Shown here piece by piece: positions 1 to 64,000 of a DNA stretch of 64,000 bases. Within the stretch, counting starts at the first letter, position 1; each line of letters starts with the position of its first letter. Position numbers and translations under genes: made by a program. The notes beneath the pieces were generated by a model. It ran no database searches. It was not told where the DNA came from and worked only from the letters and a program-made list of their open reading frames with translations. The stretch is from Clostridia bacterium (lineage in GTDB: Bacteria; Bacillota; Clostridia; TANB77; CAG-508): positions 11,417-75,416 of the forward strand of contig JAAWMH010000019.1 in assembly GCA_022798335.1 (NCBI GenBank). The letters run 5' to 3'.

Positions 1-313
1 AAGAAGGATTTAAACTCTTTCTTTTAATAGTAAATTTCTTTTTAGCAGTTTTTTCTTTTTCAAAATCAGGGCAAACTTTTGTAATGGTAAAAACAAAATT
101 TGTATCAGCCATTGCTAAAGCCTCAATTTTTAAGTTAGCATCTTCTGGATCAAAACCAGTTTCTTTTTTTGCCTCTTCTAGCATATCAAGTAAAATATCT
201 TGTGATTCAAGAGTATTTGCCATAAAAGAATGAAAATCAATATGCTTTTCAGTTAAGTCTTGTATACTTAAAATAATTCTTATTTTATTTTCACTTAGCT
301 TTTCAAATTTCAA
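1..313 (-). CDS. mecA: adaptor protein MecA, N-terminal part (gene runs off the left edge)
   Basis: Minus-strand translation from TTG (311-313), with GGAGGC at 322-327, reads LKFEKLSENKIRIILSIQDLTEKHIDFHSFMANTLESQDILLDMLEEAKKETGFDPEDANLKIEALAMADTNFVFTITKV. This matches the MecA N-domain pattern from memory. The ORF is too short and partial to appear in the supplied track. Confidence 0.55.
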   Translation of the reverse strand, partial: MKFEKLSENKIRIILSIQDLTEKHIDFHSFMANTLESQDILLDMLEEAKKETGFDPEDANLKIEALAMADTNFVFTITKVCPDFEKEKTAKKKFTIKRKSLNPS

Positions 314-538
314 TTTATGTAGCCTCCAAATATTTAATATCATTTAATCATATTATACTACGAAAGTTTCAAGAATGAAACCAACAAAATATGGAAAAAT
401 GAAAAATATTTTATTGTAGCTACAACTATAACATAAAAAAATGTAAAAGAAAACACTTTTTAAGAAAAATAATAATAAAAAACTACAGACCACAAAAATA
501 AGTTTATTTTCGTAGTCTATAGCTTTAAAATTGTTGCT

Positions 539-1276
539 TTATTTTTTACGAATAATACAAGAAACTTTTACCCTTCTATGATAGTTAGTACCATATTGGG
601 TCAATCCAATTTGATGCCTTGTTACATTAGATCCAGCAGTATTATAACCTGCTTCCCAATACCAAGAATTTTCTTCTTTTAAATAATGAAAGACATGATA
701 GTCCTTTTGGCAAATAGTTTTACTAATAGGTCTACGGTCATTTTTCTTAGAAGAAAGTACTCCATAGGAAAGATTACAATAATCAAAGCTTCCATTATTA
801 GAAGAAGAACTTTGCATCAAAGAAGCAAGGTCAAGTGTTAGACCAATATCTAAGTAAATAAGCTGCGGAGAAAGGAGCGTACCCATAGGAGCGATATAAT
901 GAAACTTAGTAGAAACATCATGAGAGTTTGCATATTCTAGAAAAGCTAACTTTGGATGAACCACTGTTTCTAACAACATATTAGAAGTCCTCTGAATGGT
1001 GTTACAAGCACCGCACAAACCATTTACAACTACAACATCGGCTTTTTCAACAAGGTAATTTTTTAACAAAGTAAAATCTTTGGCAATAGCAACAGCTACA
1101 ATATTGTGGTGGCACCAAATCATCTTATTATAATGTACATACATAACTAGTAAATTTTTACGAGCATTTTCGTGAGCAACCACATTGCCATCACGGTTAA
1201 AAAAGAAAGTTTCGCCGTTTTCCGTTACTGCCTTATACTTCCGAGAAACTCTTTTCAAAAAAACATCATACTTCAC
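539..1276 (-). CDS. hypothetical protein with T-rich atypical codon usage (family not recognised)
   Basis: Track ORF 539..1348. I prefer the GTG start at 1276, with GGAGG at 1284-1288 seven nt upstream. It uses gtt/tct/ctt/cgt codons, unlike its A-rich neighbours, and has one in-frame CGG at 1241-1243 that needs no frameshift. Confidence 0.5.
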   Translation of the reverse strand: MKYDVFLKRVSRKYKAVTENGETFFFNRDGNVVAHENARKNLLVMYVHYNKMIWCHHNIVAVAIAKDFTLLKNYLVEKADVVVVNGLCGACNTIQRTSNMLLETVVHPKLAFLEYANSHDVSTKFHYIAPMGTLLSPQLIYLDIGLTLDLASLMQSSSSNNGSFDYCNLSYGVLSSKKNDRRPISKTICQKDYHVFHYLKEENSWYWEAGYNTAGSNVTRHQIGLTQYGTNYHRRVKVSCIIRKK

Positions 1277-1514
1277 AACAATTCCTCCTAAATAAAAATA
1301 TTTTAGAATTATTTTCCTATATGCCACATTTCTATTTGTAGTATACAAGCAACATTATACAACTTTATGTATACCTTTGTCAAGAAATAACCTAAATAAA
1401 ATAAGCTAATCATCTTGAAAAAAATGGTTTTAGCGTATATAATACATACATAAAAAATATACAAATGAAGAAAGGAGGGTATATTAGCAAAAAAAGGCTA
1501 ATATAAACTAGTAA

Positions 1515-1772
1515 ATGGCAATGAAAGACAAAAATATATGGATATTAATTTTATTTGTATTAAGTGGAATTGTAGTAGGAGGCTTACTTGGAGAACTTGC
1601 CTCACATGTAGAATTTTTATCATGGCTTTCCTATGGACAAGAATTTGGGTTTACTTCACCAATAGAATTAGATTTAAGTGTTATTAAATTAACATTTGGA
1701 CTAATTTTTAAAATTAATATAGCAAGTATTATAGGAATTGTGCTTGCCATCTTCATTTATAAAAAAGTTTAA
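1515..1772 (+). CDS. DUF4321-type small membrane protein
   Basis: 85 aa with two hydrophobic helices (NIWILILFVLSGIVVGGLLGE...). It sits immediately upstream of radC-mreB, as in many Clostridia. The start may be the ATG at 1521. Confidence 0.6.
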   Translation: MAMKDKNIWILILFVLSGIVVGGLLGELASHVEFLSWLSYGQEFGFTSPIELDLSVIKLTFGLIFKINIASIIGIVLAIFIYKKV

Positions 1773-1881
1773 GAACAAATGAATAAAACAAAAGGTAAGG
1801 GGAAAAACTTTATTTAAAATCTAAAAATTTTATTCAAAAAAATTTATAGGGGGCAAATAAAAAGAAAGGAAGACTTAAAAT

Positions 1882-2598
1882 ATGGCAATTAAGGTAAAAG
1901 AACTCCCTATTTCAGAAAGACCTTATGAAAAATTGGAAATGTATGGAGAAAAAGCATTATCCAATGCAGAATTACTAGCGATAATAATAAAAAGTGGTAC
2001 TAAAGAAGAAAGTGCAATTACGCTAGCACAAAAAATACTTTCACTAGGAAAAGAAAAAAACTCTAAACAAGATAATTTAGAATTTTTACAAGAATTATCT
2101 ATAGAAGAGTTTATGCAAATACATGGAATTGGAAAAATAAAAGCAATACAAATAAAAGCAGTATGTGAACTTGCAAAAAGAATTTCAAGACCAATCAATG
2201 TATTAAAAATTAAAGTAAAAAATCCCCAAGACATTGCAAATTTAGTAATGGATGAATTAAAAGTAGAAAAAAAAGAAATAGTGAAAGTAGTTATATTAAA
2301 TTCCCAAAATATTATTATAAAAATACAAACCATTTCTCTAGGAGGAAGTCGTTTTGCTCATGTAGAGCCAAAGGACATATTTGTAGAGGCAATTAAAAGA
2401 AGTGCCACAAAAATCATATTAATTCATAACCATCCAAGTGGAGATGCAACACCAAGTGAGCAAGATTGCAAATTTACCAAAAAAATAGAAGAGGTGGCAA
2501 AACTAATAGGCATAGAATTATTAGACCATATAGTAATAGGAAACAATGAATATGCTAGTATTAAAGCACACTTATTAAAGAAAGGAAGAATACAATGA
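1882..2598 (+). CDS. radC: RadC-family JAB-domain protein
   Basis: 238 aa with the [18 protein letters not shown]-like motif and an HhH region ([13 protein letters not shown]). The RBS is AAGGAAG. The stop overlaps the mreB start. Confidence 0.9.
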
Positions 2599-3624
2599 GT
2601 TTTATAAACTGGAATAACAAAGATATTGGAATAGACTTAGGAACAGCCAATATTATTATTACGCTAAAAGGAAAAGGAATTGTTTTAGATGAGCCATCAG
2701 TAGTAGCTATTGAAAAGAATACAGGAATTATTCTAGCAACAGGAAATGAAGCAAAAGAAATGCTAGGAAGAACGCCAGAAGACATTTTAGCCATAAGACC
2801 AATGCAAGATGGAGTAATTGCAGATTATACAGCAACAGGATTAATGTTAAAAAGCATGCTACAAAAAGTGTGCCAAAGATATAATGCAAGAAGACCGAGA
2901 GTCGTAGTAGGAGTTCCATCAGGAATTACAGAAGTAGAAGAAAGAGCAGTAGAAGAATCGGTATTACAAGCAGGAGCAAAAGAAGTTTATTTAATAGAAG
3001 AACCAATGGCAGCAGCAATAGGAGCAAATTTAGAGGTATCGGAGCCAGCAGGAAACATTGTAGTAGACATTCGGAGGCGGAACTACAGAAGTAGCTATTA
3101 TTTCTTTAGGAGGCATTGTAGTTAGTAATTCATTAAGAATAGCAGGAGATGAATTAAATCAAGATATTATTAACTATATAAAAAGAGAAAATAACTTGAG
3201 TATAGGAGAAACAACAGCAGAACAAATTAAAATAAAATTAGGTTGTGCAACACCTTTAATGACAGAGTTAGTAATGGAAGTAAGAGGAAGAAACTTAGGA
3301 ACAGGACTACCAGAAACTATTCAAATTACTTCTTCACAAATAGGAGAGGCTATGCAAGAATCTGTAGAAAAAATTATAGATATCATTAAACAAACTTTAG
3401 AAAAAACGCCACCAGAATTAGCATCAGACATTATGGAAAAAGGAATTGTACTAACAGGTGGAGGAGCATTAATTCAAAACTTTGATAAATTATTATCAGA
3501 AAAAACACAAATACCAGTATATATAGCAGAAGGACCATTAGAATGTGTAGCAAGAGGTGCAGGAAAAACACTAGAAGACTTAGAAAAACTAAGAACCGTA
3601 CTAAGCAGTTCTAGGAAAAGATAG
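2595..3624 (+). CDS. mreB: rod-shape protein MreB, split into two ORFs by one extra C at 3072
   Basis: Track ORFs 2595..3125 and 3196..3624 together make one MreB. The sequence reads gac att C gga ggc gga act aca. Removing C3072 restores [52 protein letters not shown] with no stops. Confidence 0.9.
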
Positions 3625-3638
3625 GAGCTATTTAAGCT

Positions 3639-4460
3639 ATGTATAAAAATAAAAAAACAGGAATGATTGGAATTATTATAACCATTGTAGTGTTAATATT
3701 AGTAGTAATTTTATCTAATATAGATCTACAAGAAATTCCATACATGGAAAATATTTTTAGTAGTATTGTAATGCCAATTCAAAATGGACTTACCCACTTA
3801 AAAAATAAAATAGCAGGAAATGATAGCTTTTTTACAGATATCGAAACACTAAAACAAGAAAATGAAGAATTAAAAAAGAAAAACAGTGAATTAGAACAAT
3901 CATTAAGAGAGTTAGAAATTATTAAAGCAGAAAATGATACCTTAAAAGACTATGTTAATTTAACAGACAAATATTTAGAGTATAAAACAGTACCAACTTA
4001 CATTATAAATAGAGATATTAATAATTATACAAAAACAATTATTATTAATGTAGGAGAAAAAGATGGTATAAAGCCAGATATGGCAGTAATTGCAGATAAA
4101 GGGCTAGTTGGGTATGTCATTTCTACTACACAAAATACAGCAAAAGTACAAACCATTATAGATACAGCAACCTCTGTTAGTAGTGTAATTAGTACCTCAA
4201 GAGAAGCCATTATTGTAAGTGGAACATTAGAAAGTAGTAGCATATTAAAGGCAAGCTATATTCCAACAGAAGCAACTATATTAGAAAACGACAATGTAGA
4301 GACTTCAGGAATGGGAGGAATTTACCCAAAAGGAATTCATATAGGAACTATAAAACAAATAGTAAATACCAAAAACAACATAGACAGATATGCTTATATA
4401 GAAACAGCAGTAGACTTTGAAAAATTAGAAACAGTACTTGTTATTACGAAAGAAAAATAA
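3639..4460 (+). CDS. mreC: rod-shape protein MreC
   Basis: 273 aa with an N-terminal TM, a coiled coil (LKQENEELKKKNSELEQSLRELE) and a beta-rich C-domain. It lies between mreB and mreD. Confidence 0.85.
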   Translation: MYKNKKTGMIGIIITIVVLILVVILSNIDLQEIPYMENIFSSIVMPIQNGLTHLKNKIAGNDSFFTDIETLKQENEELKKKNSELEQSLRELEIIKAENDTLKDYVNLTDKYLEYKTVPTYIINRDINNYTKTIIINVGEKDGIKPDMAVIADKGLVGYVISTTQNTAKVQTIIDTATSVSSVISTSREAIIVSGTLESSSILKASYIPTEATILENDNVETSGMGGIYPKGIHIGTIKQIVNTKNNIDRYAYIETAVDFEKLETVLVITKEK

Positions 4461-4510
4461 ACATAAAAAAATTATGGCTTAACATAAACCAAAAGAAAGA
4501 AGGTGAACTT

Positions 4511-5044
4511 GTGAAAAAAATTTTTTGTACTATAGGGATTATAATAACTTTTTTTATTCTCTATTTTCTACAAGCAAATTTTTTTACATGGTTTACAATT
4601 AGCGGAGTTATGCCAAACTTGTTTGTCATATTTATTTTATTTATAGGCTTATTTATAGGAAAAAAAGTAGGAGTTGTATTAGGACTTTTCATAGGAGTTT
4701 ACATAGACTTATTAATAGGAAAAGCAATAGGAATTACAGGACTTATGTTAGCAATTATAGGACTTGCAGCAGAATATATCGATAAGAATTTTTCGAAAGA
4801 TAGTAGGCTTACTCTTATGTTTATTGTAGCAGGCGGAACAGCAATTTATGAAATAGGAATATATGCTTTCCAAATATTAAAATGGAATGCAATGTTAGAG
4901 ATAGTTCCTTTTTTAAAAATATTAGTAGTTGAAGTGATTTATAATATGGTATTAGTTATTATTTTATATCCATTTATACAAAAAGTAGGAAGCCATTTAG
5001 AAAGCTTATTTAAAAATAAAGCAGTATTAACAAGGTATTTTTAA
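4511..5044 (+). CDS. mreD: rod-shape protein MreD
   Basis: 177 aa polytopic membrane protein with a GTG start and RBS AAGGTGA. Assignment rests on synteny after mreC. Confidence 0.75.
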   Translation: MKKIFCTIGIIITFFILYFLQANFFTWFTISGVMPNLFVIFILFIGLFIGKKVGVVLGLFIGVYIDLLIGKAIGITGLMLAIIGLAAEYIDKNFSKDSRLTLMFIVAGGTAIYEIGIYAFQILKWNAMLEIVPFLKILVVEVIYNMVLVIILYPFIQKVGSHLESLFKNKAVLTRYF

Positions 5045-5108
5045 AGAAAAAATCATTAAGCACAGGTTAAAATAAAACAAAACTAAGAGTAAAAGAAGAG
5101 GTGAAAGG

Positions 5109-7206
5109 TTGAAAGTAAAAAAACAAAGAAATGAAAAAGTAAGATATAATATTGTTATTATGCTAACTTACATCATAGGTTTAGTATTACTAATACAACT
5201 TTTTAATCTGCAAGTAGTACATGGAGAAGAATATAGGCAAACCTCTAATACCAGGCTCACAAGAGAATCTACCTTAAAAGCAGCAAGAGGTGACATGACA
5301 GATAGAATGGGAAATAAATTAGTAACTACGAGAATGGGTTATACATTAGAACTTAATAAAACCAAAATAGATAATCAAACATTAAATCAAACAATTTTAA
5401 AATTAATAGAATTATTAGAAAAAAATCAAGATAAATATGTTGACAACTTACCAATTACTACAGAACCATATGATTTTACATATAAAGAAAAAGAAAAGCA
5501 AAACAAATGGAAAAAAGAAAATAATATAGACGAAAATGCTACAGCAGAAGAAGCATTTAAAAAGCTAAAAGAAAAATATGATATCCAAGAAGAAGATGTT
5601 AAAAAAGCAAGAAAAATAATGGTAGTAAGGTATGAAATAACAAGAAATCGGATTTAGTAATATCAAGCCAGTCACTATAGCAAAAGATATAAGTAGCAAA
5701 AGTATCAATCAAATAGAAGAACAGAAAAATAAATTTCCAGGAGTAGCTATTACAAAAGAACCAATTGTAACATACCCATATGGAAAACTAGCATCACATG
5801 TATTAGGATATGTAGGAGCCATTTCAGAAACGGAATACCAAGAAAATAAAGAAAAATATGGTATAAACGATATTATTGGAAAAACAGGAATACAATACAC
5901 CTTAGAAAAATACTTAAAAGGGCAAGATGGAATAAGGCAAGTAGATATGTCAGTAGATGGAACTGTTACAGGAGAATATATAACAAAAGAAGCCATGCAA
6001 GGAGCAACAGTAGCATTAACTATAGATGCTAATTTACAAAAAGCTGTGGAAGAGGCACTAAAAAATAATATGGAAAAAATAGCAAATGGTGCCTATGGGG
6101 AAAAACACGAAGCAAAAGCAGGAGCAGCTATTGTAATGAATGTAAAAACAGGAGAAGTATTAGCACTAGCAAGTTATCCAGACTATGAACCAGAACTATT
6201 TGTAAAAGGAATAAGTGAAGAAAAATTAAAAGAATACGAAAAAGGAAATAGTTATTTAAATAGAGCAATTTCAGCAAGCTATGCACCAGGTTCCATTTTT
6301 AAAATGGCAGTAGCTACAGCAGCATTAGAAACAGGAACTGTCACAGCACAAACACGTATTAACGATACAGGAATTTATCCAAGAGGACATAAACCAGCCT
6401 GCTGGATATATACTTCAAACCATTATGGACATGGTTATTTAAATATAACAGAAGCAATTAAAAAATCTTGTAATTATTTCTTTTATGAATCAGGATATAA
6501 AATGGGAATAAATCCAGTTATAAAATATGCTAAAGCTTATGGATTAGGAAGTAAAACAGGAATAGAACTATCAGGGGAAATTAGTGGAATTGTAGACTTA
6601 GAAAACTATTGCAAACAAACAGAAAATAGGCAATGGCAATTAGGAGACACTTTATCAGCAGTTATAGGGCAAAGCTACAATGACTACACACCAATACAAA
6701 TTGTAAGATATATTAGTATGCTAGCAAATGGAGGAAAAGCAGTAGATGTTACTTTGATAAAATCTATTACAGACGTAAATGGAAAACAAATAGATAAAAA
6801 AGAAATAGAAACAAGTGTAAACGAAAAATTAAATTTAGACAATACAAAACTAGAAAATGTAAACATAAAAAAAGAAAATTTAGATTTAATTTTAAAAGGA
6901 ATGAAGGGAGTTACAAGTGAAGCAGGAGGTACAGCATACTATATCTTTTCAGATTTAGAAATGGCCATAGCAGGAAAAACAGGGTCAGCAGAAACAAACG
7001 AAGCACACAAAGTAAATGGATGGTTCGCAGGATTTGCACCATATGATGACCCAGAAATTGCAGTAGTAGTATTAATAGAAAATGCAGGCTCAGGAGGAAA
7101 CGCAGCACCAACAGCAAAAGAAATTATAAAAGCATACTTTGGAACAGGAACAGAAAAAATAACAGAAGATGTAACAGCTATACCAAGCACAGGAGCAAAT
7201 AGATAA
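5109..7206 (+). CDS. mrdA: penicillin-binding protein 2 (elongation transpeptidase), interrupted by one extra C at 5649
   Basis: Track ORFs 5109..5657 and 5947..7206. The sequence reads aca aga aat C gga ttt agt. Removing C5649 gives a continuous frame, ...TRNGFSNIKPVTIAKDISS...LGYVGAISETEYQ...DMSVDGT..., that joins the transpeptidase part (SIFK, KTGSAE-like motifs). Confidence 0.85.
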
Positions 7207-7210
7207 AAAA

Positions 7211-7241
7211 TGAGACAACAGGGACAGTCCCCATTGTCTCA
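7211..7241. repeat. REP-like nested palindrome, subtype 1 (TGAGACA-N-GGGACAGTCCCC-N-TGTCTCA)
   Basis: tgagacaacagggacagtccccattgtctca. The outer arms are tgagacaa/ttgtctca and the inner arms gggac/gtccc. It lies directly after the PBP2 stop. Confidence 0.85.
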
Positions 7242-7260
7242 AAAAGAAAAGGAGAAATAT

Positions 7261-7875
7261 ATGAAAAATAGTATTAGCATTCAAACAAAAAAGGATAAAA
7301 CAATTATAAAAATAGAAGAAGAGGCAGATCAAAAACAAATATTACAAGAATTAAAGAAAAAATTAACAGAATTAAAAAAATTATATCAAGAAGATACAAC
7401 ACCAATTTATATTACAGGAAAAGTGTTCAAAAATAAGGAAATGGAACAAATCCAGGAAACAATAGAAAAAGTATTGCCAGTAGAAATAAAGTTTGACAGC
7501 CCTAAAATATTAGGACTACATGGAATAAAAAGATCTTTTAGTAAAGAGATAGCAACCTCAGAAACAAAATTTCATAGAGGATCCTTAAGATCAGGACAAA
7601 AAATTGAATTTGAGGGAAGCCTAGTTATTTTAGGAGATGTTAATGCAGGAGCAGAAGTGCTAGCAGGAGAAAACATTGTAGTACTTGGCATTTTAAGAGG
7701 AATGGCACATGCAGGAGCAAAAGGAAATAAAGAAGCAATTATAGCAGCAGCCTCTATTGAATCACCACAAATTCGTATCGCTAATAAAGTAAAAGAAATA
7801 GAAAAAGAAGAACTAGAAGAAGAAATCAAAACATGTGCTTATGTAGATGAACAAGGAGAGCTTGTTTTAGAATAG
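7261..7875 (+). CDS. minC: septum site-determining protein MinC
   Basis: The C-terminal beta-helix signature is GSLRSGQKIEFEGSLVILGDVNAGAEVLAGENIVVLGILRGMAHAGAKG. I chose the ATG at 7261 (RBS AAGGAGAA); the track start at 7210 lies inside the REP element. Confidence 0.8.
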   Translation: MKNSISIQTKKDKTIIKIEEEADQKQILQELKKKLTELKKLYQEDTTPIYITGKVFKNKEMEQIQETIEKVLPVEIKFDSPKILGLHGIKRSFSKEIATSETKFHRGSLRSGQKIEFEGSLVILGDVNAGAEVLAGENIVVLGILRGMAHAGAKGNKEAIIAAASIESPQIRIANKVKEIEKEELEEEIKTCAYVDEQGELVLE

Positions 7876-7923
7876 GCAGCAAGAGAAACATCCCCTAAAA
7901 AGGGAGAAAGGGCAGCTTTAAAA

Positions 7924-8238
7924 CTAGCTAAGCAACAATAAAACTAAAGCAATAAAAAGAAAATCATCTTGAACACCTTCTTGATATAAAAAGAAAATAA
8001 GACAAATAAGTAAAATATCATCATAATATAATTTAATACCAAAAATTTCAAACATTTCATCATGATTTGTTTCATTTAAGCAAGCCTCTAAAGGCTGCTT
8101 TTTTTGTGAAGTAGTGTTCTTTTCTATTTTACAAGAAGTTTTAGGAGGAGAAACAATAGCATGGTTGCTAGAATAAGAAGGATAAGTAGGATACCTTCTA
8201 AAATAGGGAAAATGAAAAAAAGGATAACTATACATCAT
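7924..8238 (-). CDS. hypothetical small protein with a hydrophobic C-terminus
   Basis: 104 aa. GGAGGAG lies 9 nt upstream of the ATG at 8238. It overlaps the end of the upstream gene by 11 nt, suggesting translational coupling. Confidence 0.5.
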   Translation of the reverse strand: MMYSYPFFHFPYFRRYPTYPSYSSNHAIVSPPKTSCKIEKNTTSQKKQPLEACLNETNHDEMFEIFGIKLYYDDILLICLIFFLYQEGVQDDFLFIALVLLLLS

Positions 8239-8614
8239 TTTTCTTTTCTCCTCCCATAGGGTTCATGATTTCAAAAATTTTACCCATACCAAATAATTTA
8301 ATATATTGATCTACTTTTTGTTTCCTACTAGATTTTAAATATGGCTTTAAAGATTTTAATAAATTAGCTCTAGGATCATTTTGCTCCTTATTCATACTAT
8401 CCATAATAGATTTCATTTTAAGAATAGTACCCATATCTAAATTAAAATCTTCTGTTTTATTGTTTTCCGTAGTATTTTCAGAGGAGGATAGATCATTCTT
8501 ATTAGAAGAAGTAGCCCCAAATTGATTCATCATATTTTTAATATTATCTGGAATTTGATCGTTTTTTATCATATCATTTAGCTTCTGCATAATATCAGAC
8601 ATATCATCACTCAT
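8228..8614 (-). CDS. hypothetical Met/Asn/Lys-rich protein
   Basis: 128-aa ORF and middle gene of a three-gene minus-strand unit. No family recognised. Confidence 0.5.
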   Translation of the reverse strand: MSDDMSDIMQKLNDMIKNDQIPDNIKNMMNQFGATSSNKNDLSSSENTTENNKTEDFNLDMGTILKMKSIMDSMNKEQNDPRANLLKSLKPYLKSSRKQKVDQYIKLFGMGKIFEIMNPMGGEKKNDV

Positions 8615-8643
8615 AAATTCTACCCTCTCTCACATTTTAATTT

Positions 8644-8799
8644 TTATTTTCCCTTTTGAAACTCTTTCATAATCTTTGCCTTATCTTCACTACTTAACAT
8701 TTGATTTAATTTAGATAAGCCTTGCTCTAATTGATTTTTGTCCATTTTAGAAAGCATAGACATTAATGAAGCCATATCCATTTGATTAGAATTATTCAT
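8644..8799 (-). CDS. hypothetical 51-aa protein (below the track length cut-off)
   Basis: The reverse strand reads MNNSNQMDMASLMSMLSKMDKNQLEQGLSKLNQMLSSEDKAKIMKEFQKGK. AAGGAGGAAAAT precedes the ATG at 8797-8799, and the stop is at 8644-8646. Confidence 0.45.
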   Translation of the reverse strand: MNNSNQMDMASLMSMLSKMDKNQLEQGLSKLNQMLSSEDKAKIMKEFQKGK

Positions 8800-8956
8800 A
8801 TTTTCCTCCTTAATTTATCTCTATAATATATATATTCTAAGCTTAAAAAAATGTTACTAAAATTTCAAAAAAAGAAATTATGTTTACCAAAAAAGTTTTA
8901 TAAAAATAAATAAAAAAAATTGTAACAAAAATTTAATATTTAACTTAGAAAAATAA

Positions 8957-8964
8957 CTTCCGTA
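8957..8964 (+). promoter_or_regulatory. CTTCCGTA box upstream of surface-protein module 1
   Basis: The same 8-mer occurs twice, 10 nt apart (22778-22785 and 22788-22795), upstream of module 2. The two leaders also share TTCCAA(T/A)A..TTC and CA.ATTGAAAAA..AGT..TAAAAAT blocks. Confidence 0.35.
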
Positions 8965-9085
8965 AAGGAATTTCCAATATTCGACAAATTTGGAAGGAAC
9001 ACACCATTGAAAAAAGTCGTAAAAATGCTAAAATTGATATTATAGAATACTTATATCTAAGAGAAAATTTTGGAGGTTTTGGCTT

Positions 9086-12000
9086 ATGAAAGTAAAACAA
9101 AAATTAATAGCCATTTTAATGACTACTATTATGCTTGGTAGTAATTTATTGATGCTTGGAAATCAGGTAATAGCAGTAGCAGATGAATTACAAATGCAAA
9201 ATAGTAAAACAACACATGCAAACATAGAATTTAATAGTTATTTAGAAACAAATACCCATAAACAAACTTACAGTATAAAAGATGGAGGAAAAATATACAT
9301 AGAACTTGCTGTAAAAGAAAGTGGTTATTTAAAAAATGGAATTGTAGAACTAAAAAATAGCAATTATGAAATAGACGAAAGTAAAATAGATACTACAAGT
9401 ATTGAAAAAATACAAAATGGGAAGATCTATTTGAAACAAATTTCATATGGTCAAAACGTGTTAATAGAATTGCCAATTACTTTAAAAAGAAGAGACAAAA
9501 TAGAAAAAGACATGTTTAGCAAAATTTCAGAAGTAAGTTTTAACGGAACTTATGTAGAAGGAAACGGAAAAGAAAAAGTAATTGAAAAGACAATTCAAAA
9601 TGAAATAAGTTGGAGCACGCAGCCAGAAATAGAGCTTACAGGAGATATTACAAAATACTTGCCATATCAAGTAGGTGAAACTTATGGACTTATGATACAA
9701 GCTAAAATAAATAGTAGTATAAAAGAAGTAGTATTACCAATTTCTAGTACTAACTTAGAAATTTTAGCACCAACTATCAAAATGCAAAAACCACAAAAAG
9801 TTACAGTAGTAGCAAATAGCACAAAAGCAACTAATGGAAGTCAAAATGAAGCAGCCTTCACAAAACAAAACTATCAATATGATGAACAAACAGGAAAAGT
9901 AATATTGCAAACACAAAATAATCCAGATGTACAAGGAAACATTGCTTGGATGGAAGGCAAAGATGAATATTTAGTAAGCTTCTTCTATGAAGGCAAAGAA
10001 ATTTATGATAATGCATTAGAAAATTTAAACAAAACCCAAAAAGAACAATTAAACATACCAATAAAAGCAAATATGCAAGTATATGGAGTAGAAGAAAATG
10101 TAGAAATAGAAGGAATGCTACCATATATCATAGAAGAACAAAAAGGAGAGTTAGTAGACTTTGCATTTGATAGTACAAAAGAAGTAAGCAAAGGATATTT
10201 ATATGCAAACTATGTAAAAGATACAAAACAAGAAACAACATATAATTTAAACTATGAAGCACAAATTTATCATGAAGACTCAGCACGATATATAGAAATA
10301 AAAGAAGCAGAAACAAAAATAGAAGCAACAAGACAAATAATAGTAGGAAACAACAGCATAACAAAAAATATAAAAATAGAAGAAGCTGTTTTCCATAAAA
10401 TATTAGGAGAAGAAGGAAGTATACAAATAACAGATACACAAGGAAATGTATTAGGACAAATAAATAAAGAAACACCAAAAGATGAAGAGGGAAATTTATT
10501 TTTAGATCTTACAGACAAAAAAGTAAATACCATTCATATCAAAACAACAAAACCAGTCCAAGAAGGAAAAATACAAATAAAAGTACAAAAAGCATTTACA
10601 AGCACACAAACTATTTCAGAAGAACAAATGAAAGAAGCTACTAAAATAATAGTAGGAGCAGAACAAAAAACCAATATACAAAGCAAAAATTTTACAAAAG
10701 AAATTACTATGAAAGAACCAGTTAGCAAAGCACAAATAAGCATAGAAGATGAAAAAGCATTATCTACTGTTCTTTTAAATGAAAATGTAAATATTAGAGT
10801 AGTATTAGACAATTCAAGTCTAGACTGTGCTTTATACAAAAATCCAAGTTTAAGAATTGAACTACCAACTTATATTAGTAAAGTAGAATTAAAAAATACA
10901 AACTTACTTATGAATAATGGACTAGAAATAAAAGAAACAAAAATAGTAAAAGAAGAAGGAAAACAAGTTATTTATGTAACATTAGAAGGAACACAAACAC
11001 AATATGCTATAGGTGCAGAATATAAAGGAACTATTTTGCTATTAAATACCAATATAGAAGTAGAAGCATTAACACCAAGCAATGAGAGCGAAATTATCAT
11101 GACTTATACAAATGAAAACGAAAAAGAAGAAAACTATCAAGGGCAAGCAAAAACAAAAGCAAAATTTGTAGCACCAACAGGAATAGTAGCAGCAAATGGA
11201 ATTACAGGATATAGCAAAAATAAAAGCGGTATTTTATCAATATCATCACAAAATGTAGAAGCAACTGTAGAAACTTATGCAGATAAAAAAATAGCAACAG
11301 TACTAGGAAAAGTAATGAATAACTATGAAAATAAAATAGCAAATGTTGTTATATTAGGAAGACTTCCAGCGCAAAACAATAAAGCAATTGATTCAAATGA
11401 GGAGCTAGGGTCAAACTTTACAGCACCTTTAAAATCAGAAATAAAAATAACAGGAATAACACAAGAAAAATATACTATTTACTATTCAATAAAAGAAGAC
11501 GCAAGCAAAGATTTAGAAGATACAGAAAATGGTTGGAGTACTACCAGAGATGAAAATGCAAAATCTTATTTAATAGTAACAAATAACTATGAAATAGAAC
11601 CAGGAGAAAAAATAGACTTTGAATATGAAGTAGAAATACCAAAAGACCTAAGCTACAATAGTAGCAGTTATGCAATGTATAAAGTATATTATGATAATGT
11701 ATCTACAGTAGGAACCATAGCAGAAACAAAAACATCGCCAATTGTAAAAATAGCAACAGGTCAGGGACCAGAATTAGATGTAAAAATAGCACCAAATGTA
11801 GAAACAATAAAAGAAGGTCAAATTGTTAAAATGAAAGTAACTGTTCAAAATACAGGAGAAATAGCAATTAACAACGCAAAGATTAATATACCAAAGCCAG
11901 AATATACAAACTTTGCAAACTTTTATGCAGGAGTAGGATTTGAAGAAGACAAAGAAATAGATCAAAAAACAATTAAATTAGGAAGTTTAGAGCCAGGAGA

Positions 12001-14071
12001 AACAAAAAATACTTATTACTATTTAAAAATAGATGATAATACTACATCATTTTCAGTAGCAGATCCAGAAAATGTAACAGAAGAAGAAGAAAAGAAAATA
12101 GAAGAAGCACAAAAATTTCCAAAGACTATTACTCACAAAGTAACAATTACAGCAGATGAAATTCAAAATGGAGAAATACCATCAAATGAATATACTATGA
12201 GTATACAAAAAGGTGCAATTTCTATTAAAATGGTTGGAAACATTGCAGAAGAAGCAGTTTTACACGAAGGACAAGAAGTAACTTATAATATTTATCTTTT
12301 TAACATCAGTAGAGAAGAAAGCTTAAGAAATGTAGTAGTAAGTATTCCGCTAGGAAATGCTTTAAGTTATATAAGTGCTAGTATGAAAGATAGTTTTACA
12401 GATACAAATGAAACAACTACAGGAATTACTTATAATGAGCAAACAAATAGTGTACAAATTGCTATAGATACATTTACAACAACAAAATTTATAACATTAA
12501 ACTTAAAAGTAAAAAAATTAGATGAAAATTTCTCAATTATGGCAACAGCAACAGCAGAAGGAAAAGAAGAACAATACTCTAATAAAGCAGAATACACAGC
12601 AGAAAAAATAAAAATAGAAGTATCAGAATTAACTTCTAGCCCTAAATATATACCAGAAAAAGAAGAAGTTACCTATAAATTTAACATAACTAATAAAGGA
12701 AACAGTACAGTTTATGGAATAAAAGTAACAGATACCTTGCCACAAGGAATTACTTTTAAAGAAGTTGTTATTACACGTGATGGAAAACAAGATAAAGTTA
12801 CTAATATGATAAAAGGAGAAGTAGTAGCATCAATTACCGCATTACAGCCAGAAGAAACAGCACAAGTTGAAATAAAGGCAAAAGCAGACTTATTAGAAGA
12901 CAAAAACGAAAAAACAATACAAAATAAAGCAAATGTAGTAGTAGGAACTTTAGAAACAATAGAAACAAATACAGTAACTAATATTATTGAATACAATGAA
13001 GACGCACATAAACAACCAATAAAAGACCCAGAAAGTAGTAGATACAAAATTAGTGGAACAGCATGGATAGACGAAAATCAAAACGGAAAACGTGATGAAG
13101 ATGAAAAACTATTAAGCAATGTACCAGTTATGTTAATCAATAAAAAAGACAATTCTATAGTAAAAGATCCAACTTCTAACCAAGAAAAAAGAACTACTAC
13201 AACTAGTAAAGGAACTTATCAATTTACTAATATACCAAAAGGAGAATATCTAGTAATATTCTTATATGATGCTTCAAAATATAGCTTAACTACTTATCAA
13301 GCAAAAGAAGTATCAGAAGAGCTAAACTCAGATGCAATTGATATTAGTATTGTGTTAGATGGAAAAAAACAAATAGCAGGAATTACAGATGTTATTAAAA
13401 TCACAAATACAAATGTAAGAGATATAGACATAGGAGTATATGTAGCAGAAAAATTTGACTTAAAATTAGATAAATATATTACTAAAATTACAAGAACTAC
13501 TCCAACAGCAGGAACAAAAGTATTTAATTATAACAATTCAAAACTACAAAAAATAGAAGTATTAGATAGAAACATAGGAAAAAGTTCTATTATAGTAGAA
13601 TACAAAATTGTAGTAACAAATGAAGGAAAAATACCAGGATATGCAAGAAAAATAGTAGATTATTTACCACAAGATGCAAGATTTAATACAGAAATTAACA
13701 AAGATTGGTATTTATCAGAAGGCAGTCAAAATGTATATAATGCAAGTTTAGCAGACACCATTTTAATGCCAGGAGAAAGTAAAGAATTAACATTAGTATT
13801 AAGCTTTAATATTACAAACAAAAATATAGGACAAACTCTAAATAATAATGCAGAAATATATGAAAGCTATAATGAACAAGGATTAGATGATATGGATTCA
13901 ATACCAGGAAATAAAGTAGCAGATGAAGATGACATATCACATGCAGACATTGTTTTAGCAGTAGTAACAGGTGGACAAATTATTCTATATGCAACATTAA
14001 CATTAATTATCATTACAGCAATTGGATTTGGAATTTATGAAATTAAAAAGAGAGTTTTAACAAAAAATTAG
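9086..14071 (+). CDS. giant surface protein A1 (signal peptide, Cna-B/SdrD-B-like and DUF11-like repeats, C-terminal membrane anchor)
   Basis: 1661 aa, with GGAGG 9 nt upstream. The signal peptide is MKVKQKLIAILMTTIMLGSNLLMLGNQVIAVA. An SdrD-B-like segment reads GTAWIDENQNGKRDEDE...GTYQFTNIPKGEYLVIF. The terminal repeat reads NNNAEIYESYNEQGLDDMDSIPGN..EDD. The tail is VVTGG plus a hydrophobic helix plus KKRVLTKN. Confidence 0.8.
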   Translation: MKVKQKLIAILMTTIMLGSNLLMLGNQVIAVADELQMQNSKTTHANIEFNSYLETNTHKQTYSIKDGGKIYIELAVKESGYLKNGIVELKNSNYEIDESKIDTTSIEKIQNGKIYLKQISYGQNVLIELPITLKRRDKIEKDMFSKISEVSFNGTYVEGNGKEKVIEKTIQNEISWSTQPEIELTGDITKYLPYQVGETYGLMIQAKINSSIKEVVLPISSTNLEILAPTIKMQKPQKVTVVANSTKATNGSQNEAAFTKQNYQYDEQTGKVILQTQNNPDVQGNIAWMEGKDEYLVSFFYEGKEIYDNALENLNKTQKEQLNIPIKANMQVYGVEENVEIEGMLPYIIEEQKGELVDFAFDSTKEVSKGYLYANYVKDTKQETTYNLNYEAQIYHEDSARYIEIKEAETKIEATRQIIVGNNSITKNIKIEEAVFHKILGEEGSIQITDTQGNVLGQINKETPKDEEGNLFLDLTDKKVNTIHIKTTKPVQEGKIQIKVQKAFTSTQTISEEQMKEATKIIVGAEQKTNIQSKNFTKEITMKEPVSKAQISIEDEKALSTVLLNENVNIRVVLDNSSLDCALYKNPSLRIELPTYISKVELKNTNLLMNNGLEIKETKIVKEEGKQVIYVTLEGTQTQYAIGAEYKGTILLLNTNIEVEALTPSNESEIIMTYTNENEKEENYQGQAKTKAKFVAPTGIVAANGITGYSKNKSGILSISSQNVEATVETYADKKIATVLGKVMNNYENKIANVVILGRLPAQNNKAIDSNEELGSNFTAPLKSEIKITGITQEKYTIYYSIKEDASKDLEDTENGWSTTRDENAKSYLIVTNNYEIEPGEKIDFEYEVEIPKDLSYNSSSYAMYKVYYDNVSTVGTIAETKTSPIVKIATGQGPELDVKIAPNVETIKEGQIVKMKVTVQNTGEIAINNAKINIPKPEYTNFANFYAGVGFEEDKEIDQKTIKLGSLEPGETKNTYYYLKIDDNTTSFSVADPENVTEEEEKKIEEAQKFPKTITHKVTITADEIQNGEIPSNEYTMSIQKGAISIKMVGNIAEEAVLHEGQEVTYNIYLFNISREESLRNVVVSIPLGNALSYISASMKDSFTDTNETTTGITYNEQTNSVQIAIDTFTTTKFITLNLKVKKLDENFSIMATATAEGKEEQYSNKAEYTAEKIKIEVSELTSSPKYIPEKEEVTYKFNITNKGNSTVYGIKVTDTLPQGITFKEVVITRDGKQDKVTNMIKGEVVASITALQPEETAQVEIKAKADLLEDKNEKTIQNKANVVVGTLETIETNTVTNIIEYNEDAHKQPIKDPESSRYKISGTAWIDENQNGKRDEDEKLLSNVPVMLINKKDNSIVKDPTSNQEKRTTTTSKGTYQFTNIPKGEYLVIFLYDASKYSLTTYQAKEVSEELNSDAIDISIVLDGKKQIAGITDVIKITNTNVRDIDIGVYVAEKFDLKLDKYITKITRTTPTAGTKVFNYNNSKLQKIEVLDRNIGKSSIIVEYKIVVTNEGKIPGYARKIVDYLPQDARFNTEINKDWYLSEGSQNVYNASLADTILMPGESKELTLVLSFNITNKNIGQTLNNNAEIYESYNEQGLDDMDSIPGNKVADEDDISHADIVLAVVTGGQIILYATLTLIIITAIGFGIYEIKKRVLTKN

Positions 14072-14089
14072 AGGAAAGGAGGAGAAAAA

Positions 14090-17000
14090 ATGGTACAAAA
14101 TAAAAAAATAAAATATGTAATAGTAGTTATCATAATAGCAATGGCTTTTATAGCAATAGGAATTTCTAACTTATTAGTACAATCTATGAATAAAATATAT
14201 CAGCCAGCGCTATCTAAGCTAAGTGAAGAAATGAACCCAGGAAAGCCAGCAGAAGGAGAAACAGACCCAGGGAGCTATAATTATAATGTAAATATACCAC
14301 ACTTTGAAATAAAAGATACTTCACAAACAACAGGAGACCCAGAATGGTTGCCGCTATATGGAAACTTTGAAATTTACTGTATTCAACCAGGAGTAGGACT
14401 TAGATATGGTTGGGAAGTAGAATATGAAGTGGCTTTAAGTTTAGTAGGAAAAACTTTCTCAAGTGCTCATGGATGTGCTACTTTGCCACATGAAGGAGAT
14501 AGAACACCAGTACAATTCACACCAGAAGGTGGAGGAACTCTATCACCAGCAATAGCTTATATTATTTCAGATGAGCCAGTAGGAGTATGGACAAGAAATA
14601 AGCAACTTGGAGTATGGAACTTATACTATAAATACGTAACAGACCCAGACACAGGAGAAACTCATAGATTAGATGGTGGGCTTATCATGTCAGACCCAGC
14701 AAATTCTACAACAGGTTGTGGACCATCTACTTATGACCAAGAAGCAGAAGACTATGGAGATTTTGACATTAAAGTAAGAGACAAAGGAATGAGGCCAGAA
14801 GATCAAACTGTTTATGAAGAAGTATATGTAGATGTAGACCAAACAAAAGATGAACTTACAGTAGGACCATTTACAATAGATTATACTACTGGTGTATATG
14901 GAGATATCGCTTTTGGTGGAATATCAGATATGAAACTAAAAGGATATAATAAAGAAGAAAATGAAGTAAGAGATGACATAGAAGTAGAAAGATTTGTTTT
15001 TGAAGACGATTTAAATGAAGGAAAAGAGCCAGAATACTTTGAACCAGACAATATGAAAGTAGATGAAACAGAACAAGTATATCCAGAGCCAGGAAAAAAA
15101 TTCTGGGTAGTTATTAAAAACCCAAATGCAGGACTTTCAGAAGATGACCCAGATAGAATAGCATCTGTTAACTTAAAAATTAAATTTCAGCGTATGCAAG
15201 CAGATGGAAAATATACAAGAATAAAAGCAACAAGATATACAGTAATTGCAAGTCCACATGTGGATACACCGCATAAAGACCCTATCCCTGGTATAGTTGG
15301 ATGGGGACAATATGGACCAATATGGGGAATAATAGGATATAGAGATTGCCATTCATGCATAAAAACAGGAGCATTATCTGCAGAACAAATGCAATGGTTA
15401 ATGGCGGCAGATGCAAAAAGAACGATTTTTGAAGAAGAAATAGAACTAGACAAAGTAAAAGTAAGTATTACTATGGATCTAGGAGGACACGTATGGGAAG
15501 ACTCAAAAACAGGAAAAGAATCTTTAGCAGATGGTGTAAGCAATACCTCAGGAACAGACGAAAATGGAAACGAATTTGATAGAAGACTAAAAAATGTAAA
15601 AGTAACACTATACACAGAAGATGGAGAAATAGCACAGCTATTATCAGATCCAAATAAAGGCGAAATTATGTCAAGAGTAAACCCAACTTATACCAATGAA
15701 GATGGAGAATACTTCTTTAAAGGAATAGACCCAATGAAAAAATACTATGTAACCTTTGAATATAATGGACAAATATACTTACCAACAGAATATTTAGTAG
15801 GTGGAAGTGGCAATGTAGAAGCAAGCATAGGAATTTATAATACCGAAATTTGGGAGGTAAACTCAAAAGGAACAGAAAAACCAGAAGACCGAGACGCATA
15901 TGACAATAAATTTGCACAAATAGGATCTTACCCAGAAAACTACCCATCAGATAATGAAATAGGTGGAAAAAACGGATATAATGCAACCTTTACACAAAAA
16001 GACTTAATGGGATATACTTTAAGCCCACAAGGAGATTATGTACAAACAGAGCAACAACTAATAGATGGCTTCTTATATGATAACGAAGGAAATCAAACAA
16101 GTGAATATCAAGATGGCGTAATATCTACCAAAATAAGAGAATACATAGAACAAAATAAGAAATTTCCAGATGAAGACGAATTAAAAGGAATCTATCAGCA
16201 AATTGCAGGTGGAGACGAAGAAACCTTGATGAAATTACAATTTATAGAAGACTGCAAAATAGAATCTTATACACAAGCCCAAGGAGGAGACTACGACTTA
16301 TATCCAGTATACGATATCTTCAGAATTAATCATGACACGGCAAATACAGAATTTGAAACTTTAAAAGAAGCACGTGAAGGAGATTATGACTTAACAGTAG
16401 AAGTAATTGAAGGAACAGAAAGAAAACCAATTTATCCAGGACAATTCTATATAAACCAAGGTTTATGGAGAAGACAAGAATCAGATATTTACTTAAGAAA
16501 AGACGTTTATAAAGCAACTTTAAAAATCAATGGAAGAACTGAAGTATATGACTATGATGAAAGAGACTTACTAACCCAAGGCGAAAGAGATACTTTAGAT
16601 AGGCTAGAGATAGAATATGGAAAAGATAGTGACCAGTACTTAGATTATGAACAATCACTAGACTTAGACCAAAGATTCTGGGAAATCAGATCAAGAATTG
16701 CAAATGGAATGTATGACTACTATTATGGAGAAGGTTATACAAGACCAATCTATCCATCAGATTATGAGTATACAGGACAAAATAAATTAGAAGCCTATGT
16801 AACCTATAAAATTACAGTAAGAAATCAATCACAAAGTATTCTAATGCAAGTAGATGAAATTGTAGACTACTTTGACTCAAGCTATACCTTTATGCCAAAC
16901 CTATCATGGGTAATGTATAGAGGAGACCACGAAAATAAAGAAGACATTAGAGTAAGAGACCAAGAATTCTATGATATTATGACAAGTGGCAACAAAAATG

Positions 17001-19279
17001 TATCAGGAGCAGGAAAATTCAGAGATGTAAATGCATCAGCAACAGGAAATTACTCAGCAAATACAAGATTTAGTTTAGGAAGTAACTATAATAGCGTATA
17101 TGTTAATGGACTAGCAGGACATAAATTTATAACAGGCGAAAATGGTTATGTATATCTAACCTTTAAAGTAAATGGAGAAGGAAACTCACTATCCATTGAA
17201 AACAGTAATACTGAAGCAGGAAAACAAAATATATCAGAAATTAATGGATATACTACCTATTATGCAGATGGAACAACTTTACCAAATGGAATTACAAAAG
17301 GATCAGGAGACTATGCAGGAATTATAGACAGAGACTCAAACCCAGGTAACTTTACCAAAGAAAAATTAGAAGATAAAGCACAAGGACGTTATGAACACCA
17401 CTTTGAAGACGACACAGATAGAGCAAGAGGAATAACAGTTTATGTAGATGACAACTTAATAAGAAAAGTAAGTGGAGTTGTATGGGAAGACAAAAGAACT
17501 CATCAGCCAGATGGAACAGATGCATTAGTAGGAAATGGTGTAAGAGAAACAGGAGAAGTAACAGTTGGAGATATAAAAGTAGAATTACATGAAGTAGTAA
17601 ACGGAAAAACAAATGAAGAAATAGCTAAAATTTGGAATGGAAGTAGCTGGGTAGATGCAGTGGCAACTACGGGGGCAGACGGAAAATACCAATTTGAAGG
17701 CTATGCACCAGGAGACTACATTGTAAGGTTCTTATATGGAGGAACACACTATAATGGACAAGACTTCAAATCAACTAGTTACCAAACAAACCATACCAAT
17801 AATACCAAAATTGATCAAAACGGACAAACAGACGTAAGCGGACCAGGATACTTACACTATTATGGATATACAGATCCAAATGACAGCAAACAAAATGAAA
17901 CAGCAGGAATAGGATACAATATTTATAAATCAGACTTATATGAACAAAACTTATCAGATGCAAAAGACATATGGAGTAAAAGAGAGGCAGTAAATAAATA
18001 CTCTAGTAACAATTATGGAGGTGTTACGAATAACCTAGCACAAGAATTAGATAATCATACATCAGGAAGCAAACTAGATATGACAGCAGAAACAGGAGTT
18101 ATTCGTATGGAAATAGAATACAACAGAGAAACCTCACAAGGAAATAACACTTATGATAATAACGGTTATCGTGGAGACTCTCAAAATCATCCAATGGATT
18201 ACGAAAATGGAAACAATGTAAATAATCAATATCATTTACAAGATGTAGACTTTGGGCTAGAAGAAAGACCAAAAGCACAGTTAGAACTTAACAAACAAGT
18301 AAGCAATGTAAAAATAACATTAGCAAACCAAACAATATTATTTGATACGACCCAAAAAGTAGAAGACTTAATTTGGCAATCAAAAACACCATATAACATT
18401 AACGAAGAAAAAGAAACAACAACCTATGATACAGTAGGACCAAATGTAAAAACAAATAGTGCAAAAAATGCATATAGTGATTATACAAGATATGACGACT
18501 TTAGAAATGCAATCAATGAAAGAATAGAAAGTATAGTAACAAAACAAAAAGGACTAATACAAGCAACCATGGACGAAGAGTTAATGCATGGAAGTACTAT
18601 CCAAATTACGTATGACTTTAAAGTTACAAACGTAGGAGAAGTAGACTATAAAGAAACAACATTCTACTATACAGGAAAAGTACAAAACAAAGGCACCATT
18701 GTAAAAACTTCATCAGATGTAGTAGTAGACTATGTAGCAAACAATTTACAATATAGAGAAGACAGTAACGACGAAAAATGGGGCTGGAAAACAGTAAGGC
18801 TAGAAGAATTAACAAGAAATGGATATATAAATGACGAAGTAAAAGCAGAATTAGAAGGAACACCAGACCCAGCAACAAAGAAAAACACAATACTTCAAAC
18901 AGAAAGCCTAAAGAAAGGATTAATACCATTAACAAAAGGAACAAAAGACAGTAAAGAAACTTATGTAGAAACACAATTGATTTTAACACAGTTAATCACT
19001 TCACAAAATAAAGAAGATGACCTAAGTTATGGAAACATAGCAGAAATTGTAAAAATTTCAAATGACGTAGGAAGAAGAATGGCATACTCAGTACAAGGAA
19101 ATCAAAAACCAAGTGAGCTTCCTACAGAGGCAGATGCAAGTAGAGCAGAACAAGTAATCATCTTACCACCATTTGGAGAGCAGTATCTATACTTAGGACT
19201 AGGCATATTAGTGGTATTATTACTCGGAGTCAGCATTGTTGTTATCAAAAAAACAGTATTAAATAAAAATAAATTCTAA
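14090..19279 (+). CDS. giant surface protein B1 (N-terminal TM, possible thioester domain, SdrD-B-like repeats, ILPPFG plus TM tail)
   Basis: 1729 aa, RBS AGGAGGAG. It contains FEIYCIQPG (Cys97) and KQLGVW (Gln172). Two (G/S)xVWED...DG.Y.F....G.Y modules are present. The C-terminus is VIILPPFGEQYLYLGLGILVVLLLGVSIVVIKKTVLNKNKF. Confidence 0.8.
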   Translation: MVQNKKIKYVIVVIIIAMAFIAIGISNLLVQSMNKIYQPALSKLSEEMNPGKPAEGETDPGSYNYNVNIPHFEIKDTSQTTGDPEWLPLYGNFEIYCIQPGVGLRYGWEVEYEVALSLVGKTFSSAHGCATLPHEGDRTPVQFTPEGGGTLSPAIAYIISDEPVGVWTRNKQLGVWNLYYKYVTDPDTGETHRLDGGLIMSDPANSTTGCGPSTYDQEAEDYGDFDIKVRDKGMRPEDQTVYEEVYVDVDQTKDELTVGPFTIDYTTGVYGDIAFGGISDMKLKGYNKEENEVRDDIEVERFVFEDDLNEGKEPEYFEPDNMKVDETEQVYPEPGKKFWVVIKNPNAGLSEDDPDRIASVNLKIKFQRMQADGKYTRIKATRYTVIASPHVDTPHKDPIPGIVGWGQYGPIWGIIGYRDCHSCIKTGALSAEQMQWLMAADAKRTIFEEEIELDKVKVSITMDLGGHVWEDSKTGKESLADGVSNTSGTDENGNEFDRRLKNVKVTLYTEDGEIAQLLSDPNKGEIMSRVNPTYTNEDGEYFFKGIDPMKKYYVTFEYNGQIYLPTEYLVGGSGNVEASIGIYNTEIWEVNSKGTEKPEDRDAYDNKFAQIGSYPENYPSDNEIGGKNGYNATFTQKDLMGYTLSPQGDYVQTEQQLIDGFLYDNEGNQTSEYQDGVISTKIREYIEQNKKFPDEDELKGIYQQIAGGDEETLMKLQFIEDCKIESYTQAQGGDYDLYPVYDIFRINHDTANTEFETLKEAREGDYDLTVEVIEGTERKPIYPGQFYINQGLWRRQESDIYLRKDVYKATLKINGRTEVYDYDERDLLTQGERDTLDRLEIEYGKDSDQYLDYEQSLDLDQRFWEIRSRIANGMYDYYYGEGYTRPIYPSDYEYTGQNKLEAYVTYKITVRNQSQSILMQVDEIVDYFDSSYTFMPNLSWVMYRGDHENKEDIRVRDQEFYDIMTSGNKNVSGAGKFRDVNASATGNYSANTRFSLGSNYNSVYVNGLAGHKFITGENGYVYLTFKVNGEGNSLSIENSNTEAGKQNISEINGYTTYYADGTTLPNGITKGSGDYAGIIDRDSNPGNFTKEKLEDKAQGRYEHHFEDDTDRARGITVYVDDNLIRKVSGVVWEDKRTHQPDGTDALVGNGVRETGEVTVGDIKVELHEVVNGKTNEEIAKIWNGSSWVDAVATTGADGKYQFEGYAPGDYIVRFLYGGTHYNGQDFKSTSYQTNHTNNTKIDQNGQTDVSGPGYLHYYGYTDPNDSKQNETAGIGYNIYKSDLYEQNLSDAKDIWSKREAVNKYSSNNYGGVTNNLAQELDNHTSGSKLDMTAETGVIRMEIEYNRETSQGNNTYDNNGYRGDSQNHPMDYENGNNVNNQYHLQDVDFGLEERPKAQLELNKQVSNVKITLANQTILFDTTQKVEDLIWQSKTPYNINEEKETTTYDTVGPNVKTNSAKNAYSDYTRYDDFRNAINERIESIVTKQKGLIQATMDEELMHGSTIQITYDFKVTNVGEVDYKETTFYYTGKVQNKGTIVKTSSDVVVDYVANNLQYREDSNDEKWGWKTVRLEELTRNGYINDEVKAELEGTPDPATKKNTILQTESLKKGLIPLTKGTKDSKETYVETQLILTQLITSQNKEDDLSYGNIAEIVKISNDVGRRMAYSVQGNQKPSELPTEADASRAEQVIILPPFGEQYLYLGLGILVVLLLGVSIVVIKKTVLNKNKF

Positions 19280-19284
19280 AAAAA

Positions 19285-19311
19285 GGGAAAAAGGGCCAGT
19301 CCCCTTTTCCC
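19285..19311. repeat. REP-like palindrome, subtype 2 (GGGAAAAAGGGCCAGTCCCCTTTTCCC)
   Basis: It lies directly after the B1 stop. A homologous element follows the B2 stop (33072-33102), and both are followed by CCTTTT(T)GGGG. Confidence 0.7.
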
Positions 19312-19383
19312 TTTTTGGGGTAATTAGGAACAAGTCAAGAACATATCACTTTAAAAGAGTATTTATTATGGAAGGAAAAAATA

Positions 19384-20670
19384 ATGGGAATCATATTATT
19401 TTTTAGGGATAGAAAAATCAAAAGAAAGATGAAATTACTGTTAGAACACAATCCAAGCAGTTTATCAGAATTTATAGCAGAAGAATGTTATGAAGACATA
19501 GAAGAAGCTTTACGATATATGAAGAGTGTTATGGGAAAAGTAAATGAATTAGAGACAAATAAGTTATTAGCTGGATTTGAAGGTAAAAATTTACAAAAGG
19601 TAGTAGAATTTTTAATAGATCATAATTATGAATTTAACGTAGCACAGGTAATAGCACAAAATAATGATTTATTACTTAGCTATAAAATTGCTTTTTATTG
19701 TTTAAAAAATAAAATGATAACAGATTATGATTTTTTGAAAAAGCATCCAAGAGCTAGTATAGACCTTGAAGCAGCGATTAGTCAAGATATAAGATGTATA
19801 GAATTTGAACAAAATGGAAATCCTAAATTATATGTAAAAGTATTGCAAGAGATACAACAACAATTAAGACAAGATTTTAATGTAGTCAAAAATATAATAA
19901 ATGGTACGAGTAATTTACCAAAAGAAGAACAAGAGAAAATAAGACAGGCAAGACAAGAAGACCAATGCAATTTTATAGAAGAAGAAACAGAGAAAAAAAG
20001 GTATGACTATATTATGAATTTATTACAAGAAGCAATTAAAACAATTAAAGGAGAAAAGCCTATAAAAGAAAATAAGTATCATATACCAATTATAGAATTG
20101 TATAATATTATCAAAAGATTGGTTAGAGATTATATGACAGAGTATGGAAAATATAGAGTAAATACAGATAATATAATTGAACCAATCAAATCTTATATTG
20201 CAAAGGATGGATTTTTTAATAAGCAATTCGGAGAACAATTTGCCAAAATGTATTATAATCCAGCAACTGTAATTGGAATTCATAATGTTGCTAAAAGAAA
20301 AGGAATATTAGAAAGTTATTTTCAAAAGGGACTGATAAATGTAACCACTAAAACCACAGTTACACATAATGTTGTATTACAAGAAAGTATGTTTGGAAGT
20401 AAGGCTTTTTCAGGATTTTCTATGCCAGAATTGCTAAATTGGAATTTTAGAGGAGGATATAGTATTATATTTGAATTTCCAAAAAAATTAGCAATAGAAG
20501 ATGGCATGAGTGTTTATAAAGGATCACCATTAATTGAAAATAATGGTATTGCTCCTAAATATATTGTAGGAGCATTCGATCCTTTAGACCCAGATACTAC
20601 TTTAACTTTAAATCCTTATTATATGGAAAAGACAAAAGGAAAAGAAGAATTGCAACAAGAAGAAAAATAG
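19384..20670 (+). CDS. hypothetical 428-aa cytoplasmic protein (orphan between the two modules)
   Basis: Long ORF with RBS GGAAGGA and no signal peptide or TM. It has less purine skew than the flanking genes. No motif recognised. Confidence 0.6.
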   Translation: MGIILFFRDRKIKRKMKLLLEHNPSSLSEFIAEECYEDIEEALRYMKSVMGKVNELETNKLLAGFEGKNLQKVVEFLIDHNYEFNVAQVIAQNNDLLLSYKIAFYCLKNKMITDYDFLKKHPRASIDLEAAISQDIRCIEFEQNGNPKLYVKVLQEIQQQLRQDFNVVKNIINGTSNLPKEEQEKIRQARQEDQCNFIEEETEKKRYDYIMNLLQEAIKTIKGEKPIKENKYHIPIIELYNIIKRLVRDYMTEYGKYRVNTDNIIEPIKSYIAKDGFFNKQFGEQFAKMYYNPATVIGIHNVAKRKGILESYFQKGLINVTTKTTVTHNVVLQESMFGSKAFSGFSMPELLNWNFRGGYSIIFEFPKKLAIEDGMSVYKGSPLIENNGIAPKYIVGAFDPLDPDTTLTLNPYYMEKTKGKEELQQEEK

Positions 20671-20695
20671 AAAAAAGGACTTTAGATCCTTTTTT
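20671..20695. terminator. bidirectional hairpin between convergent genes
   Basis: aaaaaagga-ctttaga-tcctttttt. A 9-bp stem is flanked by A and T runs, between the stop at 20670 (+) and the stop at 20697 (-). Confidence 0.5.
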
Positions 20696-20696
20696 C

Positions 20697-20915
20697 TTAT
20701 TTTTTTCTAGGATAAGGCTCAGGAGTATCAGTTAAACCAAGTAAATAATCAATACTAGTATCTAAAATAAGAGCAATCTTTTTTAAAGTCTCAATAGGAA
20801 TATTAATTTTTCCTAATTCATATTTACTATAATTTGTTTGACTAATATTTAACTGTTTTGCCATTTCTACTTGCTTTATTTCTTTATCCTCTCGCAAATC
20901 TTTAATTCTTAACAT
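20697..20915 (-). CDS. XRE-family helix-turn-helix transcriptional regulator
   Basis: 72 aa. QVEMAKQLNISQTNYSKYELGKINIPIETLKKIALILDTSIDYLLGL is a typical HTH_3 (Cro/CI) fold. Confidence 0.85.
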   Translation of the reverse strand: MLRIKDLREDKEIKQVEMAKQLNISQTNYSKYELGKINIPIETLKKIALILDTSIDYLLGLTDTPEPYPRKK

Positions 20916-20946
20916 AGTAATCTCCTTTTTTCTTAATTATAGGAAA

Positions 20947-20984
20947 GTCAAAATATAACTATTGACATATAGTTATATTTTGAC
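20947..20984. promoter_or_regulatory. perfect 16-bp inverted repeat, candidate XRE operator
   Basis: gtcaaaatataactat (20947-20962) and atagttatattttgac (20969-20984) are exact reverse complements with a 6-nt spacer. A third near half-site, tagttatattatgac, lies at 20996-21010. Confidence 0.6.
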
Positions 20985-20990
20985 TATAAT
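20962..20990 (+). promoter_or_regulatory. consensus sigma-A-type promoter for the pilin-like gene at 21034
   Basis: TTGACA (20962-20967), a 17-nt spacer, then TATAAT (20985-20990). The promoter is completely embedded in the palindrome. Confidence 0.6.
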
Positions 20991-21033
20991 AACTTTAGTT
21001 ATATTATGACTAAAAATAAAAGGAGATATACAT

Positions 21034-22690
21034 ATGAAAAAACAAGAAAAAATAAAAGGAATTACTCTAATTGCTCTAGTTGTAACAATTGTTGTACTTT
21101 TGATATTAGCAGGAATAACAATCCAAGTAATATTACAAGGAGGAATTATTGAAACAGCAGGAAATGCAAGCGAGCAATACAAAATAGCAGCAGCAAGAGA
21201 AAAGATATCAATTACTTTATCTAGTGCACAAATGGATAAAGCAACTAACATAAAATATAATCAAGAAGACTACTTAGATGAATTTATAGTAAATAATATG
21301 TCTAATACAGAAGTAATAGAGGACATTGTAATTACAGATGGTTATGCTTTTGAATTAGATAGAAGTGTGCCTAAAATAGGAGAATATCTTGGAAAAAAAG
21401 AAGATTTAGTATTTCCAGAAATAACAATAAGTCAAGTAATATTAGCAGTAGATAGTAAAAGTGCAACATTTACCATAACTACGAAAGAAAAAGAAAATGG
21501 AATAAATAAAATAGAAATACTGCAAGAAGGACATGTAATAGAAAGCTATGAATTTGCAAATGAAAAACAAGAAATTGTAAAAGAATATACAGCAAAACAA
21601 AACGGAAAATATGTTATAAAAGTATATGCAAAATATGCAGCAAGTAAAATAGTAGAAGTAGCAGGAATAATGCCATCTATCAGTTTTGAGCCAAATGGAA
21701 ATGAAGAATACAAAAAAGAACATTCTACCAAAATAAAAGTAATCGAAACAGCAGATAAAGTAGAAACTATAAAATATCAGTGGACCAATTCTACAAAAGA
21801 GCCAGAAAAAGAAACATTTCAAGATACTTGCCAAAACGGAGATATTATTACTAAAAATGGTTTAACAGGAACTTATTATTTATGGACTTTTATAACAACT
21901 AAAACTGGAAAAAATGCAATATGGAGAAGTGAAGGATTTAACTTTGATAACGAAGGACCAGAAATAATATCTTTTACAGCACAAAAATATTCAGGCGATG
22001 GCATTACTTTAACTGTAAATGCACAAGATGTAAGCAAAGTAGTTAAATGTGAATACTATGTAGAGGATGTATTAAAAGATACTATAGTCGTTGAAAATCC
22101 TACCAATGTTGTAATACAAAATGCTACTATTTCAGGCTTAGCAATGGGAACTTATACTTGCAAAGTAAAAGTATATGATGAACAAGGAAATAGCAGTGAA
22201 ACAAGCATTTCTGCAGCTACAAAATTACATACTTGGAAAATATATACGGTAAATCCAGGAGAAACATATTATAAGCAAGTTACAAAAAATTCTACTTTTA
22301 GTAAGTCAGGGTATAGTAACCAAGCAGCTAGGATAGAGACAAGTAGTTCTATTAATTTTGATCGTCAATCTGGTATATATACTTGTTCTGGAGAACTGAT
22401 TAAATCTATTTTTGAAACTCAGCAAGGAATGAAGGAGAACCCAACACGGTACTTATTATCAAGATGGAACAAAATGGGTTCGATTTGTTTCTTATAAAGA
22501 AAAAACAGGATCTGTTTATTCAGATTGGTCTATTACATGGAATGTAGTAGAATATTCAAGTGAAAAAGTTACAAAACCAAATACAAGAGGTAATGACACA
22601 GGAAATACACAAACTGCTACTTCAGAAACTGCCTATCCAAAGGATGGGCAAAAAGGCGAAAATTGGTATTATTATGATGGAATAAAATAA
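21034..22690 (+). CDS. pilin-like N-terminal (class III signal-like) protein with Ig-like repeats, interrupted by one extra C at 22447
   Basis: The N-terminus is MKKQEKIKG-ITLIALVVTIVVLLILAGITI. The sequence cca aca C ggt act tat tat caa gat gga continues in +1 as ...PTGTYYQDGTKWVRFVSYKEKTGSVYSDWSITWNVVEYSSEKVTKPN...GENWYYYDGIK, ending at the stop at 22688-22690. Confidence 0.7.
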
Positions 22691-22777
22691 AGAAAAAAAG
22701 TTCATTTCAATAGAAAAAGAAGTGGACTTTTTCCTTTTATAAAACAAAAACACACAAATAAAAATCTAAACTTTAAA

Positions 22778-22795
22778 CTTCCGTAGCCTTCCGTA
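22778..22795 (+). promoter_or_regulatory. two direct CTTCCGTA boxes upstream of surface-protein module 2
   Basis: cttccgtagccttccgta. It shares the 8-mer with 8957-8964 upstream of module 1. Confidence 0.35.
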
Positions 22796-22861
22796 ATTTA
22801 ACATAAAAAAATAATTATTTTCCAAAAATTCACATAATATGTAGAAAATAGCATAAAACAA

Positions 22862-22890
22862 TTGAAAAACAAGTAAAAATATCGTATAAT
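22862..22890 (+). promoter_or_regulatory. sigma-A-type promoter for module 2
   Basis: TTGAAA (22862-22867), a 17-nt spacer, then TATAAT (22885-22890), about 30 nt upstream of the A2 start. Confidence 0.5.
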
Positions 22891-22922
22891 GGTAAACAAG
22901 ACGTTAATTTTAGGAGGTTACT

Positions 22923-25900
22923 ATGAAAATAAAACAAAAAATAGTCGCAATACTAATGACAATATTACTAGTTGGAACAAATCTGATAACCTTAGGGAAC
23001 CAGGTAATAGCAGCAAATTTATCACAGCAAAATAGCAAAACAAATCATACTAATGTAGAATTTAATAGCTATTTTGAAGAAGGAACCTATAGTAAAAAAA
23101 TAAACATAAATGAAAAAGCTAAGCTAAGCTTAAAAATAAAAGTAAATGAAGTAGGCTATCTAAAAAATGCACAAGTAAATATACAAAACAGTAATTATGA
23201 AATAGATGTAGAAAATTTACAAAATACAGCAGTAGAAGAAGTAACAAAAACACAAGTAAAACTAAAACAAATAAAAAGTAATGAAGAAGTATATATAGAG
23301 CTACCAATCAAAATAAAAAAAGAAGAAAAGGTAGAAAAAGACTTTTTAGAAAAAATAAGTAATGTTATATTTACAGCAACTTATATAGACGAAAATGGTA
23401 AAGAAAAAGATATTCAAAAAACAATACAAAATCAAGTAATATGGCAAGCAAATCCAGAAGTGCAAATGACAGGAGAAGTAACTAAATATGTACCTTATAA
23501 ACAAGAAGAAGAATATGGTGTTTTATTGCAAACGCTAGTAAGCAGTGAAATAAAAGACCATATTTTGCCGATTTCAAAAACACAAATAAATATGCAAGTG
23601 CCACAAATAGAAGGAGAAAATCCACAAAGAGTAACCGTAATTGCAAATAAAACGCAAAATACAGGAAGCAAAAATCAAAGTTACCATTATGAAGAAACTA
23701 CAGGAAAACTAAATATACAAGTAGTAAATGAAGAACTAAATTGGACTAAAACAGGAAAAGATGAATATGTTTTAAACTTTATTTATGTAGGAGAAGACTT
23801 ATATCAAAAAGCACTAGAACAAGAATATAAAGCAAAGGTAGAACTAACAGGAGAAGTAACCTTACTAAATGAGCAAACTGTAGAAGAAAAAATACAAGTA
23901 AATTATGAAGAAAAAGAACAAAAAGGAAACTTAACAGGTATTTTTATTAAAACACAAGACACTATTTCGAAAGGTCAAATTTATGCAAACTATGACCAAA
24001 AAGAAGAAAATCAAAAAAAAGAAACCACCTATGAAATGGAATATACTATTCAAATAAATGATGCAAATTTAACAGATGAAGTAGTGTTACAAACAAAAGC
24101 AGAAAACTATATAGACAGTAAAGAAAATAAACAAACAGCAGGGGAAAATAGCTATATTAAACAAATAAAAATAGAAAAAGAAGTAATTACTCAGCTATTA
24201 GGAGAAGAAGGAACAATACAAATAACAAAAAAAGATGGAAGCCTAATAGGAACTCTTAATAAAGAAGAAAATAGCATAGAAATAAACGAGCAAGACTTAA
24301 GTGAAGTTATCATAAGAGTAAGTAAACCACAACAAGCAGGCAACTTAAAAATAATGGTGCAAAAAGCAATTTCTGCAAATCAAAGCTATACAAAAGAGCA
24401 AATGAAAGAAATTTCTAAGATTAGCACAACAGTTATTCTAGAAAATGAAAAAGTAGAAGAAGTAATACCATTTACAGAGCCAGTAAGCAAAGCAGAAGTT
24501 ACCATAGAAAATACAGGAGCAAACCTATCTACTATGGTAGTAAATAAAGATGTAGAAATAAGAGTAGTACTAGATACTTCAAATACACAAAGAGCTTTAT
24601 ACAAAGATCCAGTATTTGAAATAGAATTACCAAGTAAAGTAGAAAAAATACAAATCAAAGATATCAATCTATTATTAGAAGATGAAATGAAAATAAAACA
24701 AACAAAAGTAATAGAGAAAAATGGTAAAAAAACAATTCAAATTACTTTAGAAGGAACCCAAAGCAAATATAATGAGCAAATAGCAAAAGGAGCAACCATT
24801 ATATTACATGCAGATATCACTTTAAATAAATTTGCAGCAAGCAGTAAAGAACAAGTCATAATGTATTATACAAACCAAAATACAAACCTATACGAAAATA
24901 CAAATAGGGTAAAAGCAAAAAGTAGCCAAAATCAAGAAATAGGAATTGCCAAAACAGACCTTAATATTGTAGCACCAGCAGGAGTAGTAACAACTAATAG
25001 TATGAAAGGTTATGATGGAAATAAACAAATAGAAAGCATGAATGCGCAAAAACAAACAGCAACTATAGAGCCACAAGGAGAAAAGAAAACAGTTACAGTA
25101 GAAGCAATTGTTTCAAACCATTATTCAAATAATCTTGAAAATGTTATGATTTTAGGAAGACTACCAGTAGAAGGAAACAAAGAAATAGACAAAGAAAATA
25201 GTTTAAACAGTAATTTTACTATGCCAATGACGAAAAAAATAGAAGTAACAGGAATAGAAAAACAAAAGGTTAAAATTTATTATAGCACTAATATAGAAGC
25301 AAGCAAAGACTTAATAAATAATGCAAATGCTTGGCAAGAAGAAGCACAAAACATAAGAGACGTAAAAAGTTATTTAATTATGATAACAGGGGAAGTAGAA
25401 AAAGGAGCAACGATTGGCTTTAAATATGAAGTAGAGTTACCAGAAAACTTAAGTTCAGGAAAAGAAAGTTATCAAACCTATAAAGTATATTATGATAATA
25501 AAACTGAATCTGCAACAATAGGAGAAACAAAAGAGGCAGCAGTATTAGGAATTGCAACAAGCCAAAAACCAGAATTAGAAGTAACTTTAAGCTCTAATGT
25601 AGAAGAAAACAAAAATGTAACAGATGAGCAAATAGTAAAATTCTTTGTAAGTGCTAAAAATATAGGAAATAGTATAGCACAAAATGTAACAGCAAATATA
25701 GAAGTGCCAGAAGGAGCAAGTTATGTAATTTATCAATCTGGAACACAACAATATGAAGAATCAAACGAAAAAAATGTAACATTAACCATAGGAGATATTC
25801 CAGAAGGAGAAACCAAAAAAGTAAGTTATGAGCTAAAAATGAAACCAGGAAACTTAGAAAAATTCACACACCAAGTAGAAGTTATAGCAAAAGACTTAAG

Positions 25901-27812
25901 CGATGGAATAAAATCAAATACTTATACTTTAAATAGAATACAAACAAAACTAAATATGACATTATCTTTAGCAAGAGATCCACAAGCTACTTTAAATAAA
26001 GGAGATATTTTATATCCAGTATTAGTACTACAAGCAAAAGAAAACTTACAAAATGTAGTAGTATCTATGGAAGTACCACAAGGAATTAAAATTGCTTCAG
26101 CAAATTATCAAGATGAAAACGAACAAGAACAGCCAAATTATGTAAAAATAGAAAATCATAAAATAATAGTAACCATACCAACAATAAAAGCAGACTATTT
26201 ACAAAGTCTAAAATTAACACTAGAAGTACAAGACCATAAAGGAGAACTAAAACTAAGCAGCACTGCTACAGCAAAAGAAATAGAAAAAGTAAGCTCAAAT
26301 GAATTAACTTATTATGTAGGAACGCCAGAATTTGAAATAACACAAACAACAAAGGCAAATAAATACATAAAAGAAGCTGAAAATATTACCTATGAATTTA
26401 CTGTAGAAAATACAGGAAATGCAGATGCAAATGAAGTTGTTTTTGAAAATAAATTGCCAGAAGGGCTAACCTTTAAAAAATTAGAATACACCTATGAAGG
26501 AAATACAAAAACAGAAACCTCTACTTTAGACAATACAGCAAAAGTAAGATGGACTGTTTTCAAAAAAGGAAAAACAGCAACCATAAAGGTATTAGCCACA
26601 GCTGACTTATTACCAGAAGACAAAAAAGACAAAACAGTAGAAAATGTAGCAAGTATTTCATCGCAAGCAATAGAAACAAAACAATCTAATAAAATACAAA
26701 CAACCATAGAATATAATGAAAAATTATATGAAGGAAATACAGGAAATCAAGGAACAGATAAACCAAATAATACAGGAAGTTATAAAGTAACAGGAACAGC
26801 ATGGATAGACGAAAACAAAAATGGAACAAGAGAAGAAAATGAAAAAACAATAGCAGGAATGAAAGTAATGCTACTTCAAAAATCAGGAAGTCAAGTAGTG
26901 AAAGATATTGAAATTAGAGAAGAAAAAACAACAACTACAAAACAAGATGGAAGCTATGAATTTAATAACTTACCACAAGGAGAATATATAGCAGTATTTT
27001 TATATGATGCAGGAAAATATAATATTACAGAATACCAAAAACAAGGAGTAAGTGTAAGCTACAACTCAGATGCAGTATCTATGAACATTACTTTAGATGG
27101 AAAACAAAGAGTAGCAGGAATTACAGACACCATCAAAATTACAGAGGGTAATGCAAGAGATATTGATATTGGACTATATGTAGCAGAAAAATTTGACTTA
27201 AAATTAGACAAAACGATTTCTAAAATTACACTAACAACTCCAACAATTGGAACAAAAGTATATAACTATCAAAATGCAAAACTACAAAAAATAGAAGTTT
27301 TAGGACAAAACGTAAATAAAAGCAGTATGGTGGTAGAATACAAAATAGCAGTTACAAATGAAGGACAAGTACCAGGGTATGTTAAAAAAATAATAGATTA
27401 TTTACCAGAAGACACCAAATTTAGTTCAGAACTAAACAAAGATTGGTATATTTCAGATAACAACAATACAGTGTACAATACTAGTTTAGAAAATACCTTA
27501 ATAAACCCAGGAGAAACTAAAGAAGTAACGCTTATCTTAAGTATGCAAATTACAGACAAAAATATAGGAACAATTATCAATAACAATGCAGAAATTTATG
27601 AAAGCTATAATGAACAAGGATTAGAAGACATAGACTCTACCCCTGCAAATAAAATGCAAAACGAAGACGATATGTCAAATGCAGATATATTATTATCAAT
27701 AGTAACTGGAAAAATTGTAATATACAGTACTTTAACATTATGCATTTTATTTATACTAGCAATTAGTATTGTAATAATACAAAGAAAAGTTTTAATAAAA
27801 AAGAAAAATTAG
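22923..27812 (+). CDS. giant surface protein A2 (paralog of A1)
   Basis: 1629 aa. The N-terminus MKIKQKIVAILMTILLVGTNLITLGNQVIAA aligns with A1. Also shared are GTAWIDENKNGTREENE...GSYEFNNLPQGEYIAVF, NNNAEIYESYNEQGLEDIDSTPAN..EDD, and IVTG plus a helix plus QRKVLIKKKN. Confidence 0.8.
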   Translation: MKIKQKIVAILMTILLVGTNLITLGNQVIAANLSQQNSKTNHTNVEFNSYFEEGTYSKKININEKAKLSLKIKVNEVGYLKNAQVNIQNSNYEIDVENLQNTAVEEVTKTQVKLKQIKSNEEVYIELPIKIKKEEKVEKDFLEKISNVIFTATYIDENGKEKDIQKTIQNQVIWQANPEVQMTGEVTKYVPYKQEEEYGVLLQTLVSSEIKDHILPISKTQINMQVPQIEGENPQRVTVIANKTQNTGSKNQSYHYEETTGKLNIQVVNEELNWTKTGKDEYVLNFIYVGEDLYQKALEQEYKAKVELTGEVTLLNEQTVEEKIQVNYEEKEQKGNLTGIFIKTQDTISKGQIYANYDQKEENQKKETTYEMEYTIQINDANLTDEVVLQTKAENYIDSKENKQTAGENSYIKQIKIEKEVITQLLGEEGTIQITKKDGSLIGTLNKEENSIEINEQDLSEVIIRVSKPQQAGNLKIMVQKAISANQSYTKEQMKEISKISTTVILENEKVEEVIPFTEPVSKAEVTIENTGANLSTMVVNKDVEIRVVLDTSNTQRALYKDPVFEIELPSKVEKIQIKDINLLLEDEMKIKQTKVIEKNGKKTIQITLEGTQSKYNEQIAKGATIILHADITLNKFAASSKEQVIMYYTNQNTNLYENTNRVKAKSSQNQEIGIAKTDLNIVAPAGVVTTNSMKGYDGNKQIESMNAQKQTATIEPQGEKKTVTVEAIVSNHYSNNLENVMILGRLPVEGNKEIDKENSLNSNFTMPMTKKIEVTGIEKQKVKIYYSTNIEASKDLINNANAWQEEAQNIRDVKSYLIMITGEVEKGATIGFKYEVELPENLSSGKESYQTYKVYYDNKTESATIGETKEAAVLGIATSQKPELEVTLSSNVEENKNVTDEQIVKFFVSAKNIGNSIAQNVTANIEVPEGASYVIYQSGTQQYEESNEKNVTLTIGDIPEGETKKVSYELKMKPGNLEKFTHQVEVIAKDLSDGIKSNTYTLNRIQTKLNMTLSLARDPQATLNKGDILYPVLVLQAKENLQNVVVSMEVPQGIKIASANYQDENEQEQPNYVKIENHKIIVTIPTIKADYLQSLKLTLEVQDHKGELKLSSTATAKEIEKVSSNELTYYVGTPEFEITQTTKANKYIKEAENITYEFTVENTGNADANEVVFENKLPEGLTFKKLEYTYEGNTKTETSTLDNTAKVRWTVFKKGKTATIKVLATADLLPEDKKDKTVENVASISSQAIETKQSNKIQTTIEYNEKLYEGNTGNQGTDKPNNTGSYKVTGTAWIDENKNGTREENEKTIAGMKVMLLQKSGSQVVKDIEIREEKTTTTKQDGSYEFNNLPQGEYIAVFLYDAGKYNITEYQKQGVSVSYNSDAVSMNITLDGKQRVAGITDTIKITEGNARDIDIGLYVAEKFDLKLDKTISKITLTTPTIGTKVYNYQNAKLQKIEVLGQNVNKSSMVVEYKIAVTNEGQVPGYVKKIIDYLPEDTKFSSELNKDWYISDNNNTVYNTSLENTLINPGETKEVTLILSMQITDKNIGTIINNNAEIYESYNEQGLEDIDSTPANKMQNEDDMSNADILLSIVTGKIVIYSTLTLCILFILAISIVIIQRKVLIKKKN

Positions 27813-27832
27813 GAAAGGAGGAAAAAAAGAAC

Positions 27833-30800
27833 ATGAAAAACAAAAAAACATTAGGAATTCTTGTAATTCGGAATGACACTTATTCTAGTTACACTAGTAA
27901 TAGGATTTACAAAATTTTTTAGCATTCAAGGAGAAAAAATACAAGAAACAATTAGTCTTAGTAAAGAACAACTTGCTATAAATGGTTCAAAGCCAGCAGG
28001 AAATAGTAGTATCAAAGGAGCGCATGATGAGCCAGCTGCTTACCAAAACGGAAAATTTCAAGTAGAAGCATTAACTACTAATAAAGTATTTATACCAACA
28101 ATAGGCAATTACCAACTATACTGTGTTCAAAGAGGAACACCAATTTATATGAATAAAGAACTAGTAGCAACCATAAAAGCATTACACGGAGTAACAGGAA
28201 GTGTAAGTTCAAGCTATCATATGGCTTCTTTACCAGAAAAACGTTATTCAAATACTTACTATGTATGTAAAGATAAACATACAGAACTTGTAGCATCAGG
28301 AGCTTATATCATAACAGCTAAAAACTTTATAGCACCAATAGACGGAATTTATTCTTCTTATGGACAAACAAGTAGTTTCAAAAAAGGAGAAGATATTACA
28401 AAAGAAGTAAGGCAAGTAGCAATATGGCTTAACCCAGAAACAAATATAGGAGAATCTTTTTATACAAGCGGCTCTGTATTTACTTATATTGATATAGCAG
28501 AAAAGCTAAAAAATGAAGCATTAGATTATAAAGACTATGAAAATAGCTTAAAAGCAAATGTAAATGAACCAATCAAAGAAACTACAAAAGAAAATGTAAA
28601 AGTAAATGTAAATCAAAAAGAACAATACTATATTGTAGGACCATATAAAATGGACTATATAGAAGGAAATGCAAGTAGTGCAAAATTTGCAGGAATATCT
28701 AATATGACTGTCAAAGGATATAATGACAAAGAAAAAACAACACTAGTCAAAGAAATTAAAATAGAAAGTTATATTCAAAATGGAATAGAACAAAAATTAG
28801 ACTTTTTTGCACCAACCGAAGCAGAAGGATATGTAGACAGAAAAGAGCACTCTTACCCAAAAAGTGGGGAAGAATTTTACATTAAAATCAAAAATCCAAA
28901 CCAAGGTGAGTTAAATAGTAATAAAGTTGTAAGATATATAGATATAGAAGTAGAATATAGCTATATGACAGCATATGCTATAAAATGCGAACTAGAAGGA
29001 GAGCAACTAGTAGCAACACCAATAAGAACAAGCCATAATGATTCTTATGGACAAAATAACACATTCATTTCATGTACTGTAAATTATAGATGGAATGTAA
29101 CAAAAAGTCCATTACCACAACAAAAAATGATAGATGCATGGGGAGAAAGAAACTTATATAAACTAAAAATTAACCTAACAGGAGGACCAGAAGGAACCCC
29201 ACTTGATATTACCATGAAATTAGGAGGTTATGTTTGGGAAGATATAAAGGATAGTAAACAAACCATAGCAGATGGTATTCACTCAGGACTATATCAAGGA
29301 AGCGATAGTAAAGATAAAGTACTTCCAAATGTAAAAGTAACACTATATGAATGCAAAGTAGATGAAAATGGAAATATAGTTTACCAAAATGGAAAACCAG
29401 TAGGAACAGTAGCAGATCTTTTATCAGAAGCAGATAGAAATCAGTTATCAGAAGAAGAATTATTAAATAGAGTAAATCCACAAATAACAAACCAAAATGG
29501 TTACTATCAATTTGATGGATTAAACTCATCAAACAAATACTATGTTACATTTGAATATAATGGACAAACCTATTTACCAACAGAATATTTAGTAACAGGA
29601 AAAGACGAAAAAGGAAACTTCATTCATCAAAACTCAGTAGCAGATATGGTCATAAATGCAAAATTATATAATACTGAAATTTGGGAAGCAACCTCAAAAG
29701 GAACTGAAAATGCAGCAAACAGAAATAGCTATAATGCAAAATATGGAGAAATAGGATCATCACCCAAAAATTATGTATCTAGTAACTCATTACAAACAGG
29801 AATGCTACTAAGAGAAGCAGAAGCATATTATAACCAAACATTTAAAGTAAACGATTTAATGGGATATGTACTACAAGGAGAAGGAAAGTACCATGCAGAA
29901 GGAGTACAACTAATCGATGAATTTTATCAAATAGATGGGCAGGGAAATGTAGTAGAAACTGATACTCTTCAAGAAGGAGAAATCAGCAAACGAATTCAAA
30001 ACTATATTAAAAATAATTATGCTTATCCAGACGAAAATGCCATAAAAAATATTTATCAGCAAATCGTAAATGATTATGCAAGAAATGAAAAAGAAAGAGA
30101 AATTCTATGGAAAAAGCTACAATATATTGAAGACTGCAAAATGAATAGTTACACAGGATCACCATTTAATGATGGAGAAATAGACCTATACCCTGTATAT
30201 GATGACTTTGCAATAGATACACAAACAATGGTAATACCAGGAATAGGAGCAAAACCACCAATTTATAACGGACAATTCTATGTAAATTTAGGCTTATGGA
30301 GAAGAGCACAAAACAATACAGCACTTAAAAAAGATGTATTCAAAGCAGCAACTAGAATAAACGGAAAAACCGAAGTTTATAACTATGACAAAGAAGAAGA
30401 CGACAATAACTATTGGGAAATTAACTTAAGAATGAAAGACTATGCAAACTACTATGGTAAATCCTATAATAGAGAAATTTATCCAGCAGATTATAATTAT
30501 AAAATAGCAAATACCAGTCTGCAAGGTTCAGAATTAGAGTTATACGTAACTTATAAAATAACCATTAGAAACTCATCACAAAATATTTTGAATGAAATTA
30601 CAGAAGTAGTAGACTATTACGATAAAGACTATACTTATATGCCAAATCTATCTTGGGTAATGTATAAAGACACTGCACAAAGTGATAAAAAGCAAATAGC
30701 AGTACCAGAAAAGTCATATTATAATATGATAGCAAACCAAAACTTAGGAGAAATAGCAAACGCAAGAAATGTAGACAGTAGCTACTCTACAAGTGCTAAT

Positions 30801-33068
30801 AGAAATGGAAGCTATGTAGGAACAAGTATCTATGGAGAAATTACAAAACAAAACTTAGAAGAAAAATACAATGCAGTGTATGTACGAGGACTAAAAAATA
30901 AAAAAATAGAAACAGGAGAAAATGTATATATTTACTTAACATTCAAAGTAAATCCAGATGAAAAAGGACCAGTAATATTAGACGAAGACGATAGCCTAAA
31001 ACAAAATATAGCAGAAATTAATGGATATAAAAACTATTATGCAGATGGAACTGTTCTTCCAAATAATCAAGTAATACATGGAAACAATACTTATGCAGGA
31101 ATTATTGACAAAAATTCAACACCAGGAAACTTAAGCCTAGAAGACCTACAAGGAGAAAGATACGAAAAGAACTTTGAAGATGATACAGATAGAGCAAAAG
31201 GAATTAAAGTATTATTAGATGAAACAGCTGTAAGAAAGCTAAAAGGAACTGTATGGGAAGACGAAAGAACCCAAGAAGTAGAAGGAGCAGCAGTAGGAGA
31301 CGGTGTAAGACAAAAAGATGAAATCGGTATCAATGGAGTCACTGTAGAATTAGTAGAAAAACTAGAAAACGGAAACGAATATGTATGGCAAACGACTTTA
31401 TCAGGAAGCGGAAAAGGAACTAGAGTAAACCTAAAAACAGGAAAACTAGAAGAATATACATATAATAGAGGCGAAAACGGCTACTATGAATTTGCAGAAT
31501 TTATACCAGGAAACTATATTGTAAGGTTCCAATATGGAAACAATAAACAAACAGTAGTAACAACACCAAATGGTGGGCAAAATGCAGTATCCTATAATGG
31601 ACAAGACTTCAAAAATACAGTATATGCACAAGACTTAAAAAATAAAAAACAAATAGGAGACTATCAAGATAAATACTATAACATACAAGAAGCAGATAAC
31701 TTAAGTGTTAATGGAAAAGCAAATGTATCAGACGCAAAAGACTTGTGGGAAAATAGTACTGTAACAGTAGGAAGAAGAAAAGAAGGACAAACAAATTATC
31801 AAAATGAAACCTATCAAGGAAGAACTACAGTAAATCAATATGGAGCCAATAAAGTAAATAACTATGTAGCAGAAGTATTAGCATCCCCATATGCTAAAGA
31901 ACAAAATGAAGCGCAAATACAAGAATTGATGAACCATACACATATGGTGGCCCAAACAGGAATTATTGTAACAGAAGTAGAATATAACAGAACTAGTACA
32001 GATGGCTATAATGATGTAAGCAATGGTAAAGACACCTATCTATATGATAACGACAAAAATAGTAATTACACCATTAACCATGTAGACTTTGGACTAACAG
32101 AAAGACCAAAAGCACAGTTAGAACTTAATAAAAAAGTAACTAATGTAAAAATTACATTAGCTAATGGAAACACATTATTTGATGCAAGCCAATCAGTAGA
32201 TGATTTAGTTTGGGTAGCAGCAAAAAAATATGACTTAAATACCAAAATGAAAAAAGGAAAATATGAAGAATATTACGATAAGAGCAAAAAAGATAGTAAC
32301 TATCATCGTTACTCCTATAGAGAAGATATAAACAAATATATAAACGGACTATATCCAGGTGGAAAAAACGGACTAATTCAAGCAAGTATGGACGAAGAAT
32401 TAATGCATGGAGCAACGATACAAATTAGTTATGAATTAACTGTTAAAAACGTAGGAGAAACAGACTATACAGGAAAAGACTTCTACTATAAAGCTACAGG
32501 AGCAACAAAAGAAAATATTGTAACTACAACAGCAAATGAAGTAATAGACTATGTATCAAACAATCTGCAATATAGAGAACAAGATAATACTGACTGGAAA
32601 ATTGTAAAAGCAGAAGACTTAACTAATCAAGATGAGGGCAAAAAAGAACAAAGACTAGTAAATAACAGCTTAAGTGAAAACTTAGCTAAATTTAATACGA
32701 TAATACAAACCTCTAAATTACAAAAAGATTTAAAACCAGGAGAAAGTATGCAAAAAGACTTACAATTGACACAGTTAATAACAAGCCAAAATACACAAGA
32801 CGAAAAAACATATAACAATATAGCAGAAATAGTACAAACTTCAAACACAGTAGGAAGAAGAATGGCATACTCTATTGTAGGAAACCAAGACCCAACAGCA
32901 ACTACACCAAGTGAGGTAGACACAGCTAAATCAGAACAAGTAGTTATCTTACCACCATTTGGAAGCGCATACCTAATTTACATAGCAATCGCAATATTAA
33001 CATTAGCAGTTGTCAGTTTAGGGACGTACTTAATTATAACAAAAGTGTCAGTTAAGGGACAGTCTTAA
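27833..33068 (+). CDS. giant surface protein B2 (paralog of B1); its true N-terminus is separated from the long ORF by one extra C at 27869
   Basis: AGGAAAGGAGG lies upstream of the ATG at 27833. The sequence atg aaa aac aaa aaa aca tta gga att ctt gta att C gga atg aca restores MKNKKTLGILVIGMTLILVTLVIGF (a TM, as in B1). It contains YQLYCVQRG, RQVAIW, ERPKAQLELNKKVTNVKITLAN and VVILPPFG plus a TM. Confidence 0.75.
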
Positions 33069-33102
33069 AAAGAGAAAAAAGGTCAGTTAGTCCCTATTTC
33101 TC
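33012..33102. repeat. cluster of three GTCAGTT(T/A)AG(G)GAC units overlapping the B2 3' end, plus a subtype-2 palindrome
   Basis: The units are gtcagtttagggacgt (33012-33027, identical to 42799-42814), gtcagttaagggacagtc (33047-33064) and gtcagttagtccc (33082-33094). The palindrome gagaaaaaagg...cctatttctc spans 33072-33102. Confidence 0.7.
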
Positions 33103-33137
33103 CCTTTTGGGGATAAACGGACAAGTTAAAAATAAAA

Positions 33138-33177
33138 AGAGCAAATAACTATAAAAGTAGAGTTTGCTCTTTTTTTA
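33138..33177 (+). terminator. rho-independent terminator after module 2
   Basis: agagcaaa (33138-33145) pairs with tttgctct (33163-33170) and is followed by TTTTTT. Confidence 0.5.
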
Positions 33178-33518
33178 TATTCTAAAAAATTATTCATGTA
33201 GCGTGTATATTTTCATAGGAAATAATTATGGCGGATATTACAAAAGAGGGTGTCCTAAAATAGGAACCCTAAAGCAAAAATTCCAGTGAGAAATTTTCTG
33301 TGGAGTATGAATATTTATAAAGAATTTCATCAAAATATTGTAATTTAACGCTAGATACGATAAAATAAAAAGAAATAAAAGAAGAAAAAAGTAAAATGAA
33401 CACAAAAGATAGCAAAATTAAGAGAAAACTTTTTTAGTTTAAAGATTTAAAACGACAAATATTTTAAACAGCTTGTACTAGAATAACTGTAAATTAAAAA
33501 AGTAGGGGTGAACAAAAA

Positions 33519-36013
33519 GTGTTTCAAAATTTACAAAGAGATATACAAGAAAATAATGAAAATGAGGAGAAAATAAAACAAGAGAAAAGGCCTGTAAAAG
33601 AAATTTTAAAAGGTCTATTTAGTTTGCAAAATATTGCTTTATATGTAATTGCTTTTATGATATCTATGGTAGGATTTCGTAGCGAGAGTATCATATTAAG
33701 CATGAGTCCATTTGCTATTAGCTTTTTAGCAGCATGTTTAAGTAATAAAAAATCCATAGGAATAGCCTACATTTTAACTCTAATAGGTACTTTTATTTCC
33801 TTTGGAACGAATAGCACACTTGTTTATTTTTTAACATCATTGGTATTTTTTGTGCTAGTATTAATTAAAAGACCAAAACAGCAAAAAGGTGTAAACGAAC
33901 AAATCAAAATAGGTGTGCACTTAATTTTGGCAGTACTTTTCGTACAGGTAGTACCTATGTTTTTTAGAAGCTTTTATGTATATGACTTATTAACAAGTAT
34001 TATGCTTACCATTTGCAGTTATGTATTTTATAAAATTTTTAGCAATTCTATTTTAATGATTTATGAATTTGGAAAGAAAAAAGCATTTTCCATTGAAGAA
34101 GTAATGGGAACTAGTTTATTGCTTGCTATTAGTTTATGTGCATTAGGAGATTTTCGTATATTTGGATATAGTTTATGCAACGTTCTAAGCATTTTATTAG
34201 TTCTTATTTTAGGGTGGAAAAATGGAATGGTAGTTGGCGCCACAGGAGGAATTACCATAGGAATTGTTACAGGTATTATTGGAAATAGCGATCCTGTTAT
34301 GGTAGCATCTTATGCTATATCAGGACTAATTGCAGGAATTTTCTACCGACTTGGAAGAATAGGCGTAGTGTTAGGCTTTATTTTAGGAAATGTATTATTA
34401 ACTTATGTAGCTAATGGAAATACTGTACCAGTAATTTTATTTCAAGAAATTTTAATTGCGTTTTTAGGATTACTTGCTGTACCAAAGAGATTTAAAATTG
34501 ATATTCAAGACTTATATATCAAAAATAAATTATTACCAGAAGCGGGAGCAAGAAGTTTAGCAGAAAATCAAGATACCATTTTTAAACTAAATAGTATGTC
34601 AGAAGCAATTAGTGATTTAGCAAGAAGTTATGAAGAAGCAGCAACTACGGTATTAGATGACAAAGACTTAAAAAAGCAAGAACTATCGAATGAGCAAATT
34701 TTCAGAGAAGAACTAGAAATAAACTTGTCAGAGTTAGAAAATAATTTGTTATATGAAGATATAATAGAAAATAGAGATGAATTAGTAGATAGTATATTTA
34801 GCCATTTGCTAAAACAAGAACTAATTACAGAAAAAGAATTAGTAGCCATTTTTGAAGCCCATAATCACTATATTATAGGTTTTAGTGAAAAAAATGAACA
34901 AGTAGTAGAAGATGTTTCAAAAATGATAAAAGCAATCAACTATTCATACCGTATTAGTAAAATGAATTTCATTTGGAAGAAAAAAATGGAAGAAAGCAAA
35001 AAAACAGTATCATCTCAATTAGATGGAGTATCAAAAGCAATTTCTTCAATGGCAGAAGAAATCGAAAAGGAAAATGAAGATCCATTTGAAATACAAAAAA
35101 AAGAAATTATGTTACTGCTAGAACAAAAAGAAATTGAAATAGAGCAGATAAAAATAAAGCAAAACACTTCAGGTAGGTACTTTGTAGAAGTATATACAAA
35201 TATTTGCACAGATATAGAGGGAAAAGAATGTAATATTAAAAAAATTGCCAGAATAATAGAAAAGGTGCTAAAGGATAAGTTTATTATTCAAGGACAAGAA
35301 TGTGGTTTAAGAGAACAAAAAGATATTTGCAAATTTACATATTATTCAGAAGATAAATATAAATTGCAAGTAGGAGTAGCAACAAGTACAAAAACAGGCT
35401 CACCAGTATCACGGAGATAGTCATATAGAAACAAAATTAGAAGATGGAAAATATTTGCTTGCTATTAGTGATGGAATGGGATCACGGCCCAGAGGCAATG
35501 AAAAGTAGTAAAATAGCAGTAAAAATGCTAGAAAGATTATTAAAAGCAGGGTTTGATAAAGAGGTATCTTTAAAACTAATTAACTCTACATTAGTAGCAA
35601 ACACACAAGAAGACATGTATGCAACATTAGACCTGCAAATATTAGACTTATATGCAGGAAATATGGAGTTTATCAAAAATGGAGCATGTCCAACTTTTAT
35701 AAAAAGAAACAAAGAAGTACAACTTCTAAAATCGTTAACACTACCAACAGGAATACTAGAAAACGAAGATTTAGTAGTGTATGACTACGACTTAGAAGAT
35801 GGCGATATTTTAGTTATGTGTAGTGATGGAATTATTGATAGTAACACAGAATATATCAATAAAGAGCTTTGGGTAAAATATTTATTAGAAGATATACAAA
35901 CAGAAGATAGCCAAAGTTTAGCAAATATGATTTTAGGAGAAGCAGTAGACAATGGCTTTGGAGTGCCAAAAGATGATATGACTGTATTAGTAGTAAAAGT
36001 AAGTAAAAAATAA
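33519..36013 (+). CDS. spoIIE: stage II sporulation protein E (membrane PP2C phosphatase), interrupted by two extra C residues at 35412 and 35485
   Basis: Track ORFs 33519..35420 and 35444..36013 differ by +2. The sequence tca C gga gat agt ... gga tca C ggc cca gag restores GSPVSGDSHIETKLEDGKYLLAISDGMGSGPEAMKSSKIAVKMLE (PP2C motifs). There is a polytopic N-terminal membrane domain. GTG start with RBS AGGGGTG. Confidence 0.85.
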
Positions 36014-36140
36014 AAAAACGAATCAGACAGGCTTTTGTATAATCCTATATGTAAAATAATATTTAATTGCAGCTTTAAATCATTTTAGAATAAGAGATTT
36101 CCAAAAAATACCTTGTCATACTACATATAAATATGATATA

Positions 36141-36176
36141 GTATAGCTAGAAAAATTAGCTATACTGTATTTTTTA
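36141..36176 (+). terminator. hairpin plus T-run downstream of spoIIE
   Basis: gtatagcta (36141-36149) pairs with tagctatac (36157-36165), and a T-run follows after 3 nt. It overlaps a possible TTGTCA-18-TATAGT promoter (36113-36142). Confidence 0.35.
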
Positions 36177-36186
36177 TGGAGGATAT

Positions 36187-37711
36187 ATGAGTAAAGGAAA
36201 AAGATACGAACGGTGGAGAGCCAAAATTAAATATAAAAAAGGTAATAGCAGTCATTATTGCATTTGCTGTCATTGTTATGGTAGCAATTGGAATTAGTAA
36301 AATGCTAACAGAAGGAACAAAAACAGATGCAAAAACAGTGGCAAATGGCTATTATGCAGTATATACTGGTGGAAAATGGGGAGTTATTAATTCAAAAGGA
36401 GACACTATTATAAAGCCAGAGTATGAAGAAGCTATTATTATACCAGATACTACAAAAGACATATTTTTATGTACTTATGATGTAGATTACACAGCAGGTA
36501 CCTACAAAACCAAAGTACTTAATAGTAAAGGAGAAGAAATTATTACAGGATATGATACAGTAAGAGCACTAGAAAATTATGATAGTAATAACAATGTATG
36601 GTATGGAAATGACGTATTAGTAGTATCAAAAGCAGGAAAATATGGACTAGTAGATTTTAAAGGAAAAGAACTTTTAAAATGTGAATATGACTCAATAGAA
36701 GCGCTAAAAGGTGTAAAAAGTAGTTTTATAACAAAAAAAGATGGAAAATTAGGGTTAGTAGATAATATCGGAGCGACTATTATAGAAAATGAATATCAAG
36801 CAATTAAACCAATTTCAGACAAATTTGAAAATGGCTATATTGTTACAGATGTAAACAAAAAAATGGGAGTAATTAGTGGAAATAAAACCATAGCAGTAGA
36901 AGTAAAATATGAAGATATCAAGCAAGTCTATGGTGATGGAAACTATGTAGTAAAAGAAAATGGAAAATGGAAAATAGTAGACAGCCAGGGGAAAAGCTAT
37001 TTAGAAGAAAAATTTGATGAAATAACTTCTATTCATGGACAAAATGTTATTCTTCAAAAGGATAAAAAGTATGGTGTAACAACACTTACAGAAGAAAACA
37101 AAATTGCCATAAAATATGAAGAGATAAGCTATGCATTTGAAGATAATTATATTTTTAAACAAAACAATAAATATGGAATTATTAATTTAAGTGGTGAGGA
37201 AGTATTAAAACCAGAATATGATAGTCTTATTTATAGAGAAGATGCAGGATTTTTTGAAGGGACAAAATCAAATGAAGCACAAACCTATTTTATAGGAAAC
37301 GACTTTGAAGTAAAACTAAGCGGAATCTTATCAGAATTAAATATTACAAATGGTTATATGAAAATAAGAGCAGAAGGAGAATACAAATACTATAACTTCA
37401 AATTTGAAGAAAAAACAAGTAAAGAATTATTAAATACTAATACATTATTTTTAGATAAAAAAGATGGAAAATATGGCTATGTAAATAAAGAAGGAATTGT
37501 AGTAGTAGACTATATTTACGACGACGCAAGAGAACAAAACGAATTTGGCTATAGTAGTGTAAAACAAAATGGAATGTGGGGGGCTATTGACTCAAAGGGC
37601 AATGTAGTTATTACACCAGCTTATAAATTAGAAAATAATACGTTAATTGAATTTATTGGTAAATGGCATAGAGGAGAAGACTTAAACTTAAACTATTATA
37701 CAGATGAATAA
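36187..37711 (+). CDS. WG-repeat (KWG-type) protein with N-terminal TM; its start is separated from the long ORF by one extra C at 36211
   Basis: GGAGG lies upstream of the ATG at 36187. The sequence atg agt aaa gga aaa aga tac gaa C ggt gga gag cca gives MSKGKRYEGGEPKLNIKKVIAVIIAFAVIVMVAIGISK. There are many GKWGVINSKGDTIIKPEYE / GKYGLVDFKGKELLKCEYD repeats. Confidence 0.7.
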
Positions 37712-37722
37712 AAGGAGAAAAT

Positions 37723-38952
37723 ATGGAACAAAAGATAAAATATCAATACACGTACTTTATTTATCCATATATGATAGAAGAAAAAGACTATACAAGTTAT
37801 TTGTATAGTCTCTTAAAGAGAAAAAACATAATATTAAGAGTATTTGATAGAAAAAAAGATATCGAAATAGATACATACTTTTTACCAGAAATCAAAGAGC
37901 GTATGTTTTGGACAATAGATTTTACTAAGCAAGCATGGAAAGACTATGAAACTACAGATACTAAAATGAAAGCTAATCTTTTAAGTAAAAAATATTGCTG
38001 CTTTTTTGAGTATAGTTTAGAAGAAGATATACCAGCTAAAATAGGAGAAGAAAAGGGTATCTTTTTTGATATTACGAAAATAGAAATACTTTGCTTCTCA
38101 ACAGGAGTATGCTTTTTAACTTTAAAAACAACGTTAAATGAAGAAACAAGCTTTTCAGAGGTTTTAAATTTTAATTATAAATTTAGAGATATAGGCTCAA
38201 AAGCAGGGCACAGTAAAGAATATGATAACATAAAAATACAAACCAATAAATTTCAAAATATGGAAACCTTTGAAAAATTTTTAAAACAAATAGCAGGGAT
38301 TAACATGTTAGCAAAACAAATCAACTTAGACACAAATCGTTTAATTACCTATAGTTATACCTGTTTAGACCAAAATAATTGGAATGAAAACACCGATATA
38401 GGGATGTTAGAAAAAGAATTTGAAAAATATAGGCATATTTGGTCAGCAGGAGAGCAAATAGATGACATTACAACAAAGCAAGAATTAGTATACCAAGAAA
38501 AATATATCTATTATGGATTTTCAGTAAATAGTACAGTATTACTTACTTCTAGTAGCAATATAAAAAATTATACTAGTTTACTATTCAACTATGAAACAGA
38601 GCAGCTTTATCATTATTTATATCATTTACATCAAAAAATTTATCTAAAAAAGCTAAACTATGAATTTACCAAAACAAAAAACTTTAATAAAATCAGAAAA
38701 AAGTTTTTAAACTTTGCTAAAAAAGACTGGATATATGAAGTGACAAATGATGTAAAAGGAAGTATATTAGAAAGTTATTATCGAAAAGCACAAAAATTAG
38801 ATGAAACCTTTTTGAAATTAAAAAAACAATATGATTTATTATATAAAGATTATGAAATAACAAAAACAAAAAAACATGGAAAGAAAATTATGATAGCAAT
38901 TAGTTTGCTAATTATCATCAATTTATTTGGAATTTGGCTTACTATAAAATAA
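37723..38952 (+). CDS. hypothetical 409-aa protein with a single C-terminal TM
   Basis: RBS AAGGAGAA. It is a Tyr/Lys-rich soluble domain ending in KKIMIAISLLIIINLFGIWLTIK. Family not recognised. Confidence 0.6.
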   Translation: MEQKIKYQYTYFIYPYMIEEKDYTSYLYSLLKRKNIILRVFDRKKDIEIDTYFLPEIKERMFWTIDFTKQAWKDYETTDTKMKANLLSKKYCCFFEYSLEEDIPAKIGEEKGIFFDITKIEILCFSTGVCFLTLKTTLNEETSFSEVLNFNYKFRDIGSKAGHSKEYDNIKIQTNKFQNMETFEKFLKQIAGINMLAKQINLDTNRLITYSYTCLDQNNWNENTDIGMLEKEFEKYRHIWSAGEQIDDITTKQELVYQEKYIYYGFSVNSTVLLTSSSNIKNYTSLLFNYETEQLYHYLYHLHQKIYLKKLNYEFTKTKNFNKIRKKFLNFAKKDWIYEVTNDVKGSILESYYRKAQKLDETFLKLKKQYDLLYKDYEITKTKKHGKKIMIAISLLIIINLFGIWLTIK

Positions 38953-38962
38953 AGGAGGAATC

Positions 38963-39334
38963 ATGGAAATACGAACAGGAGTAGACATAATTGAGGTTGC
39001 AAGAATACAAGAAGCAATTGAAAAACAAGCAGAAGGCTTCTTAAAAAGAGTATATACGCAAAAAGAAATAGACTATTGTAGTAGCACAAAAAAAATGAAA
39101 TATCAACACTATGCAGCAAGATTTGCAGCAAAAGAAGCCATATTTAAAGCAATTTCCTCTAAAATTTTAGTAGAAGATACCATATTAAATAAAATAGAAA
39201 TAGAAAACCAAAAAGATGGCAAACCAGTAGCAAACTTAGAAAAATTGAAACTAGAAAACGTAGAAAGTATGGATTTAAGTCTATCTCACTTAGAAGAATA
39301 CGCAGTAGCAAGTTTTACCATTTTATTTAAGTAA
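38963..39334 (+). CDS. acpS: holo-ACP synthase
   Basis: 123 aa. GVDIIEVARI...YCSS...YQHYAARFAAKEAIFKAI is the classic AcpS pattern. Confidence 0.85.
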   Translation: MEIRTGVDIIEVARIQEAIEKQAEGFLKRVYTQKEIDYCSSTKKMKYQHYAARFAAKEAIFKAISSKILVEDTILNKIEIENQKDGKPVANLEKLKLENVESMDLSLSHLEEYAVASFTILFK

Positions 39335-39346
39335 AAGGAGAAAAAA

Positions 39347-40135
39347 GTGGAATTATTTGATTCACATGCACATTATAACGATGAAAAATTTGAAAAAGAT
39401 CAAGTACAAATTTTAAAAAAAGTCTATGAAAGTGGTGTAACTAAATTAGTTTGTGCAGGCTATAGCCTAGAGTCTTCAAAAAAAGCTGTGCAAATAGCAG
39501 ACCAAAATGACTTTGTATATGCAATTGTTGGCATATCACCAAACGACCTTCCACAAATAAAAGAAAATACACAATTTCAGGAGCAATTTTTAAACCAACT
39601 AGAAGAAGTAAAAAAAATAGCAGAGCATAAGAAAGTAGTAGCCATAGGAGAAATAGGGCTAGACTACTATTGGAATGAGGAAAATAGAGAGCAGCAAAAA
39701 TGGGCGTTTATCAAACAAATAGAACTAGCAAATGAGCTAAAGTTGCCAATTGTAATCCACACCAGGGAAGCCATATTTGACACATTAGAAATACTAAAAA
39801 AACAAGAATGCAAAGGTGTATTTCATTGCTGTCCATTAAATATTGACTTAATTAGAGAAGGGTTAAAATTAGGATTTTATATTTCATTTGCAGGACCAGT
39901 TACCTTCAAAAATGCAAAAAATGCACAAAATGCCATAAACGAAGTACCAATCGATAAAATGTTAATCGAAACAGACAGTCCCTATTTAGCACCAGAGCCA
40001 GTAAGAGGAAGTAGAAATAATTCAGAAAATGTAAAATATATAGCACAAAAAATAGCACAAGTAAAAGGAATACCAGTAGAAGAGGTAGCAAAAAAAACTT
40101 ATCAAAATGCAAAAAAAATATTTTCCATTATTTAA
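39347..40135 (+). CDS. tatD: TatD-family metal-dependent hydrolase
   Basis: 262 aa with a GTG start. It contains LFDSHAHYND, IGEIGLDYYW, PIVIHTREA and ETDSPYLAP motifs. Confidence 0.9.
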   Translation: MELFDSHAHYNDEKFEKDQVQILKKVYESGVTKLVCAGYSLESSKKAVQIADQNDFVYAIVGISPNDLPQIKENTQFQEQFLNQLEEVKKIAEHKKVVAIGEIGLDYYWNEENREQQKWAFIKQIELANELKLPIVIHTREAIFDTLEILKKQECKGVFHCCPLNIDLIREGLKLGFYISFAGPVTFKNAKNAQNAINEVPIDKMLIETDSPYLAPEPVRGSRNNSENVKYIAQKIAQVKGIPVEEVAKKTYQNAKKIFSII

Positions 40136-40263
40136 AGAAAAGTTTTCATATTTTGGTACAAGCATGCATATAATATAGTAGAAATAAATACTTTCAAAAG
40201 ATTTAAAAAATATTATTTTTAGCAAAACGGCTAGTAGTAAAGCTTAGCAAAAAGCTACAAAAT

Positions 40264-40292
40264 TTGACAGAGATGCTAAAAAATGGTATAAT
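40264..40292 (+). promoter_or_regulatory. consensus sigma-A promoter with extended -10
   Basis: TTGACA (40264-40269), a 17-nt spacer, then TGgTATAAT (TATAAT at 40287-40292), upstream of the gene at 40330. Confidence 0.6.
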
Positions 40293-40329
40293 ATAATTGT
40301 TGCCAAATAAAGGAGGGAACAAATAAAAT

Positions 40330-41331
40330 ATGAAAAATGATGATAAAGCGTCTATATCGCTGAAAAAAATAATATGCATTGCCATTTTATTTATCTTCAT
40401 CATGACAGTAGCAGTAACAGCTACAAATGTAAAGTTAAATAACGTAAAAATTATTCTTACAAGTGGATATGAAATGAATGTTTTAACAAGCAAAAAGCAA
40501 ATTTCAGAAATACTTGAAGAAAACCATATTATATTATTAGAAGACGAAAAAGTAATTCCAGATTTAACATCTGAATTATCAGACAATAACACCATTAAAA
40601 TTACGAAAAAAACAGAAGAAGAAATTGAATTACCAGAAGTAGTAGAAACATCAGAAGATATTTCAGTAGAACAAATATTAAGTACTTATGATACTATTGT
40701 AGAAAAATTAGTAGTAGAAAAAGTAAAAATACCTTATGAAACAATTACCAAAAATGTAGCAACAGGAGCAGGTACAAAACAAGATAAAATAGTGCAATAT
40801 GGTGTAGATGGCTTAAAAGAAGTTACTTATAAAATAAAATATCAAAATGAAAAAGAAATTGAAAAGAAAGAAATTTCATCAAAAATTATAAGAAAACCAG
40901 TAGATAAAATCGTAGAAGTTAGAAACAAACAAGTAACCACAAGAAGTGGAACAGTTGTTAGATATGCAGGAAAATGGAGCTATTCAGAATCAGAACTAGA
41001 TTTACTATGTGCTATCACAGCACAAGAATGCTCATCAAGCTATAATGGAGCATTAGCAGTAATTACAACAGCATGTAATAGAGCACAAAGTAGTAGATGG
41101 AAAAGTAGAGGAACAGATCCATTAAGCCAATATAAGGCAAAAGGGCAATTTTGTTATTCTATAGATAACCACTGGAGAAAAAGACTAAATGGAAATTATC
41201 CAGCACATGTAAAACAAGCAGTAATTGATGCATTAAATGGAAAAAGAAACCATAATTACTTATCATTTAGAGCAGCAGGTTATGCAAACGGTGTTAATAT
41301 AGGTGGTAACGTATACTTCAATGCAATGTAA
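40330..41331 (+). CDS. YabE-like secreted cell-wall protein (DUF348/G5 region plus C-terminal SleB-type hydrolase domain)
   Basis: It has an N-terminal TM, a G5-like segment (KIPYETITKNVATGAGTKQDKIVQYGVDGLKEVTYKIKYQNEKEI) and a C-terminal LLCAITAQEC...ALAVITTACNR segment. It follows tatD, matching the yabD-yabE order in Bacillus. Confidence 0.65.
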   Translation: MKNDDKASISLKKIICIAILFIFIMTVAVTATNVKLNNVKIILTSGYEMNVLTSKKQISEILEENHIILLEDEKVIPDLTSELSDNNTIKITKKTEEEIELPEVVETSEDISVEQILSTYDTIVEKLVVEKVKIPYETITKNVATGAGTKQDKIVQYGVDGLKEVTYKIKYQNEKEIEKKEISSKIIRKPVDKIVEVRNKQVTTRSGTVVRYAGKWSYSESELDLLCAITAQECSSSYNGALAVITTACNRAQSSRWKSRGTDPLSQYKAKGQFCYSIDNHWRKRLNGNYPAHVKQAVIDALNGKRNHNYLSFRAAGYANGVNIGGNVYFNAM

Positions 41332-41340
41332 TTAAATTAG

Positions 41341-41383
41341 GGTCAGTCCCTTTTCACCCCAAAAGGGGAAAAAGGAACTGGTC
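41341..41383. repeat. REP-like composite palindrome related to subtype 2
   Basis: ggtcagtcccttttcacccc-aaaa-ggggaaaaaggaactggtc. The right half resembles the reverse complement of 19285-19320. Confidence 0.6.
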
Positions 41384-41400
41384 AAATAAATAAAAATAAA

Positions 41401-41433
41401 CAGCAGCAACTCATAAAGAGTTGCTGCTGTTTT
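41401..41433. terminator. bidirectional rho-independent terminator
   Basis: cagcagcaactc pairs perfectly (12 bp) with gagttgctgctg around an ataaa loop. A TTTT run lies downstream and an A-rich run upstream. It sits between convergent genes. Confidence 0.8.
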
Positions 41434-41454
41434 GCCTAGAAAAGAAATTTAGAG

Positions 41455-41802
41455 TTACACTTCATCAATAAAGATGAAACCGCTCATAGCATAAATACTA
41501 TGGCACTTATCATGCTCATCTGTGTAGCAAACGTAAGTATCTCCTTCATCATCAATTTCAAATCTTCCTGTAACTTCACGCAAAACTTCGCCATTGTCTT
41601 GGTAAACGCTAATGCGCATAAGAGGAATGTTATCTTCGTCCTTTTTTGCTGTTTCTTCCTCATAACTACTGCGAATTTTCCCAGAGGAAAGCGTGTCATC
41701 TTGATTGTTTTTTCTACCGGAAAATAAACCACAAAGAATACTTCCTAAAAGAGAGAGAAGAATTACCATAACTGTCACAGTAAGATAAAATTCAGCAGTC
41801 AT
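41455..41802 (-). CDS. hypothetical small membrane-anchored protein
   Basis: The track ORF runs to 41811. The ATG at 41802 (MTAEFYLTV...) has better spacing to AAAGGAA. It has one N-terminal TM and an acidic C-domain. Confidence 0.5.
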   Translation of the reverse strand: MTAEFYLTVTVMVILLSLLGSILCGLFSGRKNNQDDTLSSGKIRSSYEEETAKKDEDNIPLMRISVYQDNGEVLREVTGRFEIDDEGDTYVCYTDEHDKCHSIYAMSGFIFIDEV

Positions 41803-42028
41803 AAAACACATTTCCTTTCTTAATTAAGAGGTGTTAAGTCAAAAGGTGTAAAAGTACATGTCTAGGCAGCATATACTTGCGAAGGATAAAAACAAAATGC
41901 TAAACTGTATTATATCATACATTATGTAAAATAACAACTAGAAAAAACGATAAAAAATCATCAAAATACTTGCTAAATAAGCTAGGTAGTGTATAATGTC
42001 GTAGTAGAAACAAAAAAGGAGAGAGAAG

Positions 42029-42796
42029 ATGAAACTAGTTTCATGGAATGTAAATGGTTTAAGAGCAGCAGTAAATAAAGGATTTAAAGAATTTTTTAAA
42101 GAAATAAATGCAGATATTTTTTGCATTCAAGAAACCAAAATGCAGCCAGACCAAATAGATATAGAATTAGCTAATATTTTTAAAGAGTACCATGCCTATT
42201 GGAATAGTGCTGTCAAAAAAGGATATTCAGGAACAGCAGTATTTACAAAAGAAAAGCCAATTAAGGTAACTTATGGAATAGGAATAGAAGAGCACGATCA
42301 AGAAGGAAGGATAATTACAGCAGAATATGATAACTTTTATTTAGTAAACTGCTATACACCAAATTCTAAAAGAGAATTAGAAAGATTAGATTATAGAATG
42401 GTGTGGGAAGATGAAATTAGAAAATATTTATCAAAACTAGATAAAATAAAACCAGTTATTTATTGTGGAGACCTAAATGTAGCACATGAAGAAATAGACT
42501 TAAAAAATCCAAAAACAAACCATAGAAATGCAGGATTTACAGATGAAGAAAGAAATAAAATGACCTTATTATTACAAGCAGGTTTTACAGATAGCTTCCG
42601 TTATTTATATCCTACTAAAGAAAATTGCTATTCATGGTGGTCTTATATGTTTCACGCAAGAGAAAAGAATGTAGGCTGGAGAATAGACTATTTTATTGTA
42701 TCAAAGAAAGTAGAAGAAAAAATAAAGGAAAGTACAATTTATGCGCAAGTACTAGGAAGCGACCACTGCCCAGTAGGAATCGAAATGTCAGTTTAG
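42029..42796 (+). CDS. xth: exodeoxyribonuclease III
   Basis: 255 aa. It contains MKLVSWNVNGLRA, FCIQETK, GDLNVAH and GSDHCPV motifs. Confidence 0.92.
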   Translation: MKLVSWNVNGLRAAVNKGFKEFFKEINADIFCIQETKMQPDQIDIELANIFKEYHAYWNSAVKKGYSGTAVFTKEKPIKVTYGIGIEEHDQEGRIITAEYDNFYLVNCYTPNSKRELERLDYRMVWEDEIRKYLSKLDKIKPVIYCGDLNVAHEEIDLKNPKTNHRNAGFTDEERNKMTLLLQAGFTDSFRYLYPTKENCYSWWSYMFHAREKNVGWRIDYFIVSKKVEEKIKESTIYAQVLGSDHCPVGIEMSV

Positions 42797-42851
42797 GTGT
42801 CAGTTTAGGGACGTTCCTTAAATGACCAAAACTGTCAGTTAGGGGACAGTC
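42787..42851. repeat. three GTCAGTT(T)AGG units, the first forming the last codons and stop of xth
   Basis: The units are gtcagtttag (42787-42796), gtcagtttagggacgt (42799-42814) and gtcagttaggggacagtc (42834-42851). Confidence 0.7.
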
Positions 42852-42933
42852 ATTGAAACAAAAATGAGAATATTAGAAAGTTTAAATAAATAGTATTGTA
42901 AATACTTAACTATAAAGAAGAAGGAGAAAAAAT

Positions 42934-44070
42934 ATGAAAGAAAAAAAGTTTACAAGATGGCTTTATTGGTTCATTTTAGGAGTAGCCATTATTGCAGTAT
43001 ATAAGCTGTTAGATAATTTAGGACCAATAGCAAGTTGGATAGAAGGGCTATTCCAGATAGTAATGCCTTTTATTATAGGTTTACTAATAGCATATTTATT
43101 TTATATCCCTTGTAAAAAGGTAGAAAAAACATATAAAAAGGTAAAAAATCCAAAATGGATTGCCAAAAGAGCAAGAGGGTTATCCATTATAACAGTATAT
43201 ATGATAGCACTTTTAGTACTTGTTATTGCTTTAAATGTGGTAATTCCTACAATATTAAAAAGCATTACAGACTTAGTAAATAATTTCGGTACTTATTATA
43301 ATAATACAATGGCAACCATCGAAAAATTACCAGAAGACTCTGTATGGAAAAATGAAATTATTATGAATTTAGCACAAAATATTAGTCAAATTGATTTAAA
43401 ACAATTTTTCAATGTAGAAAACTTATTGCAATATGCAAAAGGGGCAATAGATGCAGTAACAGGAATATTTAATGTATTTGTAGCATTCATTGTATCTGTT
43501 TATTTATTAGCAGAAAGAAGCCAAATTTTAAACTTTTTAAAGAGGTTAGCAAGTAGCATATTTGAAAAAGATACTTATATTATAGTAAGTAGATATTTTA
43601 ATAAATCCAATGAAGTATTTTTTAAGTTTATAGCAAGCCAAGTGTTAGACGCTATTATTGTAGGAATTTTAACCTCTATTGCTATGTCTATTATAGGGGT
43701 AAAATATGCAGTACTATTAGGCTTTATGATAGGATTATTTAACTTAATACCTTATTTTGGAGCCATCATTGCAATTACAGTAGCAATTATCATAACTTTA
43801 TTTACAGGGGGACTTGGTCAAGCAGCCCTAATGGCAGTAATTGTAATTATTTTGCAACAAATAGATGCGAACATTATCAATCCCAAAATTATAGGAAACT
43901 CTTTATCGATTAGCCCACTACTTGTTATTTTTGCAGTAACTGTAGGAGGAGCTTACTTTGGAGTATTAGGCATGTTTTTAGCAGTACCAGTATGTACAGT
44001 GTTAAAACTACTAATAGAAGAGTATATAGATTACAAAGCAAGAAAAAAAGAAGTTGCAAATAATATGTAA
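42934..44070 (+). CDS. AI-2E (PerM/YdiK) family transporter
   Basis: 378 aa polytopic membrane protein. The C-terminal pattern is NLIPYFGAIIA...QQIDANIINPKIIGNSLSISPLLVIFA. Confidence 0.8.
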   Translation: MKEKKFTRWLYWFILGVAIIAVYKLLDNLGPIASWIEGLFQIVMPFIIGLLIAYLFYIPCKKVEKTYKKVKNPKWIAKRARGLSIITVYMIALLVLVIALNVVIPTILKSITDLVNNFGTYYNNTMATIEKLPEDSVWKNEIIMNLAQNISQIDLKQFFNVENLLQYAKGAIDAVTGIFNVFVAFIVSVYLLAERSQILNFLKRLASSIFEKDTYIIVSRYFNKSNEVFFKFIASQVLDAIIVGILTSIAMSIIGVKYAVLLGFMIGLFNLIPYFGAIIAITVAIIITLFTGGLGQAALMAVIVIILQQIDANIINPKIIGNSLSISPLLVIFAVTVGGAYFGVLGMFLAVPVCTVLKLLIEEYIDYKARKKEVANNM

Positions 44071-44155
44071 AGGTGCTATAATATGGGCAGTTATTTGCCA
44101 CAGGCAAGGTATGTATAAAAAGTCCTAAAAAATAATTTTATAGGAGGAAGCTAAA

Positions 44156-44551
44156 ATGGCAGGAAGTGGTAGAATATTGCGAGGAATAAAATGGAGGTTA
44201 TGTCAGCAATATCAGAAGCGGTATTCAAAAGAGCAGATAGAAGAATTTTTGGGAATAACCATAAAAAAGGTTATGAAAGGGAAAGACGAAAAATATAATG
44301 TATACAAAGATGGAAAATTGGTCCTTGCTCAAATAGCTAGTTGGGAAATTAGTGAGTTATTGATAAACATTAGTGAGAATCTTTCTACTCAATTGGAGAA
44401 ACAAGCAGAACTAGAAGATGATGAAGGTGCAAAAAAGTCAGCGCAAATGGCTAAAGAAATAGAAGAACAAGAAATTAGAGATGACGAGGAAAATTTTAGA
44501 ACATGTCCAATCTGTGGGACGCATTATTTAATAGGAACACACTTCCACTAA
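44156..44551 (+). CDS. hypothetical 131-aa protein with a C-terminal CPICG motif
   Basis: A strong RBS, AGGAGGA, lies 8 nt upstream. Codon usage is atypical (cga, agg, and an in-frame CGG at 44219-44221). No family recognised. Confidence 0.4.
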   Translation: MAGSGRILRGIKWRLCQQYQKRYSKEQIEEFLGITIKKVMKGKDEKYNVYKDGKLVLAQIASWEISELLINISENLSTQLEKQAELEDDEGAKKSAQMAKEIEEQEIRDDEENFRTCPICGTHYLIGTHFH

Positions 44552-44568
44552 TCACAAATATTACGAAA

Positions 44569-44599
44569 AGAGAGCTCAAAAAAGAGCTCTCTTTTTTTC
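44569..44599 (+). terminator. rho-independent terminator
   Basis: agagagctc pairs with gagctctct around an aaaaaa loop and is followed by TTTTTT. Confidence 0.75.
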
Positions 44600-44714
44600 T
44601 TAATAAAACCTTAATAATTCTTACTCTTTTTTCTTAAGAAATTCTTGCTATACTAATCAAAGAGCAAGTTTTGTGATATAATAGGAGTGTAAAAAGGGAA
44701 AAAGGAGTAAAAAA

Positions 44715-45428
44715 ATGTACAATATTTTAGTAGTAGATGATGATAAAGAAATTGCAGATGCAATTGAAATTTATTTAAGCAAAGAAGGCTATCATGTTAT
44801 AAAAGCCTATAACGGAATAGAAGCATTAAAAATAGTAAAACAATCAGAAGAAATTCATTTAATACTATTAGATATTATGATGCCAAAACTAGATGGAATT
44901 AGTACAGCCAATTTAATACGAAAAGATAAAAAAGTACCCATTATTATGCTATCTGCCAAGTCCGAAGATTATGATAAAATTTCAGGACTAAATAATGGAG
45001 CAGATGATTATATTACAAAACCATTTAACCCATTAGAATTAATAGCAAGAGTTAATTCCCAAATTCGTAGATATACTTCTTTAGGCTCTATAGCAGATAA
45101 AGTCCAAGCAGAAGAAAATGGATATCATTCAGGAGAATTAATTATTAATGATAACACAAAACAGGTATTAGTAGAAGGAAAAGAAGTAAAACTAACACCT
45201 ACAGAATACAATATTTTAAAATTTTTAACCAAAAATAAAGGAATAGTGTATTCCATAGACCAAATTTACGAAAATGTATGGGAAGAAAATAGCTATGGAG
45301 CAGAAAATATCATAGCAGTACATATTAGGCATATTAGAGAAAAAATAGAAATCAATCCAAGAGAGCCTAGATATTTAAAAGTAATTTGGGGAGTAGGCTA
45401 TAAAATAGAAAATTTAGATGAAAAATAA
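44715..45428 (+). CDS. OmpR-family response regulator
   Basis: 237 aa with a receiver domain (ILVVDDD, DIMMPKLDG, SAK) and a winged-helix domain (LTPTEYNILKFL, VWGVGYK). Confidence 0.9.
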   Translation: MYNILVVDDDKEIADAIEIYLSKEGYHVIKAYNGIEALKIVKQSEEIHLILLDIMMPKLDGISTANLIRKDKKVPIIMLSAKSEDYDKISGLNNGADDYITKPFNPLELIARVNSQIRRYTSLGSIADKVQAEENGYHSGELIINDNTKQVLVEGKEVKLTPTEYNILKFLTKNKGIVYSIDQIYENVWEENSYGAENIIAVHIRHIREKIEINPREPRYLKVIWGVGYKIENLDEK

Positions 45429-45459
45429 ATTCTAATGGAAAAAAGAAAGGAGGAAGTAA

Positions 45460-47503
45460 ATGAAACAAAAGAATATATGTATTGCAAGAGTAGTCAAAAA
45501 TATAGCTTATTTTATCGTACCTATTTTTATAGCAGCACTTATGGCATCTATTATAACACTTGCTATTATAGACTCAGATATCAAAATACAAAATGTTAAT
45601 AGTTATTATGAAACAGAAATATTTTCAGATAAGTATTTAAGTGATATTTACTCAAGTTATCAAAGCATACAAAATGTAGTAAATGGTACACAAATAGAAG
45701 AGGACGATTATTATAATGGTATAATCTTAGAATTTTATATGGACTCAAAAGAAAAAGAAGTAAGTATTGCCTATAACTATAATTATATAAATACAAATTT
45801 TTATTATTTAATTGTAAATATGAAAGATAAAACTGCAATTACAAATGTAGAACGCACAATGAAAACAGACTCTGTAGAAGAAATAGAAAAAGAATTTAGA
45901 GAAAATACCATCTATTGGAATTATAACAAACGGAGATATTGATACTAGTATTGAAAATTTAAAAATAGAAGAAATACGATATAGCTATCTAATAGAAGAG
46001 ATTATAAAAAGCGGAGAAATCCAAATTTATACTGTATTATTAAATGATATGCCTTATACAGATAGTTATAGTATGTCAAAACTAGGATATGACTTAGTAA
46101 ATAAAATAAGCAAAATGGCACCAGTATTAATACCTGTTTCTATTATTGGACTAGTAATATGTGCTATCTTTGTACTAAGAGGAATTGGAAGAAAGGCAAA
46201 ACAAGAAGAAATTTGTTTAGATTGGTTTGATAGGTGGAAGTTAGAAATAGCACTGCTAATATGCAGTTTTATTATTACTATTGGATTTGCCTTTTTTATT
46301 GTATTAGGGTCAAGTGTTAGAACCATTATTATTACTGGAATAACAGTAGGAAGCATCATTGTTTATTTAGGGTGTATTTTATTATTAGAAACAATGGTAA
46401 AAAGAATAAAAACACATACTGTGTGGAAATCTACTTTATTATATGCTATTTTACATGGCTTAAAAGAGATAATAGACCACAGAAATATATCTACAAAATT
46501 AATTTTATTATATTGGGGATTTTGCCTATTAGGATTTTTCACCACTACAATAATGGTAAGTGCATTAGAAGCAGGAGAAGCTGGAGTAGCGCTAATTTGT
46601 ATGGCAGTTTTATTAACACAAGGAATAGTAGTTTTTTCACATTTATTTAAAAAAAGAAAAGAATTTGAACAAATACAATTAGCATTAAAACATATATATG
46701 AAGGAAATACTAATATTAGTTTAAATACTAATGAAATGCAAGGAGTATTAAAACAACTAGCAATTTATATTGAAGACATAGCAGGAGGACTTTCAAATGC
46801 AGTAAATGAAAGTCTAAAAAGTGAAAGACTAAAAACAGAGCTAATTACAAATGTATCACATGATATCAAAACACCACTTACTTCTATTATCAACTATGTA
46901 GATTTATTAAAAAAAGAAAAAATGCCAAATGAAAAATGTACTGAATATTTAATGATTTTAGATAATAAATCACAAAGACTAAAAAAATTAACGGAAGACT
47001 TAGTAGAAGCTTCAAAGGCATCATCAGGAAACATTAAATTGCAAATAGAAAAAATAAATGTAATAGAACTAATTAAGCAGGTATCAGGAGAATTTGAAGA
47101 TAGATTTCAGGCACGAGGATTAGAAGAAATTATGACAATTCCAGAAGAACCAGTATTTATTAAAGCAGATGGAAGATACATGTATCGAGTATTAGAAAAC
47201 TTATACTCTAATAGTAGCAAATATGCTATGGAAAATACAAGAATTTATGTAGACGTAGTAGTAAATCAAAAAAGTATTGTAATACAAATGAAAAATATTT
47301 CCCAAGAAAAGTTAAATATAGGAGCAGAGGAACTAATGCAAAGATTTGTCAGGGGAGATGGATCAAGAAATACAGAAGGAAGCGGACTAGGACTTTCTAT
47401 TGCAACAAGTTTAACCCAGCTTCAAGGAGGAAAATTCCATATCTACCTAGATGGAGACTTATTTAAAGTAACTTTGGGATTTGAAAAAATGCCGAATGAT
47501 TAA
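45460..47503 (+). CDS. sensor histidine kinase, interrupted by one extra C at 45931
   Basis: Track ORFs 45460..45942 and 46049..47503. The sequence tat aac aaa C gga gat att gat continues in +1 with no stops into the second ORF. It has the H-box ELITNVSHDIKTPLTSI and the G-box GSGLGLSIA. Confidence 0.85.
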
Positions 47504-47546
47504 AATAAAAAAGCAATTACCGAAATAAAACGATAATTGCTTTTTA

Positions 47547-48383
47547 TTATTCTTCTTTATTCGTATACTTACTAATAAAAAACGAAGAAGCAAAGCCAAA
47601 GGCTAAACAAATAATACTAACAACTCCTGCTATATCAAAGCTAAAACCAGGATAAATAGCAAGAAGAGAGCCAATTACAAAGCCAATAATAGCAAAATAG
47701 GTATAGCCATAAAAACGTTCTAGCAAAAAGTCAATTATTTTAGAAGCAAGTAAAATACCAATAACTACTCCAATACCAAAAGGGAGTAAAACTAAAACGT
47801 TTAAACTAGAAATAGCACTAATAATAGCAGAATAAACACCAAGAAGAAGTAAAATAAAAGAACCGCTAATACCAGGAACTACCATAGAAACAGCAGAAAT
47901 CATTCCATAAATAAATAATAAAATAATGTTAATAAAAGTAATGTCAAAATGATCCACAGTATTTCCTGTAATACCAAGTATTTCTAATATTGCTAAAGTA
48001 AGACCAATTCCAAAAGTTAAAATACCAGGAATCAAATATTTCCAAGAAAACCCCTTAGATACTGATTTTTTCATAATAAAAGGCATGCTTCCTAAAATTA
48101 AGCCAATAAAAGCGAATTGAGTTTGCATAGCATAATTTTCAAGTAAAAATTTAATTAGTTTGCTAAAAGCAATAATACCAATTCCAGCGCCAACAACAAT
48201 AGGAAGTAAAAAAATCATATTTTTCTTAAAATTTTCCTTAAGATGATGAAAAAAGTTGCCAATTGTTTGTACTAGCTTTTCATAAATTCCCATAGAAACA
48301 GCCATTGTACCACCGCTTACACCAGGAATGACATTACTAATACCAATAATCATACCTTTAAAAAAGTTAATGATATGTTCCAT
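47547..48383 (-). CDS. DUF368 family membrane protein (proposed undecaprenyl-phosphate translocase family)
   Basis: 278 aa with the duplicated motif IPGVSGGTMA / VPGISGSFIL, typical of DUF368. Confidence 0.8.
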   Translation of the reverse strand: MEHIINFFKGMIIGISNVIPGVSGGTMAVSMGIYEKLVQTIGNFFHHLKENFKKNMIFLLPIVVGAGIGIIAFSKLIKFLLENYAMQTQFAFIGLILGSMPFIMKKSVSKGFSWKYLIPGILTFGIGLTLAILEILGITGNTVDHFDITFINIILLFIYGMISAVSMVVPGISGSFILLLLGVYSAIISAISSLNVLVLLPFGIGVVIGILLASKIIDFLLERFYGYTYFAIIGFVIGSLLAIYPGFSFDIAGVVSIICLAFGFASSFFISKYTNKEE

Positions 48384-48635
48384 AAATCAAAATCCTTTCT
48401 AATTCATTTGCCTAATATTGTATCATTCAAAGAGTAGAAAGTCTATATCAAATGTAACTATTTAGAGGTATTAAGAAAAGAATGTTACAAAAATATGACA
48501 AATAAAATATTTTAAAGAAAAATATTTACAAATAGGGCAAATAAAAGTTATACTGTAAGTGTATAAAATGTAGAAAAATACAAATACTACAAACAAAAGA
48601 AATTTAAACTTACATAAGGAGGAAAAGAAAAAAAG

Positions 48636-50038
<1,403 letters not shown>

Positions 50039-50086
50039 GCTGAAAATAGTGCCTTTGGAGGCGAAAAAGAGAGATTAGTCATTTTA

Positions 50087-50116
50087 GGATACCACTTCGT
50101 GGTATCTCTTTTTTTG
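50087..50116 (+). terminator. rho-independent terminator
   Basis: gataccac pairs with gtggtatc and is followed by a T-run (ctcttttttt). Confidence 0.6.
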
Positions 50117-50349
50117 CGTTTAAAAGCTTGTAAAATGAACTTATGTATATTAAGTGGAAAAGTAAGAAAGGATTGTATAGAAATAAATTATTGTATAAGA
50201 ATAAAACGGAAATAAAGAATAGAAAGTCCATACAAATTATTACAATTATGTTACAAATTAAAAATATATATTTACTTATTTATGAAAGTTAGGTAGAATA
50301 AAGAAAAAGGAAAGCATATAATAGAAAAGTAGGAAGGAGAGATGAAAAA

Positions 50350-50673
50350 ATGGATGAAAAAGCAAAAGGAATATTAGCTTATATCTTTGGATGGATAGGA
50401 GGACTTATTGTACTATATGCAGTAAAAGATAATCAAAGAAACACAAAATTCCATGCAGCACAAGCAATTGTATTAAGTGCAGGATATTTTGTTATTAATA
50501 TAGCTTATAATTTTATCCCATTTACAATCCCATTTTTTGGAACAATACTACATGTAGTATATTTAATGGGAATAATTTTTGGTATTGTAAAAGTATGCAA
50601 ACAAGAAGATCCAGAATTGCCAGTATTAGGAGGAATAGCAAAGTCTATATTTGGCAAAAAAATTGATGAATAA
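50350..50673 (+). CDS. DUF4870-type small membrane protein
   Basis: 107 aa. ILAYIFGWIGGLIVLYAVKDNQRNTKFHAAQAIVL resembles the DUF4870 pattern. RBS AGGAAGGAGAG. Confidence 0.6.
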   Translation: MDEKAKGILAYIFGWIGGLIVLYAVKDNQRNTKFHAAQAIVLSAGYFVINIAYNFIPFTIPFFGTILHVVYLMGIIFGIVKVCKQEDPELPVLGGIAKSIFGKKIDE

Positions 50674-50723
50674 ATTTAAAAAGAAAAAAGTAAAAAAACT
50701 TATACAAATTTAAAGAAAACACC

Positions 50724-50753
50724 TTGACAAGCTGCTGGGTAGAGTGATATACT
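50724..50753 (+). promoter_or_regulatory. candidate rpoB promoter with extended -10
   Basis: TTGACA (50724-50729), an 18-nt spacer, then TGaTATACT (TATACT at 50748-50753), about 330 nt upstream of rpoB. Confidence 0.45.
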
Positions 50754-50840
50754 ATTACAGATATATTTTAAAAGTATATTAATCTCTATTGGTAAGGAAG
50801 AAACATAGAGTGATTATAAAGTTAAATGTTAAAATTTTAT

Positions 50841-50907
50841 AAATAAACAATAAAAAGCACAGTTGGTAAAAAAAGTAAAATACCAACCGTCTTTTTATTG
50901 TTTATTT
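50841..50907 (+). other. long (about 27 bp) hairpin in the rpoB leader
   Basis: aaataaacaataaaaagcacagttggta, a 12-nt loop, then taccaaccgtctttttattgtttattt. There is one mismatch, and the element starts with an A-tract and ends with a T-tract. Confidence 0.6.
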
Positions 50908-51082
50908 TGTCTAGTTTATGTTAAGCCTATAAAAAGAGGAATTGTTCTATAAATGCCTACGGAAATAAGAAGTTTAAAGAGCAGTAAACATCTAAAAGCG
51001 TAAACCAATTATAGAAACAAGAAGGACTTTTCATAGGTACTCATATATTTTTCTGCTTAAATAATTTTTAGGGGTGATTTTT

Positions 51083-54000
51083 TTGTTAAAAGAAATTAAA
51101 CACGAAAAATGTTCTCGCAAAACTTTTGCAAAAATCGGCGATTCAATCGAAATGCCAAATTTAATTCAAGTTCAAAAAGATTCATACAACTGGTTTATTG
51201 AAGAAGGACTAGGAGAAGTACTAAGAGATGTTTCACCTATTATTGACTATTCAGGAAATCTTGTGCTTGAATTCTTAGACTACTACATGGAAGAAAAAAC
51301 AAAATACACATTAGAAGAAGCAAAAGAACGTGATACTACTTATGCAACAAGACTACATGTAAAAGTAAGACTAATTAACCGTGAAACAGGAGAAATTAAA
51401 GAACAAGAAATTTATCTTGGAGATTTCCCACTTATGACAGATAGTGGAACTTTTGTTATTAACGGAGCAGAAAGAGTTGTAGTAAGCCAATTAGTACGTT
51501 CACCAGGTTGCTATTATGCTACCGACTTCGATAGTAAAACAGGAAGAAGAATTTTTACTTCTACTGTTATGCCTATTCGTGGTGCATGGATAGAATATGA
51601 AACAGATGGAAACGATATTTTCTATGCCAGAGTAGACAGAACTAGAAAAATACCAGTAACTACACTATTAAGAGCAATTGGAATTGTAACAGATGAGCAA
51701 ATAATGCAGTTATTTGGAGAAGAAAGCAAAATAACAGCAACACTTCAAAAAGACCCAATCAAAACACAAGAAGAAGCATTAGTAGAAATCTATAAAAAAT
51801 TAAGACCAGGAGAACTTCCAACAACAGATGCAGCAAGAAACCTATTTAATGGACTATTCTTTGATGCAAGAAGATATGACCTAGCAAAAGTAGGAAGATA
51901 TAAATTTAATCAAAAATTAAGTTTAGCAAATAGAATAATGGGTAAAGTGGCATACCAAGATATTATAGACCCAGAAACAGGAGAAGTATTAGCAGAAAAA
52001 GATAGTACTATCTCAGAAGAAGTAGCAATTGCTATTCAAAATAGCGGAATTAACATGGTAGACATTAAGCAAGAAGAAAAACCAATTAGAATAATTGGTA
52101 ATGGAACTGTAAATATTCATAGTGTACTACCAAATGTAGACTTAAGTTCTTTACATATTAGAGAAATGGTAAACTATATTGTTTTAAAATCAATTATAGA
52201 TACCACAGATGAAAAAGACCTAGTAAAAGTATTAAGAGAAAGAATGGATGAATTAAATCCAAAACATATTACTAATGAAGATATTATAGCATCTATTAAC
52301 TATTTGCTAAACTTAGAACATGAACTTGGAAATATCGATGATATTGACCATTTAGGAAATCGTCGTATCAGATGCGTAGGAGAACTTTTACAAAATCAAT
52401 TTAGAATTGGTTTAACAAGACTAGAAAGAGTTGTTCGTGAAAGAATGACCATTCAAGACTTAGACGTAATTACACCACAAACCTTAATTAATACAAAACC
52501 AATTACCTCATCTATTAGAGAATTCTTTGGAAGCTCACAATTATCACAATTTATGGATCAAACAAACCCACTATCAGAGCTTACTCATAAAAGAAGAATT
52601 TCAGCATTAGGACCAGGAGGATTATCAAGAGAAAGAGCAGGATTTGAAGTACGTGATATTCACTATACTCACTATGGAAGACTATGTCCAATAGAATCAC
52701 CAGAAGGACCAAACGTAGGACTTATTTCAGCACTTTCTTCATTTGCTATTATCAATGAATATGGTTTTATCGAAACACCATATAGAAAAGTAGACCATGA
52801 AACTGGAAAAGTTACAGACGAAGTAATTTATATGTCAGCAGATGTAGAAGATAAATACATTATTGCACAAGCATCAGAACCAGTAGATAAAGATGGCAAG
52901 TTTATAAATGATAGAATTCGTGTACGTTACAAAGAAGAAATTACAATGGTAGATAAAGACCAAGTAGACTTTGTAGATGTATCACCAAAACAATTAGTAT
53001 CTGTTGCAGCAGCCATGATACCATTCGTAGAACATGACGATGCAAAACGTTCTTTAATGGGTGCAAACATGCAACGTCAAGCAGTACCACTACTTATGCC
53101 AGACTCTCCAATTGTAGGAACAGGAATAGAATATAGAGCAGCAAAAGACTCTGGAATTACAGTTATGGCAGAAAACGAAGGAATTGTAGAAAAAGTAACA
53201 GGTGACGAAATTAAAATAAGAAATAAAAAAGATGAAATAGATGTATACCATTTAAGAAAATTCAAAAGAACGAATGGTGGAACATGTATTAATCAAAGAC
53301 CAGTCGTACAAGTAGGAGAAAAAGTAAAAGTAGGAGATTTAATAGCAGATGGACCAGCTACTAAAAATGGAGAAATGGCACTAGGAAAAAATGTGCTAAT
53401 AGCTTTTACTACATGGGAAGGTTATAACTACGAAGACGCAGTGTTAATTAGTGAAAGACTAGTAAAAGAAGATGTATACACTTCTATTCATATAGAAGAA
53501 TATGACTGCGAATGTCGTGATACAAAATTAGGACCAGAAGAAATTACAAGAGATATACCAAATGTTGGTGATGATAGCTTAAAAGACCTAGACGAAAATG
53601 GAATTATCAGAATAGGTGCAGAAGTAAGACCAGGAGATATATTAGTAGGTAAAGTTACACCAAAAGGAGAAACCGAGCTTACAGCAGAAGAAAGACTATT
53701 AAGGGCTATCTTTGGAGAAAAGGCAAGAGAAGTTAGAGACACTTCACTTCGTGTACCACATGGAGAAGCAGGAACTATTGTAGATGTTAAAATCTTTACA
53801 AGAGACAATTCAGACGAATTAGCACCAGGAGTAAACCAAGTAATTCGTTGTTATATAGCAACAAAAAGAAAAATCTCTGTAGGAGATAAAATGGCAGGGC
53901 GTCATGGTAATAAAGGTGTTATTTCACGTATTCTACCAGAAGAAGATATGCCATTTATGCCAGATGGAACACCAGTAGACATCGTATTAAACCCACTTGG

Positions 54001-54823
54001 TGTACCTTCTCGTATGAACTTAGGCCAAGTATTAGAAGTACACTTAGGAATGGCAGCAAGAGCATTAGGATTTAAAGTAGCAACACCAGTATTTGATGGC
54101 GCAACAGACGAAGAAATAAAAGAACTATTTAGAGAAGCTAAACTACCAGAAGATGGTAAAACAGTAGTCTATGATGGAAGAACAGGAGAGCCTTTTGACC
54201 GACCAATTACAGTTGGTGTTATGTACATGTTAAAACTACACCACTTAGTAGACGATAAAATTCATGCTCGTTCAACAGGACCATATTCATTAGTAACACA
54301 ACAACCTTTAGGAGGTAAAGCACAATTTGGTGGACAACGTTTTGGAGAGATGGAAGTTTGGGCATTAGAAGCATATGGAGCAGCATATACCTTACAAGAA
54401 ATGTTAACTGTTAAATCAGATGATATTGTAGGACGTGTAAAAACATATGAATCAATTGTAAAAGGTGAAAATGTGCCAGAGCCAGGAGTACCAGAAGGAT
54501 TTAAAGTATTAATCAAAGAACTTCAATCATTAGGCTTAGATGTACGTTTACTATCAGAAGATAACCAAGAACTAGAACTAAAAGAAAACATTGAAGATGG
54601 TATAGACTTTAATAGCATAGAGGATGCAAAAAGACTAGAAGAACAAGTAGTAGATGAATCAGAATTAGCAGATGGATATGAAGAAGCAATAGAAGATGAA
54701 GTAGATGATTTACTAGTAGACGGAGAAGAAGATGACGACGCTTTATTTGCAGACTTTGATGATGAAGAAATTGTTTTAGACGATACAGACTTAGAAGAAG
54801 ATAATCTTTTAAATGATGAATAA
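51083..54823 (+). CDS. rpoB: DNA-directed RNA polymerase subunit beta
   Basis: Conserved throughout ([61 protein letters not shown]). I prefer the TTG at 51083 (AGGGGTG six nt upstream) over the track GTG at 51074. It has an acidic C-terminal extension. Confidence 0.95.
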
Positions 54824-54865
54824 ACGAGCGCTGCTAGTAGCAGAAAAAGCGAGTTTATGAATAGG

Positions 54866-54921
54866 CATAAACTATTGTTTTAGGCTTTAAAAAGATAAAG
54901 CCTAAAACGATTAGTTTGATG
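54866..54921 (+). other. long imperfect hairpin 1 in the rpoB-rpoC spacer
   Basis: The perfect 12-bp core is gttttaggcttt (54877-54888) with aaagcctaaaac (54897-54908). It is extended by cataaacta.. / ..tagtttgatg. Confidence 0.55.
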
Positions 54922-54960
54922 CTTGCAGATTTGTTAGATGAATAAATTAAATATAGCCTT

Positions 54961-55031
54961 TCATAAAAGTTTGAAATAGTAAACAAGAAGGAATTGTACA
55001 GCAGTGTATGCTATTTCAAACAAGTTTATGA
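54961..55031 (+). other. long imperfect hairpin 2 in the rpoB-rpoC spacer
   Basis: gtttgaaatag (54969-54979) pairs with ctatttcaaac (55011-55021), and tcataaa pairs with tttatga further out. The loop is 31 nt. Confidence 0.5.
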
Positions 55032-55084
55032 AAACCAAAGATAGGAAATCCTATTAAGAAAAAAATATTTTAGGGGGCTAAAAA

Positions 55085-58000
55085 GTGGACGAATTAGAAA
55101 TTTTTAATAAAATAAAAATAGGACTTGCATCAGACGAAAAAATAAGAGAATGGTCAAAAGGTGAAGTGAAAAAACCAGAAACCATTAACTACAGAACATT
55201 AAAACCAGAAAAAGATGGACTATTTTGTGAAAGAATATTTGGACCAACAAAAGACTGGGAATGTCATTGTGGAAAATATAAAAGAGTAAGATATAAAGGA
55301 ATTGTCTGCGATAGATGTGGTGTAGAAGTAACTAAATCAAAAGTAAGACGTGAAAGAATGGGACATATCGAACTTGCAGCACCAATTGCTCATATTTGGT
55401 ATTTTAAAGGAATACCAAGTAGGATTGGACTAATGTTAGATATATCACCAAGAAGTTTAGAAAAAGTAATTTATTTTGCATCTTATATCGTAACAGACAA
55501 AGGAACTAGTGGATTAATGAAATGCCAAATTCTATCTGAAAAAGAATACCATGAAGCAGAAGAAAAATATGGAAGAGGTTCTTTTACAGCAAGAATGGGA
55601 GCAGAAGCAATCCAAGAATTACTAGAAGAAATTGATGTAGAAAAATTAGCAGAAAAATTAAAAAAAGAACTAGAAAAAGCAAGCGAACAAAAAAGAGCAA
55701 AAGTTGTAAAAAGGTTAGATACTGTAGAAGCATTTAGATTATCACAAAATCGTCCAGAATGGATGATACTAAACGTAATACCAGTTATACCACCAGATTT
55801 AAGACCAATGGTACAATTAGATGGTGGTAGGTTCGCAACCTCAGATTTAAATGATTTATATCGTAGAGTAATCAATAGAAATAATCGTTTAAAAAGACTA
55901 TTAGAATTAGGTGCACCAGAAATTATTGTGCGTAATGAAAAAAGAATGTTACAAGAAGCAGTAGATGCCCTAATAGATAATGGAAGACGTGGAAGACCAG
56001 TAACAGGAGCTGGAAATAGAGCTTTAAAATCATTATCAGACTTATTAAAAGGAAAACAAGGAAGATTCCGTCAAAACTTACTAGGTAAACGTGTTGACTA
56101 TTCTGGACGTTCTGTTATCGTAGTAGGACCAGAGCTAAAATTATATCAATGTGGTGTACCAAAAGAAATGGCAGTAGAACTATTTAAACCATTTGTAATG
56201 AAAGAGTTAGTAGGAAGAGGAATTGCACATAATATAAAAAATGCAAAAAGAATGGTAGAAAGACTAAGACCAGAAGTATGGGATATCTTAGAAGACGTTA
56301 TTAAAGACCATCCAGTATTATTAAACCGTGCACCAACACTACATAGACTTGGAATTCAAGCATTTGAGCCAGTATTAGTAGAAGGTAGAGCAATTAAGCT
56401 TCATCCATTAGTATGTACAGCCTTCAATGCAGACTTTGATGGTGATCAAATGGCAATTCACTTACCACTATCACCAGAAGCACAAGCAGAAGCAAGGTAT
56501 TTAATGTTATCTGTAAATAACCTTTTGAAACCACAAGATGGTAAGCCAGTAACAGTACCAACTCAAGATATGATTTTAGGAAGTTACTACTTAACTATGG
56601 AAGTACCAGGAGAAGTAGGAGAAGGTGGCAACTATGCTTCACCAGAAGAAGCAGTAATTGCATACGAAAACAATGACTTAGGATTACATGCTAAAATATC
56701 TGTAAGAATTCAAAAAGAAATTGATGGAAAATTAGAAACAAGAAAAGTAGAAACAACAGTAGGAAGACTAATTTATAACGAAGGAATGCCACAAAACCTA
56801 GGTTTTGTAGACAGAACTAAACCAGAAAATATTTTTGAACCAGAAATTAATTTTGCAGTATCTAAAAAGAACTTAGGAAAAATCATTGCAAAATCAATCA
56901 ACTCTAATGGATTAAGTGCAACAGCAGAATTACTAGACTATATCAAATCAATGGGCTTTAAGCACTCTACAACAGCAGGAATTACAGTATCTGTAGACGA
57001 TGTAAAAGTACCGGAAGCTAAAAAACAAATCTTATTAGATGCAAACGAGCAAGTAAATAATGTCTTAAAACAATATAAACGTGGTTTAATAACCAATGAT
57101 GAAAGATACAATCAAGTTATTAAAATCTGGGAAAAAGCAACAGATGACGTAACAGATGCCATGAAAGATAACTTTGAAGAATTAAACCCAGTTTATATGA
57201 TGAGCCAATCAGGAGCAAGACGGAAATCTAAACCAATTAAGACAAATTGCAGGTATGCGTGGACTTATGGCAAGTACAACAGGTAAAACAGTAGAAATAC
57301 CAATTACTTCATCTTTCCGTGAAGGACTAGACGCACTAGAATACTTTATATCAGCCCATGGAGCTAGAAAAGGTTTAGCAGATACAGCTTTAAGAACAGC
57401 AGACTCTGGATACTTAACAAGAAGACTAGTAGATGTATCACAAGATATTATTGTACGTGAAGACGACTGTGGAACTCATGAAGGTATTATTGTAGCAGAC
57501 ATTAGAGATGGAAACCAAATTATTGAAAAATTAGAAGAAAGACTAGTAGGTAGATATCCACTAGAAACTATTATAGATCCAACCACAAAAGAAGTAATTG
57601 TAGATGTAGACACAATGATTACTGAGAAAATGGCAGAAAAAATAATAGCAACAGGAATGGAAGCAGTACCAGTACGCTCAGTACTTGGATGCCGTACAAA
57701 ACATGGAGTATGCCGCAAATGCTATGGAATGGGCTTGGCTACTAGAGATAGAGTAAATATAGGAGAATCTGTTGGTATTATAGCAGCACAATCTATTGGA
57801 GAGCCAGGTACACAGCTTACTATGAGAACAATTCACTCTGGAGGTGTAGCAGGTGTAGCAGATATTACACAAGGTTTACCAAGGGTTGAAGAATTATTTG
57901 AAGCAAGAAAACCAAAGGGATTAGCAGTTATTACAGAAATCGATGGTGTTGTAAAAATATCAGAAGACAAAAAGAAAAAAGAAGTAATTGTTACCTCAGA

Positions 58001-58598
58001 TGATGACTCAAGAACTTACACCATACCATTTAGATCAAAACTACGTGTAAAAGATGGAGACTTTATCCAAGCAGGAGAAGCCTTAATAGAAGGAGCTATC
58101 AATCCAAATGAAATACTGCTAATTAAAGGCCCAGAAGGTGTATATGAATATTTAATACAAGAAGTACAAAAAGTTTACCGTAACCAAGGTGTTGATATTA
58201 ATGATAAACATATTGAAGTAATAGGAAGACAAATGCTTAAAAAAGTAAGAGTAGAAGACAACGGAGATACTAGTATGTTTGCAGGTTCTTTAGTAGACGT
58301 GCACGACTTTGAAGATGAAAACGAAAAAGTAGTAGCAGAGGGCAAAAAACCAGCTACAGGAAAACGTATATTACTTGGAATTACCAAAGCATCATTAGCA
58401 ACAGAAAGCTTCTTATCAGCAGCATCTTTCCAAGAAACAACAAGAGTATTAACAGAAGCTGCTGTTAAAGGAAAAGTAGACGAATTAATAGGACTAAAAG
58501 AAAATGTAATTATAGGAAAACTAATTCCAGCAGGAACAGGACTACCAATGTACAAAAATACACATATTAATACAGAAGAAAACGAAGAAACAGAATAA
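55085..58598 (+). CDS. rpoC: DNA-directed RNA polymerase subunit beta', interrupted by one extra C at 57221
   Basis: Track ORFs 55085..57286 and 57255..58598. The sequence gga gca aga C gga aat cta aac caa tta aga caa att gca ggt atg cgt gga restores [21 protein letters not shown]. The NADFDGD motif is present. GTG start with RBS AGGGGG. Confidence 0.95.
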
Positions 58599-58604
58599 TA
58601 AAAG

Positions 58605-58635
58605 TGAGACATCCGGGACAGTCCCCATTGTCTCA
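58605..58635. repeat. REP-like nested palindrome, subtype 1
   Basis: tgagacatccgggacagtccccattgtctca, 7 nt after the rpoC stop. Confidence 0.85.
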
Positions 58636-58648
58636 TAAGGATACAAAG

Positions 58649-58688
58649 GTGAAGAAAATAGAAGCAATCTAAATTCTTCACTTTTTTT
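58649..58688 (+). terminator. candidate rpoC terminator
   Basis: gtgaagaa (58649-58656) pairs with ttcttcac (58674-58681) and is followed by TTTTTTT. The loop is 17 nt. Confidence 0.5.
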
Positions 58689-58698
58689 ATATAAGACA

Positions 58699-58729
58699 TG
58701 AGACATCTGGGACAGGCCCCTTTGTCTCA
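58699..58729. repeat. REP-like nested palindrome, subtype 1
   Basis: tgagacatctgggacaggcccctttgtctca. Confidence 0.8.
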
Positions 58730-58754
58730 ATCATAAAAAGATAGGAGAAGGAAA

Positions 58755-59435
58755 ATGGATTTAGTAACTTATATGCAAAAATTACAAAATATGGCAGACT
58801 TTTTAGTAAGAGGTTATGTGCTGAAATGTGCAGATGGTCGCACAGCTATAGAAATTGTAAATGATGAAATTGTAGAGCAAGCTAACGCCTTTTCAATTCA
58901 AGAATATAACCTTTTCGATCCATTAGAGCAAGGATTTTGGGGAGAACAAAGAAGTATAGGAATTTTAATGGAATATTTAGCAGACGGAGAATATGAAAGA
59001 CAAATAGAAGGAAAAGAAGATTTTTCACAACCATATAAGCCAACCTTACAAGAAGCTGAATTTTATTATAAAACTATGAAAAGAGTAAAAGCTATTTTAA
59101 AAATGATGTCCATATCTTTGGTTTCTGGAACTCATATTCCACTAGATGGATTTGAATTAATTGGACTAAAAAGGGAGTATTTAGAAGAAGACGACCTAAA
59201 TCAATATGAAGAACAAGTAGCAGATTTAATATATAATGTACATACACAAAGTTTTTGCGTAATAGATTCAAGTGATGACATTATCATAGAAGACATAGAT
59301 ATTCATGAAGCAATGTATTTATATAATGAATTTTTAGTAAAGCAAGAACAAACAGAAATAGAAAGAAAAGTAATAGAAGAAGTTTCAAGAAGCAATCAGC
59401 AAGATTTAGAAGAAGATAAACAGCAAGAAAAATAA
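58755..59435 (+). CDS. hypothetical acidic 226-aa protein
   Basis: RBS AGGAGAAGGA. No TM and no recognised motif. It is bracketed by REP-like copies. Confidence 0.55.
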   Translation: MDLVTYMQKLQNMADFLVRGYVLKCADGRTAIEIVNDEIVEQANAFSIQEYNLFDPLEQGFWGEQRSIGILMEYLADGEYERQIEGKEDFSQPYKPTLQEAEFYYKTMKRVKAILKMMSISLVSGTHIPLDGFELIGLKREYLEEDDLNQYEEQVADLIYNVHTQSFCVIDSSDDIIIEDIDIHEAMYLYNEFLVKQEQTEIERKVIEEVSRSNQQDLEEDKQQEK

Positions 59436-59446
59436 GCAAAACTATT

Positions 59447-59478
59447 TGAGACATTTGGGATTTATTCCCTTTGTCTCA
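59447..59478. repeat. REP-like nested palindrome, subtype 1 (degenerate core)
   Basis: tgagacatttgggatttattccctttgtctca. Confidence 0.75.
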
Positions 59479-59568
59479 TTTTCTTATTTGCACAATCATA
59501 AGCATAATGTCAATTGACAAAAACTCATAAACAGTGTACAATATAGCCATTAGAAAAAGGAGATTTTT

Positions 59569-61570
59569 ATGCCAAAAAACAGCAGTAAAAAGATATTTGA
59601 AGGACTTATCTCAAAAACTAAGGTATACTTAGTTTTAATTGCTATATTACTTATTATTATTTGTATTTTAAATATACGCTATTGGGCAGTAGCATTACTT
59701 ACTTATATTTTAGTACTTATTTATACTTACTATAGCAATCAAAAAAGAAGAGCAGAACTATCAGAACACTTGCAAGATCTTAATTTTCATATGGACAAGG
59801 CAGCAAAAAATACAATGATACATTCGCCATTTCCACTTATCATTATTGAAACAGATGGAAATATAATTTGGAAAAGTACTAAATTTGAAAAAGAATTTAT
59901 AAACACAGATATGAATAATATCTTAAGTGACTTATTAAAAGAAATAAAATTAGAAATAGAAAATAATGAAGAAAATCCAGAAAAGAGTATTCACAAAGAA
60001 ATTGAAATAGGTAACAAAATTTATGAAATACAAGGAAAATATACAAAATCAAAAGAAGAGTATATGCTAACAATGTACTTTTTTGATGAAACAAAAAATA
60101 TCGAATTAGAAAAAGAATACGAAGAGTCTCAAATTTGTGTAGGAATTATCATGATAGATAATTTTGAAGAAATTAATCAACGACTAGATGACGAAGAAAA
60201 ACCAATACTTTTAGCACAAATAGAAAAAAATCTTTACGATTGGGCAAGCAATTTTGAAGGACTTATTATTAAATCAGAAAGAGACACCTTTGTATGTATT
60301 TTAGAAAAAAGATATGTAAGCCTTCTAGAAGAAAGAAAATTTGCTATTTTAGATAGTGTAAAAGAGTTAGAATTATCAAACAAAATACCAGTAACTTTAA
60401 GTATATCTATTTCAGAAGAAGGAGAATCAAACTACGAAAAATATAAATCAGCACAAGCAGGGGTAGACATTGCATTAGGTAGAGGTGGAGATCAAGCAGT
60501 AGTTAGAAAAGATGGAAAATATACCTTCTTTGGAGGGAAAAGCCAAGAAGTAGAAAAAAGAACAAAAGTAAAAGCAAGAATTGTAGCACATGCTTTAGAA
60601 GAATTAATGTTACAAGCTAAAAATGTTATTGTTATGGGACATACAAATGGGGATATAGACTCTATGGGAGCTAGTATGGGGTTATATCGTTTAGCTAAAA
60701 GCTTAAATGTAGAAGCCTATGTTGTAAATAATAATACAGGAATTGGACTTCAAAATTTCATGGAATCTGCCAAAGAAGAAAAAGAATATACAGAAGCAAT
60801 TATTAATAAATCAGAAGCAATGTCAAAAGTAACACCAGAAACATTACTTATCATAGCAGATACTCATAAAAAAACATATGTAGAAGTGCCAGAACTATTA
60901 GAAGAAACTAGTAAAATTGTTATTGTAGACCACCATAGAAAAAGCCCAGACTATATAGAAGATGCAATCCTTACTTTCCATGAAGTATATGCTTCTTCAG
61001 CAGCAGAATTAGTTACAGAAATATTAGAATACGCACAAACAAAAGTAGAGTTAACTACTTTAGAAGCAGAAAGCTTATATGCTGGAATTATGATGGATAC
61101 CAAAAACTTTACTTTTAAAACAGGAGTTAGAACTTTTGAAGCAGCAGCATATTTAAGAAAATGTGGAGTAGATATTATAAAAGTAAAAAAATGGTTCCAA
61201 AGTGATCTAAAAACATATAACAAAATTTCAAAAATAGTAGAAACAGCAGAAATAACAAATGAAACAATAGGAATTTCTACTTATGAAGAAAATGACAAAG
61301 ATGCTAATATCATATGTGCAAAAGCAGCAGACGAATTACTAACTATTAGTGATATTACAGCCTCATTTGTAATAGGAAAATTAGGAGATAAAGTATGTAT
61401 CAGCCGGTCGATCCATTGGAGACATTAATGTACAAGTTATATTAGAAAAGCTAGGCGGTGGTGGACACATTACCTTAGCAGGAGCACAAGTAGAAGGAAT
61501 GACAATAGAAGAAGTAAAACAAGAATTAATTAACCGCATTAATGAGTATTTTAGCGAAATATCAAGTTAA
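59569..61570 (+). CDS. gdpP: GdpP-type c-di-AMP phosphodiesterase (2 TM, PAS-like, degenerate GGDEF, DHH/DHHA1), interrupted by one extra C at 61405
   Basis: The sequence atc agc C ggt cga tcc att gga gac att aat gta caa continues in +1 as ISGRSIGDINVQVILEKLGGGGHITLAGAQVEGM...EYFSEISS, ending at the stop at 61568-61570. DHH motifs are MGHTNGDIDSMGA and DHHR. It sits upstream of rplI-dnaB, as in Bacillus. Confidence 0.85.
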
Positions 61571-61575
61571 ATTGA

Positions 61576-61608
61576 GTGAGACATTGGGGACAGTCCCAAA
61601 TGTCTCAC
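61576..61608. repeat. REP-like nested palindrome, subtype 1
   Basis: gtgagacattggggacagtcccaaatgtctcac, 6 nt after the gdpP stop. Confidence 0.85.
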
Positions 61609-61633
61609 AAAAATAATAAGCAGGAGGAAAAAT

Positions 61634-62083
61634 ATGAAAGTAATTTTATTAGATAATATAAAAGGAGTAGGAAAAAAAGATGAAGTTATAAATGCAAGTG
61701 ATGGCTATGCAAGAAACTTCCTATTTCCTAAAAAATTAGCAGTAGAAGCAAATGCAGAAAATATGAGCAAACTAAAAGCAAAACAAGACTCAATAGGGTA
61801 TAAAAAATCACAAGAAAAAGAAGAAGCACAAAAACAAGCAGAAAAATTAAAAAAGATTTTATTAAAAATAGCAGTAAAATCAGGAGAAAACGGAAAAATA
61901 TTCGGTTCTATTACAGCAAAAGAAATAGCAGATAATCTAAAAGAGCAATATAAAATAGAAGTAGACAAAAAGAAAATAGATTTAAAAGAACCAATAAAAA
62001 CATTAGGAAGTGTAAGTGTAACTATTAAACTATATGAAGGAGTTATTGGAAATTTAAAAGTAGAGTTAATAGCAGCAAATTAA
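61634..62083 (+). CDS. rplI: 50S ribosomal protein L9
   Basis: 149 aa. MKVILLDNIKGVGKKDEVINASDGYARNFLFPKKLA is the canonical L9 N-domain. Confidence 0.95.
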   Translation: MKVILLDNIKGVGKKDEVINASDGYARNFLFPKKLAVEANAENMSKLKAKQDSIGYKKSQEKEEAQKQAEKLKKILLKIAVKSGENGKIFGSITAKEIADNLKEQYKIEVDKKKIDLKEPIKTLGSVSVTIKLYEGVIGNLKVELIAAN

Positions 62084-62138
62084 CTACAATGTTTCGTAGC
62101 AAAAAATGACATAGATACAAAAATAGGGGGCAAAATAA

Positions 62139-63470
62139 ATGGAACTAGGAAAAATACCACCACATGACATAGAAGCAGAACAAGCAGTAATAGGCAGTAT
62201 GTTAACAGATAAAGATGCTATTATGTCTGCTGTAGAAGTATTAAAAGAAGAAGACTTTTATCGTGAAGATAATAAATTAATTTATGAAGCCATTCTTAAT
62301 TTATATAATCGAGCAGAACCTGTAGACATTATTACTTTAAAAACAGAACTTCAAGCAATGAAACAGCTAGAAGCAGTAGGAGGATTAGAATATATTGCCC
62401 AGCTTCCAGATAAAGTTCCAACTACAGCCAATGTAGAACAATATATTAAAATTGTAGAAGAAAAGTCAGCTCTAAGAGCATTAATTAAAACAGCAAATGA
62501 GCTAATTAACATAGGATATGACCAAACACAAGAAGTTGAAGATATTTTAGATATAGCAGAAAGAAAAATATTTGACGTTATTCAAAACAGAAATCAAAAA
62601 GGATATAGTAGTATTAAAGATATCTTAGTAGACTCTTTTACACAATTAGAGCAATTATATAATCAAAAGCAACGCATTACAGGAGTACCAACGGGATTTG
62701 CAGACTTAGACTATATTACATCAGGACTTCATCCATCAGATTTAGTAATAGTAGCTGCAAGACCAGCTATGGGAAAATCAGCATTTGCTTTAAATATTGC
62801 TACAAATGCAGCAGTAAGAGCAAATGCACCAGTTGCAATTTTCAGTCTAGAAATGTCAAAAGAACAAATGACAAACCGTATTTTATGTAGTGAAGCTATG
62901 GTAGATAGCAATAAAGTAAGAACAGGCAAAATAGAAGATGATGATTGGCAAAAACTAGCAGAAGCATCAGGAGAATTGTCAACAGCTCAAATTTTTATAG
63001 ATGATACACCAGGTATATCTGCTATGGAAATACGTGCAAAATGTAGAAAATTAAAATTAGAAAAAAATATTGGTTTAGTAGTAATAGACTACATTCAATT
63101 AGTACAAGGAAGCAACAAAAAAGGTGGAAGCCGTGAACAAGAAATTTCGGAAATCAGTCGTTCTCTTAAAATTTTAGCCAAAGAAATTGGAGTACCAGTA
63201 ATTGCACTATCTCAACTTTCACGTTCAGTAGAACAAAGGCCAGACCATAGACCAATGCTATCAGATCTTCGTGAATCAGGAGCGATAGAGCAAGATGCCG
63301 ATATTGTTATGTTTTTATATCGTGATGATTATTATAACGAAGATTCCGAAAAGAAAAATATAGCAGAAGTAATTCTAGCAAAACACAGAGCTGGTTCAAC
63401 AGGAACAGTAGAACTATTATGGCTTGGAAGTTATACTAAATTTGCAAATTTAGATAAATATAGAGAGTAA
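62139..63470 (+). CDS. dnaB: replicative DNA helicase
   Basis: 443 aa. It contains PPHDIEAEQAVIGSML, Walker A ARPAMGKSAF, VIDYIQL and LSQLSRSVEQR. Confidence 0.95.
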   Translation: MELGKIPPHDIEAEQAVIGSMLTDKDAIMSAVEVLKEEDFYREDNKLIYEAILNLYNRAEPVDIITLKTELQAMKQLEAVGGLEYIAQLPDKVPTTANVEQYIKIVEEKSALRALIKTANELINIGYDQTQEVEDILDIAERKIFDVIQNRNQKGYSSIKDILVDSFTQLEQLYNQKQRITGVPTGFADLDYITSGLHPSDLVIVAARPAMGKSAFALNIATNAAVRANAPVAIFSLEMSKEQMTNRILCSEAMVDSNKVRTGKIEDDDWQKLAEASGELSTAQIFIDDTPGISAMEIRAKCRKLKLEKNIGLVVIDYIQLVQGSNKKGGSREQEISEISRSLKILAKEIGVPVIALSQLSRSVEQRPDHRPMLSDLRESGAIEQDADIVMFLYRDDYYNEDSEKKNIAEVILAKHRAGSTGTVELLWLGSYTKFANLDKYRE

Positions 63471-63482
63471 TAAGGAGAAAAA

Positions 63483-64000
63483 ATGCTACAAGAAAGAGTG
63501 CTAAAAACAATTGAAAAAAACAATTTAATACAAGAAAATGATAAAATTTTAATAGGAGTATCTGGTGGGCCTGATTCTATGTGCCTACTAGATATTTTGT
63601 ATTGTCTAAAAGAAAAATTACATGTAGAATTATTTGTAGCACATATCAATCATCAAATTAGAAAAGAAGCAGAAGAAGAAACAAAATATGTGCAAGAGTT
63701 TTGCAAAACAATACAAGTTCCTTGCTTTGTAAAATATGCATCAGTAGAAAAACTAGCAAAAGAGCAAAAAATAGGAACAGAAGAGGCAGGAAGAGAAGTA
63801 CGCTATAAATTTTTTGAAGAAGTAGCTAAAAAAGTAGCAGCAAATAAAATTGCAACAGCCCATAATGCTAATGATAATAGTGAAACAGTACTAATGAATT
63901 TCCTTAGAGGAACAGCAATTTCAGGGCTAAAAGGAATAGAAATCAAAAGAGATAAGTATATTAGACCAATTAGAAATTGTACAAGACAAGAAATAGAAGA
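63483..64000 (+). CDS. tilS: tRNA(Ile)-lysidine synthase, N-terminal part (runs off the right edge)
   Basis: RBS AAGGAGAA. It reads MLQERVLKTIEKNNLIQENDKILIGVSGGPDSMCLLDIL with the PP-loop motif SGGPDS, and ...ATAHNANDNSETVLMNFLRG. Confidence 0.85.
   Translation, partial: MLQERVLKTIEKNNLIQENDKILIGVSGGPDSMCLLDILYCLKEKLHVELFVAHINHQIRKEAEEETKYVQEFCKTIQVPCFVKYASVEKLAKEQKIGTEEAGREVRYKFFEEVAKKVAANKIATAHNANDNSETVLMNFLRGTAISGLKGIEIKRDKYIRPIRNCTRQEIE

Follow-up and report, generated by a model that had tools for sequence, protein, structure and literature searches.

Two tandem gene pairs and their surroundings

The DNA analysed here (the window) is a stretch of 64,000 nt from assembly GCA_022798335.1 (contig JAAWMH010000019.1, positions 11,417-75,416, forward strand). 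Twice in tandem, it contains a pair of genes for giant proteins, which we call A and B, and each pair appears to form an operon with its own promoter-like site of the sigma-70 type (Table 1). This agrees with the original prediction of a duplicated two-gene module.

Table 1. Features of the A-B locus, in positions of the window
Feature	Position	Strand	Description
Promoter-like site, operon 1	9007..9034	+	TTGAAA, 16 nt spacer, TG-n-TAAAAT; about 50 nt 5' of the A1 start
A1	9086..14071	+	1661 aa
B1	14090..19279	+	1729 aa
Terminator-like hairpin after B1	19280..19316	+	-17.8 kcal/mol; a T run follows
Inter-pair orphan gene, 428 aa	19384..20670	+	No recognisable domain; outside the conserved module
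Pilin-like gene with Ig-like domains	21034..22690	+	N-terminus KGITLIALVV...; outside the conserved module
Promoter-like site, operon 2	22862..22890	+	TTGAAA, 17 nt spacer, TATAAT; about 33 nt 5' of the A2 start
A2	22923..27812	+	1629 aa; collinear paralog of A1
B2	27833..33068	+	About 1745 aa from the ATG at 27833; paralog of B1
B2, uninterrupted ORF	27873-33068	+	1731 aa
Counterpart of the B1 hairpin, after B2	33069..33112	+	Homologous sequence, degraded here

The -35 region of operon 1 aligns to the region upstream of A2. The two leaders, which had been described as homologous, have the TTGAAA box and a ribosome-binding site in common but little else. Spacing within the pairs is indeed tight, with 18 nt from the A1 stop to the B1 start and 20 nt from the A2 stop to B2, when the latter is read from the ATG at 27833. 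This ATG has GGAGG 10 nt upstream and lies one base out of frame relative to the ORF from 27873, so that a 1-nt indel masks the true start of B2; with this frameshift the earlier figure for the length of B2 stands. Sequences that follow B1 and B2 are homologous, as had been said of their 3' palindromes, but only the one after B1 folds into a good hairpin. Several genes of the window are split by frameshifts, which indicates that the assembly is imperfect, and the pilin-like ORF itself stops at 22497 and goes on in another frame to about 22690. Genes for sortases, pilus assembly, S-layers or secretion are absent from the 64-kb window, in line with the earlier statement that none is adjacent.

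The two genes between the pairs had been described as bracketed by them, the first as a regulator. Nothing supports that label; no domain was detected in the 428-aa gene. In other species the corresponding place is taken by different genes or spans only about 300 bp. Among 81 loci, homologs of the two genes were limited to one weak match of the pilin-like gene. Since the inter-pair genes vary by species, we place both outside the module and rejected them as members of the system. A phage or mobile origin was rejected as well, as there were zero PHROG matches. The 487-aa inter-pair product with the N-terminus KGITLIALVV carries Ala at +5, where the type IV prepilin leader G-(F/I)TL(I/V)E wants Glu, and matches no N_methyl or pilin family in Pfam or NCBIfam.

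In a full-length alignment A1 and A2 share 42% identity, and for B1 and B2 the figure is 36%, which confirms them as collinear paralogs. The blocks that had been quoted as near-identical are all present, but the copies as a whole are old, and the synonymous sites between them are saturated at such protein identities (36-42%). From these alignments, we take the whole operon to be present twice as a set of old paralogs. Orthologs of A2 in related species share 52-54% identity with it, and in other species the values are 56-66% for B2 and 44-59% for B1. Divergence is strongest at residues 950-1150 of A and over the first 450 residues of B; the description of diverged centres does not hold for B, where the N-terminus and not the centre diverges most.

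Domain anatomy of A and B

In A1, a signal peptide and a family-specific region of about 850 aa are followed by three CLIPPER/DUF11 repeats (about 885-1302), an SdrD_B domain (1320-1430), a terminal CLIPPER-like domain, the motif VVTG, a membrane helix and a KKRVL tail. The expectation that A would be rich in DUF11 and Cna-B-type modules is borne out: DUF11/CLIPPER (PF01345) scores 72.4 bits in A1 and 59.4 bits in A2 (Pfam cut-off 24.6), SdrD_B (PF17210) scores 46.5 and 47.4 (cut-off 29.7), the NCBIfam model TIGR01451 likewise matches, and profile-profile alignment with hhalign places three CLIPPER repeats in tandem. Against the PDB, the A-family profile finds SdrD structures at E = 9e-19, and sequence and profile searches of A return nothing besides these SdrD B domains. 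The first 850 aa, like the N-terminal tip of B described below, have no recognisable binding domain and no sequence match to solved structures.

B1 begins with a hydrophobic signal and a variable tip (about 47-460), continues with two modules of SdrD_B plus a CLIPPER-like domain (463-1112 and 1126-1690) and ends in an LPPFG motif, a membrane helix and a KKTVL tail. The SdrD_B scores of B1 and B2 (24.6 and 27.7) fall just under the cut-off of 29.7, CLIPPER/DUF11 gives no direct match in B, and sequence and profile searches of B against the PDB return nothing; the internal duplication was seen by profile-profile comparison, and large insertions occur in its CLIPPER-like domains. The proposed N-terminal anchoring of B is doubtful, as many orthologs have AxA-like cleavage sites past the N-terminal hydrophobic segment and the C-terminal helix offers an anchor instead.

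The C-terminal module of A is homologous to the B module (99.6% probability in profile-profile comparison). Both proteins have a common end, in which a terminal isopeptide-type domain and a short motif precede a membrane helix and an IKKKVL tail, and these C-terminal tails are conserved across about 160 proteins. Candidate isopeptide residues are K1463/K1467, E1505 and N1587 in A and K1402, D1495/E1497 and N1649/N1658 in B; they are conserved and stand in the order that the CLIPPER isopeptide triad would lead one to expect. The short motif is [LIV][VAK]TG in A and LPP[F/Y]G in B, neither of which equals LPXTG. This layout suggests that A and B are both anchored by their C-terminal helix.

The same ends could also be read as variant sorting signals, through which a sortase-like transpeptidase encoded elsewhere would link A and B to peptidoglycan. 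A motif, about 22 hydrophobic residues and a K/R tail, conserved in all these proteins, form the layout of a sorting signal; a few B orthologs have IPPTG, LPPTG or IAPTG; and the known thioester-domain adhesins are nearly all LPXTG proteins (PMC4450167). We regard this reading as unlikely, because A has no Pro and B nearly always has F/Y in place of the scissile Thr, and because neither the window nor 1.9 Mb of related loci, all drawn from this neighbourhood, contains a sortase-like ORF. Canonical sorting signals and TLxTC ORFs were also absent from all fetched loci, which sample this one neighbourhood. Moreover, the strong conservation of the IKKKVL tail suggests that a cytoplasmic segment is retained.

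Conservation within B is lowest in the tip, which is restricted to the clade, and yet a few residues of the tip hardly vary: C97 is kept in 75 of 77 aligned proteins, Q172 in 76 and W176 in 71, and a further Gln at 434/435, in a predicted strand, is also conserved. C97 stands in the motif (I/L)(Y/F)C(I/V)(E/Q), in a predicted strand (model pLDDT 85.8), and the motif KQxA(I/L/V)W opens a predicted helix. Published motifs of thioester domains (TEDs) are [YFL]C-hydrophobic-hydrophilic, TQxx-hydrophobic-W and hydrophobic-Q-hydrophilic-hydrophobic-hydrophobic, and the bonding Gln follows the Cys by about 130-150 residues (PMC4450167). The three motifs of the B tip agree with these, with K where TEDs have T, and the predicted order of strand, helix and strand fits as well; the Gln pattern, however, falls at 434/435, about 338 residues after C97, with a predicted beta-sandwich and long beta-hairpins between them.

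Profile and fold searches gave no such agreement. Neither B1 nor B2 is matched by the TED profiles (PF08341/TQXA) in Pfam and NCBIfam at E <= 0.01, 14 N-terminal regions of B show no TED in Pfam even at E <= 10, and a PDB profile search with the tip had no match. When 1.84 billion representatives were searched with an HMM, just 82 matched, and the eight weakest, which were scanned, have no domains beyond SdrD_B and further Ig-like stalk domains, and no TED. With the tip model, Foldseek found nothing in the PDB at E < 1e-3, although a multi-domain query may mask a weak match; the 50 matches listed all have TM <= 0.14, include no TED and are spurious. The helical lobe was modelled poorly on its own (pLDDT 53.7). 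The thioester domain that had been suggested for B thus has conserved motifs in its favour but no match to a TED profile or a solved fold, and for this reason we treat it as a hypothesis: the tip possibly forms a thioester. A cysteine peptidase was considered and rejected, as none of the His, Asp and Asn residues of the tip is invariant and its residue order is unlike that of papain-like enzymes.

Pairing, genomic position and divergence across species

A genome scan found 252 relatives, every one of them in metagenome-assembled genomes (MAGs) of gut Clostridia. The lineage is apparently the order TANB77, an uncultured gut group with small genomes. One A homolog is annotated 'hypothetical protein', and no source names are on record for B-family proteins. 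Across the loci of related gut MAGs, which number more than 80, each B gene with readable upstream DNA is preceded by A and, conversely, every A homolog checked has a giant B-like gene downstream. Co-occurrence outside this genome, on which the original prediction had staked the pairing, therefore holds strongly in both directions. Copy number varies, and about 18 species, each an independent MAG, have two pairs.

The cassette sits between minC and spoIIE in almost all of these loci, among core genes that include mreBCD and PBP2, and it was present in every related genome retrieved. At this site, loci L001-L004 have single or double A-B pairs, with a downstream neighbour other than spoIIE in L004; in L083 the A stop overlaps the B start and spoIIE does not follow. 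Small divergently transcribed genes beside the cassette are kept in all loci, and one of them weakly resembles the putative coat protein YlbD (E = 5e-4, under the Pfam cut-off).

Across species, the median identity of A and B is 38-41%, compared with 54-67% for the neighbours PBP2, MinC, SpoIIE and a WG-repeat protein. Judged by this comparison, A and B evolve fast. Cross-species identity below that of neighbouring genes is usual in exposed surface proteins.

Every relative examined has the cassette at one position among core genes, beside genes for division and sporulation, which suits a structural component of the envelope better than an accessory adhesin. A and B could thus form a layer, such as an S-layer substitute or sheath, that serves cell integrity or shape and not attachment. 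About 10-20 kb of the genome is spent on the cassette, with a genome of about 1.7 Mb in the complete relative OZ006978.1, and no S-layer gene was seen nearby. We nevertheless consider such a layer improbable, since an elongated stalk with a variable tip is unlike the architecture of self-assembling lattice proteins, and very fast divergence with variable copy number suits interaction surfaces better than a lattice.

The place directly 5' of spoIIE, together with the conserved divergent genes and the faint YlbD resemblance of one of them, could also point to proteins made during spore formation and located on or between the spore membranes. This seems highly improbable. The promoter-like sites are of the vegetative sigma-70 type, the two loci described above, L004 and L083, break the link with spoIIE, so that the adjacency may be merely historical, and a signal peptide plus a C-terminal anchor is, to our knowledge, not typical of coat or exosporium proteins. 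Finally, that the duplication is an artefact of the imperfect assembly, or a very recent and meaningless event, can be dismissed in view of the low identity between the copies, the closer orthologs that each copy has of its own and the two-pair arrangement of the independent MAGs.

A putative fibril cassette and its relation to known systems

We consider it probable that A and B are a co-transcribed, membrane-anchored pair that constitutes a lineage-specific, adhesin-like surface fibril cassette, and they most likely build the main attachment fibres of the lineage. A and B would be giant type-I membrane proteins, co-transcribed and probably coupled in translation, and exported through an N-terminal Sec-type signal. 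They would be held in the membrane by the end that consists of SdrD_B, the CLIPPER-like isopeptide-type domain, xTG or LPP[F/Y]G, the helix and the IKKKVL tail in the cytoplasm, while the stalks of CLIPPER and SdrD_B domains would push the N-terminal parts outward from the cell. The B tip, with its Cys, its Gln-x-x-x-Trp helix and its further Gln, would be the binding head, and it may form a thioester for covalent attachment. Gene adjacency and the common module, taken by themselves, suggest that A and B associate, presumably via their homologous membrane-proximal modules. The two operon copies, with their own promoters, could provide two binding or antigenic variants.

Among the closest counterparts of B are the thioester-isopeptide-ester (TIE) domain adhesins, which include SfbI, Cpa and CpTIE/Cpe0147 (Walden et al. 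2015, PMC4450167). Like B, they have a secretion signal, a head in which a [YFL]C-hydrophobic-hydrophilic Cys strand and conserved Gln residues are the only invariants, a helical (T/K)QxA(I/V/L)W motif and an isopeptide-type stalk that holds the head off the cell. Unlike them, B has no TED profile or fold match, a much longer distance from Cys to Gln, a C-terminal membrane helix in place of LPXTG and, always, a dedicated partner gene. Fibrillar adhesins typically have CLIPPER stalks (PMC12617251). A and B share with them their great length and, in A, three tandem CLIPPER domains above the Pfam cut-off; the last domain of both A and B is CLIPPER-like and conserves Lys, Glu/Asp and Asn positions. 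The characterised example, in contrast, is Gram-negative and has an OmpA-like anchor (PMC12617251), whereas A and B have a membrane helix, the domains of B contain large inserts and A-B is an obligate gene pair. The resemblance of A to staphylococcal SdrD and other MSCRAMMs lies in the B domains, including a G-x-V/A-W-x-D...NG motif, and in their presumed role as calcium-stiffened spacers; the A-region ligand-binding domain, SD repeats and LPXTG are missing from A and B, and the domain context is quite different.

Gram-positive sortase pilus operons, which encode a tip adhesin, a shaft pilin and a class C sortase, also have adjacent, co-transcribed genes for isopeptide-domain surface proteins, and their tip protein may bear thioester domains, as in Cpa. 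No sortase gene lies in or near the A-B cassette, however, and since A and B each have about 1700 aa and their own membrane anchor, a polymerised shaft is unlikely. A Tad-like pilus cluster is reported to be conserved in TANB77; its pilins, of 143-236 aa, were selected by requiring 80% similarity or more (Kim et al. 2024, PMC11680825). It occurs in what is apparently the same uncultured lineage and is likewise a lineage-restricted surface structure and a candidate host-interaction factor, but the A-B genes and their locus are unrelated to it, and with 30-45% identity between species A and B cannot pass the threshold of that study.

A more far-reaching version, which we propose tentatively and consider rather unlikely in all its parts together, is that the B tip represents an expanded thioester domain of a new class and the sortase-free A-B fibril the defining covalent attachment organelle, and main antigen, of TANB77. 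A beta-sandwich and a His/Cys-rich hairpin would then be inserted between the Cys and its bonding Gln, and the heteromeric fibril would bind host mucus, or partner cells that the small-genome TANB77 would need, covalently, while being the main fast-evolving surface antigen.

TANB77 is a prevalent, wholly uncultured gut order with reduced genomes. A link between its abundance and the response to cancer immunotherapy has been reported, with the Tad-like pilus proposed as the active factor (PMC11680825). The A-B cassette would represent a second lineage-restricted surface system in this order, much larger than the pilus. If A and B do form surface fibrils, they are prime candidates for attachment to the host or to partner cells, which bears on attempts at culturing, and they would be dominant antigens. 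For the biology of adhesins, they would add a form of the thioester/isopeptide stalk that needs no sortase and comes obligately as a pair, and possibly a new class of thioester domain.

Two collinear A-B pairs in a conserved neighbourhood

The window has a G+C content of about 29% and looks like Clostridia chromosome. Its genes run radC, mreB, mreC, mreD, PBP2, minC and three small minus-strand genes up to A1, which is followed by B1, an orphan gene of 428 aa, a gene whose N-terminus is pilin-like, A2 and B2; 3' of B2 lie spoIIE, a WG-repeat gene, acpS and tatD and, farther on, rpoB and rpoC (see Table). Several of these genes are split by frameshifts. As the window's split essential genes are intact in related loci (for example PBP2 with 692-700 aa and SpoIIE with 826-829 aa), the breaks point to assembly indel errors rather than real pseudogenes.

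The two pairs had been described as collinear duplicates, and the alignments agree: A1 and A2 are 42% identical over their full length, B1 and B2 are 36% identical, and all motifs quoted for these proteins in the original prediction were found in them. By BLASTP, A and B have only their C-terminal part in common. B1 begins 18 nt after the A1 stop. For B2, an ATG preceded by GGAGG at a distance of 10 nt opens a reading frame that starts with MKNKKTLGILVI, in keeping with the N-terminus of the B family; the long ORF is offset from it by one base. The true B2 thus begins 20 nt after A2 and has the length that had been estimated. Both pairs have their own sigma-70-type promoter-like site. The leaders of A1 and A2, which had been called homologous, are weakly alike; of the supposed 3' palindromes, the stretches downstream of B1 and B2 are indeed homologous, but a good terminator-like hairpin folds at the B1 copy only.

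Features of the A-B region and its flanks, with frame breaks
Feature	Position	Strand	Remark
minC	7210-7875
Small divergent gene	7924-8238	-	104 aa; in about half of related loci
Small divergent gene	8228-8614	-	128 aa; in nearly all related loci
Small divergent gene	8644-8799	-	51 aa; in a few related loci
Promoter-like site, operon 1	9007-9034	+	sigma-70-type; TTGAAA-N16-TGnTAAAAT
A1	9086-14071	+	1661 aa
B1	14090-19279	+	1729 aa
Orphan gene	19384-20670		428 aa
Pilin-like gene	21034-22690		about 550 aa
Promoter-like site, operon 2	22862-22890	+	sigma-70-type; TTGAAA-N17-TATAAT
A2	22923-27812	+	1629 aa
B2	ORF 27873-33068; ATG 27833	+	about 1745 aa from 27833
WG-repeat and 409-aa genes	36278-38952
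mreB, frameshift-split	2595-3125 / 3196-3624
PBP2, frameshift-split	5109-5657 / 5947-7206
Frame break, 3' end of pilin-like gene	22497-22690
Frame break, B2 start	27833 / 27873
spoIIE, frameshift-split	33519-35420 / 35444-36013
rpoC, frameshift-split	55085-57286 / 57255-58598

Conservation of the pair and of its position

A search with B1 returned 88 relatives, none carrying a source name, whose contigs hold a single A-B pair at the position known from the window, in the order PBP2, minC, small reverse genes, A, B, spoIIE. When one genome per species was scanned, 252 relatives came up, all from MAGs of uncultured gut Clostridia; among these are Clostridium sp. CAG:273 and CAG:508 and a complete chromosome of 1.70 Mb (OZ006978.1). 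Going by their names, we take CAG:508 and CAG:273 to belong to the order TANB77. When the window proteins were compared with 81 loci by tblastn, A lay directly 5' of B in every locus with upstream DNA, the neighbouring genes were almost always the same ones where flanks exist, and about 18 species had two tandem pairs. Approached from the other side, A1 has 205 full-length relatives, the sole named one being a "hypothetical protein", and a giant B-like gene lies downstream of A in all three contexts checked. The pairing suspected in the original prediction is therefore real, seen from both genes, and more general than the window could reveal, as the same cassette recurs across relatives. As one of the three contexts, a more distant metagenomic contig (L083, 1-23343), has two A-type genes, each with a giant partner (2003 aa and 2672 aa, neither with a Pfam match) whose start codon overlaps the A stop, the A-plus-partner design reaches beyond the core family. 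In the downstream DNA of this contig, spoIIE is absent after the pair.

Several species have orthologs of A2 and B2 at 52-66% identity, and those of B1 are at 44-59%; the duplication thus predates these species. An assembly artefact is ruled out by the 36-42% identity of the paralogs, the two-pair species and these copy-specific orthologs. When the loci are compared with the window, A and B reach a median identity of 38-41%, and PBP2, MinC, SpoIIE and the WG-repeat protein one of 54-67%. The cassette diverges fast, like exposed surface proteins, yet it is retained in all relatives examined.

The content between duplicated pairs varies by species. It consists of a 611-aa and a 160-aa gene in one related locus (L036), of only about 300 bp in another (L009), and in a third (L020, 8131-11845) of 163-aa/253-257-aa gene pairs in tandem duplication that resemble sigma and anti-sigma factors; the second A of L020 (13232-15484) is truncated to 750 aa but retains its CLIPPER domains and anchor. 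Since neither the 428-aa gene nor the pilin-like gene has a counterpart between the pairs of these three loci, we rejected both as module parts and regard them as inserts. The "regulator" label once given to the 428-aa gene finds no support: the protein has no match in Pfam, NCBIfam or PHROG, and no homolog in the 81 loci. The pilin-like protein has a prepilin-like N-terminus (KGITLIALVV), in which Ala takes the place of Glu at +5, and weak matches to Ig-like domains (Big_7, Y_Y_Y); it matches no pilin family, lacks a counterpart in related A-B loci and, at about 550 aa, differs from the pilins (143-236 aa) of a Tad-like pilus reported for apparently the same lineage.

In the flanks, the three small genes divergent from A1, none with a family assignment, recur in the minC-A interval of most related loci, each at its own frequency (see Table). 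What comes after minC, both here and in all related loci, is small reverse genes and A-B rather than minD/minE. Downstream of spoIIE, the window encodes a WG-repeat protein and a 409-aa protein without family match. Nearly all related loci likewise have the WG-repeat gene 3' of spoIIE, and in L001-L003, the three annotated loci that were inspected, it is followed by a gene of 409-417 aa.

Domain anatomy, anchor and tip

The DUF11 and Cna-B-type modules proposed for A were confirmed, with DUF11 (CLIPPER, PF01345) and SdrD_B (PF17210) both above Pfam cut-offs. [quoted passage not shown] The A-family profile matches SdrD B domains (E = 9e-19), and profile-profile comparison places three CLIPPER repeats at about 885-1302; residues 1 to about 850 match nothing in Pfam or the PDB. 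B consists of the tip, then two SdrD_B + CLIPPER-like modules at 463-1112 and 1126-1690, and A 1315-1661 is homologous to B 1120-1727 (99.6% probability, E = 2.6e-24).

Among about 160 A and B proteins, the C-terminus of A reads EDDxSxAD...[LIV][VAK]TG, followed by a membrane helix and then IKK(R/K/H)VL; that of B reads (I/V)LPP(F/Y)G, again with a membrane helix behind it, and closes with IKKKVL, the motif having rare variants in B (IPPTG, LPPTG, IAPTG). These tails have the same three-part layout as a cell-wall sorting signal, but LPXTG is the motif of neither A nor B. Wall anchoring by a variant sortase is an alternative that we think unlikely: as had been noted for the adjacent genes, no sortase occurs in the window, nor in 1.9 Mb of related loci, which represent one neighbourhood.

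The tip (B residues 1-450) is the least conserved part, with 8-22% identity between paralogs. Nevertheless, C97, Q172, W176 and a Gln at 434/435 (B1 numbering) are almost invariant in 81 proteins, within the motifs (I/L)(Y/F)C(I/V)(E/Q), KQxA(I/L/V)W and hydrophobic-Q-hydrophilic-hydrophobic-hydrophobic. Three motifs define thioester domains (PMC4450167), and the tip matches them in their order. In an AlphaFold2 model covering residues 36-461 (pLDDT 85.8, pTM 0.80), a small alpha/beta lobe leads through a beta-sandwich to very long beta-hairpins, and the motifs fall in a strand, a helix and a strand. The bonding Gln of thioester domains follows the Cys by 130-150 residues, whereas the candidate Gln of the tip follows by about 338. 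No thioester-domain profile of Pfam or NCBIfam matched B at any threshold, a PDB profile search with the tip found nothing, and Foldseek against the PDB gave no match at E < 1e-3 (the 50 listed all had TM <= 0.14). Among 1.84 billion representative proteins, a profile search found 82 matches only, mostly full-length B-like proteins or fragments, and the eight weakest, when scanned, contained no thioester domain. The tip is thus a clade-restricted domain; that it forms a thioester is no more than a reasonable hypothesis. Many B proteins (for example P0002, P0077 and P0080-P0082) have a His/Cys-rich insert (such as SHNHSYNYHYCYTCHH...GCKTTC) in the tip's long beta-hairpin, aligned to B1 at about 385-425, which may form a knob that binds metal or is rich in disulfides; little of this insert is left in the window's B1 and B2.

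The pair in an uncultured gut lineage

The GTDB order TANB77, of which CAG-508 is one of the major families, is a gut clade with reduced genomes, none of whose members has been cultured (PMC11680825, 10.1101/2022.02.09.479829). The TANB77 paper reports a conserved Tad-like pilus cluster under a filter of at least 80% similarity and is silent on sortases, adhesins and surface proteins (PMC11680825). The identity of A and B between species, 30-45%, is too low for them to pass this filter.

That A and B build a structural envelope layer seems to us improbable. A role linked to sporulation, suggested only by the neighbouring spoIIE and by the 51-aa gene, which weakly resembles the putative spore-coat protein YlbD (E = 5e-4, below cut-off), is very improbable. 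In the literature searched, we did not find the obligate A-B pairing, the common membrane-anchor module or the clade-restricted tip described, nor a fixed core-genome position of this kind in a clinically noted uncultured lineage. The parts themselves are of known kinds, namely the CLIPPER/SdrD_B stalks and a head similar to that of thioester-isopeptide-ester (TIE) adhesins. The best-supported reading, which we hold with moderate confidence, is that A and B are giant surface proteins, stalk-like and anchored in the membrane by their C-termini, which are co-expressed as a pair and of which B would bear a variable binding head.
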